From Candidatus Hermodarchaeota archaeon (GTDB lineage: Archaea; Asgardarchaeota; Thorarchaeia; Thorarchaeales; Thorarchaeaceae): a stretch of 64,000 bases of DNA. The stretch is from the NCBI GenBank assembly GCA_048885865.1, contig JBHLLF010000008.1, positions 38,926 through 102,925 on the forward strand, in the 5' to 3' direction. Numbering within the stretch: the first letter of the stretch is position 1; each line of letters begins with the position of its first letter. Made by a program: the position numbers and the translations under genes. Under the pieces are notes generated by a model. The model saw only the letters and a program-made list of their open reading frames with translations. It ran no database searches and was not told where the DNA came from. Positions 1 to 64,000 of this stretch are shown one piece after another.

Positions 1-3000
1 GGCCCTCCAATTGACGAACCGTTCAGGAATTCTCCTGTTAGGAATGTTCCTGAAAGCGACCAAGTTACTGTGCAGTTTGACAATCCAGTGTCGTTCAAAG
101 TAGGTGCAAGTACAAACACGCCAATTCGAATAGTGTCGGTCCAATCGAAGACCTGGCTGCTATAGGTTTCAGTCAACGGATCCAGATTCACCTTGGTCAG
201 AATCTGCTTGATATTGACTTCTGCAGAGGAGGTCATAGTGAGATAGTTGGTCTTCTCAGCGCTCACAACAATAGAATACGTCTTCGTACTGGCCGCTACT
301 GTTGCTATGAGCCCTGTGTAATATCCATTCATTCCTGGAACTGGTGCTAAGGACACACCATTCATATCAAAGATCCATTTTGCCGATACCGAGGCTCCCG
401 TTAGAGGCACATCATTGTATGCGTCACGGACAAATACGGTGATGTTTATTGGTTCACCTTTGTAGAGCACCTGACTATTCAGACCATCCACTATTGTAAG
501 TTCAAGATTCAATCTCAATATATTCACGGTGACCTGCCCTGAAACCGTGTCATAATTATCCAGCCTGGCGGTTATCGACACCAGATAGGTAGTAGCAAGA
601 GGAAGGTTTCCAGTATCAACGGTAAACGAGTAATTACCAGGTGTTCCCTCCGTAAGGCTTCCACTCAATATGCCAAATTGATAGTTAACAGCGGCTCCAG
701 GAATGAGAGTGCCACTCCGGGTGTCATTGAAGAGAGCCCATATCGAAACGCTTTCTCCCCAATGGACATCTGGGACAGTCTGCGGCAATATAATCCCTGT
801 TGGAATGTTAAGTACTTTTATTGAGATGGAAATTTCAGGAATGAAGTAGTCAGCCTTTTGAGCACTCACTACAAGAGTGTAGAGGTCTGCACCCAAAGTA
901 GTTGTGTCCAGCGTAATGTTATACATTCCGCTGCCAATATAGACGTAGCTTGAAGTTTCAGGCCATATTAGATTCAGCATAGCGTCATGTATTGGTGCAG
1001 ACGATGCATCAATATCAACAAGTTCAACAATCGCATAGGTCTGCTCACCAAAGTAAGCATCGGGCGATTCTATCTTTGTCAATTCACCTTGCCTTGCCCG
1101 AATCTGTATTGGTACCTGAACCTCAGCAAATTGATAATTACTCAAGTTAATTTGTATCACAAGTGCATTTGTACCGGTGGAGCCTGCGTCAGTGCAGTTC
1201 ACAGTTAGTTCGTAAATCCCTGGAGCGATTACAGTTATGCACCAAATGGATGGCACAGAGCCATCGGACTTGTAGGTGACACTGATATCGCTCTCAGCTC
1301 CTGCTATAGCCAGCAAATGATCTGTATCAGTAAATGTAAGGACCACGCTAACATTATCTCTGATTGGTACCGTTGTTGGGCTTGGTTCGTAATAGTACAA
1401 TTGCGATTGAATCAATCTGACCGAACCAATGAGAAATATCTCAGAGGCATTCCGATAATAGGGCGCTATGGACTGATTCCATTGCAAAAGTAAGGAGAAT
1501 GTGTATAGCCCAACTCCACCAAGCTTGTTTGTATCTACTATGATTGTATATTCGCCAAACTCAGGGCCAAAACCCCTAACAATCCAGAAGTCCGTGTTCT
1601 CGACAAGCCCGCTCGGATTTAGACAATCAAACACGATTATGGCATCACCTATTCCCAATCCATTGTCCTGATCTTGATAGGAGAAAGTCAGTGTCATATT
1701 GTCGCCAATTGGGATTGTAGGAGCATTGCCAAGGCTAATGGATCCAACTCTATTGGTGACTGTGACTCCCACTGATGCTGCATCATCCGAATAATAGGGA
1801 GGATCAGTGGAAGACCAATCGACAAAGACTGTGACATTCCAATTGGTTACTAGGTATGGGCTCAAAATTGCTGAATTGATTCCGATTCTATATCCATTGC
1901 CAGCAAAAGACATGGCGAAGTCGCTGCTTTGAAGAAGGCTGCCTCCGCTGTAAATTGATACCATGTTCTTTGTTAATGTGATGAAATCATCTGTGCTATC
2001 GTCATTATAGCTAAATGTGAATGTGATATTATCAAGGAACCTGACTTGTGTAGGTGAGCTGATAATTCTGACACTTGCGGGCCGTACAACTACCGATACA
2101 GTCAATGAAATCGTCGTATCGGTGTAATAAGGAGCTCCTGAGGGCCACTCAGCACTTACTACAAGGCTTTTTGTGGTGCCCGGAATTCCTATTGCAGTTG
2201 CATTTATCGAGATCTGATAGATGCCATCTCCACTTGTCTGTAGAATGTATTCAGTGCCCTCCATCAGATTAATTGCGTCAATGGAGAGGACAATGTTTGC
2301 ACCTCCAATCGCAGTAGATGATTCCAAGTCGCGATATGCAACAGTGAAATTGACAAAGTCAAGATACGGAGTAGGAAGTGGTGACTCAGTGACATCTAGA
2401 TATGTTGTACGCTCCCTAAGTCTGAACGACACGAAAGTTTCTGCAGCAAGGTAGAATGGTGATGCATCTGCATATGTGAATCGAATCCAAAGCACATAGT
2501 CTGTATCAACATCAAGGATTTGATTGAACGTCTGCACAGTGACCAGGTAATCTTGAGAAACTCCGCGCCAATTTGATGTGAAGATCCAAGAGCTTCCATT
2601 TAGAATCTCTATGCTTGTCAGCAAGGAGATATTGCTGATTGGTGAAAGAGAGAATAAATCACTGTAATGCAATACTAATGGGATTGACGAATTGTAGGAA
2701 ACAATTCCAGCTGATTCAGCTGCTAGCGTAGTGATTCTATATCGAACATTGAGCGTCCGTGAACCTGTGACATCAGGATAGTAGAATTGGGTCGTGGTGA
2801 TTTGAATTTCAAGACTATAAGAATCCGGTCTTGAGAAGTAGCTTGTATTCAGCTCAATGGTGTATTTCCCGCTTCCAAGAGGAATATAGCTATAGAAAGA
2901 AACGGGAATTGGCTGTGAGTCGTTGTATAGTGTTATTGTTCCATCATCAATTGGGCTGGGAATTGCTCCTGCGACATCCAGATAGGTCACAGTGAAAGTA

Positions 3001-6000
3001 GCCATTTCTCCATATGAAGTGGGACTGGGTGTTGCGAAATCGAATGACGTTTCTCTACTAGCTACTGTGATAAAGATGGTCCTTGCCGTAATATTAGCGT
3101 AGAATGGTGAGCCTGTCCAAGTAATGCTGATGGTGAACTGTTTGCTTCCAAGAGACGCTCCTAGAACACTAGTGTTGAAGGACACATGGAACTCCCTAGT
3201 TGTGGAATTATAGCTTATTGAATAGTCTGGCAGGTTGACTACAACAGTCATCCTTGCATCATTAGGAATTGTGACAGGAATTACATTTGACACATCATCA
3301 TACGAGAATGAGAAGGTGGCATTAATGCCATAGGATGTGCTGTCAGGCGGAGTCACAGATACTACAGTGTTCCTCGGAATCACTCGCACTGAAATTGTAT
3401 CAGTTCGGTTGTCATAGAATGGAGAAGCAGATGCAGACCAGTTCACTTGCACAACCATGGTAAATACGCCTGGCTTTGCGAATATGGTTGTGTTGAACTC
3501 CAAGGTGTAATGCCCAGGCATGCCCTCTAAGATGGATACCAATGATGTATCAATGGATTCACCCACGAACTCAATGAAGATGAATACATCACCAGTTGCG
3601 TTTGATATCCCTACCCCGCTATAGAGCTCACCATAGAAATACGTATAGCTCATATTCTCCAAATATGGAGTTGGACCGGGAGAGTCCTCGAGACTCAGTT
3701 CCGATTCTTCACCAATGATATTGACTGATGTTCTAATCATTCCATTGTAGAACTGCTGAGTAGGTCCAGTCCAATTGACATAGACTGTGAAATTGTATAA
3801 TCCACTCTCTCCAAGTACTAAAGCTGGGAATCTAATGATATAGTAGCCATTACCCGAAGCTGTATCATTTTCAAGGGTCGAGTCGATCCATCCAGCTACT
3901 CCATAGACAGAAACATTGACGTATTGCGAAGCAACTCCAACATCGTTGTCCAAGTCACCATAGTACAGAGAAACATTGACCATGCCAACATAGGTCGTGG
4001 GCTCAACTGCACTGCCGAGTCTAACCTCTGTGTAGTGAGTCCTGAGAGTCAAGCTCAAATTGAAGTAGCCAAATTGGTAGTTTGAACCCTTTGATACGTT
4101 GAATAAAATGAAATAGCTACCCAACGAATCTGTCTGGAGGCTTGGCAGCTCCACTCTGTATTGCGATCCTGTCCAAATCACAGTTAATGCATGGGTCCAG
4201 TTGTGGTCTATTGATGCACCAAGAATAGGCTCATCGTGAATTATGTCCCAGTAGTCCACGTATAAGACTGCTGTATCACCTAATGGAAGATCTATCGACG
4301 AATCTGAGGAACGAGCGTAGGCATAAGCTATCTGGACTATCACTTCGAATGTTAGTGTCTTCGCTTTATAGCTTAGAGCATCTGCTGTGATATTGACTTC
4401 GTGTGTTCCGAGATTCCATCCTTGCACAATTACCAATACTTCGTAGACACCATTGCCAAGATGTTGCCATGTGATTGATGCGCCTTCTGCTGTTATCGAA
4501 CCTGTGGTGATATTGACATTATTGTCTATGTCTACATAATTCAGGGTGATAGTGACATTTGTGTCGTAGGTTGTTGTCACAGTGGGATAATCATCAGACG
4601 ACAAATAAGTCAAGATTGGCCTATAGGTGAATGTTATCACTGGTGTCTGTGAATCGATATAGTTCTCTGCAGGCAAAAAGTCGACATACACTACGATGGT
4701 ATATTCCCCTTCTAGGAAGTTGCTTTGGTCAATGATAAGCTGGTATCGTCCTTCGCCGAGGAATGCAAAGCTCTCAAATGTGTATTGCCAGCCAGTTTCA
4801 TTCTTTGCAGTGAAGTATGCTTGAGTCAGTCCATTAATGGGATCTCCATCAATTGAAGACCCTGGTTCGCTGATATTCAAATGAGCAAACATGACGAAGT
4901 CATCACCGTTCGGGAATGGCTCAAGATGTTCCCAGCTCACATAGACCTCAAGCTTTCTGATTTCCAGGTCTACGGATATTGTTGCATCTGAATAGTATCG
5001 AGGTGCGGTAGTTGCATAGACAGTGATGTTGATTGTATATACCCCTACTGACCAAGCACTTGTATCCAGCCAGAAGCCATATGGGAAGAATGCTTGCGGT
5101 CCACTTCCCCAATCTAGAGTCACCTGGCTCAGATTGCCAACGCCTATTCCAACTGAACCTCCATCGACATCTAGGAATGAGATGTCGAAATGGGTGCTCG
5201 TTCCCACTGGCGTGGACGGACTATAATCTGCACTTACTGAAGTGCTATGTACTTTCACTATCACCGTAACACTTGCTGTTGCATCCTCATAGTTCGCCTC
5301 CGAGAGAGTCACATCAAATACATAGGTGCCTGGGAGATACGAACTTGTGTCAATTGTGAGAGCATAATCCCCTCCACCAATATCTGCTGTTTGAAGAGCA
5401 ACAGGGGGATTGATGCTAGCTGTACCTCCATCTATTCCAATTCCTGAGTGGTCTATATCATACCAGTGTATCGTGACAGTGGCTTGTTCTCCCCATGGGA
5501 CTTCAACTGGATCAGAGCTAAGTGCATACGCATCTGTAGAAACTTGTCTATAGTCGAATTGCACGTCGATTGAGCTACTCAACAGATATGAATCCGATGG
5601 GGTTGCTGTGAATCTAAATGCATGTGTGCCAGTTGACAGTGCCGAGCTGTCAATAGTCAAGAGATATGTACCGTTGCCATAATCTACGGGCGCGCCTATG
5701 ATGGTCCCATTGCTAGCGAATCCCGCATTTGCAAGCGGCTGGCTGTTGAATGAGTCTCTTAAGGTGATTTTTACTGTGAAGTCATCACCATATGGAGCAG
5801 CTGATGGCGGTTCATATGTGAGATATGTCTGATGCGATAAATCCAGAAAGAAGACATTGAATGCATCACCATAGAACTGGTGAGAAGACGTAAGTTCAAT
5901 ACGCCAACGTTGAGCAGTACCCAGGTCTGTCGTATTTAGGACTCTTCCGTAGCTACCATCGCCGTAATCATTGAGTTGAATCTGAGTAGGAGCCCCACTG

Positions 6001-9000
6001 ACAGTCCAGTTCATGGTCATTGTGGCACCGCTGATTGGTAGAGAGGTTAGTGTATCGGAAAGCTCGAATTCAACATACAAGCCTTCACCGATGAGCTTGG
6101 CTGAGATACCATCCGATACTGCATCACCAGGCGCCGTTAGGCTCATAGAAGCTCCTCGTTTTACAATAAAGTTCCTACTGAATATCCCCACACTTTGATC
6201 AACATTGGCTCCATCATCGTAATACCGAGCAGTGGCTTGCCAGACTCCTGCTTGGGCTGAAGAATCAAGTGTGATTGCCGCGGATTCTGAATATCCTGGA
6301 GACTGCTCTATACTAATTGAGAAGAAGCTGCTTGGATCATTTTGGTTCTTAAATTGTGTTTCAATCCATCCAGCAGGACGTGCAACATCTGAGATACGAA
6401 CCTCGTCGATTTGTCCCTCATATTCGGCACTCCAGACAACATCCTTTGGCTGATCTCCATGACCAATCCAGAAGCCTTGCTCAGCTGTGGAGGGTAATAT
6501 TGCATCAGTCTTCTGGAGAACATTCGGATCCTGCACTCCGTCAACATAGATTCTCATCAAGCTGCCATCGTACGTGGCCACGATGTGATGCCAAGATCCT
6601 CCCATAACATCATTCGCTCCCACTAACTGGTGGGTCTCTCCTTGCACATTGAAGACAGGCTTGAGAGTCGATACGCCTCCCTCATTAATGAAGAGGCTAT
6701 AACCATTATACCACCCCTTGTGATTCATTATTCCATAGATGTGGGTGTTAGGTGTGATATCATGTTGGACCCACGCCTCCAGAGTTAGTTGATACCCGTC
6801 AATATTCCAAAGCGGGCTATCACCGCAGTCAATAAGGTCATAGTTTCCATCAAGATTATTGAAATCTTGGCCAAAGCCAATCTTGCCGGAAACTTGGGTT
6901 GGCACATAGGTGGCTTGGCCTTCTCCACCCTGGCCATGATGTTTGTATTGACTGCTGTCTGTATATTCATCAAGTGCTCCAGTTCCACTCTCTGCAAGGT
7001 GCCAGACGCCTAGATAGCCAGAATCCCATACCGGTCCTGAATCGTAGACTATTGGTGCTATGGGATTGCCGTAATACATGCTAATTGCGGTATCACTTGA
7101 ACCAGATAGCAATGGGACCTTAACCCATGCTGCGAGATGTGCATGTGTCGAGTTGAAAGTCTGGTCGAAGAGTTCAATCTCATGTGCAAGTGTTTCTTCT
7201 CCAATTGCGAAGGCTATATCTCTACCATCTGCACGAACATCTGTGCGTAGGTCAGCGTCATATATGTCAACAAGTACCGGGAAGTTGACAAGATCTGTAG
7301 CGACATTTTCATGGCTGATAGTAAGATATTTCCTGTGGGAGTAGGGCAGAGCGAATTTTTGGCCTTGAAATGTTGCTGCGCCTGAATACCAGGTTGAGCC
7401 GTATGGATCAGTCAAATCAAGTGATATGCCTGAGCTCATGGTTCCAGAACTCCATATCCGGAACTGGATTTCTTCTCCTATCAAGAAAGTGCCTGATGGA
7501 GTATAAGGTCCTCCTGACAGACCCATTTGTGTGTCAAAAACATGATTCCTGTCTTGGAATCGAATCCGCCACATACCATATTCATCAATCGCTGTTGAAG
7601 CAACGATGAGTTTCCCGTCGAAGCATGTCCAGTCAGTTGCGAATGATTTCTCTACCCCTGAAGGACTCATGACAGAAAATGGATACCATTCGCCTTCTGG
7701 ATAAGACAGCTCAAATGAAATTGATTCTATCTCAGGAGGAGGAGAAACCAGTACATTTGCTGTCCAGACGGCCAAGCTGCCATTTACTATTGAAAACGAT
7801 GTTCCTGGAATATAGTCATCTGTGTAGCTAAACCCTGAAGTGTGGGTTCCAAGCGAAGAACTTAATCCAATTGTAATGGCAACATCCGAGCTCGTGCTAA
7901 ATTTGTATCCTGATGCGTCCAGCAAGCTTGGTTCGCTTGGCTCTTCTGGAATGGCAATTTGCTCTTCCGCTCCAACAGAGTAGAAGCTAGCCGGGTCATT
8001 CTGATTTGCGTATTCTGTTGCAATCCACTCAGGAGAAAGGACGGCACCGAGAATTCTAAACTCTGAAATCGCACCAGGACCCCACATATTTCCGGCGCTG
8101 AAATCGGACAGAATTGCTAGCTGGTCCCATGGCAGATGTGGATTTGCATTATCTGCGCTATTGTCTGATGCATCCAATGAGCCATTTATGTAGTGATATG
8201 CCATTACAGCAGCCGTCGACCTTACAAATGAGAATTGAAACCATGAGTCTGCAGCCCAGGAATTCTTAGTCCCAGTACAACTATCATCATTATCTGATGT
8301 AACTTCTATGTGTGTTACAACGATTCCACTACTCGCGAATCTCATTAACGGATAATCATTTGTGAGACTGTTGCCCCGGAAAAAGTGCATCTCACTTCCT
8401 GGCGGAAACGTATTGTCGAACTTGAACCATGACTGAAATGTAGTGTCAAGCAACGGACCTGAGATACTGCTAACAGCAAACCTATCATTAATCCCGTCAA
8501 CTGAAATCGCTGTTCCTAATCTACCATCATAAACCCGTGAATCAGAATCAAATCCCAGTGCAGTCAAGTGATACCCATTGGCTGTGCTATCCAAGATGCT
8601 AGTGGATGATGGGTCCTGATTAAAGTGCCAAACTGCAACATAGTTGCTATTCCATACCTCAGATGGCCTCTCTTGATTGTTTATGCTTGGATTTCCATAG
8701 TACATGGTAATTGTAGTGTCCACTGAGGAGGATAGGTCTATCTTAACCCAAGCGACAAGATGTGCATGTGTCGAGTTGTAGGTCTGGTCGAACAGCTCAA
8801 TTTCATGTGGTAGAGATGAGGTCCCAATTTTGAAGATGATGTCGTCTCCGTCCGGCTGAACATCACTTCTGAGATCAGAGTCGAAGATGTCAATGAGCAA
8901 CGGAAAGTCTGTCAGGTCTGAACCAACCTTGGTGTGGTCTATTGTAATGTTCTTCATGTAATTATACTCAGGTGCCACACCCAAGAATTCAGCAGCGCTA

Positions 9001-12000
9001 ATAGAATAGAAGCTAGACGGATCATTCTGATTATTGAACTCGGTGAGTATCCAATCTGAAGAACGAGCAATTTTGGAAATTCGGACTTCATCCAACATTC
9101 CATCGAACATATCATCTGTGGTTGGACTGCTTTCGCCATTCAGCCTGAAATTAGCGCTGTTCTGAAGAGAACCTACACTGCCTATAGTTCCCCAAATGGA
9201 ACTCTTGTCATCTATCCCATCAACATAGATTGTCGAAATAGTATCGCTATCCTGATCAAACACATAGACAACATGGCGCCAGCCCGTGTTGAGAACAGGA
9301 GAGCTTGCATCAACGCCAAATTGGGGTCCATCAGACGATATGCTGTAACCAGGGTATCCATTGTTATCGTCCGATACAAACGCAGCATAGCCTGGACTTG
9401 AAGAAGCTAGGCCATTCCGCTTGCTTACCAAGAAAGGTTCATAGTAGTAGAAGTAGTCCAGATCCACCCAGAATTCGATAGTGAAATCATCCGTATTTCC
9501 GAAGTCGAGATGTCCATCTGCGGGATCTCCCATATTTACAGTGCCTAGCCCATCACGGTCGAAATAGTAAGCATTGCCTATGCGTCCCGATACTCCTTGA
9601 GTGAGCAGTCCTGATGGAGTTCCATGTGTTTGATATGGTGTAGAATCTTGAGCATTGCCACTTGTTTCTGAGAGATGCCATACGCCCATATAGCTACTAT
9701 CCCAGACGCCATCAGAATCCTCTTGATTTGTTGCTTCAGGATTTCCGTAGTACATAGTAACAATCGTATCAGATGATGATGAGAGGTCGGTTTTGACCCA
9801 GGCAACCAGGTGAGCGTGAGTAGAGTTGTAATCTCGGTCGAAGAGCTCTATCTCATGTGATAGTGATACATCACCTGTCTTGAAGATAATATCATCACCA
9901 TCAACTTGTGTTTCAATCTTGAGATCAGTGTCATAAATGTCGATTAGTAATGGGAATCCAACAAGATCTGAACTGACCTTTGTATTGTCAATCGTGATAT
10001 TCTTTCTGTAGTTGAAACCTTTGGGCTGGGGAGTTAGTTCATATCCCACCGTATAGAAGCTTGTGGGATCGTTCTGGTTTCTGAATTCCGCCAGAATCCA
10101 CTCGGCTGATCTGTCAATATTTGATACACGGACTTCATCGATGCGGCCATCATAATATTGATCTTCGAGACCTATGTTTAGGGGGGATCCAGAAACAGCG
10201 AGAGTGCCAGAATTAGGGATAGATGCTATCTCAGTACCATCCACATAAATGAATGTGGTTGTACCATCGTAGACTCCTACTACATGGTACCACCTGTTGA
10301 TGTCATTATTGGTCCGGGCAATCCAGGTCTGTCCAGTTCCGGTTGTTGTCACACTAAATGTGATTCTCCTAGTTGCATCCCAATCTTGAAAGATTTCGTA
10401 TGAGCCATACTTAACAACAATCCCTGAGCCCCATCCAGGCCCTATGTCCTCATTGAGGTATGCCCACGCTTCAAGTGTCACAACATCACCAGCAATATTC
10501 AGACTTGGCCCATTACCACAATTGATTGAGTCATCTACCCCATCGAATAGAATTGCATTGCCTATTGGTCCGTTTATTCCTAATGTGGGGGCGCCTGCAT
10601 CAGTTCCATGATTGTTATTGGAAGTTGAGTCCTTGAATGCTCCGCTCCCTCCACTGGTTTCTCCCAGATGCCAGACTCCCATGTAATTGTCGTTCCACAC
10701 ACTATTCGGGTTCTCTTGATTTGATGCTTGGGGACTGCCATAGTACATTGTAACTGCTGAATCAACAGTGGATGAGAGATCAGTCTTGACCCAGGCGACC
10801 AGATGAGCATGAGTTAGGTTGTAATCTTGGTCAAAGAGTTCTATCTCATGCGGAACCAAAGCATCATTCATCTTGAAGATGATGTCATCTCCATCTGCTT
10901 GAACGTCTGTCTTGAGATCAGTGTCATAGATGTCGATAAGCATTGGAAAATCTGAAAGGTCGGCATCAATCTGCGTATGGTCTACTACAATGTCCTTCCT
11001 GAATGCGAACTCAACTGGTTGGGTTATTATTTCAGCTCCAACCGAATAGAAGCTGGATGGATTGAGTTGATTGTTGTACTCAGTGATAACCCAGCCATCT
11101 GAACGTGCGGTGTTGGATACACGAACCTCATCGATTAATCCATCAACTGGATTGGGAGAAGATAATCCGCGTGAGATTGTGAAGTTGTCTGTGCTAGACA
11201 CACTTCCTATGCCACTAATATCTACATCTCCACTATAACTCCCATCTTTAAACAGATGCATTGTATTACTGCTTGTATCAACACAAGCAACAAGATGCAT
11301 CCATTCACCGAATGTGACGCTGTAACTGCCAGTAGATTCGTAACTAGTTCCATCACCTATCTGGAAGTAAATGTTTTGTCCGAGTGTGTTGGTTTCAAAT
11401 CTATAGCCGCTTTTAAGACCACTTGGATGTCCTTTGTTAAGAGGAGCTTGCCAAGAACCTGTGCTCGCATCAATCTTCAGCCATATACTAATGGTGAAAC
11501 TGTTTAGGCCAAAATCAAGATGACCATCTGCGGGGTCTTCCATGTTTATATAGCCATCAATCCCGTCGAAATCGCTGGCACTTCCTATTCTTCCTAAAAC
11601 TCCTAAAGTAACTCCACCAAACGGAGTCCCATCTTGACCATATGGTGTTGAGTCTTGAACACTACCGCTAGCTTCACCCAAATGCCAGACTCCAACGTAG
11701 CCATTGCTCCATACAGCTGAAGGGTTCTCTTGTTTCGATGCCTCTGGATTTCCGTAATGCATCGTGATTGTTGTATCAATAGTGGATGAGAGATCAGTCT
11801 TGACCCAGGCAACTAGGTGGGCATGAGTGGAGTTGTACTCCTGATCGAATATTTCTATTTCATGAACCAAAGGTGTCGTGCCAATCTTGAAGATGATGTC
11901 ATCGCCATCCGATTGTACATCAGTTCTTAAATCAGCGTCAAATACGTCAATGAGGAGTGGAAAATCTGTCAAGTCTGCAGAGACCTTAGTATGATCGACC

Positions 12001-15000
12001 ACTATATCCTTTTCATATGCGAACTCCACAGGTTGCGTGAATGTTTCTGAGCCTACGGAATAGAAACTGGCTGGGTCGTATTGATTATTAAATTCGGTCG
12101 CAATCCACTCTGGCGAGTATGCCATATTGGCAACCCGTACTTCATCTGTGTTTGCAGTGGACCAATAGCCAATAGTGCCACCAACTTCACTACGGAATGC
12201 GCCTATATAGAAGGACTCTGACTCGTCAAGACTACCATAGCCTGTAATATCCGTTGGAGAATTGGGATCTTCTACTCCATCAATGTATAATCGAAGATAA
12301 TTCCCATCCCTTACCAAAGATACATGGTGCCACAAATTGTCACCATATGTAGAAGTCGAGGTGACGCTCTTCGCTACGGTATTGTCGTCAATTTGCGCCA
12401 TCAACATTCCTGGACCTGATTCTATGCTAAGTCGATATCTCTTGGCGTTAAGTACAGCACCTTTTCCAGCAAGAACTCCCATGTCTACACCATCATACTT
12501 GAACCACAGGGACAGCGAGAAATCATTGGAGCCTACATTCAGCGAACTATCACTTCCACAATCGATGTGATCTTGATTATTATCGAAATCGATGCTTCCA
12601 TCGATTTGTCCATCTACTTGGTCATCGGACTGCAGATTATAGCCTGTTCCATGATTCGAATTTGATGTTGAATCATGAATCGCACCTGTGGGGTCTTCTT
12701 TTAGATGCCAGACGCCTGCATAATTGGAATCCCAAACGCCTGCTGCATTCTCTTGATTTACAGCCGTCGGATTGCCATAATACATCGTAATTACGGTGTC
12801 AGTTGATGATAGAAGGTTTGTCTTCACCCAAGCCACTAGATGTGCATGACTGGTATTATAGGACTGTTCAAAGACCTCAATCTCGTGAGGAATGATGAAG
12901 CCATCTTTAGCAAAAACGATGTCATCGCCATCAGCTTGGACATCTGTCTTCAGATCTGTGTCATAGATGTTGATTAACACTGGGAACTCTGTCAAGTCTG
13001 CATCGACCTTCGTGTGATCAATGACTATGTCCTTTTTGTAAGTAAGCTCAATTTGCTGGATATATTGTTCAGCTCCTATAGAGTAGAAACCAGCAGGATC
13101 ATTCTGGTTCTCAAACTCAGTGAGAATCCATCCAGGAGTGCGAGCGATTTCAGCGACACGAACCTCATCGATGATTCCATCCGTAGTTCCTGTCCATTCT
13201 TGCCTACCTATAATCAGGGGCTCTGTGTTAGTATCGATGTTTCCAGACATTGCAGAGTAGTCCTGTTCATAGCCATCAATGTACAGCCTACGATTTACGC
13301 CATCATATGTATATACGACATAGTGCCACCCTGCTGTCCCAATATTGTAGCCTGTATTCCAATTCCAGTCTGGAGGATTCCCTGGAACATCTGTATATAC
13401 CCAGATAGCTGAGGTTTCGAATGTAAGGCCGTAATAACCGCTGCCAGAGTCGTCCGACTTGATTGCAATCCCGCCACTAGGCGAGATGTCCGCTGAGTAG
13501 ATCCAACCTCCGACAGTTATCTTGTCCGTCGTTATATCAAGACTCACACTGTTTTGCATCTCAATGAAATCGTCTGCGCCATCGAATTGCTGTCCGCCCG
13601 CAATCCTTCCTGCTATCAGATTCGGGACATATCCCGCCGTTCCACCCCCTCCTCTCCCATGATTCCCATAGGCGCTACTATCTTTGTACTCACCTGATGT
13701 TCCATCGCCAATCTCCTTCAGATGCCACACTCCCCTAAAGTTGCTAGTCCAGACACCATCTGGGTCCTGCTGATTTGTTGCCGCAGGATTGCCATAGTAC
13801 ATTACAATCGTTGTATCAATTGTGGAGGAAAGATCGGTTTTCACCCAGGCAACTAAATGGGCATGAGTTGTGTTGTAGTTTTGATCAAAAAGCTCTATCT
13901 CATGCGACAGGAGTTTTGTGCCCATTTTGAAGATGATGTCGTCTCCATCGGGTTGAGCATCAGTCTTGAGATCCATGTCATAGATATTAACCAATAATGG
14001 AAAATCCATAAGGTCTGCATTGACTTTGTTATGGTCAACCACTATGTCTTTCTTATATTGACCTTCAATAGGCTGTGAGAATCCTTCTACTCCGACTGCG
14101 TAGAAGCCTGATGGATCATATTGGTTGCTGTATTCAGTGAGAATCCATTCTGATGAGCGAGCTTCACTTATCACGCGAACTTCATCAATCAAGCCCTCTA
14201 CCGGATATGAAAAAGGCGATAATTGCAGGCTCTGAGAGCTACTTACATCTCCCAATGAACTGATGCTTTGTGGTGATCCGACTGAGGCACCATTTGCATA
14301 GAATCGGAGAAAGCCTCCTGGAACATCCACAACTGCTACTATGTATATCCATTGGCCAAATGTCACAGAGGTTGAATCAGAAATGACCTGTACTGTTCCA
14401 TCTGCAACCTCAGCTTTTAGATCTGATCCTGCAGTGTTTGTTTCAAACTCGTATCCCGCATCGGTAGTCATAGTCCCTCCCTTGAATAGCGGTAGCTGAT
14501 AATTCCCCGTGCTTTGATCAACACGAACCCAAAGACTATAGGAAAAGGTGTTCAAGCCGAAATCAAGATGACTGTCAGAGGGATTTCCAAAGTTGACATT
14601 CCCATTTACACCATTGAATTCATAGCAATTCCCAGCAATGCCGGTTTGGCTATAAATCACGCTTGCACTTACTGAACCTGACAAGCCAAATTGAGTAGAG
14701 TCTATAGCATCTCCATTGGATTCACCAAGATGCCAGACGCCTGCGTAGTCAGCGCGCCATACTTCTGCAGGGTTCTCCTGATTTCCTATCGATGGATTAC
14801 CATAGTGCATTGAGATAATAGTATCAGATGTGGAAGAGAGGTCTGTTTTGACCCAAGCTATGAGATGGGCGTGGGTTGAGTTGTGCTGTTGATTGAATAG
14901 CTCTATCTCATGCGGAAGATAGCCGCTGCTAGAAGTGAATATAATGTCATCCCCATCTGCTTGAACATCTGTTCGCAAGTCAGTGTCATAAATATCAATC

Positions 15001-17750
15001 AACATAGGAAAGTCCGTAAGGTCTCCCGCGACTTTGCTGTGGTCAATTGTGATGTCCTTCTTGTAGAGGAAATTGACTCCCTCATCGCCAACTGAAATGA
15101 ATAGCTCAGGATTTCTCTGATTGATGTATTGTGTCCTTATCCAAGCATCAGACCTGGCAATGCTTGATATACGAACCTCGTCGACAATTCCATCAAAGTA
15201 AGATGTTGCACCAGCACTATCGGATCTTCGGCCTATTCTTACAGGCCGGTTAGGGTCATTCACTGATGCAGGGACTCCACTTGTCACCTCTCCAACAAGC
15301 TTACCATTCAGATAGAACCTCGTATATTCGGATGGGCTAAACACGCCTACAGCATGATACCACTGGCCAGTATCAACGCGTTCGTATCCAACAAGATCCG
15401 TAGCTACTCCATCAGGACTCCACCGAAACATGACCCATCCCGCAGGACTGATGCTAGGATCGTTATCAAAACTGATATCCCATCCTCGATAGTTGAATTC
15501 TCCTGATTTAACCACTAGATAGTCATTGTCAACATAATCAGCATAAAACCAAGCCTCCACCGTAAAAGCACCATTCAACTGTAGCTCAGTTGGATTGCCA
15601 AAATCTAGATAGTCATTCGACCCCTCAAGATCGATTGCCCCTCCAATGATTCCATCAACGAGGTCACTTGATGTCATGCTCCCATATGAGGTGCCACTAC
15701 TCTCGGGTGAAGTCACATCCAATATCTGTGGTTGATGAGGCATATAGTCAGCATAGGTTGAGTCCCACTGAGGTTGGGCTGGATTCTCACTCAGATGCCA
15801 CACTGCGGAATAGTCTGAGTCCCAAACATCTACAGTTATTTCTTGGCCTCCAAGGTCATCGTCTCCGTAGACCATCACTATTGTGGTATCCTGAGTAGAA
15901 GAAACATAAGGCACATTCACCCAAGCCGAGAGATGAGCATGTGTTCCATTTCCCAGCTTGTCGAAGACATCTATTTCGTGGGGGATTACCTGGCCATCAT
16001 ATAGAAACGCGATATCATCACCATCAGGCTGAACATCTAGATGCAGATCAGCATCCCAAATGTCTACCAGAACTGGAAAGTTCTGTAGGTCTGCGGCAAC
16101 CTTGCGATGATCGATGACTATGTTCTTGTTATATCTAAAGCTTGGAATGACGTCACTTGGGTCAGGCGCAGTAAAATCAACAAACAGTCTGGCAAGATCA
16201 GCCTGCGGATACCCAGCTGAGCCCTTTATGTTATTGTACTCATAATCCAGAGTGGAGTATGCGTAATCAATCATTATACAGATGTAGTTGCCACTCTGCC
16301 ACCCGGGTCTGGATACCACCTCTTGGATTAGAGCTGACAAGTCGGGCGTGCTATATCTTCCGTTGGTAAGCCACGTTGTGGGGCGCCAATAGACACTAGT
16401 GTTGACCCAATCATATCTGTCTTCCAAAAGAGGATATCCTGTTGTGAATGCAGATACATCATCCTCATCTGCAACATAGATTCGCATTCCAGGATGCCCA
16501 GTTGAGTCGAAGGCTGCTTCCACCTGCAGGACAGCAGATGCAATTGTGGATCCCTGTGGCACATGTAATGGAAACTGAAGTCCGACATTATAGGGATCTG
16601 CGGTAGTCCAGTCGCCCGGGGTGAGCAAATCACAACCCACGTCAATGTAGCCGCCATCATCGTATCCATTCAAATCCACGCCTCCTGCACCCCAATTTGA
16701 CGAGTCAGCGCTATAGCAGTCTCTGTTGCTCCCGTCGGGAACATACGGTGAAACACGTCCTTCAGTTGATCCCGTCACTCGGGCTCCATTTGCTAGTAGG
16801 TCAATCTCTTCTGGATAAGGTCGTACAAGAAGCCTCAACTCAAGCTCGTCAATGTACATTTCATGGGTCCCGCTGGCGGGAGGATTGCCACTCAAGTCTG
16901 TTCCAACACCAATGTCAAAGAGCAATGCATCCTTCGTTTCCAGTGACTGCAAATAGGAAGCGGGAACAGTGGCTTTGGCTTGCAGCCATGTGTCAGTGGG
17001 TGTGCCAACTTCATATACATGGTGTTTAGTAACATAGCCTTCCACCCTAGTAAAGACATGAACCATGTCATCCATACTAGAAAGACTGGAAACATAATAC
17101 CGGAAAGTGATTTCAGCAGAGTAGACTTCTCTCCAAGGCGCAGGGATCTGTTGACTGATGTAGATTCCCATGGTTGGGTCGAAGATAGCGCCAGTATTAT
17201 AGTTTGCATCAAACCTCCAACCCATGGAAGCATCATATCCTTCTCCAGACCTGCCGTTGAGCTCAAAATAGCCGTGTTGAGGATGTGGAGTCCCGCTAGG
17301 AGGTGCATCGTTCTTTACTATGGTCCAGCCATTCGGAACATAGAAGGGATCTCCGTTGTATTCTGGATAGCCATCAATGGGAATCCATAACTCTTCGTGA
17401 TTGGCGTCAAGATTTGGATTGACTAGAACATCTTCGACCCACATCGAGAGGTGCTCAAGATCTGCTTCCAGTTGCTCCGAGCTCCATCCCAAGGGTGGGT
17501 CGACACCAATAATCCAAGGATGGTCTGCGTCAATCACAGAGGTCCCGCTTGAAACAGTCATTCCTTGATAGTCGACAGGCCTGGGTGCACCTGTCCCTGA
17601 TGAAAGATCATGCCAATCGGAAGGTGCTGACTCAGAGTCACGATTCCCAGTAGCATCCAAATATGGAACGACATGGTCGAACTCTGGACCTCCGATTGTG
17701 GGGAGGAGAAAGATGATAAACAGCATCATCGCTGCGGCCGGCTTTCGCAT
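1..17750 (-). CDS. Giant-1: giant cell-surface (glyco)protein, >=5916 aa, 3' end beyond the window; signal peptide, DNRLRE-like domain, 8+1 DUF2341-LamG cassettes, Ig-like stalk
   Basis: Manual translation from ATG 17750 gives MRKPAAAMMLFIIFLLPTIGG...HLSMWVEDVLVNPNLD...VPNGWT...HPQHGYFEL, which aligns with giant-2 (DLSMWVDNALINPKLD...VPDGWT...HPLQGTFEL). The same frame at the left edge reads EFLNGSSIGG, matching VNGSSIGGPGYFY in giant-3. The track has no terminated minus-strand ORF in this frame, consistent with no internal stop. GGGAG lies just upstream of the ATG. Confidence 0.93.
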   Translation of the reverse strand, partial: MRKPAAAMMLFIIFLLPTIGGPEFDHVVPYLDATGNRDSESAPSDWHDLSSGTGAPRPVDYQGMTVSSGTSVIDADHPWIIGVDPPLGWSSEQLEADLEHLSMWVEDVLVNPNLDANHEELWIPIDGYPEYNGDPFYVPNGWTIVKNDAPPSGTPHPQHGYFELNGRSGEGYDASMGWRFDANYNTGAIFDPTMGIYISQQIPAPWREVYSAEITFRYYVSSLSSMDDMVHVFTRVEGYVTKHHVYEVGTPTDTWLQAKATVPASYLQSLETKDALLFDIGVGTDLSGNPPASGTHEMYIDELELRLLVRPYPEEIDLLANGARVTGSTEGRVSPYVPDGSNRDCYSADSSNWGAGGVDLNGYDDGGYIDVGCDLLTPGDWTTADPYNVGLQFPLHVPQGSTIASAVLQVEAAFDSTGHPGMRIYVADEDDVSAFTTGYPLLEDRYDWVNTSVYWRPTTWLTNGRYSTPDLSALIQEVVSRPGWQSGNYICIMIDYAYSTLDYEYNNIKGSAGYPQADLARLFVDFTAPDPSDVIPSFRYNKNIVIDHRKVAADLQNFPVLVDIWDADLHLDVQPDGDDIAFLYDGQVIPHEIDVFDKLGNGTHAHLSAWVNVPYVSSTQDTTIVMVYGDDDLGGQEITVDVWDSDYSAVWHLSENPAQPQWDSTYADYMPHQPQILDVTSPESSGTSYGSMTSSDLVDGIIGGAIDLEGSNDYLDFGNPTELQLNGAFTVEAWFYADYVDNDYLVVKSGEFNYRGWDISFDNDPSISPAGWVMFRWSPDGVATDLVGYERVDTGQWYHAVGVFSPSEYTRFYLNGKLVGEVTSGVPASVNDPNRPVRIGRRSDSAGATSYFDGIVDEVRISSIARSDAWIRTQYINQRNPELFISVGDEGVNFLYKKDITIDHSKVAGDLTDFPMLIDIYDTDLRTDVQADGDDIIFTSSSGYLPHEIELFNQQHNSTHAHLIAWVKTDLSSTSDTIISMHYGNPSIGNQENPAEVWRADYAGVWHLGESNGDAIDSTQFGLSGSVSASVIYSQTGIAGNCYEFNGVNGNVNFGNPSDSHLDFGLNTFSYSLWVRVDQSTGNYQLPLFKGGTMTTDAGYEFETNTAGSDLKAEVADGTVQVISDSTSVTFGQWIYIVAVVDVPGGFLRFYANGASVGSPQSISSLGDVSSSQSLQLSPFSYPVEGLIDEVRVISEARSSEWILTEYSNQYDPSGFYAVGVEGFSQPIEGQYKKDIVVDHNKVNADLMDFPLLVNIYDMDLKTDAQPDGDDIIFKMGTKLLSHEIELFDQNYNTTHAHLVAWVKTDLSSTIDTTIVMYYGNPAATNQQDPDGVWTSNFRGVWHLKEIGDGTSGEYKDSSAYGNHGRGGGGTAGYVPNLIAGRIAGGQQFDGADDFIEMQNSVSLDITTDKITVGGWIYSADISPSGGIAIKSDDSGSGYYGLTFETSAIWVYTDVPGNPPDWNWNTGYNIGTAGWHYVVYTYDGVNRRLYIDGYEQDYSAMSGNIDTNTEPLIIGRQEWTGTTDGIIDEVRVAEIARTPGWILTEFENQNDPAGFYSIGAEQYIQQIELTYKKDIVIDHTKVDADLTEFPVLINIYDTDLKTDVQADGDDIVFAKDGFIIPHEIEVFEQSYNTSHAHLVAWVKTNLLSSTDTVITMYYGNPTAVNQENAAGVWDSNYAGVWHLKEDPTGAIHDSTSNSNHGTGYNLQSDDQVDGQIDGSIDFDNNQDHIDCGSDSSLNVGSNDFSLSLWFKYDGVDMGVLAGKGAVLNAKRYRLSIESGPGMLMAQIDDNTVAKSVTSTSTYGDNLWHHVSLVRDGNYLRLYIDGVEDPNSPTDITGYGSLDESESFYIGAFRSEVGGTIGYWSTANTDEVRVANMAYSPEWIATEFNNQYDPASFYSVGSETFTQPVEFAYEKDIVVDHTKVSADLTDFPLLIDVFDADLRTDVQSDGDDIIFKIGTTPLVHEIEIFDQEYNSTHAHLVAWVKTDLSSTIDTTITMHYGNPEASKQENPSAVWSNGYVGVWHLGEASGSVQDSTPYGQDGTPFGGVTLGVLGRIGSASDFDGIDGYINMEDPADGHLDFGLNSFTISIWLKIDASTGSWQAPLNKGHPSGLKSGYRFETNTLGQNIYFQIGDGTSYESTGSYSVTFGEWMHLVACVDTSSNTMHLFKDGSYSGDVDISGIGSVSSTDNFTISRGLSSPNPVDGLIDEVRVSNTARSDGWVITEYNNQLNPSSFYSVGAEIITQPVEFAFRKDIVVDHTQIDADLSDFPMLIDIYDTDLKTDVQADGDDIIFKMNDALVPHEIELFDQDYNLTHAHLVAWVKTDLSSTVDSAVTMYYGSPQASNQENPNSVWNDNYMGVWHLGETSGGSGAFKDSTSNNNHGTDAGAPTLGINGPIGNAILFDGVDDSINCGNGPSLNIAGDVVTLEAWAYLNEDIGPGWGSGIVVKYGSYEIFQDWDATRRITFSVTTTGTGQTWIARTNNDINRWYHVVGVYDGTTTFIYVDGTEIASIPNSGTLAVSGSPLNIGLEDQYYDGRIDEVRVSNIDRSAEWILAEFRNQNDPTSFYTVGYELTPQPKGFNYRKNITIDNTKVSSDLVGFPLLIDIYDTDLKIETQVDGDDIIFKTGDVSLSHEIELFDRDYNSTHAHLVAWVKTDLSSSSDTIVTMYYGNPEATNQEDSDGVWDSSYMGVWHLSETSGNAQDSTPYQTHGTPSGLLTQGVSGRIGNAYYFDRDGLGTVNMGDPADGHLDFGNTDDFTIEFWVDLDYFYYYEPFLVSKRNGLASSSPGYAAFVSDDNNGYPGYSISSDGPQFGVDASSPVLNTGWRHVVYVFDQDSDTISTIYVDGIDDKSSIWGTIGSVGSLQNSANFRLNGESSPTTDDMFDGMLDEVRISKIARSSDWILTEFNNQNDPSSFYSISAAEFLGVAPEYNYMKNITIDHTKVGSDLTDFPLLIDIFDSDLRSDVQPDGDDIIFKIGTSSLPHEIELFDQTYNSTHAHLVAWVKIDLSSSVDTTITMYYGNPSINNQERPSEVWNSNYVAVWHFNQDPSSTSILDSTANGYHLTALGFDSDSRVYDGRLGTAISVDGINDRFAVSSISGPLLDTTFQSWFKFDNTFPPGSEMHFFRGNSLTNDYPLMRFASSGIVVTHIEVTSDNDDSCTGTKNSWAADSWFQFSFVRSTAAVMAYHYINGSLDASDNSADNANPHLPWDQLAILSDFSAGNMWGPGAISEFRILGAVLSPEWIATEYANQNDPASFYSVGAEEQIAIPEEPSEPSLLDASGYKFSTSSDVAITIGLSSSLGTHTSGFSYTDDYIPGTSFSIVNGSLAVWTANVLVSPPPEIESISFELSYPEGEWYPFSVMSPSGVEKSFATDWTCFDGKLIVASTAIDEYGMWRIRFQDRNHVFDTQMGLSGGPYTPSGTFLIGEEIQFRIWSSGTMSSGISLDLTDPYGSTWYSGAATFQGQKFALPYSHRKYLTISHENVATDLVNFPVLVDIYDADLRTDVRADGRDIAFAIGEETLAHEIELFDQTFNSTHAHLAAWVKVPLLSGSSDTAISMYYGNPIAPIVYDSGPVWDSGYLGVWHLAESGTGALDEYTDSSQYKHHGQGGEGQATYVPTQVSGKIGFGQDFNNLDGNYDLIDCGDSPLWNIDGYQLTLEAWVQHDITPNTHIYGIMNHKGWYNGYSLFINEGGVSTLKPVFNVQGETHQLVGANDVMGGSWHHIVATYDGSLMRIYVDGVQDPNVLQKTDAILPSTAEQGFWIGHGDQPKDVVWSAEYEGQIDEVRISDVARPAGWIETQFKNQNDPSSFFSISIEQSPGYSESAAITLDSSAQAGVWQATARYYDDGANVDQSVGIFSRNFIVKRGASMSLTAPGDAVSDGISAKLIGEGLYVEFELSDTLTSLPISGATMTMNWTVSGAPTQIQLNDYGDGSYGRVLNTTDLGTAQRWRIELTSSHQFYGDAFNVFFLDLSHQTYLTYEPPSAAPYGDDFTVKITLRDSFNSQPLANAGFASNGTIIGAPVDYGNGTYLLTIDSSALSTGTHAFRFTATPSDSYLLSSSIDVQFDYRQVSTDAYALSSDPVEVPWGEQATVTIHWYDIDHSGIGIDGGTASINPPVALQTADIGGGDYALTIDTSSYLPGTYVFDVTLSEANYEDATASVTVIVKVHSTSVSADYSPSTPVGTSTHFDISFLDVDGGSVGIGVGNLSQVTLDWGSGPQAFFPYGFWLDTSAWSVGVYTINITVYATTAPRYYSDATISVDLEIRKLEVYVSWEHLEPFPNGDDFVMFAHLNISEPGSSIDGDPINGLTQAYFTAKNETGWQYTFESFAFLGEGRYQLIIDQSNFLEGEYTIVVYVDFLPAENYIDSQTPVITFTYRPILTYLSSDDYPTVTTTYDTNVTITLNYVDIDNNVNITTGSITAEGASITWQHLGNGVYEVLVIVQGWNLGTHEVNITADALSYKAKTLTFEVIVQIAYAYARSSDSSIDLPLGDTAVLYVDYWDIIHDEPILGASIDHNWTHALTVIWTGSQYRVELPSLQTDSLGSYFILFNVSKGSNYQFGYFNLSLTLRTHYTEVRLGSAVEPTTYVGMVNVSLYYGDLDNDVGVASQYVNVSVYGVAGWIDSTLENDTASGNGYYIIRFPALVLGESGLYNFTVYVNWTGPTQQFYNGMIRTSVNIIGEESELSLEDSPGPTPYLENMSYTYFYGELYSGVGISNATGDVFIFIEFVGESIDTSLVSILEGMPGHYTLEFNTTIFAKPGVFTMVVQVNWSASASPFYDNRTDTISVRVIPRNTVVSVTPPDSTSYGINATFSFSYDDVSNVIPVTIPNDARMTVVVNLPDYSISYNSTTREFHVSFNTSVLGASLGSKQFTISITWTGSPFYANITARTIFITVASRETSFDFATPSPTSYGEMATFTVTYLDVAGAIPSPIDDGTITLYNDSQPIPVSFYSYIPLGSGKYTIELNTSYFSRPDSYSLEIQITTTQFYYPDVTGSRTLNVRYRITTLAAESAGIVSYNSSIPLVLHYSDLFSLSPISNISLLTSIEILNGSSWIFTSNWRGVSQDYLVTVQTFNQILDVDTDYVLWIRFTYADASPFYLAAETFVSFRLRERTTYLDVTESPLPTPYLDFVNFTVAYRDLESSTAIGGANIVLSIDAINLMEGTEYILQTSGDGIYQISINATAIGIPGTTKSLVVSAEWPSGAPYYTDTTISLTVSVVVRPASVRIISSPTQVRFLDNITFTFSYNDDSTDDFITLTKNMVSIYSGGSLLQSSDFAMSFAGNGYRIGINSAILSPYLVTNWNVTVFVDWSSTDPPYYSDDAASVGVTVTNRVGSISLGNAPTIPIGDNMTLTFSYQDQDNGLGIGDAIIVFDCLNPSGLVENTDFWIVRGFGPEFGEYTIIVDTNKLGGVGLYTFSLLLQWNQSIAPYYRNASEIFLIGSVRLIQSQLYYYEPSPTTVPIRDNVSVVLTFTDTDHLLAIAGAESDISVTYKSDGSVPSIWCITVIAPGIYELTVNCTDAGSTGTNALVIQINLSNYQFAEVQVPIQIRARQGELTKIESPDAYFGEQTYAIVELVDIDASSAPIHDAMLNLIWPETSSYVYIGSGMYNITLDTTTLGADLYTLVVSAQKADYFIPEISISIKVLNIPTGIILPQTVPDVHWGESVSIWALFNDTRSGTLIPGAAVNYQFGILSGSLTEGTPGNYSFTVDTGNLPLATTYLVSITARLDNYDTVSGQVTVNILRLNLELTIVDGLNSQVLYKGEPINITVFVRDAYNDVPLTGASVSAKWIFDMNGVSLAPVPGMNGYYTGLIATVAASTKTYSIVVSAEKTNYLTMTSSAEVNIKQILTKVNLDPLTETYSSQVFDWTDTIRIGVFVLAPTLNDTGLSNCTVTWSLSGTFLTGEFLNGSSIGG
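6310..7345 (-). repeat. Ninth (fixed, post-spacer) DUF2341+LamG cassette of giant-1
   Basis: LPYSHRKYLTISHENVATDLVNFPVL...NHKGWYNGY...IGHGD...GQIDEVRIS; matches the last cassette of giant-2 (NHKGWYNGY...IGHGD...GQIDEVRVS). Confidence 0.85.
7975..16140 (-). repeat. Eight tandem ~1.02-kb (~340 aa) DUF2341+LamG cassettes in giant-1
   Basis: Unit starts (K-[DN]-I-x-[IV]-D-x-x-[KQ]-[VI]-x-x-D-L-x-x-F-P) at about 16140, 15075, 14062, 13045, 12023, 11010, 10017 and 8967. Units carry DGDDI.F, HEI..F, HAHL.AWV, YG[NSD], VWH and mostly a LamG-type DE.R[VI] motif. Confidence 0.88.
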
Positions 17751-17799
17751 GTTTACAACTCCCACTAAGCAATGCAGGGATGGGACCAACAGAACTGAC

Positions 17800-17870
17800 C
17801 GAATAAATTAAGATAAGATATTCTTGTACATTGATTTGAGTTAATATATACGAATATAATATATTAGGTG
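17800..17870 (-). promoter_or_regulatory. AT-rich putative archaeal promoter region for giant-1
   Basis: Very AT-rich intergenic tract with TATA-like runs (TATATTATA, TATATATTAA on the minus strand) 50-120 nt upstream of the ATG. Exact TATA/BRE not assignable. Confidence 0.4.
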
Positions 17871-17897
17871 TTTGTTTGGTTTGATTTGGCTCGTCGT

Positions 17898-18521
17898 CTA
17901 GAGGTATTCGATTCTCCCCATGTCAGTCAAGGCGTTAAGTGCTGGGGGGTTGAGAATCTCTATATTTGGCTCCCTCCAAGATACGAGTTTTGTTTTCTCT
18001 GGAACGGAAAGCTTGTGCAATGACGCACATGAAAAAAGAGCACTTAGGTCAAGTCGCATGATGTCATTTCCAAGTAGGTTCAGCTCCTCAAGTCTTGGAC
18101 ACTTAGAAAGCGGGGTGAGATCTAATGCTTTCATTTGATTATCCTGTAGATACAGAGTTGTGAGGTTCTGACATTGAGCCAGTGGTTCCAAGTCCAATCT
18201 GAACAGTGCATTGTTGCTGAGGTCCAAATGCTTCATATCGCAATACTTCAGTGAATCAATGTCAATCACTCGTAAATGATTTGAATTGAGTCTAAGGCTG
18301 TGCAGAGATTTGCAGAATGCCAACGCCACCAAATCCAGGGTCATTAGGCTATTATTGGCTAGATTCAATTCCTCCAAACCGGTCATATTGTCCAAGGGGC
18401 CAAGGTCGATTGCCATAATTGACTCGTTTGAGAAGTCCAAGGATAAACTGTCCGGCACCACTGGTATCTTCCTCGATGTTCCATCTGCCAATGTCACCTT
18501 AAAGTGTATCAAGACCTTCAC
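17898..18521 (-). CDS. Cytosolic leucine-rich repeat protein (about six 24-aa LRRs)
   Basis: Repeats of LxxLxLxxNxLxxLDLxPLxxCxx, e.g. LTTLYLQDNQMKALDLTPLSKCPR; no signal peptide or TM segment. Confidence 0.92.
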   Translation of the reverse strand: MKVLIHFKVTLADGTSRKIPVVPDSLSLDFSNESIMAIDLGPLDNMTGLEELNLANNSLMTLDLVALAFCKSLHSLRLNSNHLRVIDIDSLKYCDMKHLDLSNNALFRLDLEPLAQCQNLTTLYLQDNQMKALDLTPLSKCPRLEELNLLGNDIMRLDLSALFSCASLHKLSVPEKTKLVSWREPNIEILNPPALNALTDMGRIEYL

Positions 18522-18639
18522 TCACTCTACGATTCATCCAATCTTAATCCTGGGTGAATAATCGCCTATTCATTTCAATATATGGCGCTTCTCCAGATTG
18601 AGTTTGGCTAGTCAGAATTTCCCATTTTGGCACATATAG

Positions 18640-18705
18640 AGATAAGCGAAGAATTAATATGATATAATAGCATAAAATTTAATGTATTATTATATGACAT
18701 AAGGT
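18640..18705. promoter_or_regulatory. AT-rich divergent promoter region between the LRR and pseudoGTPase genes
   Basis: gaattaatatgatataatagcataaaatttaatgtattattatatg between head-to-head genes. Confidence 0.4.
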
Positions 18706-18710
18706 ATTGT

Positions 18711-20030
18711 GTGGAGTGTGACGTCATCATGAAGGTCCCTGGAACTACCATGGACATAAGTCTCAAGACCAACAAAATATTCGCTGTTGATCAAGGAGTC
18801 ATGAAGCGAATCAAATACGCTGGACGGACCTTCATGGAAGTACTCGAAGAGCTTCAAAGATTCGCATATCTAAGGGGATACAACGCTCCAACTACTATAT
18901 TGAAATTCATTCTCAAGCGAATCGGCCTTCCTGATGTTGAGGTGTTCCCGTCTGAAGATGAACTGACGAAAGATGATATCACTGAACTCTCGAAAGCACT
19001 CAATATTGTTGACAGCCTCAAGGATGAATTCCTATCTGCGACGCCAGAGCCCATAGTGCCTGAGGATCTAAAGAATTACACTGTCATAAAACCGAAGCAA
19101 TCAGACGACTTCACCCTAGAGGGCATAGCTCCTGATGACACTATGCCTATAGATGTGACTCCTGATGCTCCCATTGAAGCAGAGGCTGCTGCAGAAACTC
19201 CCGCGTTTGATAGATCCTCTATCTGGGATGATGTGCCTCAGAGTGAGGAAGCTGTGAAGCTAATCTACAATTTCCACTGGGAGAACCTTCCAGTAAATAC
19301 CCCCACACCCAGAACCAAATCCTCTGAAGAACAAGAAACCAAGAAACCGAAGTTCATCTGGGATGATGAGGGTGAGTTGGAATCTTTCGAGGATGTCAGA
19401 CCAACTGAGGAGCCAGCTCCCGAACTCCTCGGAGACTCCCATGAACTAAAATCTCTGTTCCTTGGAGAAGCACAAGTAGGTGTGAAAAGCATACTCTTTG
19501 AATGCAACCTCAAAGAAGCAGAAGATCTATCCTATGTCTATCGGGATGTTGTTCAACACGATGAAAACCTTGTCGGGGTAAATGTCTGGACCTTTGAAGG
19601 CTCGCAGGCAGCAAGAATCCCGCGCCAGGAGTTCTTTACTGGTACGGGAATTGCAGTCCTTGTGTATTCAGTAGCTGACAGATGGAGCTTCGATAGTCTT
19701 GATTTCTGGATTAAAGAACTAACCAGTGTCTTCTTGGTTCCACCTCCAATGATTATCGTAGGCAACAAGACAGACCTTAGAGACCATCCCGTATACGGTG
19801 AGGACGATGAGTTTGAACCTCCAGTTACTACAGCAGAAGGCGAAGAGTTCTGCAAGAAAATGGCAAATGAACTAGGTGAAAACGGCGAAGCTCATCCAAT
19901 AGTGTTCATGGAAACTTCCAGCATTACAGGTGCAGGTATCTCCGACCTACTAAGCACGATGATTGATCTTTGGCTGACAAGTGAGAGGCCAAGCATGCCA
20001 GCTGTGGAATCGCATGTCATTAAGCGTTGA
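18711..20030 (+). CDS. Unknown N-terminal domain + acidic linker + degenerate Rab/Ras-like GTPase domain (probable pseudoGTPase); likely start ATG 18729
   Basis: C-terminal ~190 aa: LKSLFLGEAQVGVKSIL (G1-like), VNVWTFEG (G3-like), VLVYSVADRWSFDSL..WIKEL, IIVGNKTD (G4), FMETSS.TG.GI (G5). Confidence 0.88.
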   Translation: MECDVIMKVPGTTMDISLKTNKIFAVDQGVMKRIKYAGRTFMEVLEELQRFAYLRGYNAPTTILKFILKRIGLPDVEVFPSEDELTKDDITELSKALNIVDSLKDEFLSATPEPIVPEDLKNYTVIKPKQSDDFTLEGIAPDDTMPIDVTPDAPIEAEAAAETPAFDRSSIWDDVPQSEEAVKLIYNFHWENLPVNTPTPRTKSSEEQETKKPKFIWDDEGELESFEDVRPTEEPAPELLGDSHELKSLFLGEAQVGVKSILFECNLKEAEDLSYVYRDVVQHDENLVGVNVWTFEGSQAARIPRQEFFTGTGIAVLVYSVADRWSFDSLDFWIKELTSVFLVPPPMIIVGNKTDLRDHPVYGEDDEFEPPVTTAEGEEFCKKMANELGENGEAHPIVFMETSSITGAGISDLLSTMIDLWLTSERPSMPAVESHVIKR

Positions 20031-20079
20031 TTCTGTACACTTTGAATCATGCTAGTTCTCCACGGACTTATTTGAAAGG

Positions 20080-23000
20080 CTATTTCTTTTCAGAATCAAT
20101 GCTCTTCAGAAGCTCGTCAACTAGAGCTGCGGGTAGGTTACGTGCTTGTTTCAAGATGGATTTTATCTCTTCCTCTGGGAGTCCTCTCTTTTTCAATTCC
20201 TTTCTAAGGTCCTCAATATCCATTTCACTAAGCCTATCCTCGAATTCTACTACATCTTCGTCTACGGGGGCAAGTCCCTCCACTTCTTGAAGGAATTCCG
20301 AAACCAGGTCTCTTGGAACCTTCTTGGCCTGTTCTATGATATTCTCTATCTCTTCCTCTGGTGTTCCCTTGATGAACAACCTACCTCGAAGCGCAACCAG
20401 CTCATCCTCGGTCATAGTTTCAGGAGGTTCTGGTTTCTTCTTAACTTCATGATCCTCTCTGAATCCTTCCAGCAGCTCCATTGCCAATGCTCTAGGCACA
20501 CCCCTAGCTTGATCAAGAATCTTCTCTATCTCTTGGAGTTCCGCTCCTTCTTCTCTAAGTTGCACCCTCAGCATTTCGATTTCTGAATCAGTAAGATATG
20601 CTACATCCTCTTTTGTTTCATGCATGTCAACAGCTTGCCCTACACCCTTAAGCAGCATTTCCCCTACATCCTTGGGTAGCTGTCTTGCTTGTTCAATCAA
20701 TGAATCAACTTCATGAATTGGAAGTCCTCTAGCTATGAGTTGGGAGCGCATCTCAGCTAGCTCTGACTCTGTGAGCCGGGCCTCAGGTGCTTTCTCAACC
20801 TCTGCCCATTCGGTTGGTTCACTTATTCCATATATTTGTGCAAGGGGCCTGCTATCTGTAACTTCTCCACCAATCAAGCTAATTCTCTCTTGACGTACCT
20901 CCTCAAGAACCTCTTCCACAGTCGTATTCCTTTCCTGGGCAATTCGAACGGCTTCCTGTGCAATAACTTCGCGGGCAAAGGAAACTTGCTCGCTTCCCTT
21001 CATTTTTGATACAGCTTGTCTAAACTCCTCAAGCTCCTCTGGTGTCATGTCCGTGAGTATCGAAAGGTCAATGATCATTTCTTCAATCACTGGAATATCA
21101 ATTACAATAGGTTCAGCTGCAAGACCTTCAATTCCCCTTGAGAGACCTATAGGGTCACCCATTTCGTTGAATAATTCAGAAACAAGCTCATGTCTGCTTT
21201 TTATCGTCTTGTCTGTTTTGGGTATCTTCCCTCGTGTCAGTTGTCTTAGCATGGCGGAGATTCTTCTGACCATTTTCGGAACCTTAAGAACTCTTCTCCA
21301 GAACACACCAATCAACGCGAGGGCGATAATGAACGCAGGCCCATAGGCCAGCATGTTCTGAACCAATATATCGGTTTCAGAAGGACTTACAGATATGGTG
21401 AATCGTATTCGTTGTTCTTGGAAGTTGGTCCTATTGACGACAACATCGAGCTCGGCCGTCCCTGGTCTACTCAATGCAACAAGAGTGATAATATAGTAGC
21501 CATCAGCACCAGCTGGTGTTACACTTGTAATATCTAGATATGAATCAATGTCGCCCGTGACTACAAGATTGGCATCAATTATGCCCTCTGAATCATGACC
21601 TGGCCAAGTATCATAGTAGAACACTTCGATAGATATCTCTTGGTTGTAAAGAACTGATAGAACTGAGCTGCCAATTACTTCCAGTCCTGTAGGAATCTCG
21701 ATGATCTTGATTTCAAAGACTAAGCTGGCTGAAGTTCGATTCTCAAGAGATAAAGCAATAGTGAATACAAACTGGTCAAGCAATTCCCAATCATTTGAAT
21801 CAAAGTTGAATGAGTAAGTCCCCAATGGTGTACCTTGAATTTCAAGTTCCCTTTCAAAGAAGCCCGGCCCAGAATAATGGGCCGTAACAATGGTTGCACC
21901 AGCAATGCCTCTGTTCAGGTATGTATTATTATAGAGAATAGACACCAGCAATGCCTCTCCGTAGGGAACATGCAACAGAGTTCCGCTCTCATCCCCAAAA
22001 TAATAGGATGATGCTACTATCACTGCTTCAGTTGGCGCAGGTTCGACACGAAAAGTGATGCTACTCTCAGAATCATCATAGTTTAGCTTACTAAATCCAA
22101 TTGATATGCGATAAGTTCCAGGTCTCACCAAGCTCGTGTTTACGGGAATACTATAGACTCCGTTGCCTTGATGTTGAAGAACACCAGAACCGAGAGCCCA
22201 AGAGAATGATGAGTCTGCATCAATAATGCCAACTCCGTTATACAGGTCTTGATATGTCACATTTATGATACCACTCCATCCCCAATTGATACTCATATAC
22301 CCTGGGGCAAGAGTAGTGGTTGGCAAATTCCCTATGACTAACACAAGTGAATACACGGCCTCAGTGAAGTTACGTCCAATAGCATTGGCTGTTATCCTGA
22401 AATTATGGATTGTAGCTGTTGTAAGAGATGTATCGAAGTCGAAGTAGAAATATCCCGGCCCTCCAATTGATGAGCCATTTACGAGGGTACCATTTGCTGC
22501 TAATTCAGGGGAGTACCATGTTACGCTACATGTTGGAATAGTTATGTTCGCCTCTGGAACTACAACATACACTCCTATCCTAACTACTTGCGACCAGTTA
22601 ATTGACGTGTATTGATATGTGCTTGTAAGGGCATCTGGTTCAAGTTCAATTAGTATCTGCGTGACAGTCATGGTGAGAGCAAGAGAAGCTGAGGTGTAGT
22701 TTTGCTTTGAGGCACTGATAATGATTTGATAAGACATCGTTTCAGCAAGCTTGGTGGATATAGTAAACCAGTAGTATCCCGGCATACCCGGTACATCAAC
22801 TAGACTAATGTTACTACCAAATTCCCAATTTGCATGAAGGGTAGCTCCATCAACAAGTATCCCGCTTAGCGTGTCTTCCAAAAAGACTGTGATGTTCTTG
22901 TCGCTTTGTTGATTCACATTGAAAGAATACATACCACCCTCGGGTGCCAAGTCCATGGGCCGTGGAAGCAACCTGAATGCAATCTGTTCTGTTGCCAGAA

Positions 23001-26000
23001 GATAGTTTGGAGCTCTTGCGCTGACAGTAAGTACCATAGTGCCTGTAGTCGAACCATGAATTGTGTCAATAAAGGAAGTGTAGTTGCCTGGAATCAGTGT
23101 ACCGGAAAAGCTACCATTTCCTCCAACCCACGAGTAGGTCACCTGCGCGCCTGCAATCAGGACTCCACGAAGAGTGTCATTATATGCCGCATATACCTCT
23201 AGCATTTCTCCCCAGTAAATCTCAGTTGGATTGTAGGATCTCGGCCCAGTCCAAGAAATCGCCAAGTCAGAGGGTACACTTAGAAGAATTACTGACATTC
23301 TTAGTGTCTGGATATCGTAGTAGTCAAGTGTAGCTGTGATATTCAGACTCTGAGTGCCATAGTTCAAATTAGTAGTATCCAGAGTGATGTTGTAGACTCC
23401 ATTTCCCAAACCAATCCACCCAACTGCATCACCCCATTCGATATCCAAGTCTGCACCATCAAGAGATCTATCTCCTGCATCAAAATCAGAGATGGTGACG
23501 AGAGCGTAAGTGGAGTATCCTGCATAGTTTGTAGGACCAATGGTTCCAGTCACGATGGCATTTCGGAGTCGAACTTGTACCGGTGTTTCAAACTGGAGAC
23601 TCTGGTATGGCATGTAATCAATTCTGATGATGAACGTCTGGAGTCCAGGAGCTATCAAATCAGACATATTCGCGGTTATATTATACAAACCTCCGCCAAG
23701 TGGAACTACATTCCAACTCTGCGGCTCCAGACCAGTAGATTTGTACTCCAAGGTGATGAAAGCTTCAGCACCGCCAATTGGCTGGGCATGATCTATATCC
23801 GTAAAATTCAGCACAAAAGAAACGATCTCAAGATATGGCACAACTGATGGTGAGGGAAGATCATAAGATACTGATGCATATACCAACCTTACCACTCCTG
23901 TCATTCTGATGCCGGTCAAGTTTGCATAATAGGGGCTGACACCAGGGTTCCAAGATACACTTAACAAGAAAGTGAATTGTCCAGTTTGTCCTAGTGCGTT
24001 ACTGTCCACATGGACAGTGTAGATTCCCCTTTCTGGTCCAACTCCCTCAAGAATCCAGTAATCAATTCCTTCTAAAAGCGCAGGTCGTTCAATGCATGAG
24101 AAGCCAATTATTGCTCCTGAGATAGCAGCTCCAGTATCTCTGTCATTATATGCGAAATTCAGAGTGACATTATCTCCCATGGGTGTTGCAATGATTTGAG
24201 ATGGGCTGACCACTCCTTGTCGACTTGAAGTTGTCACGAGGACCGCAGTTCTATCATCAAGGTAGTACGGGGATGTTCCATTCCAATTCACCAAAACTGT
24301 AACATTCCATTTGTAGACAAGATTTGAACTCAGAACTGTGGAATTAATGCTAGCCTCAAAAGCTGTTCCTAATCTTGCTATCATGTAATCTGAGCTAATT
24401 AGCAATACGCCTCCGCTATAGATCGCAACCTCGTCTGTGGAGATTGCAATCGCTTGACCGGTTTCAATATCAACATAAGCAAATTGGAACGTAACGTTAT
24501 CGAGGTATTGAGTTTGGGAAGGTGGAAGGAGGATTTCTACATTGGTGGGTCGTCCAGTCACTGAAAGCCCAACATTGAGAACTGCGGCGCCATAGAATGG
24601 AGATCCAGCTGTCCAGTTTGCTGTCACTTCTATAGACTTCGCTCCGGGAATTCCTAGTGATGTTGTTTTAATCGAGATGAGGTATTGCCCATTCATCAAG
24701 TCATCCACAGTGAAATCTACTAGCTCTGCAAGCTGAATTATGCCATGGTGAATTATGATTTCTCCTCCAGAAATGCCTGAAAGGCTTACGGAATCTCGAT
24801 AGACTACGGTGAAATTCACCCGATCAAGATAGGGCGCTGGGGATGGAGCTGATTCTAGTGTAGTTTGTGTGTCTCTGAATGTCAGCTTGAATGAAATATC
24901 GATGCTTGCCCAAGTATAGAATGGCACTTGTTCTTCATAGCTGAAGTTTAATGAAAGCAAATACGGTCTGTGAATATCTAGACCCTGATTGTATGTTTCT
25001 ACGACGAGCAGATAGTCTTGGAATGAATCGCGCCATGTGCAGGTGAATATCCAGTCGGTTCCGTTTAGTATGCTGACATAAGTTCGAGCACCAGTTACGT
25101 TCGATATTGAAGTAAGAGTCACTAGATCTTGGTACCGAAGGATGATACGAATCGACTCTTGAAACGGCACTGGATTAACTGGATCCGAGATCAGTATCGT
25201 AGGTCGATATGTGATAGATAGAACTCTGACACCAGTCTTATTCTGCAAATAGAATGTGCTTGAATAGACTTCCACGGATATACTGTAGTAGCCTGGCTGA
25301 CTGAAATAGGAGGTGTCAATTTCTATCCGATATCTTCCATCTCCGAAATCTAAGACTTGATGGTACGCGAGCGGGATTACAGTTGATTCGTTCTTTAATA
25401 CGATAGTTGCTCCGAAGATTCCTCTTGTCGACGCTCCTGTGACATCAAGATAATGAAGTGTGAAGGTTGCATTTTCCGAATAGGGTGTTTCAGGAGGAGT
25501 AGGATATGATAAGCTGGTCTGTCGTGCAGTTACAATCATAGTGATGGTCCGGCCAGTGTGGTTTGCATAGAATGGGATTCCATGCCATGTAATGTCAAGC
25601 GTGAATGTTCTCTCTCCCAAGGGCGGTCCAAATTGACTTGTGTTGAATGAAATGGTAAATTCTCCAGATACTGGATTATATGAAAGAGAGAATTGAGACA
25701 AACTGACCTGAATTGACATTACACTCTCATTGTACCCAATTGTTGTTGAAGTTCCGCCGGTGACATCTTCGTATGAAAATGAAAAAGTTGCATTCTCTCC
25801 ATATGCTACACTTGTGGGAGGAATAACGGACAGCAAGGTTTCTCTCGGTAGAATCCTGATTGAGATTGCATCGGTCCTGTTTGTGTAATATGGGGAAACT
25901 CCCTTAGACCAGTTGATAAATACATTCATGGAGAAAAGGCCTGTTTTTCGAAGAACAGTCGTGTTAAAGCGAATTGAGTAGTACCCTGGATTGCCAATTC

Positions 26001-29000
26001 TGTCGGTTTCCCAGACATCGATTTGAGACCTGTCAATGATCAACCCGGAGAATGTTACAGATACAAGGACATTGCCAGTTTCATTTGTAATTCCTATGCC
26101 TGAACTGGAACTAGCGTATAGGAACGTATAGCTCATGTTTGATAAACATGGGGAAGGCAGGGCAGCATCAATGAGTGACAGTATTGAGCCTTCTCCAATG
26201 ATCCTTGCATCTACTTCCAGAAACATGTTGTGGTACTTCTGAATGCCTCCTGTCCAGTTGAACATGACTTTCAGATGTTGAGTCCCCAATCCACCAAATT
26301 GGAATGCTTCGATAGTTATATTGTAGTAGCCAGGTGAAGTTTCATTACTCCATAGGCGTAGAACTGCTCCAGTGTCATTAAAGACTGTGCATTCAATTAG
26401 TGCAGATACAATTCCTGTGTAATGGTCACGATCACCATAATATACCGAGATATAGATTGAACCAGTTGGAGTTGTGGGCTCAGGTAGCGTAATGAGGCGA
26501 AACTCCGTCGTGATTGTCCTTATTGTTACAACGATGCTGAAATGTCCGACTTCCATGTTCGCACTCTTTGTCAGGTTGAACAGTAAAAGGTAGTCGCCTA
26601 AAACATCTGTATCGAAGGTGTTGATTGTGATCTTGTAGCGAACGCCAGTCCATTGAATTGTGTAGTGAGCAATTGTCCAATTACATATTCCAGTTGCAAA
26701 ATCTATAGCAACATTGTGATCCATGTCAATATAATCTACATAGAAGAACGCTGAGTCGCCTACTGGAATATCTAGAGTTCCGACAGTGCCTATTGCATAT
26801 GTTCGAATGATTCTGACTCGAATTGAGATCGATATATTCTGACTCTCATAGTCTGGTGCGGATGCTGTGAAATCAACACCATAGAGTCCTATGCTCCATG
26901 AGGCGGTATCAAGAAGGACCAAATAGCCTCCATCCCCAATGTACGTGACACTGATTATTGAAGCACCAATAGCATCAATCGTTGCCCCAGCTATCCCTTG
27001 AGCTCGGTCAATGTCCTCGTATATTATTGTCACGCTTATGTTTGAGCTATATGGCGTGATGGCTTCGGGATAATCTGGTGATGAAACGTAGCTACGTGCA
27101 GCTCTGTAGGTGAACGCAATGATTGGTGTCTGAATACTTCTATAGTCTTCTGCAGGTGAGAATGTCAGGAAAATGCGAACTGTGTAACTTCCGCCTGGGA
27201 AGTTTAACTGGTCGATGGTCAACGAATAGATTCCCATTCCCAAGTCGGTGAGCGTCTTAATTGTGTATGGTGTTCCTGACTGATCCTGAGCCGAGAAATA
27301 TGCGGAAGTCAGCCCATCAATATAATCGTCGTGAAACTGAGAAGCAGGATCACTGACATTCAATTGAAGGAATATCTCAAAATCATCTCCTATCGGGAAG
27401 GTGTCAACATGTTCCCATGTCATGGATACCTGAAGCTTTCTTATTCTGATCTCAATCGCTGTTTTTGCATCAAAGTAGAATCTGGGTGAGCTGACTGTGT
27501 CTAGTGTTAAATTCACGATATGATTACCTAGCATCCAAGTATCCGTTTGGATCCAGAATTGCATCGTGCCATAAACAGCATTATCCTCAATCCACTCAGC
27601 TGTTATCTGAGAGAAGTTGCCCTGAATTAGTGCTCCTCCCATATCCAGGTCGTGGAGGGTGACTGTAACGTATGTATCTGCTCCAACGGGAACAGAGCTA
27701 TTGTAAGTGACAACAATATAGGTCCTGTGTGGGATGACATTAACCCATACTCTAACACTCGCGCCACAGTAATTGGCTTTTGAAACTGAGTAGTTAAAGA
27801 GATACAATCCTGGGGCGTACGCGCTAACGTCAATTCTTATGCTGTAATTGCCATTGTTCAAATCTGTCCAGGCCAGAATTGAGTCTCCCGATATAGTTCC
27901 TCCATTAATTCCTAAGAGCGAATGGTCAGTATCGTACCAACCAAGGGTGACATTGACATCCTGCCCCCAAGGCACATCAGCGGGATCGGTGCCATGTGAC
28001 TGGAGAATTGTTTCTATCTTCTCGACATCAAGGCAGACAATTTGAGAACTCCCAAGCAAATATGACTCGGATGGATTCGCGTTGAGCTGGAAATAGTGGC
28101 TTCCAATTCCATATCCTGACCCGTCGAGCAGAATCTGATAGGTTCCGTTATTGTAGTCTGTAACGTCGAGAATTGAACCGTTTGATGTAATCACAGCTCC
28201 GATAACAGGTGTTGCATCAAAACTGTCCTGAATATCAATCTTGAAATCAAAATCATCCCCATAGGGTGTTTTTGAGGTAGTTCTAGGTATTATCAGGATT
28301 TCATGTTGAATATCTAGATCAAAGTAAACGGTTGCGTTATTGTAGTATTCATCGTATGAAACTACTTCGACTCTCCATCTGCCTAGGGTTTCGAGGTCAG
28401 AAGTGTTTAAGGCGATACCATAGGTGCCAGTTCCATAATCATTGAGTGTCACTTGGGTTGGTGCTCCCAAAATTGTCCAGTTGACTAGAACATCAGCACC
28501 TGTAATCAGGTCAGACGAAAGGCTGTCTCTGAGTTCAACCTCAACTTGTATCATGTCTCCAACGACTCTGACTGAAAGGCCATCCCCAAGTGCATCTGAC
28601 GGAGCCGATAGTGTCATTGCTGCATCATGCCTCACTATGAACTCACGTTCGATGATACTTACCAGATGACCTCCAAGGACCCCAGTCGTGTTGTGGAATG
28701 CAGCGATGGTCCATAGTCCAGCTGGAGCTGAAGAGTCGATTATCTTGCGCATTGATAATTCAGAAGTTGGTCTAGGAGTTTCAGACCCTATGCTGTAGAA
28801 CCCAGAGGGATTATCTTGATTGGCATGCTCTGTGGCAATCCATTGTGGTGATCGAACAATACTGGAAACCCGTATCTCGTCAAATGTGGCTAGAGCACTA
28901 CCTTCTGGAACATGAGGGCTGTTTCCTCCCCATATCCAATCGTCGAGGTTTGCTAGTTGAGTCCAACCCGTTGGTACAAGTTCGACTAGAAGTGTCAGCG

Positions 29001-32000
29001 GTATGCCATCCATATAGAGTATTACTTCTTTTGAGTTGTAGTCCATTGTGACAACGACATGATGCCAGATTCCATTTGTGAATGGAGCTGTAACGTAATT
29101 GTAGTTAGTTGAATTGCCACCCCATGGATAGAAGAAGCAGTTTCCAGCACCGTTTACGGCCCATTCAAGCCCATCATGGTGAGTATTGGGTGCTTCTAGA
29201 AACCTGTTGCTTGTTGTCATCAATCTCTGGTAGGTGCCATCTGAGACATTTGCCCAATTAATCCAAGTTTCAAGAGTTGCTATGTCGCTTAGAGAATCAA
29301 GACTGAGGCTTTCGGGTATCACGATGGCATCATCAGTTCCATCCAATTCTAGTCCATAACCCACCTTGGCAACTACAGAGTCTTGGTCGTTCATGGATCC
29401 TCTTGTATGCCCATCATTGCTGTTAGGTGTACTGTCCTGAATCTCGTCAGCAATCCCCGAGGGTGATTCATCAAGGTGCCATACACCTGTGTATCCATTG
29501 CTCCAAATTGCTTCGGGATTCTCCTGAGAGTTAACATATTGATTGCCATAGTACATCTCAATTGGCGTGTCGATAGACCCCGATAGATTTGCTTTTACCC
29601 ACGCTATGAGATGAGCATATGTGGCATCATAATCTTGTTCAAACACCTCAATCTCGTGAGCCAAAATTACGCCATTCTGAACGAATAATACATCATCACC
29701 ATCAGATTGGACCTTTGCAGGATTGTGCAGGTCTGCATCTAGTATGTCAATCAAAACCGGAAACTCGACTAAGTCTGCGGCAACTTGAGTGTGATCAATT
29801 GTGATGACCTTTCTGTACTTGAATGATGGCAAGACATGGGATGAACTTCCTAGAGTGGTGTTCGAAGTCGAGTACCAAATCGAGTCATCAGGCGCTATCA
29901 AAGAAAACTCTATTCGTTCATCATCCTCCCAAGCTGTCCATGCACGCACCTCAATCTCTTCATTGATGGTCAATGAGGTAGTGGCTCCTAGTGCACCTCC
30001 ACCTTTGCCTGTTTGAACATCCATCATTGAAGTGTCCTGCTCAAACTGGAGCTTCCAGATTCCATATTCAGATCCACTAATCGAGTGAACTGCTAGGACA
30101 CCATTTCCGTTAGTCCAATGCTCTGGAGTAGTCTTTGTCACTCCGAGTGGATCTTTGATACTGAGAACTCCCCAATGGCGATGGGGGTATGAGAGCGAGA
30201 AGGAAATATCTGTCATATTCGGGGGTGGTGAAACCAGCACATTCGCAGTCCATGTGGTGTGAGAAGCGTTTTCTGCAGCATATGATGTGCCTGGAGTTAG
30301 AGACTCACTCAAAGAGTCTGAAATTCTGCTCATTTCAACGAGCATTGTTATATCAGCTTTGATTAGCTGAGTTGAGTTCGTTGTGAACTCTAGTGTGGTG
30401 AAATCTCCTTCGAATTCCAGAGCGGGAGGGTCAGAACTAGGTATTATATAGTCGATATATAGGCGCGCAAGGTCTTCCTGCGCATAGTCTGATGAACCCT
30501 TCGCATTATTGTAGTCCTGATAGCCTGTTGAACCAGCATATTCCAACATCACGCAGAGATAGTTGCCATCATACCAACCCTCACGGGATACAACGAGCTG
30601 AACCAATGCAGCGAAGTCGGGAGAACTGTATCTCACTCCATCAGTCCACGATCCTGTCGGATACCAGTCGACACTTGTGTCCACCCACTGATATCGATCT
30701 TTGAGTACGGGGAAGCCGGGAGTGAATGGTGCCATATTGTCTTGATCTGCAACAAGGATTCTCATTCCTGCTCGATTTGCAGAGGCTCCTGCTGCGCCTT
30801 CCAACTCAAGTCTTGCTGATGTAACTACTGCACCTCTAGGCACCTCAGCAGGGAACTGAAATGCAATCTCATAGGCTTGAGCATCGCTCCAGTCTGCGTT
30901 GACTCCATAAACACCTACTTCCTGGATGCCATCTCCAAGACGACCATCTAGATGGACACCAGTACTTGGCCAGCTCCGGCAGTCTCTGCTTGACTCTCCG
31001 GCAATATATTGACTGTCAGGGACATATGGTGATATGCTATAAGCATCATAGCTCTCAAAGACTGTCGCGTTTGTCTTGAGTTCAATATTCTCTGTGAAAG
31101 GAACTATGTCAAGAGCCAGCTCTATCTCGTCGATGTATATTCTGCTGGTCCTTCCGGTTGCTTGAGTTCCAGACAAATCCGTCCCAAGACCAATAGACAT
31201 TGTGAGCGCATTGGTCGTGGATAGGGACTCGAATGCTATGGATGGTATTTCGACTTCAGCAGTAAGCCAAGAATTCAACGTGTCTCCAGGTTCAAGGACA
31301 TGAAGTTTCACTTCATAGCCCGATAATCTCACAAACAAGTATGTCTGGTCCTCAAGGTCACATGTCGCCATTGGATTGTATAGGAACTTTATCTGAGCAG
31401 ATGTGACATCTTGAGCCGCTACCTGTACTGTCTGGCTTAGATAGATTTCATCACTTGATGAGAGCAAATTGCCACTGCTCCAGATTGCTTCCAAAATCCA
31501 ACCCATAGAATCCTCATATCCAGCTCCAGCATTATCCACGAGTTCGAACATGCCATGATGAGGATGGGCATTGCGTCCAGACCCTCCCCCAACTTCATTA
31601 TCTGTGAGTGTCCAGCTATTGGGGACCAGTATATCCTCACTATTGTATCCATAGCCCAACCATTTCTCGGCGTGGTAGTCATTGAGCAAGCCATTGCTTA
31701 GCATGTTGTCTGTGGTCTTTAGCAAATCATCAATTCTAACAGCAACAGCATCTTTCTCCCAATCACTAGGAGTGTATGAATTCCAGGAGCTACTGGTACC
31801 GGAATCGAGATAAAAAGTCCTGGAGTCAGTGACTAGTCCACTGAAGGTTACAGGAAGTGCGGCACCTGTTCCAGTTGCTGATATGCCCTCTGAAACAAGA
31901 TGGCTTCCTGAACGGGGTGTTGTTGGCACAAACATATTCTGGGGGGATGAATAAGTGACCGAGTTCATACTCGGGGGAGCTGTTACCAATAATACGGTGA

Positions 32001-32040
32001 TGATGACCATGAGCATCTTTGCAATCGATGATCTCGTCAT
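20080..32040 (-). CDS. Giant-3: 3986-aa single-pass surface protein; DNRLRE-like domain, one DUF2341-LamG cassette, Ig-like stalk, TM helix, ~405-aa cytoplasmic tail
   Basis: Hydrophobic N-terminus (MLMVIITVLLVTA); FQFPAEVPRGAVVTSARLEL; KYRKVITIDH...GVWHLDE...WHHVVVT...FDEIRVS; many G.Y.I..[DN]T beta-repeats; TM AFIIALALIGVFW followed by basic RRVLKVPK. Confidence 0.95.
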   Translation of the reverse strand: MTRSSIAKMLMVIITVLLVTAPPSMNSVTYSSPQNMFVPTTPRSGSHLVSEGISATGTGAALPVTFSGLVTDSRTFYLDSGTSSSWNSYTPSDWEKDAVAVRIDDLLKTTDNMLSNGLLNDYHAEKWLGYGYNSEDILVPNSWTLTDNEVGGGSGRNAHPHHGMFELVDNAGAGYEDSMGWILEAIWSSGNLLSSSDEIYLSQTVQVAAQDVTSAQIKFLYNPMATCDLEDQTYLFVRLSGYEVKLHVLEPGDTLNSWLTAEVEIPSIAFESLSTTNALTMSIGLGTDLSGTQATGRTSRIYIDEIELALDIVPFTENIELKTNATVFESYDAYSISPYVPDSQYIAGESSRDCRSWPSTGVHLDGRLGDGIQEVGVYGVNADWSDAQAYEIAFQFPAEVPRGAVVTSARLELEGAAGASANRAGMRILVADQDNMAPFTPGFPVLKDRYQWVDTSVDWYPTGSWTDGVRYSSPDFAALVQLVVSREGWYDGNYLCVMLEYAGSTGYQDYNNAKGSSDYAQEDLARLYIDYIIPSSDPPALEFEGDFTTLEFTTNSTQLIKADITMLVEMSRISDSLSESLTPGTSYAAENASHTTWTANVLVSPPPNMTDISFSLSYPHRHWGVLSIKDPLGVTKTTPEHWTNGNGVLAVHSISGSEYGIWKLQFEQDTSMMDVQTGKGGGALGATTSLTINEEIEVRAWTAWEDDERIEFSLIAPDDSIWYSTSNTTLGSSSHVLPSFKYRKVITIDHTQVAADLVEFPVLIDILDADLHNPAKVQSDGDDVLFVQNGVILAHEIEVFEQDYDATYAHLIAWVKANLSGSIDTPIEMYYGNQYVNSQENPEAIWSNGYTGVWHLDESPSGIADEIQDSTPNSNDGHTRGSMNDQDSVVAKVGYGLELDGTDDAIVIPESLSLDSLSDIATLETWINWANVSDGTYQRLMTTSNRFLEAPNTHHDGLEWAVNGAGNCFFYPWGGNSTNYNYVTAPFTNGIWHHVVVTMDYNSKEVILYMDGIPLTLLVELVPTGWTQLANLDDWIWGGNSPHVPEGSALATFDEIRVSSIVRSPQWIATEHANQDNPSGFYSIGSETPRPTSELSMRKIIDSSAPAGLWTIAAFHNTTGVLGGHLVSIIEREFIVRHDAAMTLSAPSDALGDGLSVRVVGDMIQVEVELRDSLSSDLITGADVLVNWTILGAPTQVTLNDYGTGTYGIALNTSDLETLGRWRVEVVSYDEYYNNATVYFDLDIQHEILIIPRTTSKTPYGDDFDFKIDIQDSFDATPVIGAVITSNGSILDVTDYNNGTYQILLDGSGYGIGSHYFQLNANPSESYLLGSSQIVCLDVEKIETILQSHGTDPADVPWGQDVNVTLGWYDTDHSLLGINGGTISGDSILAWTDLNNGNYSIRIDVSAYAPGLYLFNYSVSKANYCGASVRVWVNVIPHRTYIVVTYNSSVPVGADTYVTVTLHDLDMGGALIQGNFSQITAEWIEDNAVYGTMQFWIQTDTWMLGNHIVNLTLDTVSSPRFYFDAKTAIEIRIRKLQVSMTWEHVDTFPIGDDFEIFLQLNVSDPASQFHDDYIDGLTSAYFSAQDQSGTPYTIKTLTDLGMGIYSLTIDQLNFPGGSYTVRIFLTFSPAEDYRSIQTPIIAFTYRAARSYVSSPDYPEAITPYSSNISVTIIYEDIDRAQGIAGATIDAIGASIISVTYIGDGGYLVLLDTASWSIGLYGVDFTASAPDYESQNISISIRVRIIRTYAIGTVGTLDIPVGDSAFFYVDYIDMDHNVAIDFATGICNWTIAHYTIQWTGVRYKITINTFDTDVLGDYLLLFNLTKSANMEVGHFSIVVTIRTITTEFRLITLPEPTTPTGSIYISVYYGDRDHYTGIVSALIECTVFNDTGAVLRLWSNETSPGYYNITIEAFQFGGLGTQHLKVMFNWTGGIQKYHNMFLEVDARIIGEGSILSLIDAALPSPCLSNMSYTFLYASSSSGIGITNETGNVLVSVTFSGLIIDRSQIDVWETDRIGNPGYYSIRFNTTVLRKTGLFSMNVFINWSKGVSPYYTNRTDAISIRILPRETLLSVIPPTSVAYGENATFSFSYEDVTGGTSTTIGYNESVMSIQVSLSQFSLSYNPVSGEFTISFNTSQFGPPLGERTFTLDITWHGIPFYANHTGRTITMIVTARQTSLSYPTPPETPYSENATFTLHYLDVTGASTRGIFGATIVLKNESTVIPLAYHQVLDFGDGRYRIEIDTSYFSQPGYYSISVEVYSSTFYLQNKTGVRVLSITYRPTILISDPVNPVPFQESIRIILRYQDLVTLTSISNVTGARTYVSILNGTDWIFTCTWRDSFQDYLLVVETYNQGLDIHRPYLLSLNFSYEEQVPFYTWASIDISFKLTFRDTQTTLESAPSPAPYLDRVNFTVVYRDSVSLSGISGGEIIIHHGIIQLAELVDFTVDDLMNGQYLISIKTTSLGIPGAKSIEVTANWTAGSPFYGAAVLNVGLSVTGRPTNVEILLPPSQTQYLDNVTFQFAYVDIETGQAIAISTDEVAIYSGGVLLISSDYMIARLGTAFEASINSTVLSSNLVYKWNVTVLVNWNGTSPYYLDDRTAVLVTTSSRQGVVSPSQIIATPMGDNVTLNFAYNDRDTGAAISGAIIGFSCIERPALLEGIDYWILEGVGPERGIYTVHVDSNALGQTGQFTFLLSVSWNPGVSPYYANLTGIRMTGVVRLVYASVSYDLPSPSVVPYLEIVSFVLNFTDIDHAQPIGGAEAFITLEYKSTGLEPQSWNVVPLGGGLYNITANMSDLIAPGLQTFIIRIDYMPYQSLQFETPVQVRLRNAIVTGTIGPTNYAGYSTYALVTISDFDAGDRSLDGADLDIEWGDAVGWIGLGNGVYNITLDTTNLNYGTQSLNITATLDYYDIQTLRMSVILLSVPSDLAISWTGPRSYNPTEIYWGEMLEVYAAYNDTLRGVLIAGAQVTYSWVGGNGSFSGTLIPGNYTSFIDTIHGSTTGTMVLTVSARAPNYLLATEQIAFRLLPRPMDLAPEGGMYSFNVNQQSDKNITVFLEDTLSGILVDGATLHANWEFGSNISLVDVPGMPGYYWFTISTKLAETMSYQIIISASKQNYTSASLALTMTVTQILIELEPDALTSTYQYTSINWSQVVRIGVYVVVPEANITIPTCSVTWYSPELAANGTLVNGSSIGGPGYFYFDFDTSLTTATIHNFRITANAIGRNFTEAVYSLVLVIGNLPTTTLAPGYMSINWGWSGIINVTYQDLYNGVGIIDADSSFSWALGSGVLQHQGNGVYSIPVNTSLVRPGTYRISIGFSKLNYDDSESSITFRVEPAPTEAVIVASSYYFGDESGTLLHVPYGEALLVSILYNNTYLNRGIAGATIVTAHYSGPGFFERELEIQGTPLGTYSFNFDSNDWELLDQFVFTIALSLENRTSASLVFEIKIIEIPTGLEVIGSSVLSVLYNQEISIEVFYYDTWPGHDSEGIIDANLVVTGDIDSYLDITSVTPAGADGYYIITLVALSRPGTAELDVVVNRTNFQEQRIRFTISVSPSETDILVQNMLAYGPAFIIALALIGVFWRRVLKVPKMVRRISAMLRQLTRGKIPKTDKTIKSRHELVSELFNEMGDPIGLSRGIEGLAAEPIVIDIPVIEEMIIDLSILTDMTPEELEEFRQAVSKMKGSEQVSFAREVIAQEAVRIAQERNTTVEEVLEEVRQERISLIGGEVTDSRPLAQIYGISEPTEWAEVEKAPEARLTESELAEMRSQLIARGLPIHEVDSLIEQARQLPKDVGEMLLKGVGQAVDMHETKEDVAYLTDSEIEMLRVQLREEGAELQEIEKILDQARGVPRALAMELLEGFREDHEVKKKPEPPETMTEDELVALRGRLFIKGTPEEEIENIIEQAKKVPRDLVSEFLQEVEGLAPVDEDVVEFEDRLSEMDIEDLRKELKKRGLPEEEIKSILKQARNLPAALVDELLKSIDSEKK
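20098..20778 (-). repeat. Four ~46-aa helical repeats in the giant-3 cytoplasmic tail
   Basis: RLTESELAEMRSQLIARGLPIHEVDSLIEQARQLP / YLTDSEIEMLRVQLREEGAELQEIEKILDQARGVP / TMTEDELVALRGRLFIKGTPEEEIENIIEQAKKVP / RLSEMDIEDLRKELKKRGLPEEEIKSILKQARNLP. Confidence 0.92.
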
Positions 32041-35000
32041 GGCTCTGCACCCCCATCACCCAGAACGGTTCTCACCAATTCATCCACAAGACTTCTTGGT
32101 AGATTAGCTACCTGTTTCATAATTGATTCAATCTCTTGCTCTGGAAGACCTGCTCCAATCAGCCGTTTTCTTAGCTTTGCCAACTCGGATTCTGATAGTC
32201 TATCAGCATCCGCCTCTGTGGAACCGTCATCATCAATTGGCTTCGCAGGTTTTTTCTTTCCAATTCCTTCATCCCTGATCAGGGGTCTTCCTTCAATCAC
32301 TGCACGAGCCTGAGTTGCAAGGTCCTCCAAGAAACGCTCTAGAGATTTGCCTTCTGTTTTCGCCTGTTTTATTGCTTGTTGAGTGATGACTTCTTTGGTG
32401 AAAGCGACCTGTTCACTAAGCTTCATCTTTGAAACTTCTTCCCTGAAGTCCTCAAGTTCTCCGGGTGTCATATCCGTAAGGATGGTCAGCTGAATGAGCA
32501 GTTCTTCTATTTCGGGAACATCAATCCTGACTGAGAATCTGGGCATTGCATCTGGTTGCTTTGTGACTCCAACTCCTGCGCAGGTTTCATTGAAAAGAGC
32601 AGCGATGATTTCTTGTCGATCTTTGATGCCATCAGGTTTCTTAGGAACCACTCCGTGCTTGAGCGCTTTTATCATCTTGTTCAGTTTTTTCAGCATCTCA
32701 GGTAGTCTGAAGACTCTTGACCATAGAATTGCGCCTAATATAACGATTGCAATGGTTGGCAAGCCGTATAGTATTGCACTCTGTATGAGTAGGTCGGTGG
32801 AACTTGGCTCAACTGCAATAGTGATTGAGAATTCTGATGATTGGTGATTCTGTTTCGACAGGATAATCCTGATTACGGAGCTTCCCTCTTCAAATTGAGA
32901 TGATATAGTTATAACGTACCAGCCGCCTCCGTTCGCGTCAGACTCATTCGAACGGATGATAACATATCTTGTATTGAAACTCGTAGCATTGACAATTCCA
33001 TTCTCAATGCCAGCATTACCATGAGTTGGCCAGATGTCGATATACCTTACTCGAATTTCATGCGTCTGACCAAAGGAGAGACTTATCGAGGAAAGCCCGT
33101 CATATATGAGTGTGGTTGGAACGATTACTATGGTGATATAGACACTGATAGTCGCTGTAGTTCTGTTTTCAAGTCCGATTTTTACAATCAGATGATAGGG
33201 CTCATCGACTACAAACCATCTGCTGGAATCGAAACCTATTGTATAATTGCCGCCAGATAGTTCGGCTATGGGCAGACTCTCCTTATCCGATATCATCGAG
33301 GGATGTGTGAGAACTGCTTCTAGGTATGTCGCTCCTGTGATTCCTCGTAGGTAGGTTGTATCGTTGTACAGACATATGACATTAAGCAAATCCCCATGAG
33401 GGACTATTAGATTCGTTGGGTCATCCTCTTGCATATTCACTTCGTCTGCATATACCTCAATCTCTGTGGGAACGCTAAGCACTACAAGATTGAACACTCC
33501 TGTTCCACTCTCATAATTCTCCTTCCATAGATTGAGAATGATCGGATGTGTGCCTGGCCTTACGAGCGAAGTATTAACAAAGACTGAATAAGACCCGTTT
33601 CCGAGGTATGACGCCTGATCTTCGCCTCCATCCCACTCAATATATGCATAGGCATCATTTACACCCACGTTTCTAATGAGGTCCCAATAGGTGAAGCTCA
33701 CATAGCCGCTCCAACCCCATATGTGAGTTGCTGTCTCTGGAGATCCTACCCAGGTCTTCAGACGCAATACTGTCAGTGTTGTTGTGTTGGACGCTTCCGA
33801 GAATGTCTTGTTTGTAGGCACTGCAGATATTCTAATCGTATAGGTAGATGCTCTGAGGTCCTCAGTATCAAAGTCGTAATAGAAATAGCCTGGTCCTCCA
33901 AGTAGAGTTCCATTTTCAAAGAGACCATTTATGGATGTCCCAGACACTGACCATGAAACAAGGCAATCTGATAGGCCTGTAGAGTATGGATCACCTGGAT
34001 TCAGACTCGGCACCAGAACATAGACCCCTAGTCGGACAACATCAGTCCAATTGAATGCTCTGTTGACATAAGTTTGAGTGGTAGCATCCAACCAGAGAGT
34101 AGAAGTTATTTGGACAATCTTGACAGATATTATACCGAATGCTGTCATGTAATTGTCCTTCTTCAAAACGAGATTGAGTGTATAAGTGCCAATGTCCTTG
34201 GCCCCTGTGTTCATCGACCCCGAGTAGTAGCCAGGTTCACCGGGGACTGCAGGAATATAGAACGGCGCACCCGGAGTGTCGCTCCAATACGCTTCAATGA
34301 ATGCACCAGATAATGGAACACCGTTGTGGGTGTCATTCACAAAGACTGTGACATTTACAGGTTGACCTCTGTAAAGGTCCTGGGATTGAAGTCCGCCCAT
34401 CAATGTCATCTCTGTTGGTAGTTTGAGAACATTGACTGTGACTTGAGCTGTTGCTGTTTGGTAGTTCTGATAGGAAGCAGTTATTATGACAACATAGGTG
34501 GTCGCCCATGCAAGCCTCCCTGTGTCAAGGCTAAAGGAATAGTTGCCTGGTGTATTCTCGCTTAGCGAGCCTGCCAGTGTTCCAAACTCATAGGTGAGTG
34601 ATGCCAGAGATATTGGCAAGTCATGCAATGTATCATTATAGATAGCTGAGATTGTTACATTCTCACCCCAGTATACATCTGGAACATTTGAAGTAGGAGT
34701 TAACTCAGCTGGGATTGGTCGAACCTCAATATTCACACTTATGTCGGATATGAAATAGTCAGACAGGCTGCCAGCCACTTGGAGAGTGTAGGCTCCCGCG
34801 TTAAGAGCGGAGCTCCATAAAGTGATTTCATAAAGACCATTTCCCAAGTCTACATAGGTAGAAGAATCAGCCCATGATAGAGCTAAAGATGCACCGGAAA
34901 GTGGCATATCAAAGGCATCTCTATCAACAAGCTCAAGGACCACTATCGCATTCTCTCCTTTCCAATTGTTCACTTGCGAACGGACAATCAGCTCGCCATC

Positions 35001-38000
35001 TCGAAGCCTGATCTGAAACGGAATCTGCAGTTCAGCAATTTGGTAGGGATAGAGGTCAATCTCGACAATTAGAGCATCTGTCCCTGAAGCTGCTGCATCT
35101 GAGCAGTTTACAGTTAATTGATAGACTCCTGGAGATACAACATAGATGTTCCAAATGGATGGGGCCAATCCAGTTGATTTATACCGCACATTGGCAACAG
35201 CCTCTGCACCAGTGATTTGCACAGAATGATCAAGGTCCGTGAAATTAAGCACCACTGAGCAGTTATAGTAAAGCGGCACAATCGATGGATTTGGTATATC
35301 ATTAGTGAGAAGTGCTTGAACCAGTCTCACAGATCCGGTGAGGTACAATGTCGTGGTGTTTCTGTAATATGGGGATGTTCCAGAGTCCCATAGCAGTTTC
35401 AGTCTAAATGTGAAGGTTCCTGATGATCCCAAAGCATTCGAATCAACGACAATCTCGTATGATCCTTCCCCTTGAGTGTTTCTCAAGACCCAGAAGTCGA
35501 CATTTTCAACAAGATTCGAGGGATTAAGGCAATCGAAATCTACTAGTGCCCCACTTATTGCCAAGCCATTTCCTTCATCCACAAAAGTGGCAATCAGACT
35601 CATGTTGTCTCCTATGGGGACGGTAGGAGGCTGATCTAAAGTAACCAAGCCGATACGATTGGTGGTAGTGATGCTCATAGACGCCTGGTCGGAAGTATAG
35701 AAAGGTGCAACAAGAGGACTCCAATTGACCACCAATGTCAGATTCCAGTTGGATACAAGTCCAGTTCCGAGAATTGTTGAGTTTATCTCAACATAATAGT
35801 CTCCAAGAATTTCGACAAAACTGAAGTCATCTTGCTGAAGCTGGACTCCACCACTGAAGATGGTGACAAGACTCTTGGTGATAGATATTGATTGGTCCTT
35901 ACTGACGTCGCTATATCTGAAAGAGAAGGTTAGATTGTCTAGGTAGGCAGCTTGGTTTGGCGGCACTACTATGTCAGTTCTCGCAGCACGCTCAACAATG
36001 CTTAATCCAACGCTGAGTGATGAGTTTCTATGATAGGGTGCTCCCAGCAGCCAATTTGCTCTCACCTGGACAATATGAGATCCAAGTCCGGCAAGTGAAG
36101 TTGAGTCAATAGAAATGTAATACTCTCCGCCTGGAATGGCGTTTACAAAGTACTCAATATCCTCTACGAGTTCTGTGATGCCATAGTAGATGTCAATCTC
36201 CCCATTCTCAATACCCGAAATCAAATCTAGGTCTTGATAGAGTATTGTGAAATTGACTAGATCGAGATAGGCCGTAGGCATTGGAAAATCAGTTAGCTGC
36301 AGAGATGATGATCTATACCTAAGCTCGAAGGATAAATAGACGTCTGACCATCGATAAAATGGAGCAACATCAGGATAGCTCATTCTAATGAGAAGCACAT
36401 AGGGCTTGCCAATTTCCAGCATCTGATTGTAGGTTTCTATGACGACAAGATAGTCTTGGGAAGATGATCTCCACTGCGAATCGAATTCCCACGAGCTTCC
36501 ATTGAGAATCTCTATTCCAATGGGTTGGCTGCCGTTTCCAATGCTCTCCGTAGTTAGCAGGTCCTGATATTGCAGGATTGCATTGAGTGAGTCGTTGAAT
36601 GGTATAAGCCCTATTGGATTTGCAGTAAGAGTTGTGAGTCGATATTGAATCTGAAGTGACCTTGTCGCGGAGGCTTCAGGGATGTAGAAATTAGAAGATA
36701 CAATTACTACTGTCAGATCATATATGCCTGGAGTTGTGAAGTAAGTCGTGTTGAACTCTACTTCATAGACCCCTCCGCCAAGCGCCAATACTGAGTAATA
36801 GACAGCAGGTATTGTGCCAATGCTGTCTTCCAGAGTAATAGTGCAGCCATCAATTGGCACTGATGGATTCTCAGTAACATCGAGATAGTTCACAGTGAGA
36901 GTCAGATTTGATTTAAAGGGAGTTGGAGGAGGAGTTGGATATTCAATCACTGTTTCCCTATAGAGTACTGTAATGAGCACAACGCGGTTCGTAACATTCG
37001 CATAAAATGGAGTCCCTACCCAACTGACAGAGATCGTGAATGACTTCGAGCCAATTGACGCTCCCAATACACTTGTGTTGAATGAAATGTGGAAGGTCAT
37101 TGTCGTATCATTGTACCAAAGGGAATAGTCAGCAAGACTAAGAACTACACTCATCTGAGGTTGCTTCGCTATCGGCATAAGAATTACATCTGTGGCATCA
37201 TCAAAGGTAAAGCTAAGGGTTGCATTCACTCCATATGGCGTACTATCTGGAGGATTAACTGACAGCAATGTATTCCTTGCTGTCACTCTTACTTGTACAA
37301 CACTGGTCTTATTCGGATAATATGGTGCTACTCCGGCTGACCAGTTAAAGTATACAATCATAGTGAACAAACCAGGTTTACCAAAGACCGTGCTGTTGAA
37401 CTGGATAGTGTATTGTCCAGGATTGCCAACAGGATCAATTTCCCCAATATCTATCAAAGAATCATCGATAGACTCGCCAACAAACACGATATAGACGTGG
37501 ACGTCCTGAGTTGTGTAGTTGGATATCCCGTCCCCACTATAGAGCTCACTGTAGACATAGAGATAGCTCATGTTTTCCAAGTACGCAGTTGGACCGGGTG
37601 AATCAAGGAGTGTTAGCTTGGACTCTTCACCAATTATGTTGACTGAAGCGGAGGTCGTTCCATTGAAGAACTTCGGACCAGGACCAGTCCAATTGAGGTA
37701 GACTGTAAAGTTATAGAGCCCTGTCGATCCAAAGACTGAAGCCGAAATGCGTAGGATGTAGTATCCGCTTCCTAGTGATGTATCATTATCAAGAGAAAGG
37801 AAGGATATTACTCCAGTCTGGTTTCTTACTAACACATCAATGTTGGATGACCAAATGCCTACATCATTGTCGAGGTCTCCATAGTAAAGGGAAACATTGA
37901 CCACTCCTGCGTAGCTGGTTGGTTCAACAATACTTCCCAAACGAAACTCTGTATAGTGAGTTCTGAGATTAATGCTGACATTGAAGTAGCCAAACTGATA

Positions 38001-41000
38001 GTTCTGGCCCTTTGAAAAGTTGAAGAGAATTAGATAGCTGCCCAAAGGATCAGAGTCGAAACTTGCGAAGTCTACCCTATACTCAGATCCTGTCCAGAAT
38101 ACAGCTAGGCTATGAGTCCAGTTATGACTTAATGATGCGCCTATGATTGGTTCATCATTAGTAATATCCCAATAGTCCACATAGAAAGTGTATGTGTCTC
38201 CTAATGGCAGATCAATAGATGTCACAGTGGGACGGGCATACGCATATGCAATTTGCACAATCACCTCGAAAGCAAGTGTCTTAGCTTCATAACCAACTGC
38301 ATCTGCGGTGAGATTAACTGAGTGGCCGCCTTGATTCCAACCGAATACAACGATGATCACATCATAGTACCCATCACCAACGTGCTGCCAAACAATCGAA
38401 GCTCCCTGAGCAGTTATTGATCCCGTTGTTATATTGAGGCTTCTATCGAGATCAACGTAATGAAGAGAAACCGTGACATTTGTGTTGTAGGTAGTTGCAA
38501 CCTGAGGATATTCCTGTGACGAGAGAGATGCACGAGTAGCCCTGTAGGTGAAAATGATCATGGGTGTCTGAGTGTCTTCATAAATTTCTGCAGGGAGGAA
38601 GTCTAGGAAGATGGTGATCTTATAGTCGCCTTCGAAGAATGCTCCTCCTCCAATTACCAGCCTATAACGCCCATCTGCCAGAAATGTCACTGAGATGGCA
38701 TAAGGGCTTCCTGTATCATTTTCAGCGGAGAAGTATCCTGACGCAATTCCATTTATTGGAATTCCGTCCACTGCTGTTCCGGGTTCAGTGACATTCACAT
38801 GAAGGAACATCTCGAAGTCATCGCCGTTGGGGATTGGGTCGAGATGCTCCCAAGTCAAGAATACATTTAGTTTCCGCACCTCTACTTGACTTGTTATGAG
38901 GGCATCGTCGTAGAATCTTGGTGAGCTAATTGCTTGCAGTGTCACGTTGATTTCATGGATGCCGACAGCCCATCCACTCGTGTCAAGCCAGAAGCCATAC
39001 GAGAAGAATGTGTCTGAGCCTCCAACCCATTCCACAAGTATGAGACTAAGATTGCCTGAGGGGATGAGTTTGGAACCTCCATCAAGATCAATGTATGAAA
39101 CACTCAGATAGGTTAGAGAACCCACAGGTGTGGTGGAGTTGATTTCGAGGCCCAAGGATGTTCTGTGAGGTATTATATTCAGAGTGATTGAGGCTGTTGC
39201 ACTCTGATAGTTCTGCTTTGAGACTGTCAGATGAATAACATGCGTTCCCAAGGCGTAATCACTTGTGTCGACTGTGACTCCATAGCTGCCATCGCCAAGG
39301 TCAATGAATTGAAGAGAGGCCGTTGATGTAATCGTGCCTCCAAGAATCCCAATACCTCCATTGTCATTATCATACCATTGAAGCGTTGTATTGACTGTTT
39401 GACCATATGGGACTTCAGCAGGATTTGAACCGGTTGTAATTGCAGTTGTTTTGATTGTCCGATATGTAAATGTGACATCCAAAAAGCACGACATCACCAG
39501 TGGATCAATAGGTTCGGCTGTTATCCTGAAGACATGAGTACCAATGTTATACCCTGAGCTATTGATTGAAATCAGATAGGTCCCATTTCCATAATCAACG
39601 GGCGATAATGAGAATGTTCCATTTGATGTGATTGTCGCTCCACTGATTAGTGAATTATCAAAAGCATCTCTAAGATTCACCTTCACTATGAAATCTTCAC
39701 CATAGGGAATGGGATTCGGAGGCATAGACGTGAGATAGCTCCTGTGCGAGAGATCAATATCCACATACTCTGTTGCATTTGCGTAGTATTGGTGATAAGA
39801 GCTGAATTCAATCCTCCATCTTCTCGCTTCGCCTAGATCAGAAGTGTTCAGTGTTTTTCCATATCGACCATTTCCGAAATCATTCAATTGGACTAATGTT
39901 GGTGTGCCTAGAACAGTCCAGTTTATTGTGACGGTGGCTCCAGTCACAATGTTGGAAGTCACTGTATCTATGAGTTCAACCTCCAAATACACCTCATCAC
40001 CCGCTTCTCTTGAGGCAATATGGTCAGAGAGCGCGTCTGATGGAGCTGTAAGACCAATCGCTGCTGAATGAGTTACAATGAAGTTTCTACTGAGGGTCCC
40101 TACACTCCCGCCCGGTAGACCTGTGCTGCTCCTATATCTTATTCTAGCAGTCCAAAGACCTTCTGACGCTGAGGCGTCAAGATTGATGTCGGACGTTGTA
40201 TAATTGCCAATGGATTCTTCCAAACCAATTGTAACGAAACTCTGTGGATCTGCCTGATTCTGATGTTCAGTCCAAATCCAATCGCTTGAGCGTGCTACAC
40301 TCGATACACGCACTTCATCGATTTGCCCTAGCCATGGAAATGACCAAGCCTTAGCTTCTGGATGGTCTCCATGACCGATTCTAAATGGTTCAGGCAGAGC
40401 CGATAAAATGTCATCATTCTTTTCCAAGGATGCTGGATCAGGATTTCCATCTATATAGAATCGCATATGGGTGCCATTATAGACCGCAACCACGTGATGC
40501 CACTCATTTGGTGCGAAACTCTGGGACGTTCCCAAGGAATAGTCGCTGCCATGTAGATTGAAATTGATGTTTTGACTATTCTGCGGCATAACCAGTCGAT
40601 AGCCATTGTACCATCCCTTGTGATTAAGAGGGCCCATATTTGGATGCGTTGCAGGATATTGCATCCAGAGCTGGAGAGTGATTTCGGATCCGGTGATATC
40701 GAGACTTGTGTCATTTCCGCAGTCAATGAAGTGGTCAACAAAGTCCTGTCCAAAGCCAATAGCTCCGGGTGTCTGTGTGGGAACATAGCTCGAATTCCCC
40801 AGTCCGCCTTGTCCATGATTGGCATAGATGCTGCTGTCAGCATACTCATTGGCAAGACCAGTCCCAATCTCTCCGAGATGCCATACCCCTGCGTAGTTCG
40901 AGTCCCAGACGCCTGCAGGATTCTCTCGATTTGGAGCATATGGATTCCCATAGTACATTGATATTGTAGTGTCTGCATTGGCCGAAAGATGTGGAACCTC

Positions 41001-44000
41001 TATCCAAGCAATCAAGCGGGCGTGTGTGCCATTGAAATCTTGGTCAAACAGCTCGATTTCGTGGTCCAAGACAAGGTCGCCAATAGCGAATGCAATGTCG
41101 GCACCATCAGGTCTTACATCTGTGACGAGGTCAGTATCATATAGATCAATGAGAACAGGGAAGTTCTCAAGGCTTGATGCAACTTTATTGTGATCAATAA
41201 CAATGGATTTTCTATGTGAGAATGGAAGAGAGAATGGCAATCCTTGATACGCGGGTTCCGTTGAATGCCAGATAGCTCCAGATGGATCCAGCAAATCAAT
41301 AGAAGTAATTGACCCAAACATGGAAGGAGCTAGGCTTCGAAAACGAATTGAATCTCCTACTGCGAATGTTCCGGTGGAAGAGAAAATCCCTCCTGAAAGA
41401 CCCATATCAAGATTTATGATTTGGTTTCTATCCTGGAACTCTAATTTCCAGATGCCATGCATATTTGCGGCACGGGGAAAGACTGTGAGTCCTTGTCCCG
41501 ATCTTATCCAATCCACATATTCCGTTTTCTGGGTGCCGAGTGGACTTGTAACTGCAATCGGTTTCCATTCCGCTGTAGGATAATTGATGCTGAATCCCAG
41601 ATAATCCACACCAATCGGTGCCGCCAGCTCTATTTTCGCAGTCCAAAGCGGAGGAGTTCCATTAGCGACTGAATAGCTTATTCCAGGCGAAAGATCATTT
41701 GTAAGACTTTGACTAGCGCTGCTAATGTTGAGCTCCATTGTCGCAGAAAGAGACACAGCTGAATTTGAATTCGTTGTGAATCCAACACACACCTCATTTG
41801 TGACAGTTCCTGACTCCTCCCCAACAGAATAGAATGATGAGGGATCCTTCTGATTCAGATACTCAGTGTATATCCAATTGGGATCAAGAGGATGCATTGC
41901 TATTCTAACTTCATCAATAAAGCCATCCAGCTCGTATCCTGGCCTTGAGAGGCTAAATGGTTGTGTTGTACTAAGACTCTGAAAGCTTGTCAATGATGAG
42001 CCAGATCCCGTTATAGTTCCATCTCGGAATATGAGGACTCTGTTTGTTTCTCTATTGACGACAGCAACGAGATAGACCCATTCTCCGAATGTGATGGGCG
42101 ATGAGGTAGTAGTTCTCACTATGCTCCCATCACTGATCCACGAGCTTATAGAACTCGCATCGTTTGATGTTTCTATGTCATATCCTGCGTTTATGGAGGA
42201 AGACCCACCTTTGTAAAAGGGTATCTGATATGTTCCAGTATTGGAATCTATTCTCACCCAGATGCTGTATGAGAAGCTAGATGTTCCAAAATCAAGGTGG
42301 CCATCAGATGGGTCACCAAAGTTGACAGTTCCATCGATTCCATCAAAAGAGTACGCTTGACCTATATAGCCACTAGTCCCTTGCAATATTCCACCACTAG
42401 GAGTTCCTTGTGTCCCATGCAATGTTGAATCCAGTGCATTCCCAGAATCTTCCGATAGGTGCCATACGCCTGCATAACGATTAGACCACACACCAGCTGG
42501 ATTCTCTTGACTGCCGACGTCGGGATTACCATAAAGCATTGTAATTTCAGTGTCTAATGAAGATGAGAGAAACGGTATACGTACCCATGCAACCAAGTGT
42601 GCATGAGTTGGGCTGTAAGTCTGATCGAATATTTCTATCTCATGATCCAAAACAAGATCCCCAATTCGGAATGAGATGTCATCACCGTCAGGTTGCACCT
42701 TTGCACGCAAATCCTCGTCAAAAAGCTCGACTAGAAGTGGAAAATCGTTAACGTCTGCTAGGACCTTGCTACTATCGACAGTGATGGTCTTCTTGTTAGC
42801 AAATCCCTGAGTTTGAAATAGGACTTCACTTCCTATCGAATAGAAATCCTGCGGATTGTTCTGATTGGCATATTCAGCAGAAATCCAAGCGGCAGAACGA
42901 TCAGTAGTGGAAACCCGAACCTCGTCTATTATGCCCAGAAACTCGTATCCAGTATCGCCGTTGCCATGAGTTCCAATCTCTAAATCATTGCCGAGGTCGT
43001 ATATGATTGAATTGGTATCTCCATTACTGTCTACTTGTTGGCCATCGATATATAGAAACATACCAGTTGGTCTTTGAACAGCAACAAGATGATGAAAACC
43101 ATCTCCAGTCACATTCACCCCCATAGGAGCCATATTCACCCATGAGCCGGCAATGCGTTTGAAGAAGAGTACTCTACCATTACTCCATACTCTAAGCGCA
43201 TAGCTATCCCCTCTGGTCACTACTTCTCCTCCAACCGACTCATCAACTTTCACCCATGCAGAGATAGTTATCTGGCTTGCCTGGTCGGTGTTGACTGGAT
43301 TGGACACAGTGACATGGTCATTGTCTCCTCCAAAGCTAAAAGCTCCATCAATCTGCCCCGCGGCATCAGTAGACCCGCCGCCCCCATCTTGGAAGTTCAA
43401 TGGAGTTCCGTCATTGCCATTGGCTGTCGAGTCCTTGGCCCCTCCCGGTGTACCGTCGCTTGGCGCCCTATTCAAGTGCCACACGCCGGCATAGTTGTTG
43501 CTCCATACGTCGCTGGGATTCTCAGAGTTATCGTAGGTTGGATTGCCGTAGAGCATGGACAAGGTTGTGTCAGCTGTTGATGAAACATCGGTCTTAATCC
43601 AAGCTACTAGATGAGCATGAGTGGAGTTATATGATTGATTAAAAAGCTCAATCTCGTGTGGAAGAACCACGCCATCTTTTGTGAACACAATGTCGTCACC
43701 ATCAGCTTGGGCATCAAATCTGAGGTCTGTATCATATGTATCGACTAATAGCGGGAAGTCTGTCAAGTCGGCATCGACTTTCGTGTGATCTATTACGATC
43801 TCTTTGTGGTAGAGAAAACCTCCAACTGTTTCGAATAGAGGTATTTCACTTCCAATAGAGAAGAAACTGGCAGTGCTATATTGATTATTGAATTCAGCTG
43901 TAATCCAGTCAGCAGAACGAGCTATATCTGAAATGCGGATCTCATCAATCGTTCCCTTGAACCAATCTGCAGCCCCCCAGATATAATCCAAGACTCCAAT

Positions 44001-47000
44001 ACTTGCCTTATCAGTGGTCAATGTTCCCGCATCTTGCGTACTGTTTCCATCGGAAATGCCATCGATGTACAGCTCACGGTTTGCCTTCGACCGCTGAACA
44101 AGAGTAACGAAGTGCCACTGGCTATCCTCTACGTTGGTCGAGCCAATCACTTGCGCGTAATAGCCAGTTTCTGTTTCTGAATAGAATCGCACCTCTGAAT
44201 TAGTGTCATCTACATATAGGAAGAGATAGTCTGATACACCTGTGTCTCCCTCACTGTATATCGTCCGCTGGTCTGCTGTATCGGCACCTATTCTTATCCA
44301 AGCTGAGATTGTCCAAGCCGCACCGTTTCCGATGACCACACCAGGAAGACTCACCCCGTCATTAGACCCATCGAAATCCAGAGAACCATCAATCTGCCCT
44401 GCTATTTGGTCGCCTGAACTCATACCTCCTGAAGAAGTGCCATCATTATCATTGGAGGTCGAATCATAAATCGTTCCAGTTGGATCATCATTCATATGCC
44501 AGACTGCGCCGTATGAATTGCTCCACACACTGATAGGATTCTCAAGGTTCACAGCCGAAGGATTTCCATAATACATTGAAACTACAGTATCCATGGAAGA
44601 CAAGAGGTCAGTTTTAACCCAAGCGACAAGATGGGCATGAGTAGAATTGTAGTTTGGGTCGAAGAGCTCAATCTCATGGGGTAGAATCCAGCTCCCCTTT
44701 AGAAACAAGATATCATCACCATCAAACTGGACATCAGTCTTCAAGTCTGCATCATAGATATCAATCAGCAATGGGAAGTCTTCCAAGTCCGAATTTACCT
44801 TTGTGTGGTCAATAACTATGTCTTTCCTGAAATTGAATTGAATTGCCTGTGTCAATTCAGGACCAAGGGATATGGAAGGTTCAGGGCTCAGAAATGGCCT
44901 AAGAAATGCATCATCTGCATAAATCGTATTAGGCTCCGTCTGCGGGGACGCCCAATAGAACACTGTGCAGAATCTATCAATACCCTCGGTCCCGAGGTTT
45001 CTGCCTGTTTCCTCAATCTCGAGATTTCCATCCATCCACAATCTCGCCTCGCCATTGGTGTCAGAGATTCGAGCCTGCATCTCTAGCATATGCCAAGAAC
45101 CTGTGGAAATAGTACTTGTAGCCATGTAGCCATAGGCTTCCCCGGCGATTGCGTTCCACATATACAGCGTCATGTCATCCTTTATTGTAACGCTAATCTG
45201 GTTCTGCCACCCAGTCGAAGTGTCAACATACTGCATTATGGTTACATGATCGGTGGTTGAGAATCCTGCTGGTAGGTAGAAGTGAACTCGAGCAAGTAGA
45301 TTCATCGAGTCACTGAAATCCCACCAGACCATCCCTTGAGCGGCTGCCTGGTTATCTACATCTGCTCTGACTGCATAGGTGCCGGAGTGGACTGGAATGA
45401 GCGGTGTATTTAGAACCAGCAATGTATCACCAATATCAGTATACGAACCATTCCAGCCATCAAGATTTCCACTCTCAAACCCATCATAGAAGGAGAACAC
45501 GCGTGAGCTATCACTTGGAGGAGAGCTAGACAAAGGATTACCATAGTAAAGGTAGTAGCCCGAATCTGAAGAAGACGCTGGAATTGATGTTTGTGTCTTG
45601 AACCATATCTTGGTAGAATCACTATTCCAAGTCGAATCAGTGTCCAGCATCCTATCGAGTTCGATCCATTGGGATCCATCCCAATACACTACACGAATGT
45701 CGTCCCCATTTGCCAAGGATTTTCCTTCGCTCACTAGCGCCGCATGATCAAATGTCAGATGGACTGAATATCCTGCAGGGATATTAGATGCATCGGCAGA
45801 AACTGTGGCTGCTTTTCGATAACTCCAATCTGAATCGAACCATGCTATTTGGCTCTCTTGACCTATGCTGTAGAATGCCAATGGGCTGATTTGGTTTCTG
45901 TAGCTTGTCAAGACCCATTCAGAAGTCCGAGCGTTTTTAGATACCCTCGCTTCATCAATTAGACCATCCCATTCTTGGTCAAGACCTACCGAACCTGGAT
46001 TATTGCCTATATGAAGGACTGAGTCTCCAACCTGCATTGAACCAGTATAGGCAGCAGTGTTTTGTAGGATACCATCAACAAAAAGATACAGATTCTGCTG
46101 GGTGGCATCAGCAACACCCACCAGATGATGCCAACTCCCATCATTAATTAGACTATACGCTGTACTCACTAGCTGCGTGTCATCCACGAAGAATGCCAGG
46201 GTACTAGCATCCAATTTCCCGAGCCAGTAGTTTCTATTGCCTACCTCATTCCATTTTGCAAGGATAGCATCTGAGGAGATGTCTGTATTATTTGTACGCA
46301 CCCAGGCTTCAACAGTTACACTTCCTGGTATTGCTAGGCTGTTGCCATGGGGAACCTCAACTCGACGTAGAGTCGCACCGTAGAACTCTGCTGACATACC
46401 AATTTTCCCTATGACATAGCCCGGCTCATTGCCTGGAGGCTCACCCGTCCCATCATTGCTGAATGATGTGCTATCGAAGTTGGTGCCGGCGGGATCCTCA
46501 TCTAGGTGCCATACTCCAACAAAGTCGTCGTCCCACACTCCTTCTACCGTTTCCTGATTTCCAACATACCTGTTTCCGTAAAGCATCACAATGTCTGTGT
46601 TCCTGGCTGATGAAAGAAATGGAACACGTACCCATGCTACCAGGTGAGCACGAGTCCCATCCCCTGTACGATCAAATAGTACTATCTCATGATCTAGAGT
46701 TTCATGACCGATCATGAACCCGATGTCGTCCCCATCTGGTTGAACAACAGTATGCAAGTCCGCATCCCAAATATCAACCAAGACCGGGAAATCATATAGG
46801 TCGCCGGCCACCTTCATATGGTCAATGCTTATTGTCTTGCTCTTTTCAAAGCTATATACAATGTCCTCAGATTCCGGAGCTAGATAGTCCACGAATAGCC
46901 TAGAAAGATCAGCTTGAGGATAATTGCTTGATCCTTTGACGTTGTTCCAGGACAAGTCATTTGTCGAGTGTGCATATTCAAGCATGATACAGACATAATT

Positions 47001-48515
47001 GCCGCTCTGCCAATCAGTTCTAGAAACAACCTTTTGCAGAATTGGAGCGATGTTAGGAGAGGCATATCTGGTGCCTGCAGTCCAGTCACTAGGAGTCCAT
47101 ATAATATCAGTATCAACCCAGTTGTAGCGGTCAGTGAGTTCGGGAAGACCAGTGGTGAACGCAGTGACTGTATTCTCGTTTGCAACAAGTATCCGCATTC
47201 TGCCATCAAAAGTGTCTGTCAGATATTGAGCGCCAGTTTCAGCTTCCACTTCCAAATACGCTGAAGTAATCGCACTGCCTTGTGGGACATCCAAAGGAAA
47301 CTGAAGCCCCACTTGGTATGCATAGGCTGTACTCCAGTCAGGAAATGCTGGGGCATTCGCTCCCATATTCAAAACACCATTGTCGCTAGGACCGTTGAGA
47401 TCTATTCCTGAACTCACATTACTATAGCAGTCTCTATTGGCACCATCTGGAACATAGGGGGAAATTGAACCTGCAGTTGAACCCTTTACTGAAACTCCGT
47501 TGGCTTTCAGGTTAATCTGTTCGGGGAAGGGTCTGACATTGAGTCTTAGTTCAATCTCATCTATATACGCCACATGGCTGCCTCCGACTCCGGGTTGGCC
47601 GCTTATGTCAGTCCCAAGTCCTATATCGAACAGCACTGAATTAGGCACAGTTAGTGTCTGAAGATAGGAATTCGGCACAGTGACTTGAGCTTCAATCCAT
47701 GTGTCTACAGGGTCCCCCGTGTCAAACACCTCAAGCTTGGTCACAAAATCCCCAAATCTCGCAAAGAGATGGACGCCGTTGTCCATATCCGATAGGCTAC
47801 GCACATAGTAGAGGAAGTTGATTTCAGCTGAGTATAATTCTCTCCATGGAGCTAATACCTGTTGCCTTAAGTAGACTTCATTTGTTGGCTCGAGAGGCGT
47901 TGTGCCTGCGTAGTTGCCAGCGAACTCCCACCCCATTGTATCACCATATCCTGCCCCAAGACTGCCGTATAGCTCGAAAGTACCCTGAAGAGGATGCTGG
48001 GAACCTGTCGCAGGATCTGACTTCTCCAGTGTCCATCCATCAGGCACATCGAAGTTATCACCGTTGAACTGAGAATCAGTACCTGTGAAAAGCCATCTTT
48101 CATTGTGATATGTATCAAGCTTCGGATTAATCAGTGCGTTATCGACCCACATGGACAGGTCATCTAGATTTGTAGTCAGATGATCACTAGTCCAACTTTC
48201 TGGAATGTTCATCGTTAGGTATCCGGGCATAGAGGAATCAAAGGAAGCTGTGCCATATCCAGAATAGAGACCATTCAAATCAATGGGTAATGATTCACCT
48301 GTGCCCTCAAAGGATCCTGTGCCTTCAGCTAAATAGCTAGAGTCATTTCCTGCTGAGGACTCTCGCAATCCTCTTAATGGCGCTGGAAATGTCGGATGCT
48401 CAATTGATGGTGCGAGGAAAAAGAATACAATCAATGCAACAGCGGCAATTCTCTTCATCCCAGCCAAACCCTTTACGCCAACACCTATCTGGATACAATG
48501 TCGAACATTCGACAA
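32037..48515 (-). CDS. Giant-2: ~5.5k-aa single-pass surface protein; DNRLRE-like domain, 5+1 DUF2341/LamG-type cassettes, Ig-like stalk, TM helix, ~227-aa tail; likely start ATG 48458
   Basis: MKRIAAVALIVFFFLA signal peptide; GLQFPLDVPQGSAITSAYLEV; cassette starts at about 46850, 45843, 44840, 43820, 42805 and 41230; TM LPTIAIVILGAILW followed by SRVFRLPEMLKK; stop overlaps the giant-3 start (ATGA). Confidence 0.95.
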   Translation of the reverse strand: MSNVRHCIQIGVGVKGLAGMKRIAAVALIVFFFLAPSIEHPTFPAPLRGLRESSAGNDSSYLAEGTGSFEGTGESLPIDLNGLYSGYGTASFDSSMPGYLTMNIPESWTSDHLTTNLDDLSMWVDNALINPKLDTYHNERWLFTGTDSQFNGDNFDVPDGWTLEKSDPATGSQHPLQGTFELYGSLGAGYGDTMGWEFAGNYAGTTPLEPTNEVYLRQQVLAPWRELYSAEINFLYYVRSLSDMDNGVHLFARFGDFVTKLEVFDTGDPVDTWIEAQVTVPNSYLQTLTVPNSVLFDIGLGTDISGQPGVGGSHVAYIDEIELRLNVRPFPEQINLKANGVSVKGSTAGSISPYVPDGANRDCYSNVSSGIDLNGPSDNGVLNMGANAPAFPDWSTAYAYQVGLQFPLDVPQGSAITSAYLEVEAETGAQYLTDTFDGRMRILVANENTVTAFTTGLPELTDRYNWVDTDIIWTPSDWTAGTRYASPNIAPILQKVVSRTDWQSGNYVCIMLEYAHSTNDLSWNNVKGSSNYPQADLSRLFVDYLAPESEDIVYSFEKSKTISIDHMKVAGDLYDFPVLVDIWDADLHTVVQPDGDDIGFMIGHETLDHEIVLFDRTGDGTRAHLVAWVRVPFLSSARNTDIVMLYGNRYVGNQETVEGVWDDDFVGVWHLDEDPAGTNFDSTSFSNDGTGEPPGNEPGYVIGKIGMSAEFYGATLRRVEVPHGNSLAIPGSVTVEAWVRTNNTDISSDAILAKWNEVGNRNYWLGKLDASTLAFFVDDTQLVSTAYSLINDGSWHHLVGVADATQQNLYLFVDGILQNTAAYTGSMQVGDSVLHIGNNPGSVGLDQEWDGLIDEARVSKNARTSEWVLTSYRNQISPLAFYSIGQESQIAWFDSDWSYRKAATVSADASNIPAGYSVHLTFDHAALVSEGKSLANGDDIRVVYWDGSQWIELDRMLDTDSTWNSDSTKIWFKTQTSIPASSSDSGYYLYYGNPLSSSPPSDSSRVFSFYDGFESGNLDGWNGSYTDIGDTLLVLNTPLIPVHSGTYAVRADVDNQAAAQGMVWWDFSDSMNLLARVHFYLPAGFSTTDHVTIMQYVDTSTGWQNQISVTIKDDMTLYMWNAIAGEAYGYMATSTISTGSWHMLEMQARISDTNGEARLWMDGNLEIEETGRNLGTEGIDRFCTVFYWASPQTEPNTIYADDAFLRPFLSPEPSISLGPELTQAIQFNFRKDIVIDHTKVNSDLEDFPLLIDIYDADLKTDVQFDGDDILFLKGSWILPHEIELFDPNYNSTHAHLVAWVKTDLLSSMDTVVSMYYGNPSAVNLENPISVWSNSYGAVWHMNDDPTGTIYDSTSNDNDGTSSGGMSSGDQIAGQIDGSLDFDGSNDGVSLPGVVIGNGAAWTISAWIRIGADTADQRTIYSEGDTGVSDYLFLYVDDTNSEVRFYSETETGYYAQVIGSTNVEDSQWHFVTLVQRSKANRELYIDGISDGNSTQDAGTLTTDKASIGVLDYIWGAADWFKGTIDEIRISDIARSADWITAEFNNQYSTASFFSIGSEIPLFETVGGFLYHKEIVIDHTKVDADLTDFPLLVDTYDTDLRFDAQADGDDIVFTKDGVVLPHEIELFNQSYNSTHAHLVAWIKTDVSSTADTTLSMLYGNPTYDNSENPSDVWSNNYAGVWHLNRAPSDGTPGGAKDSTANGNDGTPLNFQDGGGGSTDAAGQIDGAFSFGGDNDHVTVSNPVNTDQASQITISAWVKVDESVGGEVVTRGDSYALRVWSNGRVLFFKRIAGSWVNMAPMGVNVTGDGFHHLVAVQRPTGMFLYIDGQQVDSNGDTNSIIYDLGNDLEIGTHGNGDTGYEFLGIIDEVRVSTTDRSAAWISAEYANQNNPQDFYSIGSEVLFQTQGFANKKTITVDSSKVLADVNDFPLLVELFDEDLRAKVQPDGDDISFRIGDLVLDHEIEIFDQTYSPTHAHLVAWVRIPFLSSSLDTEITMLYGNPDVGSQENPAGVWSNRYAGVWHLSEDSGNALDSTLHGTQGTPSGGILQGTSGYIGQAYSFDGIDGTVNFGDPSDGHLDFGTSSFSYSIWVRIDSNTGTYQIPFYKGGSSSINAGYDIETSNDASSISSWISDGSIVRTTTSSPITFGEWVYLVAVVNRETNRVLIFRDGTITGSGSSLTSFQSLSTTQPFSLSRPGYELDGFIDEVRIAMHPLDPNWIYTEYLNQKDPSSFYSVGEESGTVTNEVCVGFTTNSNSAVSLSATMELNISSASQSLTNDLSPGISYSVANGTPPLWTAKIELAAPIGVDYLGFSINYPTAEWKPIAVTSPLGTQKTEYVDWIRSGQGLTVFPRAANMHGIWKLEFQDRNQIINLDMGLSGGIFSSTGTFAVGDSIRFRSLAPSMFGSITSIDLLDPSGAIWHSTEPAYQGLPFSLPFSHRKSIVIDHNKVASSLENFPVLIDLYDTDLVTDVRPDGADIAFAIGDLVLDHEIELFDQDFNGTHARLIAWIEVPHLSANADTTISMYYGNPYAPNRENPAGVWDSNYAGVWHLGEIGTGLANEYADSSIYANHGQGGLGNSSYVPTQTPGAIGFGQDFVDHFIDCGNDTSLDITGSEITLQLWMQYPATHPNMGPLNHKGWYNGYRLVMPQNSQNINFNLHGSDYSLGTSQSFAPNEWHHVVAVYNGTHMRFYIDGNPDPASLEKNDDILSALPEPFRIGHGDHPEAKAWSFPWLGQIDEVRVSSVARSSDWIWTEHQNQADPQSFVTIGLEESIGNYTTSDINLDASASEGLWTARIRYRSSTGLPGGSVGTLSRNFIVTHSAAIGLTAPSDALSDHIASREAGDEVYLEVELIDTVTSNIVTGATVTINWTVLGTPTLVQLNDFGNGRYGKTLNTSDLGEARRWRIEFSSYHQYYANATEYVDIDLSHRSYLTSMPPNPIPYGEDFIVKVNLRDAFDNSLISGATITSNGTFSLSPVDYGNGTYLISINSSGYNIGTHVFRITAEPIDPLVMSCFLDVTFTYRTIKTTAITTGSNPAEVPYGQTVNTTLQWYDNDNGGIGILGGTITSTASLQFIDLGDGSYGVTVDTSDYALGTHVIHLTVSKQNYQSATASITLNIIPHRTSLGLEINSTTPVGSLTYLSVSYIDLDGGSKLIPSGNLSLILVEWVGGSDTFFSYGFWLDTSGWAVGIHEINVTLQAISSPRFYDDALITSQVEVRKLNVFLTWEHLDPIPNGDDFEMFLHVNVTEPGTAVDGIPINGIASGYFSAENDTGSPYAISVTFLADGRYRLVIGGGAFFEGDYKITIFLDFLPAEIYEDTQTPMIIFTYRATRASLSSQEYPQVATTYNTNVTVSLHYVDLDRSLNITTGSITAQGASIVWQHVGDGYYDVIIVVFGWNQGGHSVNLTADAVGYEAKTLAFEVIVQIAYAYARPTVTSIDLPLGDTYTFYVDYWDITNDEPIIGASLSHNWTHSLAVFWTGSEYRVDFASFDSDPLGSYLILFNFSKGQNYQFGYFNVSINLRTHYTEFRLGSIVEPTSYAGVVNVSLYYGDLDNDVGIWSSNIDVLVRNQTGVISFLSLDNDTSLGSGYYILRISASVFGSTGLYNFTVYLNWTGPGPKFFNGTTSASVNIIGEESKLTLLDSPGPTAYLENMSYLYVYSELYSGDGISNYTTQDVHVYIVFVGESIDDSLIDIGEIDPVGNPGQYTIQFNSTVFGKPGLFTMIVYFNWSAGVAPYYPNKTSVVQVRVTARNTLLSVNPPDSTPYGVNATLSFTFDDATDVILMPIAKQPQMSVVLSLADYSLWYNDTTMTFHISFNTSVLGASIGSKSFTISVSWVGTPFYANVTNRVVLITVLYRETVIEYPTPPPTPFKSNLTLTVNYLDVTENPSVPIDGCTITLEDSIGTIPAVYYSVLALGGGVYEVEFNTTYFTTPGIYDLTVVIVSSNFYIPEASATRSLQIQYRLTTLTANPIGLIPFNDSLNAILQYQDLLTTESIGNGSQPIGIEILNGSSWEFDSQWRSSSQDYLVVIETYNQMLEIGKPYVLLIRMSYPDVAPFYRWSDVYLSFELRYRSSSLQLTDFPMPTAYLDLVNFTILYQDLDLISGIENGEIDIYYGITELVEDIEYFVNAIPGGEYYISIDSTSLAGLGSHIVQVRANWLLGAPYHRNSSLSVGLSIVERAARTDIVVPPNQAAYLDNLTFSFRYSDVSKDQSISITKSLVTIFSGGVQLQQDDFSFVEILGDYYVEINSTILGTGLVSNWNLTLVVNWSPLVAPFYTSDQASMSITTTNRIGLVTLDQPPTVPIGDNMSLIATFVDEGNGLAISGALVDFDCLNPSNLVENVDFWVLRNTQGEGSYEIVVDSNALGSSGTFTFRLKLLWDSGTSPYYRNTTTLYLTGSVRLVQALLTNDIPNPSIVPLYYNCSVVLNFTDLDHSVQITGAEAVANVRYKSTGLAPSIWNIYVVSPGVYQLTVNCSDAAASGTDALIVEIDLYPYQIAELQIPFQIRLRDGELIVRSQVNNWKGENAIVVLELVDRDAFDMPLSGASLALSWADSSTYVDLGNGLYEITLWSSALNAGAYTLQVAGSLSDYFISDISVNIEVRPIPAELTPTSNVPDVYWGENVTISAIYNDTLHDLPISLASLTYEFGTLAGSLSENTPGNYSFSLDTGRLAWATTYVVIITASYQNYQTATAQVTVNVLKLPTEMTLMGGLQSQDLYRGQPVNVTVFVNDTHNGVPLSGAFIEAYWSDTPGAPFYIPAVPGEPGYYSGSMNTGAKDIGTYTLNLVLKKDNYMTAFGIISVKIVQITSTLWLDATTQTYVNRAFNWTDVVRLGVYVLVPSLNPGDPYSTGLSDCLVSWSVSGTSINGLFENGTLLGGPGYFYYDFDTEDLRASTYTIRISAVPTNKTFSEASNTTTLTVLRLKTWVGSPETATHIWGWSGYVSFTYWDLIRNVGVNDAYAYIEWDGGEDQASYLGNGSYSVFVNTSLVRPGTHPIILNLWKENYESGTGVFNLVVLSVPTEIEVYADEVNMQEDDPTNLIVPHGDLLNVICLYNDTTYLRGITGATYLEAVLTHPSMISDKESLPIAELSGGNYTIGFDSSRWFVVDEPYHLIVKIGLENRTTATISVYITIVIVPTTLIYDGLSSISLSFGQTHEIRVRYIDIWPTHGNAGIENGIVNATSFNTRYVIIRSNESDANGGGWYVITISSQFEEGSSVIRIILSKQNHQSSEFSITIAVEPSSTDLLIQSAILYGLPTIAIVILGAILWSRVFRLPEMLKKLNKMIKALKHGVVPKKPDGIKDRQEIIAALFNETCAGVGVTKQPDAMPRFSVRIDVPEIEELLIQLTILTDMTPGELEDFREEVSKMKLSEQVAFTKEVITQQAIKQAKTEGKSLERFLEDLATQARAVIEGRPLIRDEGIGKKKPAKPIDDDGSTEADADRLSESELAKLRKRLIGAGLPEQEIESIMKQVANLPRSLVDELVRTVLGDGGAEP
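41820..46850 (-). repeat. Five tandem ~1-kb DUF2341+lectin-fold cassettes in giant-2 (the second is a different subtype)
   Basis: Recurrent K.I.[IV]D..KV..D..DFP.L...GDDI...HEI..F...AHLVAW...YGN...VWH at about 1010-bp spacing. Confidence 0.87.
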
Positions 48516-48654
48516 GATACCAAGCAGAAAGCCCTCGAAGAAATGAAAAATAAACTATTTTCGTCTATTCGAATCTATTATAGGTCAATATAGCCATTCA
48601 TTTGGGTGAATCCTGACAAACGCAAATCAGCTTTTAGCCAGGCTGAATGCGTTA

Positions 48655-49227
48655 TTACAGCTTTTGCCATTCGTTGATGAAGGTCTTAGCGACTTCAATC
48701 CATTTCTCGACCTTCTCTAGAGTGAATTCATATCCTTTTGGGATTTCAACGGTACCATCAGCGACAGCTTGAGTCACCTCAGCTAGAAGTATGTCAGGCT
48801 CGGCATCAGCCAAGTCCCTGTAGTTTCTAATGCCCACATTTACTATAGCTTCAGAATCTTCTTCTGAAATTCCTTCCAACCAGCAGAACCGACTCATGGC
48901 TTGCCATTTTGATGCCATATCTTCAGAAACACCACAAATTCTAGCAACTTGAATCGTGCCTGCTGCTAGAAGGTCCTCTACGGTAGCGATGCCGGCCCTC
49001 CTCAATTTGGCACCAAAGGCTGAACCAATTCCTTCGACCGTTTCAATCGGGAGTTCCTGTAACTTCGCTGCTGGTTCCTCAACCTTGGGTACATACTCTT
49101 CAGACGGGATTTCCTTGTTCGAGGTTCTGGCAGAAGACGAAGCATCACTTTTAGCAGCACCTTTTGATGAGCAGAAACCTCCTATGATCAGGGGAGTCAG
49201 CAACAATAATGCAAGAAGAGAGTCCAT
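48655..49227 (-). CDS. Membrane-anchored helix-hairpin-helix protein (DUF4332-like)
   Basis: N-terminal hydrophobic stretch, Ser/Glu-rich linker, two HhH units (IETVEGIGSAFGAKLRRAGIATVEDLL; LEGISEEDSEAIVNVGIRNYRDLA) and terminal VEKWIEVAK typical of DUF4332. Confidence 0.8.
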   Translation of the reverse strand: MDSLLALLLLTPLIIGGFCSSKGAAKSDASSSARTSNKEIPSEEYVPKVEEPAAKLQELPIETVEGIGSAFGAKLRRAGIATVEDLLAAGTIQVARICGVSEDMASKWQAMSRFCWLEGISEEDSEAIVNVGIRNYRDLADAEPDILLAEVTQAVADGTVEIPKGYEFTLEKVEKWIEVAKTFINEWQKL

Positions 49228-49349
49228 TTTCTATACCACTCAATCTTTTGACTAGATTCGCTAGACTACGGGGCAAAATGAACCTTTGCTAGGTTATTTG
49301 AAATTCAAATTAGAATGGCGCTGATGGTTTATCCAGAATCATATTATTA

Positions 49350-49844
49350 GTGAAAGCACTGACACGGAAATTGCAGGTGTTACATGAAGTGCGACTTCCG
49401 GGGACCAATATCGAGGTGCTAGTTAGTTCCAGTATCATAGAGATAAGAGATGAAGATTTCCTACAGAGTATAGAGTATAGTGGCAAGAAGTATGAGGCTG
49501 TCCTCGATGAGATACAACGCATAATGCACAAGCGGGGATGGGAAATTACCAGGCGGGTCATCAAATACGTGTTGGATAGACTTGGCTTGCCAGAGGTTGA
49601 GTATTTTCCATCGGGTGAGCTGAGTGCCGATGAAGGCGGGAATTTGAGCGAGATGATTGACAGCATAAAGGAACTCACTGGTGTGAAGGCTGAAGTATCT
49701 GAGGAGCCCCCAAGCGTGTCTGCCGATGATCTGAACTTCAATTTTCATTCGGAGAACATTCCGAAGGAGGCTCCTGAGCGGAATGGCAAGTCCAAAGAGT
49801 CAGATTTCGATTGGGAAGAAGCGCCTCCCGTTGGCTCATCCTAG
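49350..49844 (+). CDS. Hypothetical protein, stand-alone paralog of the pseudoGTPase N-terminal region; likely start GTG 49389
   Basis: VRLPGT...IEYSGKKYEAVLDEIQR...IKYVLDRLGLPEVEYFPS aligns with MKVPGT...IKYAGRTFMEVLEELQR...LKFILKRIGLPDVEVFPS. Confidence 0.88.
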   Translation: MKALTRKLQVLHEVRLPGTNIEVLVSSSIIEIRDEDFLQSIEYSGKKYEAVLDEIQRIMHKRGWEITRRVIKYVLDRLGLPEVEYFPSGELSADEGGNLSEMIDSIKELTGVKAEVSEEPPSVSADDLNFNFHSENIPKEAPERNGKSKESDFDWEEAPPVGSS

Positions 49845-49912
49845 TATAGACTCTTATTCCAATTAGCCAGTATCTGAGAGCTTATCAATTGAGAATTCTC
49901 TTTTAGATCAAA

Positions 49913-50176
49913 ATGATAGAGATTCATCTTCATGATTGCCTTGCGGAACTTGTCGTTGGCAATCAGCAAAGTCACAAATCAGTTCTAATTCGAAAATCCA
50001 TTCGAGGAGAATCTTTGGGCCATGTAATCTCGAATATAGGATTAACCGCGACAGAAATTGGCGATTGCTACATCAATGGGATACCAGCTAAGCTAAACGA
50101 TATTGTTGAATCAGGTGATAGTATCGAGTTACGTCCGATTGGCCTTGGATTGCTCTGTGGCGGTCATCTTAAGTAG
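49913..50176 (+). CDS. Ubiquitin-like beta-grasp protein (MoaD/ThiS or Ub-Mut7C-like) ending CGG-HLK
   Basis: SLGHVISNIGL...EI...YING......IVESGDSIELRP is a beta-grasp signature; size 87 aa. Confidence 0.72.
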   Translation: MIEIHLHDCLAELVVGNQQSHKSVLIRKSIRGESLGHVISNIGLTATEIGDCYINGIPAKLNDIVESGDSIELRPIGLGLLCGGHLK

Positions 50177-50206
50177 AACCTAGCAGAACCATTATAGACG
50201 CCCAGG

Positions 50207-50458
50207 GTGAGCTTCTTGATGGTCAATGTGAAGCTATATGCTGCCTTGAGGAAATTCGCACCGGAAGATAACGAACTAGGTGATTTCTTTCAAATCGAAA
50301 TGCAGGGCAACACGGTCAACGACTTAATCAAGAAACTTGGTATCAGAGAAGTGCATGTACAGATTGTCATGATTAACGGGGAGCGGGCCATCGACTTTGA
50401 TGAAATATTAGCTGAAGATGATCTTGTGGTGATTTTTCCACCTATTGGCGGCGGCTGA
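50207..50458 (+). CDS. MoaD/ThiS/SAMP-family sulfur carrier
   Basis: VNVKLYAALR...TVNDLIKKLGI...INGE...LAEDDLVVIFPPIGGG with a free C-terminal GG. Confidence 0.92.
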   Translation: MSFLMVNVKLYAALRKFAPEDNELGDFFQIEMQGNTVNDLIKKLGIREVHVQIVMINGERAIDFDEILAEDDLVVIFPPIGGG

Positions 50459-50481
50459 ATTTTGGCTGAAGCAGGATTGAT

Positions 50482-51720
50482 TCAGATTTTGAGGATGAAA
50501 CGTGGCATCAGACGTGCCACGATTTCGCACATATGAAGGTTAACAGCTCTCCTAACAACCTCTCTCCCCCTATAGGTATACTCAAGTTCACGCGGACTAG
50601 AGAAGACCTTTTCTGATTCATGACCCGTCGACATGTCTGTGACATAATAGCGTGTCCCTCCCTTTGATTCAATGACACGATTGATTCCAAGGATTGAATC
50701 GAATTTGTACCCTCCACCATGCGGAAGGATATTGGCCTCCATAAGTCGATGAGCCACTCCATATCGTTCAGCGCGTTTCGTGAAACCGAGATACTCAATT
50801 GCCTCATCATCGAAGTTGGGTTTGCCATTCACGAGATATGCGGGCAGATCCGCTCGAAGAGCAATTGGGAGCAAGCTCCCATCTTCCATGGTGTTTTGAC
50901 AGCCCAACAGATGATGGTTCATGTTTTGAAGCCCTTGGTGTATGGGGTTGCATATTTCAGTGAACTCATCAAAAATGGCCTCAGCGGCACGGAGCCGTTT
51001 CTTTTTGCTCAGGTCACAAGCAAAATCATTCAGCTTCAAGTATTCTGCGGCGGCTGCATCACTGACTACCCAGGTCTTCCCGAAAGGTGTATCAATCTCT
51101 TCAGCCATTTCAGTAAGAACTGTGCTCTTATGATAATATAATCCAAAACCGAATTTGGTGTCATTATCCCCCTTCAGCTCGGGGACAGATCCATGAATAA
51201 TGAAGATATACCTGTGGGGAGATTCGGTGGCGTTGTCCATCGGCCTGTGTCGATAAAGGTCTATGAAATGATTGCTAACAGCAAAATCCCAATCTATTGG
51301 AATATTGTCTATGATTTCTTCTGCTCGTAGAAAGGAGCTGATATTGTTAATGAGCGTATCAATTCTTGGAAGACTCTCGAGCCCCCCTACGAGCATTCCA
51401 CAGGCATTAGGCATGGAGTCTAGAAATATAATCCTCCTGTCTCCTTCTCCCCACGCCAGCTTTCCCCCATAACCCAGACCATTATTCCACCTCTTTACAT
51501 TTCGCGTGACAGTAGCATCTGGCGCACCTACAAATGTGGCATCAGGTTCCATGCCAAGCTGAAAAAGCGCATGATGAATCTTGGCCAGACCATATTTCAT
51601 GTTCGTTACACAGAGGGCGTTCGCTGAATCCATCAGACCACTCGAGAACACATGGCTCGAGGCTCTATCAAGCAACTCCTCTCGGGACAATGATTGAAAT
51701 TCCCTTGTCATCCTTCTCAC
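50482..51720 (-). CDS. Divergent RtcB-superfamily protein
   Basis: Motifs in RtcB order: PDAT...GYGG, PNACGM, SNHFIDL, IIHGS, IHQG, PHGGGY (canonical PDxHxG, DxxCG, GNHFxE, HSGSR, HN, HGAGR). Confidence 0.68.
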   Translation of the reverse strand: MRRMTREFQSLSREELLDRASSHVFSSGLMDSANALCVTNMKYGLAKIHHALFQLGMEPDATFVGAPDATVTRNVKRWNNGLGYGGKLAWGEGDRRIIFLDSMPNACGMLVGGLESLPRIDTLINNISSFLRAEEIIDNIPIDWDFAVSNHFIDLYRHRPMDNATESPHRYIFIIHGSVPELKGDNDTKFGFGLYYHKSTVLTEMAEEIDTPFGKTWVVSDAAAAEYLKLNDFACDLSKKKRLRAAEAIFDEFTEICNPIHQGLQNMNHHLLGCQNTMEDGSLLPIALRADLPAYLVNGKPNFDDEAIEYLGFTKRAERYGVAHRLMEANILPHGGGYKFDSILGINRVIESKGGTRYYVTDMSTGHESEKVFSSPRELEYTYRGREVVRRAVNLHMCEIVARLMPRFILKI

Positions 51721-51755
51721 CTCCGCATTCTCTACTCTAATCGCAGAATCATTCC

Positions 51756-52487
51756 CTACTTCGCTCTCACAAGGCCCTCCTTTCCAAAAAGGTCCTCAAT
51801 TGACGCCATTCTCGCGCCGAGACGATCTTCAACAACAAAAAGGAACTCGAGCAGTTCCTGATGGAGACTATCTCCCAGCTCTCTACTGAAATCGAAATTC
51901 AATTTGTCATAGTCGTGTTTACGTTTCTCCATGTATTTGGTCAGAATATTCTCCATACTCCCTGCTTTGCCAATAAATCCACGAAGTAGTCCCATTAAGC
52001 CAAGGCGGTCTAGGGTATCTGCATCATAGACTATCTTCTCTTCAGGAGTGACTGGCGGTATATTTGAAGAAGGAGTGTGCCGGACAACTACCCTAGCAAT
52101 CGTGTCACGCAGTTTCTCGTTAACCTGAAGGCCGTCTAGGAACTCCTCTGCTAGAGTACCACCAAGTAGTCCATGGATGTGAGCAAATACACGATTGGTC
52201 TTGCCTATGTCATGCAATAGTGCTCCTGCGATGCAGACAAAGGGATCTACCTTTTCATCAATATTCTTAGCTATCTCTATGGCATATCTACAAACAGTGA
52301 AGACATGTGAATAGTCATGACTGTCGCTTTCTGCGTGTGCCTTCTTCACAAACTCCTGCATCTGTAGGAGCATCTTTAGTTCCTTACTCGTTAATGTCCT
52401 TGAGAAGACCATTTTCCTCATTCTAATATAGATAGAATCCGAGTTAAAGAAATCGCACATGGCTATTCTCCGCATACTTCCTACCAA
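51756..52487 (-). CDS. HD-domain metal-dependent phosphohydrolase; likely start near 52412-52421
   Basis: HDYSH...ALLHDIGK...HG...RH...YDADTLDRLG. Confidence 0.92.
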   Translation of the reverse strand: MVGSMRRIAMCDFFNSDSIYIRMRKMVFSRTLTSKELKMLLQMQEFVKKAHAESDSHDYSHVFTVCRYAIEIAKNIDEKVDPFVCIAGALLHDIGKTNRVFAHIHGLLGGTLAEEFLDGLQVNEKLRDTIARVVVRHTPSSNIPPVTPEEKIVYDADTLDRLGLMGLLRGFIGKAGSMENILTKYMEKRKHDYDKLNFDFSRELGDSLHQELLEFLFVVEDRLGARMASIEDLFGKEGLVRAK

Positions 52488-52524
52488 ATATCAACCACGT
52501 TAGATTCATATCGTTACGCTAGCA

Positions 52525-54171
52525 TTGTGTGCATGGTTAGGGAGACCGTGTGAGATGACACCACCATCTGAATCACCAGAAGCATCTTCAGAATTTGACA
52601 AAGCAATGTATCTTGATATCCTCAGAGAGAATCCTCCTCTGAAGCGCTATGTTTCTCGCGGGGATACGCGGGATTCAATTGATATCATTGGGCCTCATGA
52701 AAGCGCTGACCGAGCAATCTTTCGTGCAATTCGTTTTACAATGCAGGATGGCATCCCCAGATTTCAGCCTATTCTGGGGAGTGCTGGAATGGGAAAGACA
52801 CATCTCTTCTGGTCTTTGAAAGACCGAGAAAACTACTTCAAGAGAGGAAGATTTCTGGCTGTCTACGTGCCATCTCCCCCCGCTCCTATTCGTATTCCTC
52901 TTCATATCCATGCTTGCATAGTTGATACAGCAGGTGAAGATATCTTCGATCAGGCTGTTGATATGTTGATGATGAAGTTTGGTGGTTTGCGTGGAGTTTC
53001 GCATGAAACGTATGATTATACTTATGCAATGGAACGCCTTCTTTGCGATTATCCAGGAATTTCAGCAGATGTTATGAAAACACTCCTGAGATATCGTTTA
53101 GACCCGGCCAACAGCGATCTTGCTAGACGCTGGCTTTTTGGTGATGCCCTTAGCAATCAGGAGATAGTTCGGCTTGGTGTCCGAACCGTTCTAGAAGAAG
53201 ACGATGTTACACTAGCAACCCTAAAGCTTCTTGCTGAAGGGTCGACTTTGCCTATTCTCCTGTTCATTGATGAAATGGAGGGGCCATATAATACGCACGG
53301 CGAAGAAGCTGAGCGTCGGTTCTTCGAAACACTGAAACGACTTTACAATGAGACTCGAAACCTCGTCATTGTTGCATCAAGTCTAACAGAGATCTGGGAT
53401 CGCATCTATGAACTAGCCGACGGTCCAATGAAGTCTAGGATGGAACAGGTGGTTCATCTTGAGCCTTTTGAGAAGGATGATGTGGCTGAGTTCATTCAAA
53501 AGACTATGAAGGAGTTTTGGACAGAACAGAATGTTGAACCTCCTCCCGACGCATTATTTCCCTTCACTGAAGGCGACATAGAAGAGATGTTCGCCAAGTC
53601 AGACGGTGTCCCAAGGGATGCAATCAAACACGCCATCTCAAGACTGGATTCCATTTTGTTTGAAATAGAAGAGGCTGAGGTTGAGGAACAGCCAGACTAT
53701 GTGATTAAGCTTACACCTACGGTTATAATCAGTTCTCTAATTAAGGCGATAGAAGCAACAGGGAAATCCATAGGCATCGATGTAGCGATAGACATAGATG
53801 CCACTCAGGCGACCAAGGAATCTACATCGATTGTGTTACTTACTAAGAGCGGTGTCACTAGGAAAGTGGGAATTGATGTTCCTGGCGTTAAGGATTGGAA
53901 TCGCAGTGGAGGTGTTGCGGCGTTCTATTCAGCAAAGCGTCTTCAGAAACTAATCGAATCTGGTGACATCAATATGGGGGTCATTGCGGTTCCAGAGTCC
54001 ACAGCGGGTGCTAAATTCGAAGCAGCCTTAGATGAACATGGTGATTCATTGGTTGCAGTTCGACTTACTGAAGAGAGCGGAATTGACCTAGTAGAGCGCA
54101 CAACAAAGGGCCAGCTATTGAAAGCTCAGAAAGAGGTTCTTGCTGGCTTTTTTGAACCCCTCTTTGATTGA
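52525..54171 (+). CDS. AAA+ P-loop ATPase (BrxD/DUF2791-like central region); likely start ATG 52555
   Basis: Walker A GSAGMGKT, Walker B LLFIDEME, ARRWLFG helical insert, SRME arginine-finger region, LFPFT...GVPRD lid. Confidence 0.8.
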   Translation: MCAWLGRPCEMTPPSESPEASSEFDKAMYLDILRENPPLKRYVSRGDTRDSIDIIGPHESADRAIFRAIRFTMQDGIPRFQPILGSAGMGKTHLFWSLKDRENYFKRGRFLAVYVPSPPAPIRIPLHIHACIVDTAGEDIFDQAVDMLMMKFGGLRGVSHETYDYTYAMERLLCDYPGISADVMKTLLRYRLDPANSDLARRWLFGDALSNQEIVRLGVRTVLEEDDVTLATLKLLAEGSTLPILLFIDEMEGPYNTHGEEAERRFFETLKRLYNETRNLVIVASSLTEIWDRIYELADGPMKSRMEQVVHLEPFEKDDVAEFIQKTMKEFWTEQNVEPPPDALFPFTEGDIEEMFAKSDGVPRDAIKHAISRLDSILFEIEEAEVEEQPDYVIKLTPTVIISSLIKAIEATGKSIGIDVAIDIDATQATKESTSIVLLTKSGVTRKVGIDVPGVKDWNRSGGVAAFYSAKRLQKLIESGDINMGVIAVPESTAGAKFEAALDEHGDSLVAVRLTEESGIDLVERTTKGQLLKAQKEVLAGFFEPLFD

Positions 54172-54231
54172 ATATCAAGCGAAGCGGCGTTTCGTTTACA
54201 GAGGACTCCCTGATCTTCTCTACCTAGCAGG

Positions 54232-54810
54232 CTAGATCTCTTGCTGTCCATTCACTGATGACTCAGGCGCAACTTGCGCCTCCTGCTCATCACTTTTGCA
54301 GACAAGTTCAGGCAAGACAATGATTGCGACGAAAATCAGAGCAATCACGGCTAAGCCTGTCGGGGTTCTGAGAAACATGGATACGGCTCCAAGATATGGA
54401 ATTCTCAATACCACCACGCCTATGATCTCATCTATCGTACGGTTATCGGGATCATTTGCATGATTAGCATCGCCTTTTGTGAAGAAGTAGTAGGTTTCTC
54501 CCACAATCTCGATTGCCACAACTCGATGAACCACTGGTGCATCTGGAAACCACTCATCCTGATAGACGATTATGTCGCTGAGGTGTATTTCTTCAGCTGG
54601 CCTTCCTTGAAGCACTAGAAGATCTCCCTGTTGGAGTGCTGGAACCATGGAATCACTTGTCACGACAACTAAAGGAGTTGTAGTTCGCATTGCGAGCATA
54701 AATCCACCATAGCCTCCCATCGTGACTAGAACTACAATGAAAAGCACTATGACCGTCTTTTGCATCTCAGAGCGGCTTTCCCATTTCAATGCTTGGCGCA
54801 TCCGTTCCAT
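54232..54810 (-). CDS. Signal peptidase I, archaeal/ER (Sec11-like) type
   Basis: VVTSDSMVP...GDL (Ser), VVHRV (His), TKGDAN...D, IPYLG; N- and C-terminal TM helices. Confidence 0.95.
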   Translation of the reverse strand: MERMRQALKWESRSEMQKTVIVLFIVVLVTMGGYGGFMLAMRTTTPLVVVTSDSMVPALQQGDLLVLQGRPAEEIHLSDIIVYQDEWFPDAPVVHRVVAIEIVGETYYFFTKGDANHANDPDNRTIDEIIGVVVLRIPYLGAVSMFLRTPTGLAVIALIFVAIIVLPELVCKSDEQEAQVAPESSVNGQQEI

Positions 54811-54929
54811 TGCTTGTGCCTCGACTGATGTGGGGAATTGTGGACCACTAATAAAACTGACTGCGCTATTTCAATCGACCGGCTCAGAACGTAACGTTAA
54901 ACTGCTCGTACGGAGCCTTTCACCATATC

Positions 54930-56069
54930 ATGAGCAGTCTATGGGTCAAGACGTGGAAGAGCACTCCTCAAATTGATTGTGGTCTTTGCGGGGAGGCGAC
55001 CTGCGCTAGCTTTGCAAGAGCTTTGATTGTAGGCAGGACGGAAATCAGCAAATGTCCTCTTCTTGTCCTAGACAGACACAAAGAGAGCAGAGAAGAACTG
55101 GAGCGTCTAAGCAAGAGAAGACCAACACTGCTAGGAAAACCTGCGGCAAAGCTGCCAGAAGGAGGAATGCTTCTTACACGTCCATGCCAAGACACAGATG
55201 AAAAGGTCATGGCGGAGCTCCGAGTCTACAATGGTGTTGAAGCTGGCGAGCCTATCCATTTTGGGGTGTTTGAGCCCTCTCTTCTCTGCGATTTAATGGA
55301 CTGTATATCTGATAGATTTGAACTGATCCGATGCAGTAGAGACCTCGGATATGGTAGAGCAGAGATCGATGACATGAGCATTACAATACTTCAAGACGGA
55401 AGAGTGAACATGAGAAGAGTAAGTGACGAGCAGCGTGTTCTTGAGCTATTCAGAGAGATTGAGCGAGCGATTTTTGGCTCAATCATCTGCAACTGCTGTG
55501 GTCATGATGTCCTATCAGTGTTATCCGGATTTGCGCCGCTAGAGAACGAACCCCATACTGTGCTTTCTGCTGGGAGCACCCTTAGTCTAGACGCTGAGAT
55601 TCTTGAGAACAGTATGACTTCTTCTGAAATCAAATCTATTCTTCATAAAGCTGGAGTTATGGAGAAGCTCGAAATAGCTATCGAGCAGTTTACTGTTCTC
55701 CTGACCAAAATTGGCGCTAGGAACTTTTTGGCTGCTGACATGGAGCCTAGCCTTGAATCGAGTTTTTGTTCTATAGTGGATGTTGCTGTAAATAGCACTG
55801 ACGATGCTCTATTCACCATCGCTGTGATTGCATTGGCAATTATGAAGGCCGTGAAGAATGCAATGACCGGCTTGTTAGAGCTTCAGATTATATTTCGTGA
55901 AGGAACCGAAAGCCTAGTTGATGCCGGACTCGAGCTACTATCGAAAGCGGCTGTTGGTCAATTGAGTCCAGTATTGAAATACTCCGATGATCTCATTGAG
56001 ATAGTTGGGCACTTGACACGCGTAAATCGTACTATCAATCTGCTTAGAGATCATGGCTGGGACTTCTAG
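54930..56069 (+). CDS. Putative [4Fe-4S]-binding protein (N-terminal FeS domain)
   Basis: PQIDCGLCGEATC..FA..L......KCP motif; further Cys motifs RPC, RCS and CNCCG. Confidence 0.8.
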   Translation: MSSLWVKTWKSTPQIDCGLCGEATCASFARALIVGRTEISKCPLLVLDRHKESREELERLSKRRPTLLGKPAAKLPEGGMLLTRPCQDTDEKVMAELRVYNGVEAGEPIHFGVFEPSLLCDLMDCISDRFELIRCSRDLGYGRAEIDDMSITILQDGRVNMRRVSDEQRVLELFREIERAIFGSIICNCCGHDVLSVLSGFAPLENEPHTVLSAGSTLSLDAEILENSMTSSEIKSILHKAGVMEKLEIAIEQFTVLLTKIGARNFLAADMEPSLESSFCSIVDVAVNSTDDALFTIAVIALAIMKAVKNAMTGLLELQIIFREGTESLVDAGLELLSKAAVGQLSPVLKYSDDLIEIVGHLTRVNRTINLLRDHGWDF

Positions 56070-56524
56070 TGGGTCCATTCCTTTGTGGCCTTGTCAATGA
56101 TCCTCTGCGCATTCGGGTGCTGAGCAGTGTCAATTCGCCACTCATGAACCCATGTCCACTCACCATTATCTTGAATGAAATTCTGGAAGATCTTTAGGTT
56201 CTGCGCCTCAAGACGTGCGCACTTCATGGCTTGGATGTCATCACATCTGATATTGGGACATATTGTTGAGCTTACAACATACCACAGATCCTCACCTAAT
56301 TTCGTTGCTGCGATGACAGCAGGACATGGATCGATGTTTTCTCGAAAGATGACTTGATCCCCGTCATTAATGGGAGCATCTCCTCCAACTTTTGAGCCAT
56401 CCTGTTTCACAATGGTTGTGCTAAAGTCAGTCAGCACTCTTACAGCGCCTTTCCTGACATCATCCAAACTTGCTTTCACAACAATTCCTTCGCCCTGCGC
56501 AGATCCAGTGGAACTCATCTTCAC
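56066..56524 (-). CDS. Hypothetical protein
   Basis: 152-aa ORF filling the gap, stop overlapping the convergent gene, protein-like composition, GGAG upstream of the start. Confidence 0.7.
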   Translation of the reverse strand: MKMSSTGSAQGEGIVVKASLDDVRKGAVRVLTDFSTTIVKQDGSKVGGDAPINDGDQVIFRENIDPCPAVIAATKLGEDLWYVVSSTICPNIRCDDIQAMKCARLEAQNLKIFQNFIQDNGEWTWVHEWRIDTAQHPNAQRIIDKATKEWTH

Positions 56525-56641
56525 GACTCCATTTCATCTATGATTAATGCGAACAAATCACACTTTATCTTTTGCCGAAAGCAATAATCTATGTAATTAT
56601 TCATCAAGACTGACCTTAGTCCTTAAAAGATGGCTTAAAAC

Positions 56642-58045
56642 TTGCACTGGTGCTCGGTGAATAGAATGAGAATAACCCCAGTTCGTTCTGAAGGACTTGC
56701 ACATCTCTCCTATTTTGTTAGTTCTGACGATGAAGCAATGGTGGTTGATCCTCGGCGGGATGTTGATGTGTATCTGGATTTAGCCGATAAGAGTCATTCA
56801 AGATTAACTCACATCTTCGAAACGCACCGAAACGAGGACTATGTGATTGGCTCCATTGAGCTTCAATATCATGTTCCTACCGCAGAGATTTGCCATAGTA
56901 AAGAAACTGGCTTCAAATATGGTGACCATTCACTGGCCCATGAGGATTCGTTTAGAGTTGGATCCATGAAGGTGACCTGCCTACATACCCCAGGACATAC
57001 CGATGATAGCATGTGCTACCTTCTCTCAGACATGTCAGTAGGCTCCAGTCCCATTGTCATTTTCACAGGCGATACGCTATTTGTTGGAGAGGTTGGAAGG
57101 ACCGATCTTGTTGACAAAAGTAAGCATGAAGAAATGTCGCGAAAACTGCACGCTAGTCTACATGATGTGCTTTTCCAGCTCAATGATGGCATTCTTATCT
57201 ATCCTGGACATGGAGCTGGTTCAGTATGTGGAGGGGACATTGGAAAGAGAGAGTTCTCCACAATTGGCTACGAACGGATGAATAGCAAATGGCTGAGTCT
57301 CGACGAAGAGGCGTTTATTGAAGGGAAGTTGCGTCAAAGCCTTACGTATTCAGACTATTTCAAGCACTGCGAGCGCCTCAATACAATAGGGCCCCCTCTT
57401 TTAGCAGAGCTTCCTTTGCCTCGATATCTTGATCCGGACGCTTATGAACGCCTTCTATCAGAGCCTGGCTACGTTGTTGTTGACACAAGATCGCCCGACT
57501 TCTTTGTATGTGGTCATATCCCCGGAGCCATCAGCGCACCCCTCAGAGAAATGGGACAATTTGCAGGGTGGGTTCTAGAGCCTGATTGGAAATTCTTGCT
57601 TGTTTTGGAGAGGAATGAGGATTTGCAATTGGCAAGGAGTCTCCTCCTCCGAATTGGTTTTGATGATGTCATTGGGTATCTTGGGTCGGGAATGGAGGGG
57701 TGGTACGAACAAGGAAAACCAAGAAGCACAATTAGAACTATTGATTTAGAAGTACTGAAAGATGTGTTTGAAACCGGAACCCTCGAAATGATTGACGTGC
57801 GCCAGCCCCACGAACAGGAAAAGGAGTATATCGGGGGTTCGAAGTTTGTTCCATTGACAGATGTCAATAAGGAATCTACTAGCATCGATAGAGAGCAGGC
57901 CGTTGTAACTATGTGTCCGGGTGGTGTGAGAGCAACATCAGCAGCGAGCTTGCTGATGAGATCTGGACACGAGAATATATCAGTGGCCCTCGATGGCATC
58001 AAGGGGTGGAAGAAGAAAGGCTACCCAATTAAAACTCATGAGTAG
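56642..58045 (+). CDS. MBL-fold hydrolase / tandem rhodanese fusion (persulfide dioxygenase-like, CstB-type architecture); likely start ATG 56666
   Basis: VVDPRRD, ETHRNEDY, HTPGHT, FTGDTLF...GRTDL, YPGHGAGS.CG; GHIPGA; C-terminal rhodanese loop CPGGVRA. Confidence 0.92.
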   Translation: MHWCSVNRMRITPVRSEGLAHLSYFVSSDDEAMVVDPRRDVDVYLDLADKSHSRLTHIFETHRNEDYVIGSIELQYHVPTAEICHSKETGFKYGDHSLAHEDSFRVGSMKVTCLHTPGHTDDSMCYLLSDMSVGSSPIVIFTGDTLFVGEVGRTDLVDKSKHEEMSRKLHASLHDVLFQLNDGILIYPGHGAGSVCGGDIGKREFSTIGYERMNSKWLSLDEEAFIEGKLRQSLTYSDYFKHCERLNTIGPPLLAELPLPRYLDPDAYERLLSEPGYVVVDTRSPDFFVCGHIPGAISAPLREMGQFAGWVLEPDWKFLLVLERNEDLQLARSLLLRIGFDDVIGYLGSGMEGWYEQGKPRSTIRTIDLEVLKDVFETGTLEMIDVRQPHEQEKEYIGGSKFVPLTDVNKESTSIDREQAVVTMCPGGVRATSAASLLMRSGHENISVALDGIKGWKKKGYPIKTHE

Positions 58046-58078
58046 AATATGTAGAGACTGTCAACTCAATAGAGGAGA

Positions 58079-59674
58079 GTGAATAATTACATGTCGCATG
58101 GATTCTCAGGTCGTTCCGATGTGCTCGCAAAGAATGGTATGGTGGCGACCTCTCAGCCTCTAGCCACTCAAGCAGGTCTCAAGGTGCTTCAGGCTGGTGG
58201 GAATGCAATAGACGCGGCAATCGCAGCTGCAGCCGTACTTGATGTTGTAGAACCGTTCAGCACAGGATGTGGCGGAGATGCGTTTGCATTGATTCATATG
58301 CCAGGAGCAAAAAAGCCCCTAAGCTACAATGGCTCAGGACGAGCGGGCTCTCTTGTATCCTTTGAAGAACTTCAAGAAAAAGGATGGACTGAGATGCCTC
58401 TGCTTGGTGGTGCATCTGTTACTGTTCCCGGTGCCATGCATTTATGGTTCTATCTTGTTGAGCGACATGGCTCTCTTGAAATGAGTGAGGTGCTTTCCGA
58501 TGCTATCCATTATGCTAGAGAAGGGTTTCCTGTTTCGCCCATTATTGCTAGATCTTGGGCTGGAAATGTTGATGGGTTGCTGAATGACGCAGCTAAGGAC
58601 ATATTCATGCCTAATGGCAAAGCTCCACTAGTGGGCGACATAATGCAGAATAAAGACCTTGCAACAACTTTCGAGCGACTCTCAAAGGAGGGCGTGGATG
58701 CTTTCTATGCCGGCGACATAGCCGAAGCAATTGTCAACACTGTTCAGAAGCATGACGGATTTCTCACTATGGATGATATGAAGTGTCAGAGGTCCTTCAA
58801 GACGGATCCAATCTCCACAGACTATAGAGGGCTTCAAGTATATGAGCATCCTCCAAACGGTCAAGGCTTTGCGGCACTCGAAATGCTCAACCTGATGGAA
58901 GAGTACAATATCTCAGGCTATGATTCCCTAGCGGTGGAGCGCTTCCACATTATGATTGAGGCCAAGAAACTCGCATATGCGGACCTCATTCAGCATTGCG
59001 CGGATCCAGAATTCTACAGGGTTCCTATACCTCAGCTTCTTTCCAAGGAGTATTCGAAAACTAGAGCCGAACTCATCAAAATGGATAAAGCATCTGACTC
59101 TTTTAGTACAGGCATTCCGCTAGGTCAAGATACTATCTATCTTTGCACTGCTGATAGTGATGGACAAGCAGTGTCGTTCATCAATAGCCTGTACCTTGGT
59201 TTCGGAAGTGGGCTTGTTGTACCTGGAACAGGAATCAAGCTTCACTGCCGGGGTAACCTCTTTTCATTGGACCCTGCTCATCCAAACCGATATGAACCCG
59301 GAAAACTACCTTTCCATACAATCATTCCGGGCGCCCTCTATGAAGGAGATCGCTTTCATGGCGTGTTTGGCATCATGGGAGGAGCGCACCAAGCCCAAGC
59401 ACATGCTCAGTTTGTCAGCAATATTGTCGACTATGAGATGTTTCCACAACAGGCCATCGACCATCCTCGCTTCAACCACAATCAAGGTTCTAATACCGTG
59501 GCGGTAGAAGGGGGAGTTCCTCAGACTGTTCAAATCGAATTGCTTCGATTGGGACATACCATCGTGGAATCACCCATGGCTGTTTTTGGTGGAGGCCAGG
59601 CAATTCTCAGAATTAGTAGTGGTTGGATTGCTGGTTCCGACCATCGAAAGGATGGCATGGCTGCAGGCTTTTAG
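58079..59674 (+). CDS. ggt: Gamma-glutamyltransferase
   Basis: GGNAIDAAIA, GCGGD.F, VTVPG, DTIYL (nucleophile Thr)...SFINS...FGSG, PGK.PFHTIIP, D.RKDG. Confidence 0.96.
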   Translation: MNNYMSHGFSGRSDVLAKNGMVATSQPLATQAGLKVLQAGGNAIDAAIAAAAVLDVVEPFSTGCGGDAFALIHMPGAKKPLSYNGSGRAGSLVSFEELQEKGWTEMPLLGGASVTVPGAMHLWFYLVERHGSLEMSEVLSDAIHYAREGFPVSPIIARSWAGNVDGLLNDAAKDIFMPNGKAPLVGDIMQNKDLATTFERLSKEGVDAFYAGDIAEAIVNTVQKHDGFLTMDDMKCQRSFKTDPISTDYRGLQVYEHPPNGQGFAALEMLNLMEEYNISGYDSLAVERFHIMIEAKKLAYADLIQHCADPEFYRVPIPQLLSKEYSKTRAELIKMDKASDSFSTGIPLGQDTIYLCTADSDGQAVSFINSLYLGFGSGLVVPGTGIKLHCRGNLFSLDPAHPNRYEPGKLPFHTIIPGALYEGDRFHGVFGIMGGAHQAQAHAQFVSNIVDYEMFPQQAIDHPRFNHNQGSNTVAVEGGVPQTVQIELLRLGHTIVESPMAVFGGGQAILRISSGWIAGSDHRKDGMAAGF

Positions 59675-59741
59675 GGCTGTGAAATGCCGCTACCGGAAAC
59701 ATTGAACTAGTCTACTGACTGCTAGCAATCTACAGTTTAAG

Positions 59742-61175
59742 GTGATTTTTGTGGAGGAATACCGAGAAGAGAGTGACCTATTGGGAACAAGGAAGATACC
59801 TAAAGATGCCTATTGGGGTGTACAGACACTCAGAGCCCGGGAGAACTTTGGAGTATCTCTCGTAAACCTGAATAACTATTCGACGCTTATTGAAACCTTA
59901 GCAATGGTGAAGAAGGCCTGCACCCTTGCTAACCGTGACATTGGCCATCTGTCCAAGAAGTATGCTGATGCAATCACAACTGCGTGTGACAATGTCATTG
60001 GAGGAATCCTGGATGGCGAATTTGTTGTTGACATGATGCAAGGGGGAGCTGGCACGTCAACCAATATGTGCATGAACGAAGTCCTGGCATCCAGAGCAAA
60101 TGAGCTTATAGGAGAGCCGAGGAATTCACAGTCACCCATATCAGCAAATGATCACGTGAACATGAGTCAGTCCACAAACGATGTGTATCCCACAGCAATC
60201 AAGATTGCCTCTATCTATGGTCTGAGAGAACTAGCTGAAAGACTCAAGACGCTAGTCCAAGCACTCGATGAGAAGGCCGAGAATTTCAAGGATATCTTGA
60301 AACTCGGTAGGACCGAAATGCAGGATGCGGTCCCTATTACCCTGGGACAGGAATTCTCAGCATGGTCCGCAGCTCTCAAAAGAGATGTAACCCGAATTGG
60401 TTGGGCCATCGATATCCTCGAAACGCATAACTTGGGCGCCACTGCAATTGGTACTTCACTAAACGCAGATCCTGAGTACATCCAGCTCGCCGAAAGCCAT
60501 CTACGCGAGATAACAGGATTATCTAACCTCACAACTGCCAAGAATCTAATTGATGATACGCAAAACGCAGACGAGTTTGTGCATGCATCTAGCCTTCTCA
60601 AGGTCATCGCATCTAATCTCTCCAAAATCTGTGGTGATTTGATACTGCTCTCTTCTGGCCCGATTGGTGGATTTCATGAAATCACTCTGCCTCCAGTTCA
60701 GCCCGGAAGTTCAATTATGCCCGGAAAGGTCAACCCGGTCATTCCTGAAATGGTGACACAAGTCGCATACCAGGTAATTGGCCATGATGCAGTGATCACC
60801 TTGGCTGCTCAAGCGGGACAGCTCGAACTCAATGCTTTCGAACCTGTTATTGCCTACAACTTTTTCCAAGCGTTGAAGGTCCTCAAGAACGCAATTCCAA
60901 TATTCACTGAGAAGTGTATCAAAGGCATTGAACCCAACCATACAGGATTGGAAATCGTACACCGTAGTGTCGGACTAGTCACAGCATTGAATCCAATACT
61001 AGGATACAAGACTGCTACTCGAATAGCTAAGAAGGCGCTGGAAACAGGGAGGCCTGTGAGAGAGATAGTGCTGGAAGAGGGACTGATGGATGAAGAACAG
61101 CTCGACGAGCTACTGTCTCCAGAGAGGATGACTCGAGCTGGAATACCCGGTCATGAGCATAGCCGCAAATCATAG
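59742..61175 (+). CDS. aspA: Aspartate ammonia-lyase
   Basis: YWGVQTLRA.ENF, QGGAGTSTNM, HVNMSQSTND.YPT, GRT.MQDAVP, GSSIMPGKVNPVIPE. Confidence 0.92.
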   Translation: MIFVEEYREESDLLGTRKIPKDAYWGVQTLRARENFGVSLVNLNNYSTLIETLAMVKKACTLANRDIGHLSKKYADAITTACDNVIGGILDGEFVVDMMQGGAGTSTNMCMNEVLASRANELIGEPRNSQSPISANDHVNMSQSTNDVYPTAIKIASIYGLRELAERLKTLVQALDEKAENFKDILKLGRTEMQDAVPITLGQEFSAWSAALKRDVTRIGWAIDILETHNLGATAIGTSLNADPEYIQLAESHLREITGLSNLTTAKNLIDDTQNADEFVHASSLLKVIASNLSKICGDLILLSSGPIGGFHEITLPPVQPGSSIMPGKVNPVIPEMVTQVAYQVIGHDAVITLAAQAGQLELNAFEPVIAYNFFQALKVLKNAIPIFTEKCIKGIEPNHTGLEIVHRSVGLVTALNPILGYKTATRIAKKALETGRPVREIVLEEGLMDEEQLDELLSPERMTRAGIPGHEHSRKS

Positions 61176-61188
61176 GAAGTCTAGATTT

Positions 61189-62670
61189 CTAATCTTCAAT
61201 TCCAGCTAGGTATTTAGCTATCTTCTTTCGCTCCTCTATATCATGCTGCTTCAGAATTGCCACATCTTCCATTTGGGGACTTCCGCCACCGTGAATTCCC
61301 GCAACTGCTGCCACCCCTCCAATGGAGGAGCAAAGGATATCCGAAAGCGCTCTGAAGAGTTTGTAGACATCTTCGGAGGGAACATCGTCTTTTCGTTTGA
61401 TATACTTCTGCAGCAGCGGCCCAATTTCCTCATTATAGAAGTCTCCTTCAAGCGGAAGTGTGGCTGGAAGACCTCCAGACAAATCTGCTAGGATTTCCAG
61501 TTCATGGTAGTAATTCTTCCCTGCATGTCTTCTGCCCGCGTTGCAAAAGATTGGATCCGGAATCATTGTTCCAGATTCATCTCTCTTTGCGGTGTGAGCC
61601 GCAGCAATTCCTGCTGCACGAACAAGCTCCGCTACACTGATGAGTTCAGCCAGTTTTGATTGTACATGCTTCTTGTCTTCAATCCCGTTGTATTCGCTCA
61701 CGAGGGCGCTGAATCCCATGATTATGTCAGTGGTGGCGGGCTTGCATCCGGTGTAGCTATGGCGGTGGTAGAGTGCGAACAAGAGAGCTGCATATCCTCC
61801 CAGAACGCTTTCTCCTTCCAACCCGCCTAGAAAGACGCGATCGTTGGGAACGAAGACATCATCGTAGATGATGAAATTCTCCACATCACCGAGCTCTCCC
61901 TGTGGACAAGCGAATTCTTCGCGCTTGTGGGTCGATGCTCTCGTCACGAGCTTGACACCCTCCCAATCACCTGGCAAAGCAAAGGCTACAGCGTACTGGT
62001 CTTCTGCTTCAGTGAGGAAACGTGTTGGGAGAACAATAATCTCTTCAGCTACGGCTGCGGCGGTGATGTGATTCTTGGCACCTCGTACAACAATTCCATC
62101 ATCACGATGCTCAACAACACGAAGATAGAGGTCAGGGTCTGATTGCTGATGGGGTCTCAGAGCTCTGTTTCCCTTTGGGTCAGTCTGAGCACAAGTCCCC
62201 ACAATGTTGTTTTCCTGCCAGTACTTCAGATACTCTAGAAATCTCTGATTATAGGGTCGCCCTGTCATAGCTTCAGCCCTGTGAGTGATTATTGACAAGG
62301 CATTCATTGCGTCAATACCCATACAACGAAAGACACAGCCTCCATTGAGATGACAGATTCTTCTAGTCAACTCTTGCTTCTTTAGTAAATCATCCACGGT
62401 CTGGTGGATGTGAGTGAATCTGTTGACCGTTTCGCCACTTATATGAGATTCAGCCCTCAGAATCTCCTTGAAGTCTGGCTCCTCAACTCTATCAAATGTC
62501 TGAGCTATGGTTCCAATCACACCCTGTAGACGAGGGTCTCCGCGTCCAACAGCTTCTCCACCGATAAAGACATTGGGCTTCATCTCGAGAAGTCTCTTCC
62601 TGTATTGTTCTCCAGTCCTCATTATTGAATCACAAATGGACATGTCAGCATAACATGTACTTAACTCCAA
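61189..62670 (-). CDS. abfD: 4-hydroxybutyryl-CoA dehydratase-like protein (HpaB/AbfD family); likely start ATG 62622
   Basis: CVFRC and HRHSYTGCK supply the Cys3His [4Fe-4S] ligands; TDPKG.R, DPDLY, GIVVRGAK.H, HGGGSP. Confidence 0.85.
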   Translation of the reverse strand: MELSTCYADMSICDSIMRTGEQYRKRLLEMKPNVFIGGEAVGRGDPRLQGVIGTIAQTFDRVEEPDFKEILRAESHISGETVNRFTHIHQTVDDLLKKQELTRRICHLNGGCVFRCMGIDAMNALSIITHRAEAMTGRPYNQRFLEYLKYWQENNIVGTCAQTDPKGNRALRPHQQSDPDLYLRVVEHRDDGIVVRGAKNHITAAAVAEEIIVLPTRFLTEAEDQYAVAFALPGDWEGVKLVTRASTHKREEFACPQGELGDVENFIIYDDVFVPNDRVFLGGLEGESVLGGYAALLFALYHRHSYTGCKPATTDIIMGFSALVSEYNGIEDKKHVQSKLAELISVAELVRAAGIAAAHTAKRDESGTMIPDPIFCNAGRRHAGKNYYHELEILADLSGGLPATLPLEGDFYNEEIGPLLQKYIKRKDDVPSEDVYKLFRALSDILCSSIGGVAAVAGIHGGGSPQMEDVAILKQHDIEERKKIAKYLAGIED

Positions 62671-62672
62671 CG

Positions 62673-63578
62673 TTAGCTACGGATAACTGACTGCAATCGT
62701 TTCTGAAGTTCCTTTATCTGATCTGTTTCATCTTGACTGGCGAGATAATCGATTGCGTTTTGGAAATGTGCCAGCATCGCAGTGCTACGGTCTTTTACCT
62801 CTATCTCTTCACCGATGGATGCAATATTGTGAAAGTGATAAACGCGCGCCTCTGCAGGCAGGTCTTCAATATCCAAGCTCCAATCTCTCACTTTCAATAG
62901 ATAGTCCAGATTGCTTCGGACAAGGTCGTCATCTTTTAGGACTGGGTCGTGCCCAGCAACCAGGAATTTCCATTCTCTTTCCAGATACGCTTTCAATGTA
63001 TCTAGATATAGCTGGAGGTTTGACTGGTACAAGTATGGCATTGTGGATTCAACATTATCAGATACAAAGAGCACCTTATCTCTCCCATCGTAGCATGAAG
63101 CGGAATCAATAGTATGACCTGGCGAGTGAAAGAACTCGACCTCTTCCTCTGCAAACATTAATCGTTTCTCAAAGGTGAGATTTGGCGTAACTAGAAACAC
63201 TTCTCCTTTCTTATGAGCAGCATAGTCCAAGAGCGCCTGAGGGCCCTCATCTTGAATCAGAGCGGGGCATTCATGATGACTTATGATAGGTGCTCCTTCA
63301 AAATACGAGTTTCCCCAAATATGATCATAATGTGAGTGTGAGTTGAAGACGACGATTGGTAGATTATTGTACCCCTTTTCATGTAAATAATCTGCAACTG
63401 CTTTCATTGAATCTGGGCCACAAAATGTATCGCACACAAAGATCCGTTTATCTCCTATAATCACATACACATTGGTGAAGAAGGGGTCTTCAAAGCCGAA
63501 GACTAACCCCCTCTTTCCAGCTTGGGTCAATTTCATGAGATTCACTAGCTTCTCTTGTGTCTGAAGAATCCTGAGCAT
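62673..63578 (-). CDS. MBL-fold metallo-hydrolase; likely start ATG 63536
   Basis: NSHSHYDH.WGN, SPGHT.D, SDN, AGHD. Confidence 0.92.
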   Translation of the reverse strand: MLRILQTQEKLVNLMKLTQAGKRGLVFGFEDPFFTNVYVIIGDKRIFVCDTFCGPDSMKAVADYLHEKGYNNLPIVVFNSHSHYDHIWGNSYFEGAPIISHHECPALIQDEGPQALLDYAAHKKGEVFLVTPNLTFEKRLMFAEEEVEFFHSPGHTIDSASCYDGRDKVLFVSDNVESTMPYLYQSNLQLYLDTLKAYLEREWKFLVAGHDPVLKDDDLVRSNLDYLLKVRDWSLDIEDLPAEARVYHFHNIASIGEEIEVKDRSTAMLAHFQNAIDYLASQDETDQIKELQKRLQSVIRS

Positions 63579-64000
63579 TCATATGACCTGATGCCTTTCT
63601 TCTCAAGCTCATCCATAATCAGATTCATGCCAATTGAGTCTGAACTCTGATGACCTGCAATCACAACATAGATGCCCTCGGCTTCGCATTCCTTTTTGAG
63701 ATCCTCTCCAAGATGCATGGTAACGATCGTGCTCACACCGGCACGAGCAAGCTTCTGAATTGACTCCTTTCCAGGGCTTGTTCCACCTGTAAAGAACACA
63801 AACTTTTCTCCCACGCTTCCTTCCTTGTTTCCAAGGATTATCTCTGGCCCGGCGCCCACTTTTTCTGCCTCTTGATATTCTGGAATTTCCAGAAGGACAT
63901 CTACCATGTCGCCCAGAGTTTGCGGGTCTTTCTCCTTGAGGTAGTTCGTGAGGAATTGGTATCCCAGCGAGTCCGCAGGCGTATGAGCACACATGAATGG
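63545..64000 (-). CDS. NIF3-like (NGG1p-interacting factor family) protein, 5' part outside the window
   Basis: PFMCAHTPAD, TGGT, AGVSTIVTMH, IAGH.SSD.IGMN; frame open to the right edge. Confidence 0.85.
   Translation of the reverse strand, partial: PFMCAHTPADSLGYQFLTNYLKEKDPQTLGDMVDVLLEIPEYQEAEKVGAGPEIILGNKEGSVGEKFVFFTGGTSPGKESIQKLARAGVSTIVTMHLGEDLKKECEAEGIYVVIAGHQSSDSIGMNLIMDELEKKGIRSYECSGFFRHKRS

Follow-up and report, generated by a model that had tools for sequence, protein, structure and literature searches.

Paired giant membrane proteins, an LRR protein and a Ras-like pseudoGTPase in a conserved gene neighbourhood of Thorarchaeia

The window analysed here, a 64-kb stretch of a Thorarchaeota genome (G000:C8:38926-102925), carries two paralogous units, each consisting of a translationally overlapping pair of giant genes, a small gene upstream of them (for LRR or DUF4332/HhH) and a divergent X-domain gene. 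In Unit A, giant-1 (3..17789, minus strand; probable start ATG at 17750) is the first gene of the pair and runs off the left end of the window, with the full gene (C8:37050-56714) encoding 6554 aa and its C-terminus, TM helix and tail lying outside. Inspection of the whole contig revealed that the second giant of Unit A, a 3987-aa protein (C8:25090-37053), also lies outside the window, directly after giant-1 and with a 4-base overlap. The LRR gene (17898..18521, minus strand; 207 aa; Pfam LRR_8, 3.6e-22) is located upstream of giant-1 on the same strand, and an AT-rich intergenic gap (18522..18728), which from its sequence presumably holds a promoter region common to both neighbours, separates it from the divergent X::pseudoGTPase gene (18711..20030, plus strand; probable start ATG at 18729). 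In Unit B, giant-3 (32037..48515, minus strand; 5492 aa) is the first gene of the pair, and its stop overlaps by 4 bases the start of the second gene, giant-2 (20080..32040, minus strand; 3986 aa). Upstream of giant-3 lies the DUF4332/HhH (HHH_5) gene (48655..49227, minus strand; 190 aa), followed by an intergenic gap (49228-49349) and the X-alone gene (49350..49844, plus strand; 164 aa), whose product has an X domain without the GTPase domain. The original prediction, made from the window alone, had placed all genes at these positions, assigned them to an Asgard archaeon and described a repeated layout in which both the giants and the X genes are paralogs; all of this is borne out, except that Unit A had been given giant-1 alone where the contig has a pair.

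As type-I membrane proteins, the giants combine a signal peptide and ConA-like LamG/DUF2341 modules with a long stalk rich in sequons and a single TM helix. They are collinear, giant-3 matching giant-1 at 44% over about 5000 aa and giant-2 matching giant-3 at 39% over 3300 aa. Giant-1 has about ten DUF2341+LamG modules followed by a long beta-rich stalk; giant-3 has five LamG modules and at least three of DUF2341, besides a polysaccharide-lyase-like module, a TM helix (32730-32792) and a tail; and in giant-2 a signal peptide, a single DUF2341+LamG module (28834-29700) and a stalk are combined with a TM helix (21295-21357) and a tail. The corresponding Pfam matches were above the gathering score for giant-3 (Laminin_G_3 in five stretches, 3.4e-98; DUF2341, 1.4e-32) and for giant-2 (Laminin_G_3, 2.9e-13). 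The N-terminal 520-aa domain and the stalk had no Pfam match even at permissive thresholds, and no integrin or cadherin Pfam domain was found in the giants or their tails. Sequons occur at 1.2-2.5 per 100 aa of ectodomain and are almost lacking from the tail. By analogy the giants may bind glycans, although the ConA-like clan to which Laminin_G_3 belongs has non-lectin members too, and they may form an outer coat of adhesive or protective character. Huge archaeal Laminin_G_3 proteins, three of them in Thorarchaeota, have been surveyed as "the neglected giants", with the comment that their function is not understood (PMC11573180). The giants studied here resemble them in exceeding 5000 aa and in the dominance of Laminin_G_3 near the N-terminus, and differ in features that a term search of the survey did not bring up, namely the cytoplasmic tail, the gene pairing and the LRR/GTPase neighbours.

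The cytoplasmic tails comprise 400 aa with four 45-aa helical repeats in giant-2 (20083-21282) and 222 aa with one repeat in giant-3 (32040-32705). A basic juxtamembrane helix and a four-helix domain make up each tail together with one to four copies of a three-helix module. The tail was modelled as folded helices (pLDDT 80, core above 90), it is conserved in 84 of 85 genomes of the family, and 24 columns are invariant among 17 tails from many genera, consistent with the earlier proposal that the giants have folded, conserved tails. Since the TM helix is followed by a conserved helical tail of 181-408 aa that was modelled with confidence, the giants are not anchor-only S-layer or surface proteins. 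Giants with the same tail were found in each of the 16 genera, for the most part behind DUF2334 and without X, and a second Asgard family, which lacks X, has a distant form of the tail. A Foldseek search with the tail fold found nothing, the best Z in a further fold search was 5.5 (an adenovirus capsid protein, an uncharacterised NMR homodimer and a FAS/FADD death-domain chain being among the matches), and no Pfam match to the tails was accepted at permissive thresholds. A SAP match to one tail repeat was sub-threshold (E 0.0045; 17 bits, the cut-off being 23.9) and was not accepted. Protein-atlas look-ups with the tail and with X returned no usable match.

The X domain of X::pseudoGTPase (about 18729 to 19025) is 34% identical to that of X-alone over 99 aa (E 1e-19), and its model (pLDDT 84) is a small strand-plus-helix fold. 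Sequence matches to X were confined to 47 clusters in 1.84 billion proteins, with nine of ten sampled carrying Ras/Roc; the domain is limited to Thorarchaeia and is almost always fused to a Ras-like domain. It had no match in Pfam at permissive thresholds, none in a Foldseek search of the PDB at E <= 0.001 and none above TM 0.5 in the ESM Atlas, while in the wide VIA search the best match (Z 7.3) was a de novo design, with all others at or below 5.9. A roadblock/longin identity was considered for X and dropped, given that the order of strands and helices differs and that no such structure was among the fold-search matches. In X::pseudoGTPase the domain is followed by an acidic linker with three conserved motifs (19218-19244, 19263-19292 and 19350-19370), and the X-alone linker has two (49737-49763 and 49803-49820). 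The motif peptides are SIWDDVPQS, YNFHWENLP and KFIWDDE. Every LRR-linked X protein keeps these motifs, whether or not giants are present, and the unlinked paralog has none of them; with their conserved Trp/Phe and acidic residues, the motifs probably act as docking sites.

The G domain of X::pseudoGTPase scored 49.7 bits against Pfam Ras (PF00071; cut-off 21.6), with only profile positions 36-157 matched, and it aligned to Rab and Rac structures at E of about 1e-9. Its P-loop (G1), GEAQVGVKS (19464-19490), departs from GxxxxGK[ST] in having Val at the Lys position, and the giant-linked orthologs of genera g1, g5 and g28 have GVGV[KN]S. At G3, WTFEGSQ (19587-19607) aligns to WDTAGQE of Rab9, with both DxxG and the catalytic Gln lost, and this loss is conserved among X::GTPase orthologs. 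In contrast with these degenerate motifs, G4 is intact (GNKTD, with NKTD at 19761-19775), and NKxD is conserved in all orthologs. The predicted degeneracy of the GTPase is conserved among orthologs, whereas two paralogous forms, that of genus g7 and the APRT-linked one, have an intact P-loop. Pfam matches of the protein were to Ras, Roc and Arf only; COR was not found by Pfam, and the protein ends about 20 aa past the G domain. The LRR protein has no hydrophobic segment. The DUF4332/HhH protein has an N-terminal one, along with DUF4332 (6.3e-13) and HHH_5 (1.3e-10) matches above the gathering score. Other DUF4332/HhH paralogs of the same genome (on contigs C83 and C32) are not near giants or X genes.

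Among relatives, the strongest pairing was that of the LRR ortholog with class-a X::GTPase, which adjoin each other at 23 of the 25 loci that could be read. In 16 of 19 readable loci (g1, g5, g25 and g28) a giant comes after the LRR gene, which shares the giants' strand and precedes them by about 110-150 bases. Many loci end at contig breaks within the giants. The giant/LRR/X::GTPase triad is kept in at least five Thorarchaeal genera while the outer flanks change, and a full-text literature search found no description of such a module. The DUF4332/HhH gene is divergent from X-alone in all six relatives examined. In trees, the HhH-unit giant is sister to the LRR-unit giants and X-alone falls inside the LRR-linked X clade, positions that fit a duplicated unit. 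The earlier proposal that linkage was kept through duplication agrees with these trees, but the second unit is not universal, since X::GTPase, HhH and X-alone are direct neighbours in relatives G014 and G001, without intervening giants. In G011, a lone X between the same flanks replaces the whole 64-kb block of four giants, and genus g7 has kept LRR and X::GTPase without a giant. Every genome also encodes a further X::GTPase paralog, the most widespread one, which adjoins an APRT gene far from giants. The comparison of genomes bears out the linkage only in part: the expectation that X genes would neighbour giants proved true of the LRR-linked X genes, which are usually near giants, but not of the family at large, in which roughly 70 of about 120 X matches are the APRT-adjacent paralog with no giant nearby. 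Most giants reside in loci without X, and the source genome has at least four other giant loci that lack X.

We favour, at a probability of about 0.45, the reading that the locus is a lineage-specific surface-protein cluster of Thorarchaeia with a probable cytosolic LRR/pseudoGTPase adaptor pair. The LRR protein and X::GTPase probably form a functional pair; the cytosolic LRR protein and X::pseudoGTPase would be co-regulated from their common gap and act together. We suggest, more tentatively, that this pair serves the giants, in which case it would help to place, traffic or anchor the neighbouring giants via their tails. Unit B would be a duplicate in which DUF4332/HhH has taken the place of the LRR gene and the X gene has lost its GTPase half. 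What speaks against this reading is that linkage in close kin may be inherited synteny, that LRR with X::GTPase (g7), HhH with X-alone (G014 and G001) and a lone X (G011) persist without giants, that giants with the same tail mostly lie in DUF2334-headed loci without X or, as distant forms, in an Asgard family without X, and that the most widespread X::GTPase paralog is unlinked to giants.

A competing explanation is, in our view, only slightly less probable than the favoured reading: the giants could be an ordinary, fast-evolving family of coat proteins or adhesins whose genes duplicate and insert within a variable island, which a separate cytosolic LRR and X::GTPase module (concerned, for example, with membrane or cytoskeleton regulation) marks by chance. 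The giantless loci of g7, the missing Unit B giants of G014 and G001 and the lone X of G011 are as expected for such unrelated neighbours, as are the X-less giant loci of the source genome and the position of other genera's giants behind DUF2334. Chance neighbourhood accounts less readily for a giant after LRR in 16 of 19 readable loci across four genera despite differing outer flanks, for the consistent strand and short distance of the LRR gene, and for trees in which the unit was apparently duplicated together.

Two further explanations centre on what X binds. The original prediction had X bind the giant tails directly as a receptor adaptor, with outside-in signalling via X and the Rab-like pseudoGTPase. 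High-scoring tails and X are both essentially Thorarchaeia-wide, and a terminal tail repeat varying from one to four copies would be expected of a docking platform; however, most giants with the tail have no linked X gene, and distant tail-bearing giants occur in the Asgard family that lacks X, making this model as a whole improbable. Direct X-to-tail binding, taken by itself, is also unlikely; co-folding of the giant-3 tail with X-alone gave an ipSAE of 0.00 in both runs, a value that counts neither for nor against binding. Receptor-style signalling through the giants is proposed by analogy. Less probable still is that the X proteins regulate divergent giant operons, with X binding DNA or RNA and the degenerate G domain serving as a sensor. 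Divergent genes around a common gap are typical of regulator-target pairs, and the small strand-plus-helix fold has DNA-binding proteins among its weak structural neighbours (AP2, Z 4.6; RpoN, Z 4.2), yet these Z-scores are at background level, the commonest X paralog adjoins no giant operon, and X nearly always occurs in fusion with a Ras-like domain, to which an acidic disordered linker with docking-type motifs connects it. To our knowledge, this architecture is unlike that of known archaeal transcription factors.

The proposed LRR/X::pseudoGTPase pair invites comparison with Roco proteins, which have the order LRR-Roc-COR, e.g. LRRK2 and prokaryotic Roco. Both associate LRRs with a G domain of Roc/Ras type, and the G domain of X::pseudoGTPase matches Pfam Roc. 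In contrast with Roco, the LRR and G domain described here are encoded by separate, divergent genes on opposite strands, no COR was found, the P-loop lysine and DxxG are gone from the G domain, and the N-terminal X domain is unrelated. The pair might be likened to a Roco divided between two genes, with neither COR nor a functional switch. The canonical Thorarchaeota Rab-like GTPase of PDB 7EZB belongs to the same superfamily and phylum and matches the G domain in sequence (E 2.8e-7), but it is a G domain only, of about 180 aa, while the protein described here adds X and an acidic linker of 130 aa that carries docking motifs, and its G1 and G3 are degenerate. A conserved Asgard neighbourhood around a small GTPase has a precedent in the LAMTOR1-like/Rab-like GTPase/DENN operon, which is conserved in most Asgard lineages (bioRxiv 10.1101/2020.10.19.343400); the present cluster has other partners, includes membrane giants and is conserved within Thorarchaeia.

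Eukaryotic adhesion receptors work with cytoplasmic adaptors, as in integrin/talin/Rap1 and cadherin/catenin. The giants are like them in being single-pass proteins with a large modular ectodomain containing LamG-type modules and a conserved tail, but no homologous domain was found in the tail or X by Pfam or fold searches, and the likeness is one of analogy. We regard as rather unlikely the more far-reaching proposal that a transmembrane adhesion-receptor system based on lectin-type giants, LRR protein and pseudoGTPase evolved within Thorarchaeia, in which tails with variable docking repeats would recruit the LRR protein and X-pseudoGTPase, a two-gene, switch-dead counterpart of Roco/Rap-type adaptors, and so connect the cell surface with the cytoskeleton or the trafficking machinery of Asgard cells.

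No known organisms are closer to eukaryotes than Asgard archaea, which encode many Ras-like GTPases, hardly any of whose partners are known. The locus described here is a conserved neighbourhood in which a Ras-like protein that lacks the lysine and has a new N-terminal domain is joined by an LRR protein and, usually, by giants, which differ from ordinary archaeal coat proteins in having a sizeable conserved cytoplasmic domain. Even if the parts do not interact, two newly defined domain families stand, each with an alignment and a model: X, found in Thorarchaeia only, and the giant tail, found in Thorarchaeia with distant forms in other Asgard families. If they do interact, the cluster would show surface proteins of a prokaryote wired to an adaptor derived from a GTPase, and pseudoGTPase adaptors would have arisen outside eukaryotes.

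Positions 1-49844 of the window are filled by giant genes and their small neighbours. From left to right, giant-1 (3..17789, minus), whose reading frame continues past the left window edge, is followed by a 207-aa LRR protein (17898..18521, minus; Pfam LRR_8) and, on the plus strand, by a 439-aa X::Ras-like protein (18711..20030; Pfam Ras/Roc), which probably starts at the ATG at 18729, where its orthologs begin. Next come giant-2 (20080..32040, minus; 3986 aa), giant-3 (32037..48515, minus; 5492 aa), whose stop and the giant-2 start share four bases, a DUF4332/HHH_5 protein (48655..49227, minus; Pfam DUF4332) and the 164-aa X-alone protein (49350..49844, plus), which carries an X domain. Pfam recognized Laminin_G_3 and DUF2341 in the giants and had no match for their C-terminal regions or for the N-terminal 100 aa (X) of both plus-strand proteins. 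To the right of 49844 come housekeeping genes with no relation to the cluster, among them those for an HD-domain protein, gamma-glutamyltranspeptidase and fumarase.

The original prediction had drawn Unit A as a single minus-strand giant, giant-1, with the LRR gene and a plus-strand X::pseudoGTPase gene. The small genes stood, while the whole contig (C8, on which the window spans 38926-102925) adds a second giant: giant-1 is 6554 aa at full length and is overlapped by four bases by a fourth giant of 3987 aa with four tail repeats (C8:25090-37053), which lies left of window position 1, so that the window cuts Unit A in half. Given this pair, both units follow one plan, namely a long giant and then one of ~3990 aa, a small gene upstream, and an X gene opposite across a 120-210-base gap. 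The predicted paralogy was borne out for the giants, which are collinear and 39-49% identical over 2900 to about 5000 aa (giant-2 and the fourth giant, 49% over 2900 aa; giant-3 and giant-1, 44% over about 5000 aa; giant-2 and giant-3, 39% over 3300 aa), and for the two window X domains (34% identical, E 1e-19). The N-terminal hydrophobic segment of the DUF4332/HhH protein ends in GGFCSS and may act as a signal or as an anchor of the lipoprotein type, in which case the HhH domains may be extracellular or at the membrane.

Every giant starts with a hydrophobic signal and contains just one other hydrophobic segment, near the C-terminus, with N-glycosylation sequons at 1.2-2.5 per 100 aa ahead of the latter and about zero beyond it; this pattern fits a type-I, glycosylated surface protein. 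The 181-408 residues beyond the TM helix are alignable across nine giants of the window's genome and across genera. That these tails are conserved and folded, as predicted, agrees with 24 invariant columns in an alignment of 17 tails and an AlphaFold2 pLDDT of 80 for the giant-3 tail. Its model begins with a juxtamembrane helix and a second helix; a four-helix domain (residues 66-137, pLDDT above 90) comes next, and a disordered spacer separates this from a terminal module of three helices (about 90). Giant-3 has a single copy of the terminal module and giant-2 has four. Neither Foldseek nor VIA-align found a convincing solved relative (best Z 5.5). The tail profile matched 84/85 genomes of the family, at 1-10 copies per genome.

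The X domain gave a confident model (pLDDT 84) in which helices come after four strands, with nothing above background in the PDB or ESM Atlas. Among 1.84 billion representative proteins its profile matched 47 clusters only, nearly all N-terminally in 400-560-aa proteins, and Ras/Roc was present in 9 of 10 cluster proteins sampled. Among 379 Asgard genomes, X occurs in 72/79 of the family, in the only genome of the order outside that family and in essentially none of the remaining 298 (two matches, E about 1e-3). Rab and Rac structures can be aligned with the G domain of the window protein (E about 1e-9), which has a P-loop reading GEAQVGVKS, WTFEGSQ at G3 and an intact NKTD. Orthologs in genera g1, g5 and g28 share this degeneracy, which therefore reads as a selected state, not decay; "pseudoGTPase" is a fair label, and the protein might still bind nucleotide through NKxD.

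X proteins fall into three classes: the window-type X::pseudoGTPase (class a), X-alone (class b, only in part of genus g1) and a ~450-aa X::GTPase that mostly keeps GxxxxGK and adjoins adenine phosphoribosyltransferase (class c, one copy in most genomes). In the window's genome the class-c gene, the third X::GTPase there, is broken over two contig ends (C26:35349-35540 and C48:4-1488), so a gene count would miss it. The X tree sets class c apart from every other X domain (support 100/100) and has class b emerging on a long branch within the class-a clade. The linker motifs YxFHxENxP and KFxWD[DE] occur in classes a and b and are absent from class c; SIWDxVPxS is confined to class a. Genus g5 carries a tandem X::pseudoGTPase pair after the LRR gene (L077 G365, L080 G377, L074 G379, L079 G376), the second member being a g5-specific duplicate; the X tree rejects it as the ancestor of X-alone.

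In a giant tree built from the N-terminal 600 aa, giants behind DUF2334 genes separate from LRR-type giants, and the HhH-type giant-3 clade groups as sister with the g1 and g5 LRR-type giants (support 99). The best reading of Unit B is therefore that it arose by duplication of Unit A in part of genus g1; in this copy the small gene would have been swapped and the X gene truncated and fast-evolving, with giants probably lost later in G014 and G001, two genomes whose X::GTPases are nearer to the window's than are those of the giant-retaining G008 and G013. The N-terminal domain of giant-1 is nearest to a genus-g5 giant of G377 (72%), not to the same-genus G014 ortholog, a hint that giants have recombined or been transferred.

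Relatives' loci were annotated by BLAST against the window parts (16+5+20 loci). Where the upstream side was readable, an LRR ortholog (35-68% identical) divergently adjoined the class-a X::GTPase in 23/25 loci, the exceptions being a 213-aa X-only gene in G011 and a second paralog in G020. A giant lay beyond the LRR gene in 16/19 readable cases, in genera g1, g5, g25 and g28, with SMTZ1-45 and the closed chromosome of "bin27" among them; the three others all belong to genus g7, whose G domain keeps the P-loop lysine. Class b stood opposite DUF4332/HhH in 6/6 loci, with giants beyond in G000 (the window's genome), G002 and G015; G014 and G001 have none there, and their X::GTPase, HhH and X-alone genes are contiguous. 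Because many loci break off at contig ends right at the giants, these counts are lower bounds. In bin27 (CP070761.1, L047:9818-11644) the X::GTPase reading frame crosses an N stretch into an unrelated membrane-protein frame, and the resulting 608-aa "fusion" was dismissed as an assembly or masking artefact.

Anatomy, paralogy and the conservation of tails and X are established, and the neighbourhood outlasts rearrangement of the surrounding genes: those flanking X on the far side vary between genera. We favour a lineage-specific surface-protein cluster that probably includes an LRR/pseudoGTPase adaptor pair. It is nearly as likely that giants merely pile up at this island, where in G011 a single X gene sits between the genes that in the window's genome bracket the whole 64-kb block. 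Giants also occur without X: the window's genome has five further tail-bearing giants (contigs C2, C47, C69 and C22), with no X near them wherever flanks were readable, and a second giant locus common to at least seven genera (L050, L101-L107) consists of a ThiI-like gene, a DUF2334 gene (L050:6375-7064 on C47, about 230 aa, Pfam 1.2e-12) and a long tail-bearing giant, with no X or LRR gene. Conversely, class-c genes have no listed tail within 30 kb in the 16 genomes with both coordinates listed, and the complete genome G004 has its nearest tail >130 kb from the class-c gene. Direct binding of X to the giant tails, the core of the original prediction, is improbable.

The tightest association in the cluster is that of LRR with X::GTPase, giants being attached on the LRR side usually, not always. 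Under the adaptor-pair reading, the LRR and pseudoGTPase proteins would form a cytosolic pair resembling Roco proteins in composition, but here as two genes, without COR and without a switch. An Asgard comparative-genomics preprint (bioRxiv 10.1101/2020.10.19.343400) describes other GTPase neighbourhoods, not the giant/LRR/X one, and a full-text literature search found no description of this module. In a 2024 survey, the domain that dominates among archaeal proteins >5000 aa is Laminin_G_3, and their function is described as not understood (PMC11573180).

Beyond the family, the tail profile gave weak yet full-length matches to 1900-4500-aa proteins of Asgard family f12. Family f12 (L090, L095, L096 and L100; G141, G136) and families f31 and f3 (L092, L093) have large surface proteins whose TM helix is followed by a related juxtamembrane motif, IPWxVRRMRKMxKxIDxGKxP, and then by an acidic helical tail that contains a repeat of its own; X is absent where these proteins occur. 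Giant surface proteins with a cytoplasmic domain may be an Asgard-wide theme. In the window's own family the LRR/pseudoGTPase pair would usually serve the adjacent giants, perhaps via their tails.

Follow-up and report, generated by a model that had tools for sequence, protein, structure and literature searches.

A variable slot for DUF2341–LamG cassettes in giant Thorarchaeota surface proteins suggests a recombination-built, lectin-like array

Why should three neighbouring giant genes of a Thorarchaeota genome differ so strongly in the number of DUF2341–LamG cassettes that they carry at one and the same position? The window analysed here, a stretch of DNA of 64,000 nucleotides, contains these genes as three co-linear minus-strand giants (Table 1), and the initial annotation had described the cassette region as an accordion-like expansion site on a constant chassis. 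Asgard cells in culture are wall-less, and the proteins that cover them, as yet unidentified, are presumed to establish contacts between cells and with substrates (PMC13716822). The giants are concrete Thorarchaeota candidates for such proteins and offer a defined variable region, about 20 lectin-like module types and conserved cytosolic neighbours.

The cassettes were mapped with an HMM built on the cassettes themselves, which gave domain E-values of 1e-111 to 1e-145. In giant-1, 8 cassettes (aa 551–3276) are followed by a 206-aa spacer and one further cassette (aa 3483–3829). Giant-2 has cassettes at aa 556–888, 1227–1558, 1567–1898 and 1905–2235, a variant module at about aa 889–1226, second in the slot, and a post-spacer cassette at aa 2432–2767. 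In giant-3, the spacer (aa 532–739) comes right after the head and one cassette follows (aa 740–1088; 1e-115). This map bears out the proposed counts of 8, 5 and 0 between the same two landmarks, with the caveat that module 2 of giant-2 is a variant. The first landmark, DL[AS]RL[FY][VI]D[FY], is found at aa 531, 536 and 523 of giants 1, 2 and 3, respectively. The second, F[TS]T[NS]S...PG.S[YF]...WTA, starts at aa 3297, 2246 and 552; the gap between its N and WTA is 5 residues rather than the 4 described. The slot boundary itself consists of the head end, DLARLFVD[FY], and a Pro/acidic linker of ~10 residues, after which either a cassette or the spacer begins. The ectodomains in the window are otherwise co-linear, with the insertion as the only large difference by blastp: aa 15–544 and 3285–5929 of giant-1 align to aa 3–538 and 536–3194 of giant-3, and aa 21–557 and 2246–5484 of giant-2 align to aa 8–544 and 552–3800. 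In the genome, the stop-to-stop frame of giant-1 spans 6560 aa in full, ending in a single TM helix and a 235-aa tail; giant-2 has a TM helix near aa 5250 and a tail of ~228 aa, and its reading frame overlaps the start of giant-3. Giant-1 has 2.45 N-x-S/T sequons per 100 aa in its stalk, against 0.18 and 0.44 in head and array, respectively.

Table 1. Features of the giant-protein locus, in window positions
Feature	Coordinates	Strand	Remarks
Giant-1 gene (clade I)	3-17789	-	From the ORF list; C-terminal ~625 aa lie beyond the window
Giant-1 stalk, in-window part	3-6302	-	Beta-rich
Giant-1 post-spacer cassette, type C	6303-7343	-	
Giant-1 spacer	7344-7961	-	206 aa; kept in all paralogs
Giant-1 slot	7962-16139	-	8 cassettes, LamG types A J R B F K L M
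Giant-1 head	16140-17789	-	Ends in DLARLFVDF
Leucine-rich-repeat protein, 207 aa	17898-18521	-	Pfam LRR_8 3.6e-22; no signal peptide
Ras/Roc-like protein, 439 aa	18711-20030	+	Pfam Ras 4.1e-13; divergently transcribed
Giant-3 gene (clade III)	20083-32040	-	3986 aa; slot empty
Giant-3 post-spacer cassette	28777-29823	-	Followed by stalk, TM helix and 405-aa tail
Giant-3 spacer	29824-30447	-	
Giant-3 head	30448-32040	-	Spacer adjoins directly
Giant-2 gene (clade II)	32040-48515	-	5492 aa
Giant-2 post-spacer cassette, type C	40215-41222	-	54% identical to that of giant-1
Giant-2 spacer	41223-41810	-	
Giant-2 slot	41811-46850	-	4 canonical cassettes and 1 variant module, types E v O P F
Giant-2 variant module (v)	44838-45833	-	DUF2341 and a PF14099 Polysacc_lyase-type (ConA-like) domain
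DUF4332/HhH protein, 190 aa	48655-49227	-	Directly upstream of giant-2

Based on an AF2 model (pLDDT 96.4, pTM 0.93), the cassette is predicted to be a DUF2341 β-sandwich packed on a LamG/ConA-type lectin domain. Pfam assigns Laminin_G_3 (PF13385) to giants 1–3 at 2.6e-140, 7e-92 and 6.3e-14 (463, 306 and 53 bits; cut-off 27.6) and DUF2341 (PF10102) to giant-1 and giant-2 at 118.2 and 112.8 bits (cut-off 23.4). The DUF2341 score of giant-3 is only 17.9 bits, below this cut-off, yet the cassette HMM still detects its cassette. Structural comparison, with Foldseek as a further search, links the LamG half to ConA-like lectin and CBM domains at Z values of 19–21.5 and rmsd of 2.1–2.7 Å over ~200 residues. 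The same fold is found in HCN of clostridial neurotoxins/NTNH, domain 4 of AbnA, CBM40, pentraxins and neurexin LNS (Z 13–21.5); with 11–22% identity, this likeness to ConA-like lectins is one of generic jelly-roll fold only, a fold-class resemblance and no toxin membership. A clostridial neurotoxin receptor-binding domain was rejected, as only a clan-level match of PF07953 to one LamG half (68 bits) was obtained; the HCC, translocation and protease domains of these neurotoxins are absent in the Pfam scan of the giants. The TafC family fimbrial protein (NF052521) was also dismissed, as the scores of 91.4 and 77.7 bits lie well below its cut-off of 410.

The head of giant-1 starts with a signal-like hydrophobic N-terminus and ~85 disordered residues, after which two CBM-like β-jelly-roll domains are predicted. 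The head model has an AF2 pLDDT of 76, with its two domains at about 85–93, and the top Foldseek matches are tandem CBM22, SGBP-B from Bacteroides and the CBMs of GH101. No Pfam match (aa 1–550) and no NCBIfam match even at E ≤ 10 was obtained for any of the three heads, so that no profile supports the ‘DNRLRE-like’ label (NF033679) attached to them earlier; the predicted fold is a CBM-like jelly roll. The spacer, scanned in giant-3, and the stalk, scanned in its co-linear giant-3 counterpart, did not match any Pfam family, and ESM Atlas leads for the spacer were weak.

We surveyed about 45 relatives from Thorarchaeota genomes and metagenomes, and one equivalent slot junction is present in all of them and in all paralogs. 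Counting cassettes in orthologs, a check suggested at the outset, revealed every value from 0 to 8 at this junction. Other samples yielded independent MAGs (L001, L010, L019, L022) in which the 8+1, 5+1 and 0+1 architectures (slot + post-spacer cassettes) are found again. The family occurs in 60 of the 76 genomes of one Thorarchaeota family compared with 4 of 224 elsewhere in the phylum, with five or more giants per genome, making up about 2% of the genome in this MAG. A fourth paralog lies immediately downstream of giant-1 (C8:25093-37080) and has a head, 1 cassette and a spacer; with this one included, the paralogs in the genome outside the window are of the 1+0 and 1+1 types. The single post-spacer cassette ascribed to all giants is therefore true of the three in the window but not of the fourth paralog. 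Likewise, the constant chassis describes the co-linearity seen in the window; across the family, two clades lack the post-spacer cassette, and proteins of the 1+1 type span about 4100 to 5600 aa.

Occupancy of 0–8 at one junction, including 4 to 8 between species of the giant-1 clade, could reflect a true accordion in which cassettes are often duplicated or deleted and copy number is a tuned variable, varying within populations. The difference between giant-1 and its closest ortholog, L001, could also have arisen by two reciprocal deletions if the ancestral array was longer. However, the count is fixed at 0 or 1 in four of the six paralog clades over deep divergence and long branches, the giant-1 clade being the only one to vary, and congeneric genomes hold 8 and 5 cassettes yet replace their types. 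Classic repeat-number variation in bacterial adhesins relies on near-identical DNA repeats. Here, cassettes are 32–54% identical to one another in protein, with averages of 56% for the DUF2341 halves versus 29% for the LamG halves. Their DNA similarity of 64–74% is largely within the DUF2341 halves, the longest exact DNA match between any two cassettes is 30 nt, and Tandem Repeats Finder returned 0 rows over positions 1–49000. Recent duplicates are thus absent, a repeat-number-variable (contingency-type) adhesin gene was rejected, and an accordion of like units does not describe this locus; we regard frequent change of copy number as distinctly improbable. Rather than fresh copies of one unit, the cassettes comprise about 20 discrete LamG types of old origin, built on a DUF2341 frame that is conserved. 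The type clades have SH-aLRT support of 95–100, each containing cassettes of several species, and orthologous LamG halves are 72–100% identical, each type being kept across species.

The comparison with a congeneric genome, in which the counts of 8 and 5 are kept, revealed unrelated LamG types in 4 of the 8 and 1 of the 5 cassettes. The type string is A F H T U K L M in L001 and E v O B F in L010, the ortholog of giant-2, to be compared with those of giant-1 and giant-2 in Table 1. At the DNA level, giant-1 and L001 are 80% identical through the whole DUF2341 half of cassette 2, have a shuffled middle part and reach 91% identity from the end of cassette 5 onward; giant-2 and L010 share 88% identity as far as the point where DUF2341 meets LamG in cassette 4, followed by ~275 aa that cannot be aligned and then by 74% identity. 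The giants diverge far faster (74–91%) than their flanks, the neighbouring housekeeping genes being 94% identical between the same two genomes. At the same position in close orthologs, DUF2341 halves are 68–77% identical and LamG halves 25–33%; the frames are conserved, and the variable lectin cores are exchanged between relatives. The breakpoints in the two ortholog pairs, both from the same two genomes, fall in DUF2341-coding DNA or at cassette junctions, and their positions are imprecise, as BLAST alignments run on through every DUF2341 half (67–75% DNA identity in all cases). At such low DNA identity, cassettes of one gene should seldom undergo ordinary homologous recombination with each other, and the exchanges may thus have taken place between alleles of diverged lineages and not within a gene.

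The variation in cassette number and type could also lack adaptive meaning if the slot merely tolerated insertions, given that independent β-sandwich modules on short linkers tolerate indels and that the stalks of 1+1 members from other genera also differ in length, by ~1000 aa or more. Such neutral drift appears unlikely, since LamG types are conserved across species and the divergence of the giants relative to their flanks is as expected under diversifying selection or frequent allelic exchange. Furthermore, the arrays checked are one open reading frame each, except in L043, a 2-cassette example in which the head is split between two reading frames, and L069, in which the frame ends within the post-spacer cassette. 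The sources are short-read MAGs, where repeat arrays are known trouble, but the probability that the arrays are mis-assembled repeats is negligible: any cassettes have ≤30 identical bases in common, the same architectures occur in independent MAGs, and every intermediate count is found in a single open frame with the exception of L043. All genomes are MAGs, and although chimeric binning cannot make in-frame arrays, it could misassign alleles to genomes.

The architecture, site equivalence, type structure, mosaicism in close relatives, faster divergence of the giant genes and folds computed here are probably best explained by a multi-specific array of putative lectin modules, built by recombination and carried at the tip of a Thorarchaeota-specific type-I surface glycoprotein, the lectin role being proposed from the fold class. 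The region would encode the ligand-binding outer portion of giant, membrane-anchored type-I surface glycoproteins. Each member of the family starts with a signal sequence and a head made up of two CBM-like jelly rolls; a short Pro/acidic linker, the slot, a spacer of ~200 aa and 0 or 1 cassette come next, and a sequon-rich stalk of ~2400–2900 aa, one TM helix and a cytosolic tail complete the protein. The slot holds n rigid two-domain cassettes (n = 0 to 8), and arrays probably change through recombination by loss, gain and replacement of whole LamG-centred units, with mosaic arrays in one paralog clade (4–8) and fixed small counts (0 or 1) in others as the outcome. From the modelled folds, we infer that the modules bind glycans or other surface ligands; the array would then set which and how many ligands the tip can hold, and the earlier proposal that the slot tunes valency, specificity and reach is a reasonable one. 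A glycan-shielded stalk would project the array from the wall-less cell, and ligands held at the tip could lead to adhesion to partner cells, particles or polymers.

The variant module of giant-2 scores 41.9 bits for PF14099 (cut-off 29.9) and 33.6 bits for DUF2341, without Laminin_G_3, and is by this profile match a putative polysaccharide lyase. It always follows a type-E cassette in orthologs and forms a conserved clade of 8. Together with the tandem CBM22 and SGBP-B matches of the head and the resemblance of the LamG half to arabinan-binding domain 4 of AbnA and to CBM40, this module supports a polymer-capture device in which head, cassettes and lyase-like module bind, and perhaps cut, environmental polysaccharides in the manner of surface glycan-binding proteins or cellulosome scaffolds. 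We consider this possible but doubtful, since no other catalytic domain was found in the N-terminal 3400, 2700 and 1200 aa of giants 1–3 or in the stalk and tail of giant-3, and a receptor or adhesin accounts better than a feeding scaffold for the long stalk, the TM helix, the cytosolic tail of 200–400 aa and the LRR and Ras-like neighbours, which are cytosolic and conserved.

An array of lectin-like modules at the tip of a surface glycoprotein has parallels elsewhere, and it is an ordinary principle for microbial adhesins that recombination diversifies the binding modules while the stalk stays constant. Patescibacteria (CPR) encode giants of >4000 aa with DUF2341, for which domain reshuffling has been suggested (PMC11809585). 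Both groups comprise giant exported proteins, often tandem paralogs, with DUF2341 and ConA-like/LamG modules swapped as cassettes. The present giants differ in their Asgard archaeal host, in the confinement of variation to one defined junction and, by description, in a chassis (two-CBM head, spacer, sequon-rich stalk, C-terminal TM helix and long tail) found in one Thorarchaeota family. The module-swapping DUF2341–LamG design of ultra-small bacteria is thus also present in Asgard archaea, on what is by description a different chassis. In a survey of huge archaeal proteins, those over 5000 aa mostly had one or more copies of N-terminal Laminin_G_3 with a function not understood, and 3 Thorarchaeota proteins were listed, without a site, cassette definition, paralog/ortholog comparison or mechanism (PMC11573180). 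DUF2341 proteins of archaeal type IV pilus loci have been proposed as tip adhesins (PMC4858521) and share DUF2341 and an inferred adhesive role at the distal end; they are encoded in T4P loci, whereas each giant comes with a TM anchor and a stalk of its own, and the window contains no pilus genes. In Apilactobacillus kunkeei, the tandem genes Giant1–5 encode giant surface proteins that have a binding head, and they undergo intragenic recombination (PMC12863079). They are likewise consecutive genes for proteins of 3000–8000 aa with an N-terminal binding region, a long stalk and short recombination tracts, but have a β-solenoid head.

The neighbouring genes, whose synteny was followed by tblastn in 17 loci, permit a wider reading. 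The leucine-rich-repeat gene lies directly upstream of giant-1 on the same strand, a position kept upstream of every clade-I giant examined, and the Ras/Roc-like gene is kept beside clade-I giants in 1–2 copies. The giants might be Asgard adhesion receptors with integrin-like outside-in signalling, in which a shuffled ‘lectin code’ picks partner cells or surfaces, the cytosolic tail signals via the conserved LRR and Ras/Roc-like proteins (together resembling a ROCO protein split into two genes), and a long and a short giant, always back to back, act as a pair. This is a speculative and rather improbable extension; if true, it would place an integrin-like system in archaeal relatives of eukaryotes. 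The DUF4332/HhH gene upstream of giant-2 is also found upstream of its ortholog L010, and in L030.

The two landmark motifs of the cassette slot, the site between the head motif DLARLFVD[FY] and a spacer of ~200 aa, were each found once per giant in the three paralogous surface proteins of the window. With an HMM built from the window's own cassettes, each a DUF2341 half joined to a LamG half (matches at E 1e-111 to 1e-145), eight slot cassettes and one post-spacer cassette were mapped in giant-1, four canonical slot cassettes and one post-spacer cassette in giant-2, and in giant-3 a sole cassette, the post-spacer one; Pfam placed Laminin_G_3 and DUF2341 throughout the cassettes. The counts of 8, 5 and 0, with one post-spacer cassette each, that the initial annotation had reported thus hold for these three giants, except that the fifth slot module of giant-2 is a variant (v). 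This variant module is conserved with short branches behind a type-E cassette in eight proteins, and could be an enzymatic unit within the lectin array. In blastp comparisons of giants 1-3, inserts of ~2740 aa (giant-1) and ~1690 aa (giant-2) fall exactly between residues that are neighbours in giant-3, and the paralogs share 28-55% identity over head, spacer, post-spacer cassette and stalk, so that the array site is equivalent in the three proteins and the rest is co-linear. Together, the landmarks, the HMM map and this colinearity confirm the original observation, which is real and well supported.

Positions of the giants and associated features (C8, contig JBHLLF010000008.1)
Feature	Position	Strand	Description
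giant-1	window 3..17789	-	ORF running past window edge; whole-genome stop-to-stop frame 6560 aa
giant-1 stalk	window 3-6302		2.45 sequons per 100 aa
giant-1 head/cassettes/spacer	window 6303-17789		0.18-0.49 sequons per 100 aa
LRR protein	window 17898-18521	-	207 aa, cytosolic
Ras/Roc-like protein	window 18711-20030	+	439 aa, divergent
giant-3	window 20083..32040	-	ORF, 3986 aa
giant-3 tail	window 20083-21300		cytosolic
giant-2	window 32040..48515	-	ORF, 5492 aa
giant-2 tail	window 32040-32720		cytosolic
variant module v	window 44838-45833	-	giant-2 aa ~889-1226; DUF2341, then PF14099 Polysacc_lyase above Pfam threshold, replacing Laminin_G_3
DUF4332/helix-hairpin-helix protein	window 48655-49227	-	190 aa
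164-aa ORF	window 49350-49844	+	divergent
ordinary genes	window 49900-63900		HD hydrolase, STAND-like ATPase, signal-peptidase-like, rhodanese/MBL, others; syntenic with G230
fourth giant	C8:25093-37080		adjoins giant-1 downstream, outside window; head, single slot cassette and spacer; post-spacer position empty
fifth giant	contig C47		1 slot + 1 post-spacer cassette (1+1)
sixth giant	contig C2		N-terminus cut
L069, relative	G239:C1:1710199-1722800		5 slot cassettes

The cassettes of the window share 32-54% protein identity and 64-74% DNA similarity, the latter mostly within the first ~350 nt of each; the longest exact DNA match between any cassette pair is 30 nt, and Tandem Repeats Finder detected no tandem array. 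Recent tandem duplication is ruled out by this protein identity and by the lack of a detectable tandem repeat. An origin of the arrays as an assembly artefact is likewise ruled out by the low DNA similarity of the cassettes, the lack of a tandem repeat and the same architectures in independent MAGs, since with a maximum match of 30 nt and no repeat array short-read assemblers would neither collapse nor inflate the cassettes.

Relatives were drawn from species-representative genomes (all Thorarchaeota or archaeal MAGs), JGI metagenomes and fetched genome regions, and were scanned with the same HMMs. Cassette counts in relatives, to which the initial annotation had pointed, form the whole 0-8 series at one junction: with the window included, slots hold 0, 1, 2 (locus L043), 3 (L032), 4 (L008, L011), 5 (giant-2, L010, L069), 6 (L003, L021), 7 (L002) or 8 cassettes (giant-1, L001, L006, L009). 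The junction itself is invariant, with the head motif, a Pro/acidic linker of ~10 residues and then either spacer or cassette, while the post-spacer position holds 0 or 1 cassette. Estimation of the slot count from ORF length was abandoned, as relatives of ~5060 aa looked like three-cassette forms and proved to be 1+1 with longer stalks; ORF length by itself therefore cannot give the count. Within one taxonomic family the head domain was detected in 60 of 76 genomes; a sample of 224 other genomes from the phylum gave only 4 matches, of which three are weak and partial. The five-cassette L069 belongs to a different genus and its open frame stops inside the post-spacer cassette, and the head of L043 is spread over two frames; these breaks could reflect frameshifts, pseudogenes or misassembly.

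Six clades were resolved in a tree of the head domains. Clade I (giant-1 type) has 4-8 slot cassettes, differing between species, and clade II (giant-2 type) has 5; clades III (giant-3 type), IV and V are 0+1, 0+0 and 1+0, and clade VI, the most widespread and with long branches, is 1+1 with a count that never varies. By this pattern the slot is open in one lineage, clade I with its sister clade II, and frozen elsewhere. The term "accordion" is misleading, because like units are not multiplying and most paralogs are invariant. The proposal that a constant chassis carries a dedicated site is upheld for the site; the chassis is not fully constant across the family, as clade VI spans about 4100-5600 aa with the same 1+1 head region.

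An alignment of 98 cassettes gave a mean identity of 56% for the DUF2341 halves and 29% for the LamG halves. About 20 cassette types were distinguished by a maximum-likelihood tree of the 98 cassettes and 8 variant modules, together with clustering of the LamG halves, and most types span several species (SH-aLRT 95-100). The arrays are mosaics of these discrete types: A at the first position, E and v as a pair, D (or K L M) at the end of the slot and C behind the spacer are stable, and the interior and position 2 are hot spots.

Cassette types in order along selected proteins (letters, LamG types)
Protein	Slot	Post-spacer
giant-1	A J R B F K L M	C
L001, closest giant-1 ortholog	A F H T U K L M	C
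L006	A J E v P L B D	C
L003	A H E v B D	C
L008	A B E D	C
giant-2	E v O P F	C
L010, giant-2 ortholog	E v O B F	C

A closer comparison is possible with G230, the congeneric genome from which L001 and L010 derive. Across 14 kb of ordinary genes beside giant-2 the two genomes are 94% identical in DNA, and their giants fall below this, at 74-91%. The counts of 8 and 5 are kept, yet LamG types differ at 4 of 8 positions between giant-1 and L001 and at 1 of 5 between giant-2 and L010; at these positions identity is 73-77% for the DUF2341 halves and 25-33% for the LamG halves. DNA identity between giant-1 and L001 is 80% through the DUF2341 half of cassette 2, the interior is shuffled, and identity is 91% after the end of cassette 5. 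Giant-2 and L010 are 88% identical until the DUF2341/LamG boundary of cassette 4, followed by ~275 aa that cannot be aligned and then by 74% identity; all these breakpoints are approximate, as a BLAST alignment runs on through any DUF2341 half. The unequal divergence on the two sides of the slot is a signature of recombination between diverged alleles. Since the interior DUF2341 halves are all similarly alike (70-74%) and their positional orthology cannot be established, a swap of LamG halves and two reciprocal deletions from a longer array would look the same in the giant-1/L001 comparison.

The surroundings of the giants are also conserved. In this 3.58-Mb genome (117 contigs; window at C8:38926-102925), as in G230:C19, G093:C13, G272:C87, G140:C6, G218:C38 and G087:C47, each expanded clade-I giant is directly followed by a short clade-V giant (1+0). 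Here the two reading frames, of giant-1 and the fourth giant, overlap by 28 nt, and those of giant-2 and giant-3 overlap as well; this adjacency and the overlaps suggest conserved long-short pairs that are probably co-translated. Among the clade-I loci compared (L001-L011, L021, L024-L027, L032, L037 and L043), the LRR protein lies directly upstream of the giant in every one examined (39-94% identity), and one or two copies of the Ras/Roc-like protein stand beside most giants where enough upstream sequence is present. This pair of neighbours recalls, by analogy, a ROCO protein divided into two genes. Clade-II giants, also at L010 and L030, instead have upstream of them the DUF4332/helix-hairpin-helix protein and the divergent 164-aa ORF, the N-terminal part of which resembles that of the Ras-like protein.

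The cassette was modelled as a single rigid two-domain unit (pLDDT 96.4, pTM 0.93), of which residues ~106-321 match ConA-like lectin/LamG folds (Z 13-21.5, identity 11-22%). At the level of fold class, the LamG half resembles the HCN subdomain of clostridial toxin/NTNH, AbnA domain 4, CBM40, pentraxins and neurexin LNS. A toxin relationship was rejected, the cassettes having nothing in common with toxins but the generic ConA-like fold at 11-22% identity. The head model (pLDDT 76) comprises ~85 disordered residues and then two CBM-like jelly rolls; the head matched no Pfam or NCBIfam family, and its earlier designation as DNRLRE-like was dropped for want of a profile match. No Pfam family was found by a scan of the giant-3 stalk, and the spacer gave only sub-threshold leads in the ESM Atlas (0.87; about half of the cluster members carry a hemicentin-type GBD). 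A hydrophobic N-terminus, a single C-terminal TM helix and a tail of 216-407 aa are shared by all five complete paralogs. N-x-S/T sequons reach 2.45 per 100 aa in the stalk, the corresponding densities being 0.18 for the head and 0.44 for the array, a bias that fits a glycan-covered stalk bearing uncovered binding modules. By a rough estimate, a stalk of ~27 Ig-sized domains would be about 100 nm long, and every cassette would contribute a few nm more.

The best-supported reading is that the giants would form a family of type-I surface glycoproteins, with a combinatorial set of lectin-type modules in the distal region, inserted at one permissive junction and diversified through recombination. 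From fold class and topology only, we infer a putative binding function and hence the valency, specificity and reach ascribed to the head. The initial interpretation was partly correct. A Laminin_G_3 domain close to the N-terminus, at times in several copies, has been noted as typical of archaeal proteins of >5000 aa, no function being assigned there (PMC11573180), and DUF2341 has been tied to pilus-tip adhesins (PMC4858521). For Patescibacteria, giant proteins with DUF2341 have been described in which domain reshuffling is suspected (PMC11809585), and tandem giant adhesin genes diversified via intragenic recombination in lactic acid bacteria (PMC12863079). What is new here is the Asgard host, the family-restricted chassis and the conserved neighbours, together with one defined slot that has a full 0-8 series and a pattern of fixed versus variable clades.

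The cytosolic tails differ among paralogs in length and in how many G.P..E[IV]-type helical repeats they carry: by a loose motif count, three in giant-3, two in the fourth paralog, one each in giant-2 and the fifth, and zero in giant-1.

Follow-up and report, generated by a model that had tools for sequence, protein, structure and literature searches.

The window, a 64,000-nucleotide stretch of DNA from a Thorarchaeota MAG (3.58 Mb, 87% completeness), carries a gene for a three-part protein whose C-terminal third resembles a Ras-superfamily GTPase with a peculiar set of G motifs. The open frame runs from 18711 to 20030 in the ORF list, with GTG 18711 as its first codon, while an alignment of 40 sequences places the family-consensus start, M[KQ][IV]PGT, at ATG 18729. 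The original prediction had rightly described the frame as intact; the coordinates it gave, 19443-19990, were too small, covering the C-terminal domain of a 433-aa gene product. Upstream and divergently oriented lies a gene for a leucine-rich repeat (LRR) protein, followed by the first of several giant genes for surface proteins. The features of the locus are collected in Table 1.

Table 1. Features of the locus, with positions counted along the window
Feature	Position	Strand	Basis and remarks
Giant LamG_3/DUF2341 surface-protein gene adjoining the LRR gene	3..17789	-	Pfam labels; runs off the window; genetically linked context
207-aa LRR protein gene, candidate partner	17898..18521	-	Pfam LRR_8, E 4e-22; divergent from the pseudoGTPase gene
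Whole predicted pseudoGTPase gene	18729..20030	+	433 aa from the family-consensus ATG 18729; N-domain, linker and pseudoGTPase domain
Orphan N-terminal domain, ~106 aa	18729..19046	+	AF2 pLDDT 86.5; invariant R50, F51, Y53, R55, G56, K65, F66, K69, R70
Conserved linear motif block SIWDxVPxSEE...LIYxFHxENxP...TPTPRT in the acidic disordered linker	19218..19316	+	Invariant P176, E180, F188, H189, P200 (alignment A1)
Second Trp-acidic motif KFIWDDE	19350..19370	+	W217 and D218 invariant (alignment A1); counterpart DFDWEE in short paralogue P0158
Ras-superfamily (Rab/Rho-like) predicted pseudoGTPase domain	19443..19982	+	Pfam, PDB phmmer and Foldseek matches
Degenerate G1/P-loop GEAQVGVKS	19464..19490	+	Residues 252-260 of P0001; Lys16 to Val, Ser/Thr17 to Lys, position 18 Ser
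Degenerate G3 WTFEGSQ	19587..19607	+	Asp57 to Thr, Gln61 to Ser; Gly60 retained only in the window's subclade
Intact G4 NKTD	19764..19775	+	NKTD in 112/120 orthologues, NKxD in 118/120
Intact G5 ETSS	19911..19922	+	Counterpart of ETSA in canonical paralogues
C-terminal motif ERPSMPAxE	19983..20009	+	E425-P430 nearly invariant; absent from clade B
Short paralogue with N-domain, FHxEN and DFDWEE motifs, no G domain	49389..49844	+	Translation; N-domain HMM E 1.6e-19

Between the N-terminal domain and the G domain runs an acidic linker that is modelled with low confidence. Its conserved motif block is flanked by stretches of low pLDDT, and a short helix is modelled at residues 179-188. The G domain itself spans residues ~244-423, and the protein ends ~15 aa after alpha-5. 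In the place of the hypervariable tail and prenylated Cys of Rab proteins stands the ERPSMPAxE motif, and the protein terminates in ...ERPSMPAVESHVIKR without a C-terminal Cys, the last Cys being C381.

To assign the G motifs, we set positional homology by alignment to canonical Rab-like paralogues encoded in the same genome. Since GDGAVGKTS of the paralogues aligns without a gap to GEAQVGVKS, as read in the translation of 19443-20027 (+), Val occupies the position of the P-loop Lys (Lys16) and Lys, here K259, that of Ser/Thr17. We also considered reading the P-loop as GVGVKS with a one-residue insertion and a shifted K-S pair, and rejected this because Ser18 is typical of the canonical paralogues (GKTS) and the alignment is gapless. 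Where the paralogues show TIGVDF in switch I and WDLAGQP in G3, the window's protein shows LSYVYR and WTFEGSQ. That is, switch I has no Thr anywhere in residues 261-285, where most family members have 9 residues more, and G3 lacks the WDTAG pattern. By contrast, the guanine-recognition motifs are preserved, with NKIDLR matched by NKTDLR and ETSALTGEG by ETSSITGAG. These motif readings agree with what had originally been predicted for this domain. Scored as a competent GTPase, then, the protein lacks GxxxxGK[ST], the switch-I Thr and DxxG(Q) and has G4 and G5; it does show the GTPase fold with disrupted G motifs that marks a pseudoGTPase sensu Stiegler and Boggon. Nor does it qualify as a Rab, for it has neither the prenylation Cys nor canonical G1 to G3. 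Both switches are too diverged for scoring of the RabF1-F5 motifs, and its tie to the Rabs is its place in the tree next to the Thor Rab-like paralogues.

The fold assignment of the domain comes from several searches. Pfam recognizes it as Ras (PF00071; E 4e-13, 49.7 bits against a cut-off of 21.6), with a match that begins at profile position 36, so that the G1/P-loop region lies outside the model fit, and the Roc family also matches the domain at E 3e-7. Among PDB sequences, phmmer found plant Rac/ROP, Rab9 and Ypt1 at E ~1e-9 and the Thorarchaeota Rab 7EZB at E 3e-7. Similarly, Foldseek returned RhoA, Rac and Rab chains, including Thor-Rab 7ezb, at E ~1e-9 and TMt 0.6-0.76. The G-domain model is of moderate confidence (blocks of pLDDT ~70-86, overall 62). 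Compared with canonical paralogues, it contains two insertions, one following G4, where Rho proteins have their insert, and one before beta-6. The former is a 17-aa segment (residues 356-372) between G4 and alpha-4, modelled as a low-pLDDT loop; in the phmmer alignment its length is that seen in plant ROPs, and shorter versions are present in canonical Thor paralogues. The genome as a whole yields ~40 Ras-family matches, nearly all with GxxxxGK[ST] and DxxGQ. Only the window's gene, one paralogue discussed below and one other ORF lack GxxxxGK[ST], with one further match (C101) cut by the start of its contig and thus unscorable.

If the degenerate motifs reflected a decaying gene or a faulty assembly, they should not recur in relatives. 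Searching 5.8 billion proteins, we recovered 120 full-length homologues (44-100% identity, ~98% coverage), almost all from Thorarchaeota MAGs. Position 16 is Val in 94 and Ile in 26 of them and never Lys; position 57 is T, S or P in all 119 that could be scored and never Asp; position 18 is Ser in all 120, and the glycine pattern GExxVG of the P-loop is invariant. NKTD is likewise widely kept (Table 1). In comparisons with six orthologues (dS up to 1.7), the G domain has a dN/dS of 0.05-0.08, the N-domain one of 0.05-0.24 and the linker one of 0.14-0.22. Contigs assembled from four metagenome runs, belonging to two studies, carry the same G1 codons. Two findings would have spoken against the original prediction, namely orthologues with canonical motifs or a sequence error; neither applies, given that Lys16 is missing from all 120 orthologues and Asp57 from every one that could be scored, and that G1 is identical across both studies. 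Its central claim of a pseudoGTPase that keeps its guanine motifs is thus borne out at the level of the family, and we regard the domain as very probably a pseudoGTPase maintained by selection.

One expectation was borne out only in part. While the original prediction looked for conservation of GV[KR] together with loss of the G3 Asp, the orthologues do preserve Val or Ile at position 16 and the absence of Asp57, but position 17 is Lys in only 37 of the 120, being Asn in 73, Ser in 9 and Gly in 1. These states are scattered over subclades, as taken up again below.

A search with the N-domain additionally uncovered a sister group, which we call clade B (P0131-P0156), and three intermediates (I); the window's family is termed clade A. 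Clade B has a member in the window's own genome, the paralogue at C48:1-1488 mentioned above, which shares ~36% identity with the window gene in the G domain. Maximum-likelihood analysis of the G domains unites A, I and B (SH-aLRT 100); a long stem leads to this group, next to which stand canonical Rab-like paralogues, and clade A is nested inside the group (SH-aLRT 99). Like the window's family, clade B combines the N-domain and a long acidic linker with a Ras-like domain that has lost the DxxG of G3 and kept NKxD. Unlike it, clade B keeps the P-loop Lys, has no ERPSMP tail and neighbours a phosphoribosyltransferase gene rather than an LRR gene. Specifically, Lys16 is retained in 20 of 21 clade-B representatives and DxxG in none. 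Position 17 is S, H, R, K, A, Q or L in these sequences; the five that retain Ser17 display a canonical GxxxxGKS. P0123, the nearest outgroup of clade A, has Met at position 16. Loci L063-L076, among which clade-B gene context was sought, proved to encode ordinary small GTPases that lack the N-domain and were discarded.

Because clade B retains the P-loop Lys yet already lacks DxxG, the degeneration was stepwise. G3 disappeared at the base of the superfamily, along with the strict requirement for Ser17; loss of the P-loop Lys came afterwards, in the line that gave rise to clade A. Despite the ~36% identity between A and B, NKxD is conserved on both sides of the split and so survived both losses, which is our main reason for thinking that the guanine pocket is still of importance. 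Specific to clade A are the ERPSMP tail, the FHxEN motif and the LRR neighbour; clade B has a different neighbour and no LRR gene, and all three features thus co-occur with clade A.

The N-terminal domain is modelled by AF2 as a three-stranded beta-meander with three helices, and the family alignment shows it to be rich in invariant basic and aromatic residues. Its profile found PDB sequences at E > 0.5 only, and Foldseek against the PDB returned nothing at E <= 0.001. A wide VIA-align search gave as its best hit a de novo designed protein (Z 6.4, within the stated noise range); in the ESM Atlas, the shape search reached TM 0.57 to a DUF5996 cluster, which has no clear meaning, and the feature search gave no usable match. 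NCBIfam likewise gave no match, so that none of these searches produced a convincing relative. Among 1.84 billion representatives, the N-domain profile picks out just 36 clusters. Most full-length matches share the architecture of the window's protein, the shorter ones being N-domain-only forms or fragments. Among 301 genomes sampled across the phylum, those in which we detected the domain comprise 45 of the 76 from one family plus a single one from another family in the same order; the 28 other families yielded none.

For the gene neighbourhood, 27 orthologous loci from species-representative genomes were examined, and in 19 of them the contig extends 900 bp or more upstream. Of these 19 informative loci, 18 have the LRR gene upstream in divergent orientation, and the one that does not is a second copy in one genome. 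Since many of the loci stem from related genomes, the counts do not represent independent events. This adjacency spans orthologues of 44-96% identity, despite rearranged downstream neighbours. Further upstream, the N-terminus of a homologous giant gene follows in 15 of the 18 LRR-bearing loci, those whose contigs reach that far. The arrangement of a giant LamG_3/DUF2341 gene (-), a gene for a 207-aa protein (-) and the pseudoGTPase gene (+) also recurs on contigs of SMTZ1-45 and others. On the downstream side, the window's clade has a DUF4332/HhH gene and then the short N-domain-only paralogue, which in three loci (L038, L040 and L004) directly follow the pseudoGTPase gene; in the window itself, two giant genes (20080-48515) intervene between the pseudoGTPase gene and this pair. 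No gene for a GAP-like or roadblock/longin protein was found in the conserved neighbourhood. For 17898-20030, the expression records list no RNA holder.

ESCRT genes adjoin the gene cluster in most genera. In 13 loci, all from clades of 44-52% identity, an ESCRT cluster is located 2-5 kb downstream, but it is absent from this position in the window's own clade; we therefore treat its proximity as lineage synteny and do not use it as functional evidence.

For a structural view of the LRR pairing, residues 7-439 of the protein (40-row alignment) were co-folded with the LRR protein (19-row alignment) alongside three controls. The pair scored an ipSAE of 0.41, against 0.00 for the best of the three controls, which lends it weak support, and no interface was returned. 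Across three runs, at least 86% of contacts agreed, with a partner pLDDT of at least 88. In calibration, 58 of 80 solved complexes passed the mark, as did 2 of 110 mismatched pairs; with a score no higher than 0.60, the range of our pair, just 7 of the 80 solved complexes passed, and both passing mismatches fell there. Given the prior from gene order, we take the co-fold as modest support for binding, and put the chance that the LRR protein is a direct partner at about even. A functional connection of the whole module to the giant surface proteins is proposed from gene order.

What might such a protein do? The alignments show that the elements expected to handle Mg2+, the beta- and gamma-phosphates and catalysis, namely the P-loop Lys, Ser/Thr17, the switch-I Thr and the G3 Asp together with the catalytic Gln, are all gone, while the predicted guanine-binding elements, NKTD and ETS[ST], and the glycine-rich backbone of the P-loop are kept under strong constraint. 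This pattern is unusual precisely since the phosphate and Mg elements have vanished and the guanine elements are intact. A protein of this kind should run no GTPase cycle and should not switch between GTP and GDP. With the residues for Mg binding and GTP splitting lost, and with an LRR gene paired to it beside giant surface-protein genes, we favour a non-switching adaptor over an enzyme: probably a cytoplasmic, three-part pseudoGTPase with an LRR partner, restricted to one Thorarchaeia lineage. It may serve as an adaptor constitutively, most likely partnered by the 207-aa LRR protein of the divergent gene, with the linker motifs and the C-terminal ERPSMP motif as docking sites, in a module genetically tied to giant LamG/DUF2341 surface proteins with cytoplasmic tails.

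The pocket could bind guanine nucleotides weakly and without Mg2+, or it could be kept as a structural or interaction surface; that it still holds some guanine compound seems to us close to an even proposition, perhaps slightly under. NKTD and ETS could have been conserved for structural reasons and not for a ligand, and carried to its end this thought gives the likeliest of the alternatives, although we think it rather unlikely: a nucleotide-free pseudoGTPase of the class i type, with an empty pocket, NKTD and ETS stabilizing the fold and nothing more, and the protein serving purely as an interaction scaffold. The joint loss of Lys16, Ser17, Thr35 and Asp57 fits such a state, as does the Asn17 of most orthologues, the same change as in Ras S17N, a dominant-negative form with low nucleotide affinity. 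Class i pseudoGTPases such as AAGAB are, moreover, interaction modules (PMC12490416). Against an empty pocket, NKxD and G5 are among the best-conserved residues in both clades, and GExxVG is invariant. At the opposite end, and as a long shot, the guanine pocket of our adaptor might sense or anchor a guanine compound without the help of Mg, be it GDP, GMP, guanosine or an alarmone based on guanine; together with the LRR partner, the adaptor would couple giant adhesin-like surface proteins to the cytoplasm, making the system a prokaryotic, non-switching forerunner of eukaryotic Ras-LRR scaffolding.

The original prediction had gone one step further in suggesting that the shifted Lys might replace Mg2+. 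Guanine nucleotides would then bind without the metal, with K259 in its place neutralizing the phosphates. K259 does lie exactly at the position of the Mg ligand in the paralogue alignment, and in clade B, too, 11 of the 21 representatives have a basic residue (H, R or K) there. The variation at position 17 described above, with switches between subclades, nevertheless tells against a family-wide mechanism: orthologues mostly carry Asn, Ser or Gly at this site, and Lys17 is thus not required for the function of the family. A stand-in for Mg2+ can therefore not be the mechanism of the family; it is conceivable for the window's own subclade only, and we consider it improbable.

An active, non-canonical GTPase that obtains its missing residues in trans, whether from the LRR protein, the N-domain or a dimer mate, would account for the retained guanine pocket and the conserved partner gene, and the N-domain does offer invariant Arg and Lys residues. 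Yet every Mg ligand has been lost, not the catalytic residues alone, the conserved neighbourhood lacks any GAP-like or roadblock/longin gene, and the Walker A Lys is absent; since we know of no P-loop NTPase that works without it, we rate this reading as very improbable. Finally, a decaying copy or an assembly or sequencing error can be dismissed, because the frame is intact, 120 orthologues share the same substitutions under a dN/dS below 0.1, and independent contigs are identical at G1.

Taken as a non-switching adaptor, the family bears on how Asgard small GTPases are viewed, which have been read as evidence for eukaryote-like membrane and signalling machinery. The family indicates that pseudoenzymes also arose from Rab-like GTPases within the Asgard archaea, separately from those of eukaryotes and in a traceable order, with G3 going first and the P-loop Lys later. 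The family thereby offers a natural test of what a G domain is capable of without the P-loop Lys. In addition, the LRR protein and the pseudoGTPase make up a defined candidate complex linked to giant surface proteins, the reconstitution of which in vitro is conceivable without a cultured Thorarchaeon. Our literature search found no paper describing this family.

Among known systems, the closest are the canonical Thor Rab-like GTPases. The Thor-Rab of SMTZ1-45 (PDB 7EZB, PMC10933270) has the same fold (Foldseek E 5e-9, TMt 0.69), and canonical paralogues in the window's own genome (e.g., G000 C11:44485-44994 and C18:61519-62028) are nearest in the tree and share the blocks NKxDLR, ETS.xTG.G and VYSV..R.SFD...W. 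These proteins are ~180-210 aa long, with GxxxVGKT, the switch-I TIG and WDxAGQ, all three of which the window's protein lacks; compared with them, it adds a 240-aa N-terminal extension, the two insertions and the ERPSMP tail.

A second comparison concerns LRR proteins. Ras- or Roc-like domains are coupled to an LRR solenoid in the ROCO proteins, which have the order LRR-Roc-COR, and in scaffolds of the SHOC2-MRAS type. The pairing with an LRR protein and the Roc match recall these systems, but in the window the LRR is encoded by a separate, divergent gene, the G domain appears dead and Pfam finds no COR domain in the protein, which does not qualify as a ROCO; the likeness is one of organization, not of membership.

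Eukaryotic pseudoGTPases such as CENP-M, the pG1 and pG2 domains of p190RhoGAP and the psGD of AAGAB similarly combine a GTPase fold with disabled G motifs and serve as protein-interaction modules (PMC12490416, PMC10731463), falling into the classes of Stiegler and Boggon (2020) as cited in those two papers. AAGAB, of class i, has lost its guanine-binding geometry too (PMC12490416), whereas the window's family loses G1 to G3 and keeps G4 and G5. No specific relationship to the eukaryotic pseudoGTPases is detectable, which points to an independent archaeal origin from Rab-like ancestors. PseudoGTPases as such are a known kind; what sets this family apart is its independent origin from archaeal Rab-like GTPases, the retention of G4 and G5, the orphan N-domain and the dedicated LRR neighbour.

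Within its gene cluster in the window, the pseudoGTPase is followed by two giant genes, which overlap each other at 32037-32040, and then by a DUF4332/HhH_5 gene and a short paralogue. In the window's clade, this last pair comes after the pseudoGTPase, directly adjoining it in L038, L040 and L004, which are close relatives. Because the same flanking genes are thus immediate neighbors there, we conclude that, in the organism's own genome, the cluster has been expanded by 28 kb of giant surface-protein genes. The short paralogue has the N-terminal domain (N-domain) and the linker motifs FHxEN and DFDWEE, lacks the G domain, and could serve as a decoy or regulator for docking partners of the pseudoGTPase.

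Coordinates of features within and outside the window
Feature	Location	Strand	Remarks
Two giant genes	window 20080-48515	-	3986 and 5492 aa
DUF4332/HhH_5 gene	window 48655-49227	-	adjoins short paralogue
Short paralogue	window 49389-49844	+	N-domain, FHxEN and DFDWEE motifs; no G domain
548-aa ORF	window 52525-54171	+	weak STAND/NACHT-type ATPase matches
Clade-B paralogue	own genome, C48:1-1488		outside window; cut by contig start
Further Ras-like match	own genome, C22:20977-21312		outside window; inside 377-aa ORF
Clade-B gene	L078:1756-3222		

A different neighborhood is seen in more distant clades (L001, L002 and L046-L060), where the pseudoGTPase, often present as a tandem pair, precedes a MarR-like gene and an AspRS gene by 0.1-2 kb, with the ESCRT cluster (EAP30, Vps25-like, Vps4, Snf7) coming next. 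This arrangement, counted at 13 loci, is not retained in the window's clade.

The organism's own genome also encodes a paralogue from the sister clade B, which shares the architecture of the pseudoGTPase and reads GEAGVGKKS at G1 and WSFDEA at G3. In two different assemblies, clade-B genes are divergently adjoined by a phosphoribosyltransferase gene (183-186 aa). In a further Ras-like match, G1 is degenerate throughout (LVLGVNSALQTGF) and NKxD is missing; this may be a second, unrelated pseudoGTPase. As for the 548-aa ORF of the window, its matches to ATPase_2, nSTAND1 and BrxC/D all fell below the cut-off.

Searching with phmmer, the top PDB sequence matches of the pseudoGTPase were plant Rac proteins. 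Window positions 19776-19826 encode an acidic 17-aa insertion, LRDHPVYGEDDEFEPPV, located where a Rho insert would be, and in the phmmer alignment with plant ROP/Rac proteins the two are of equal length at this position.
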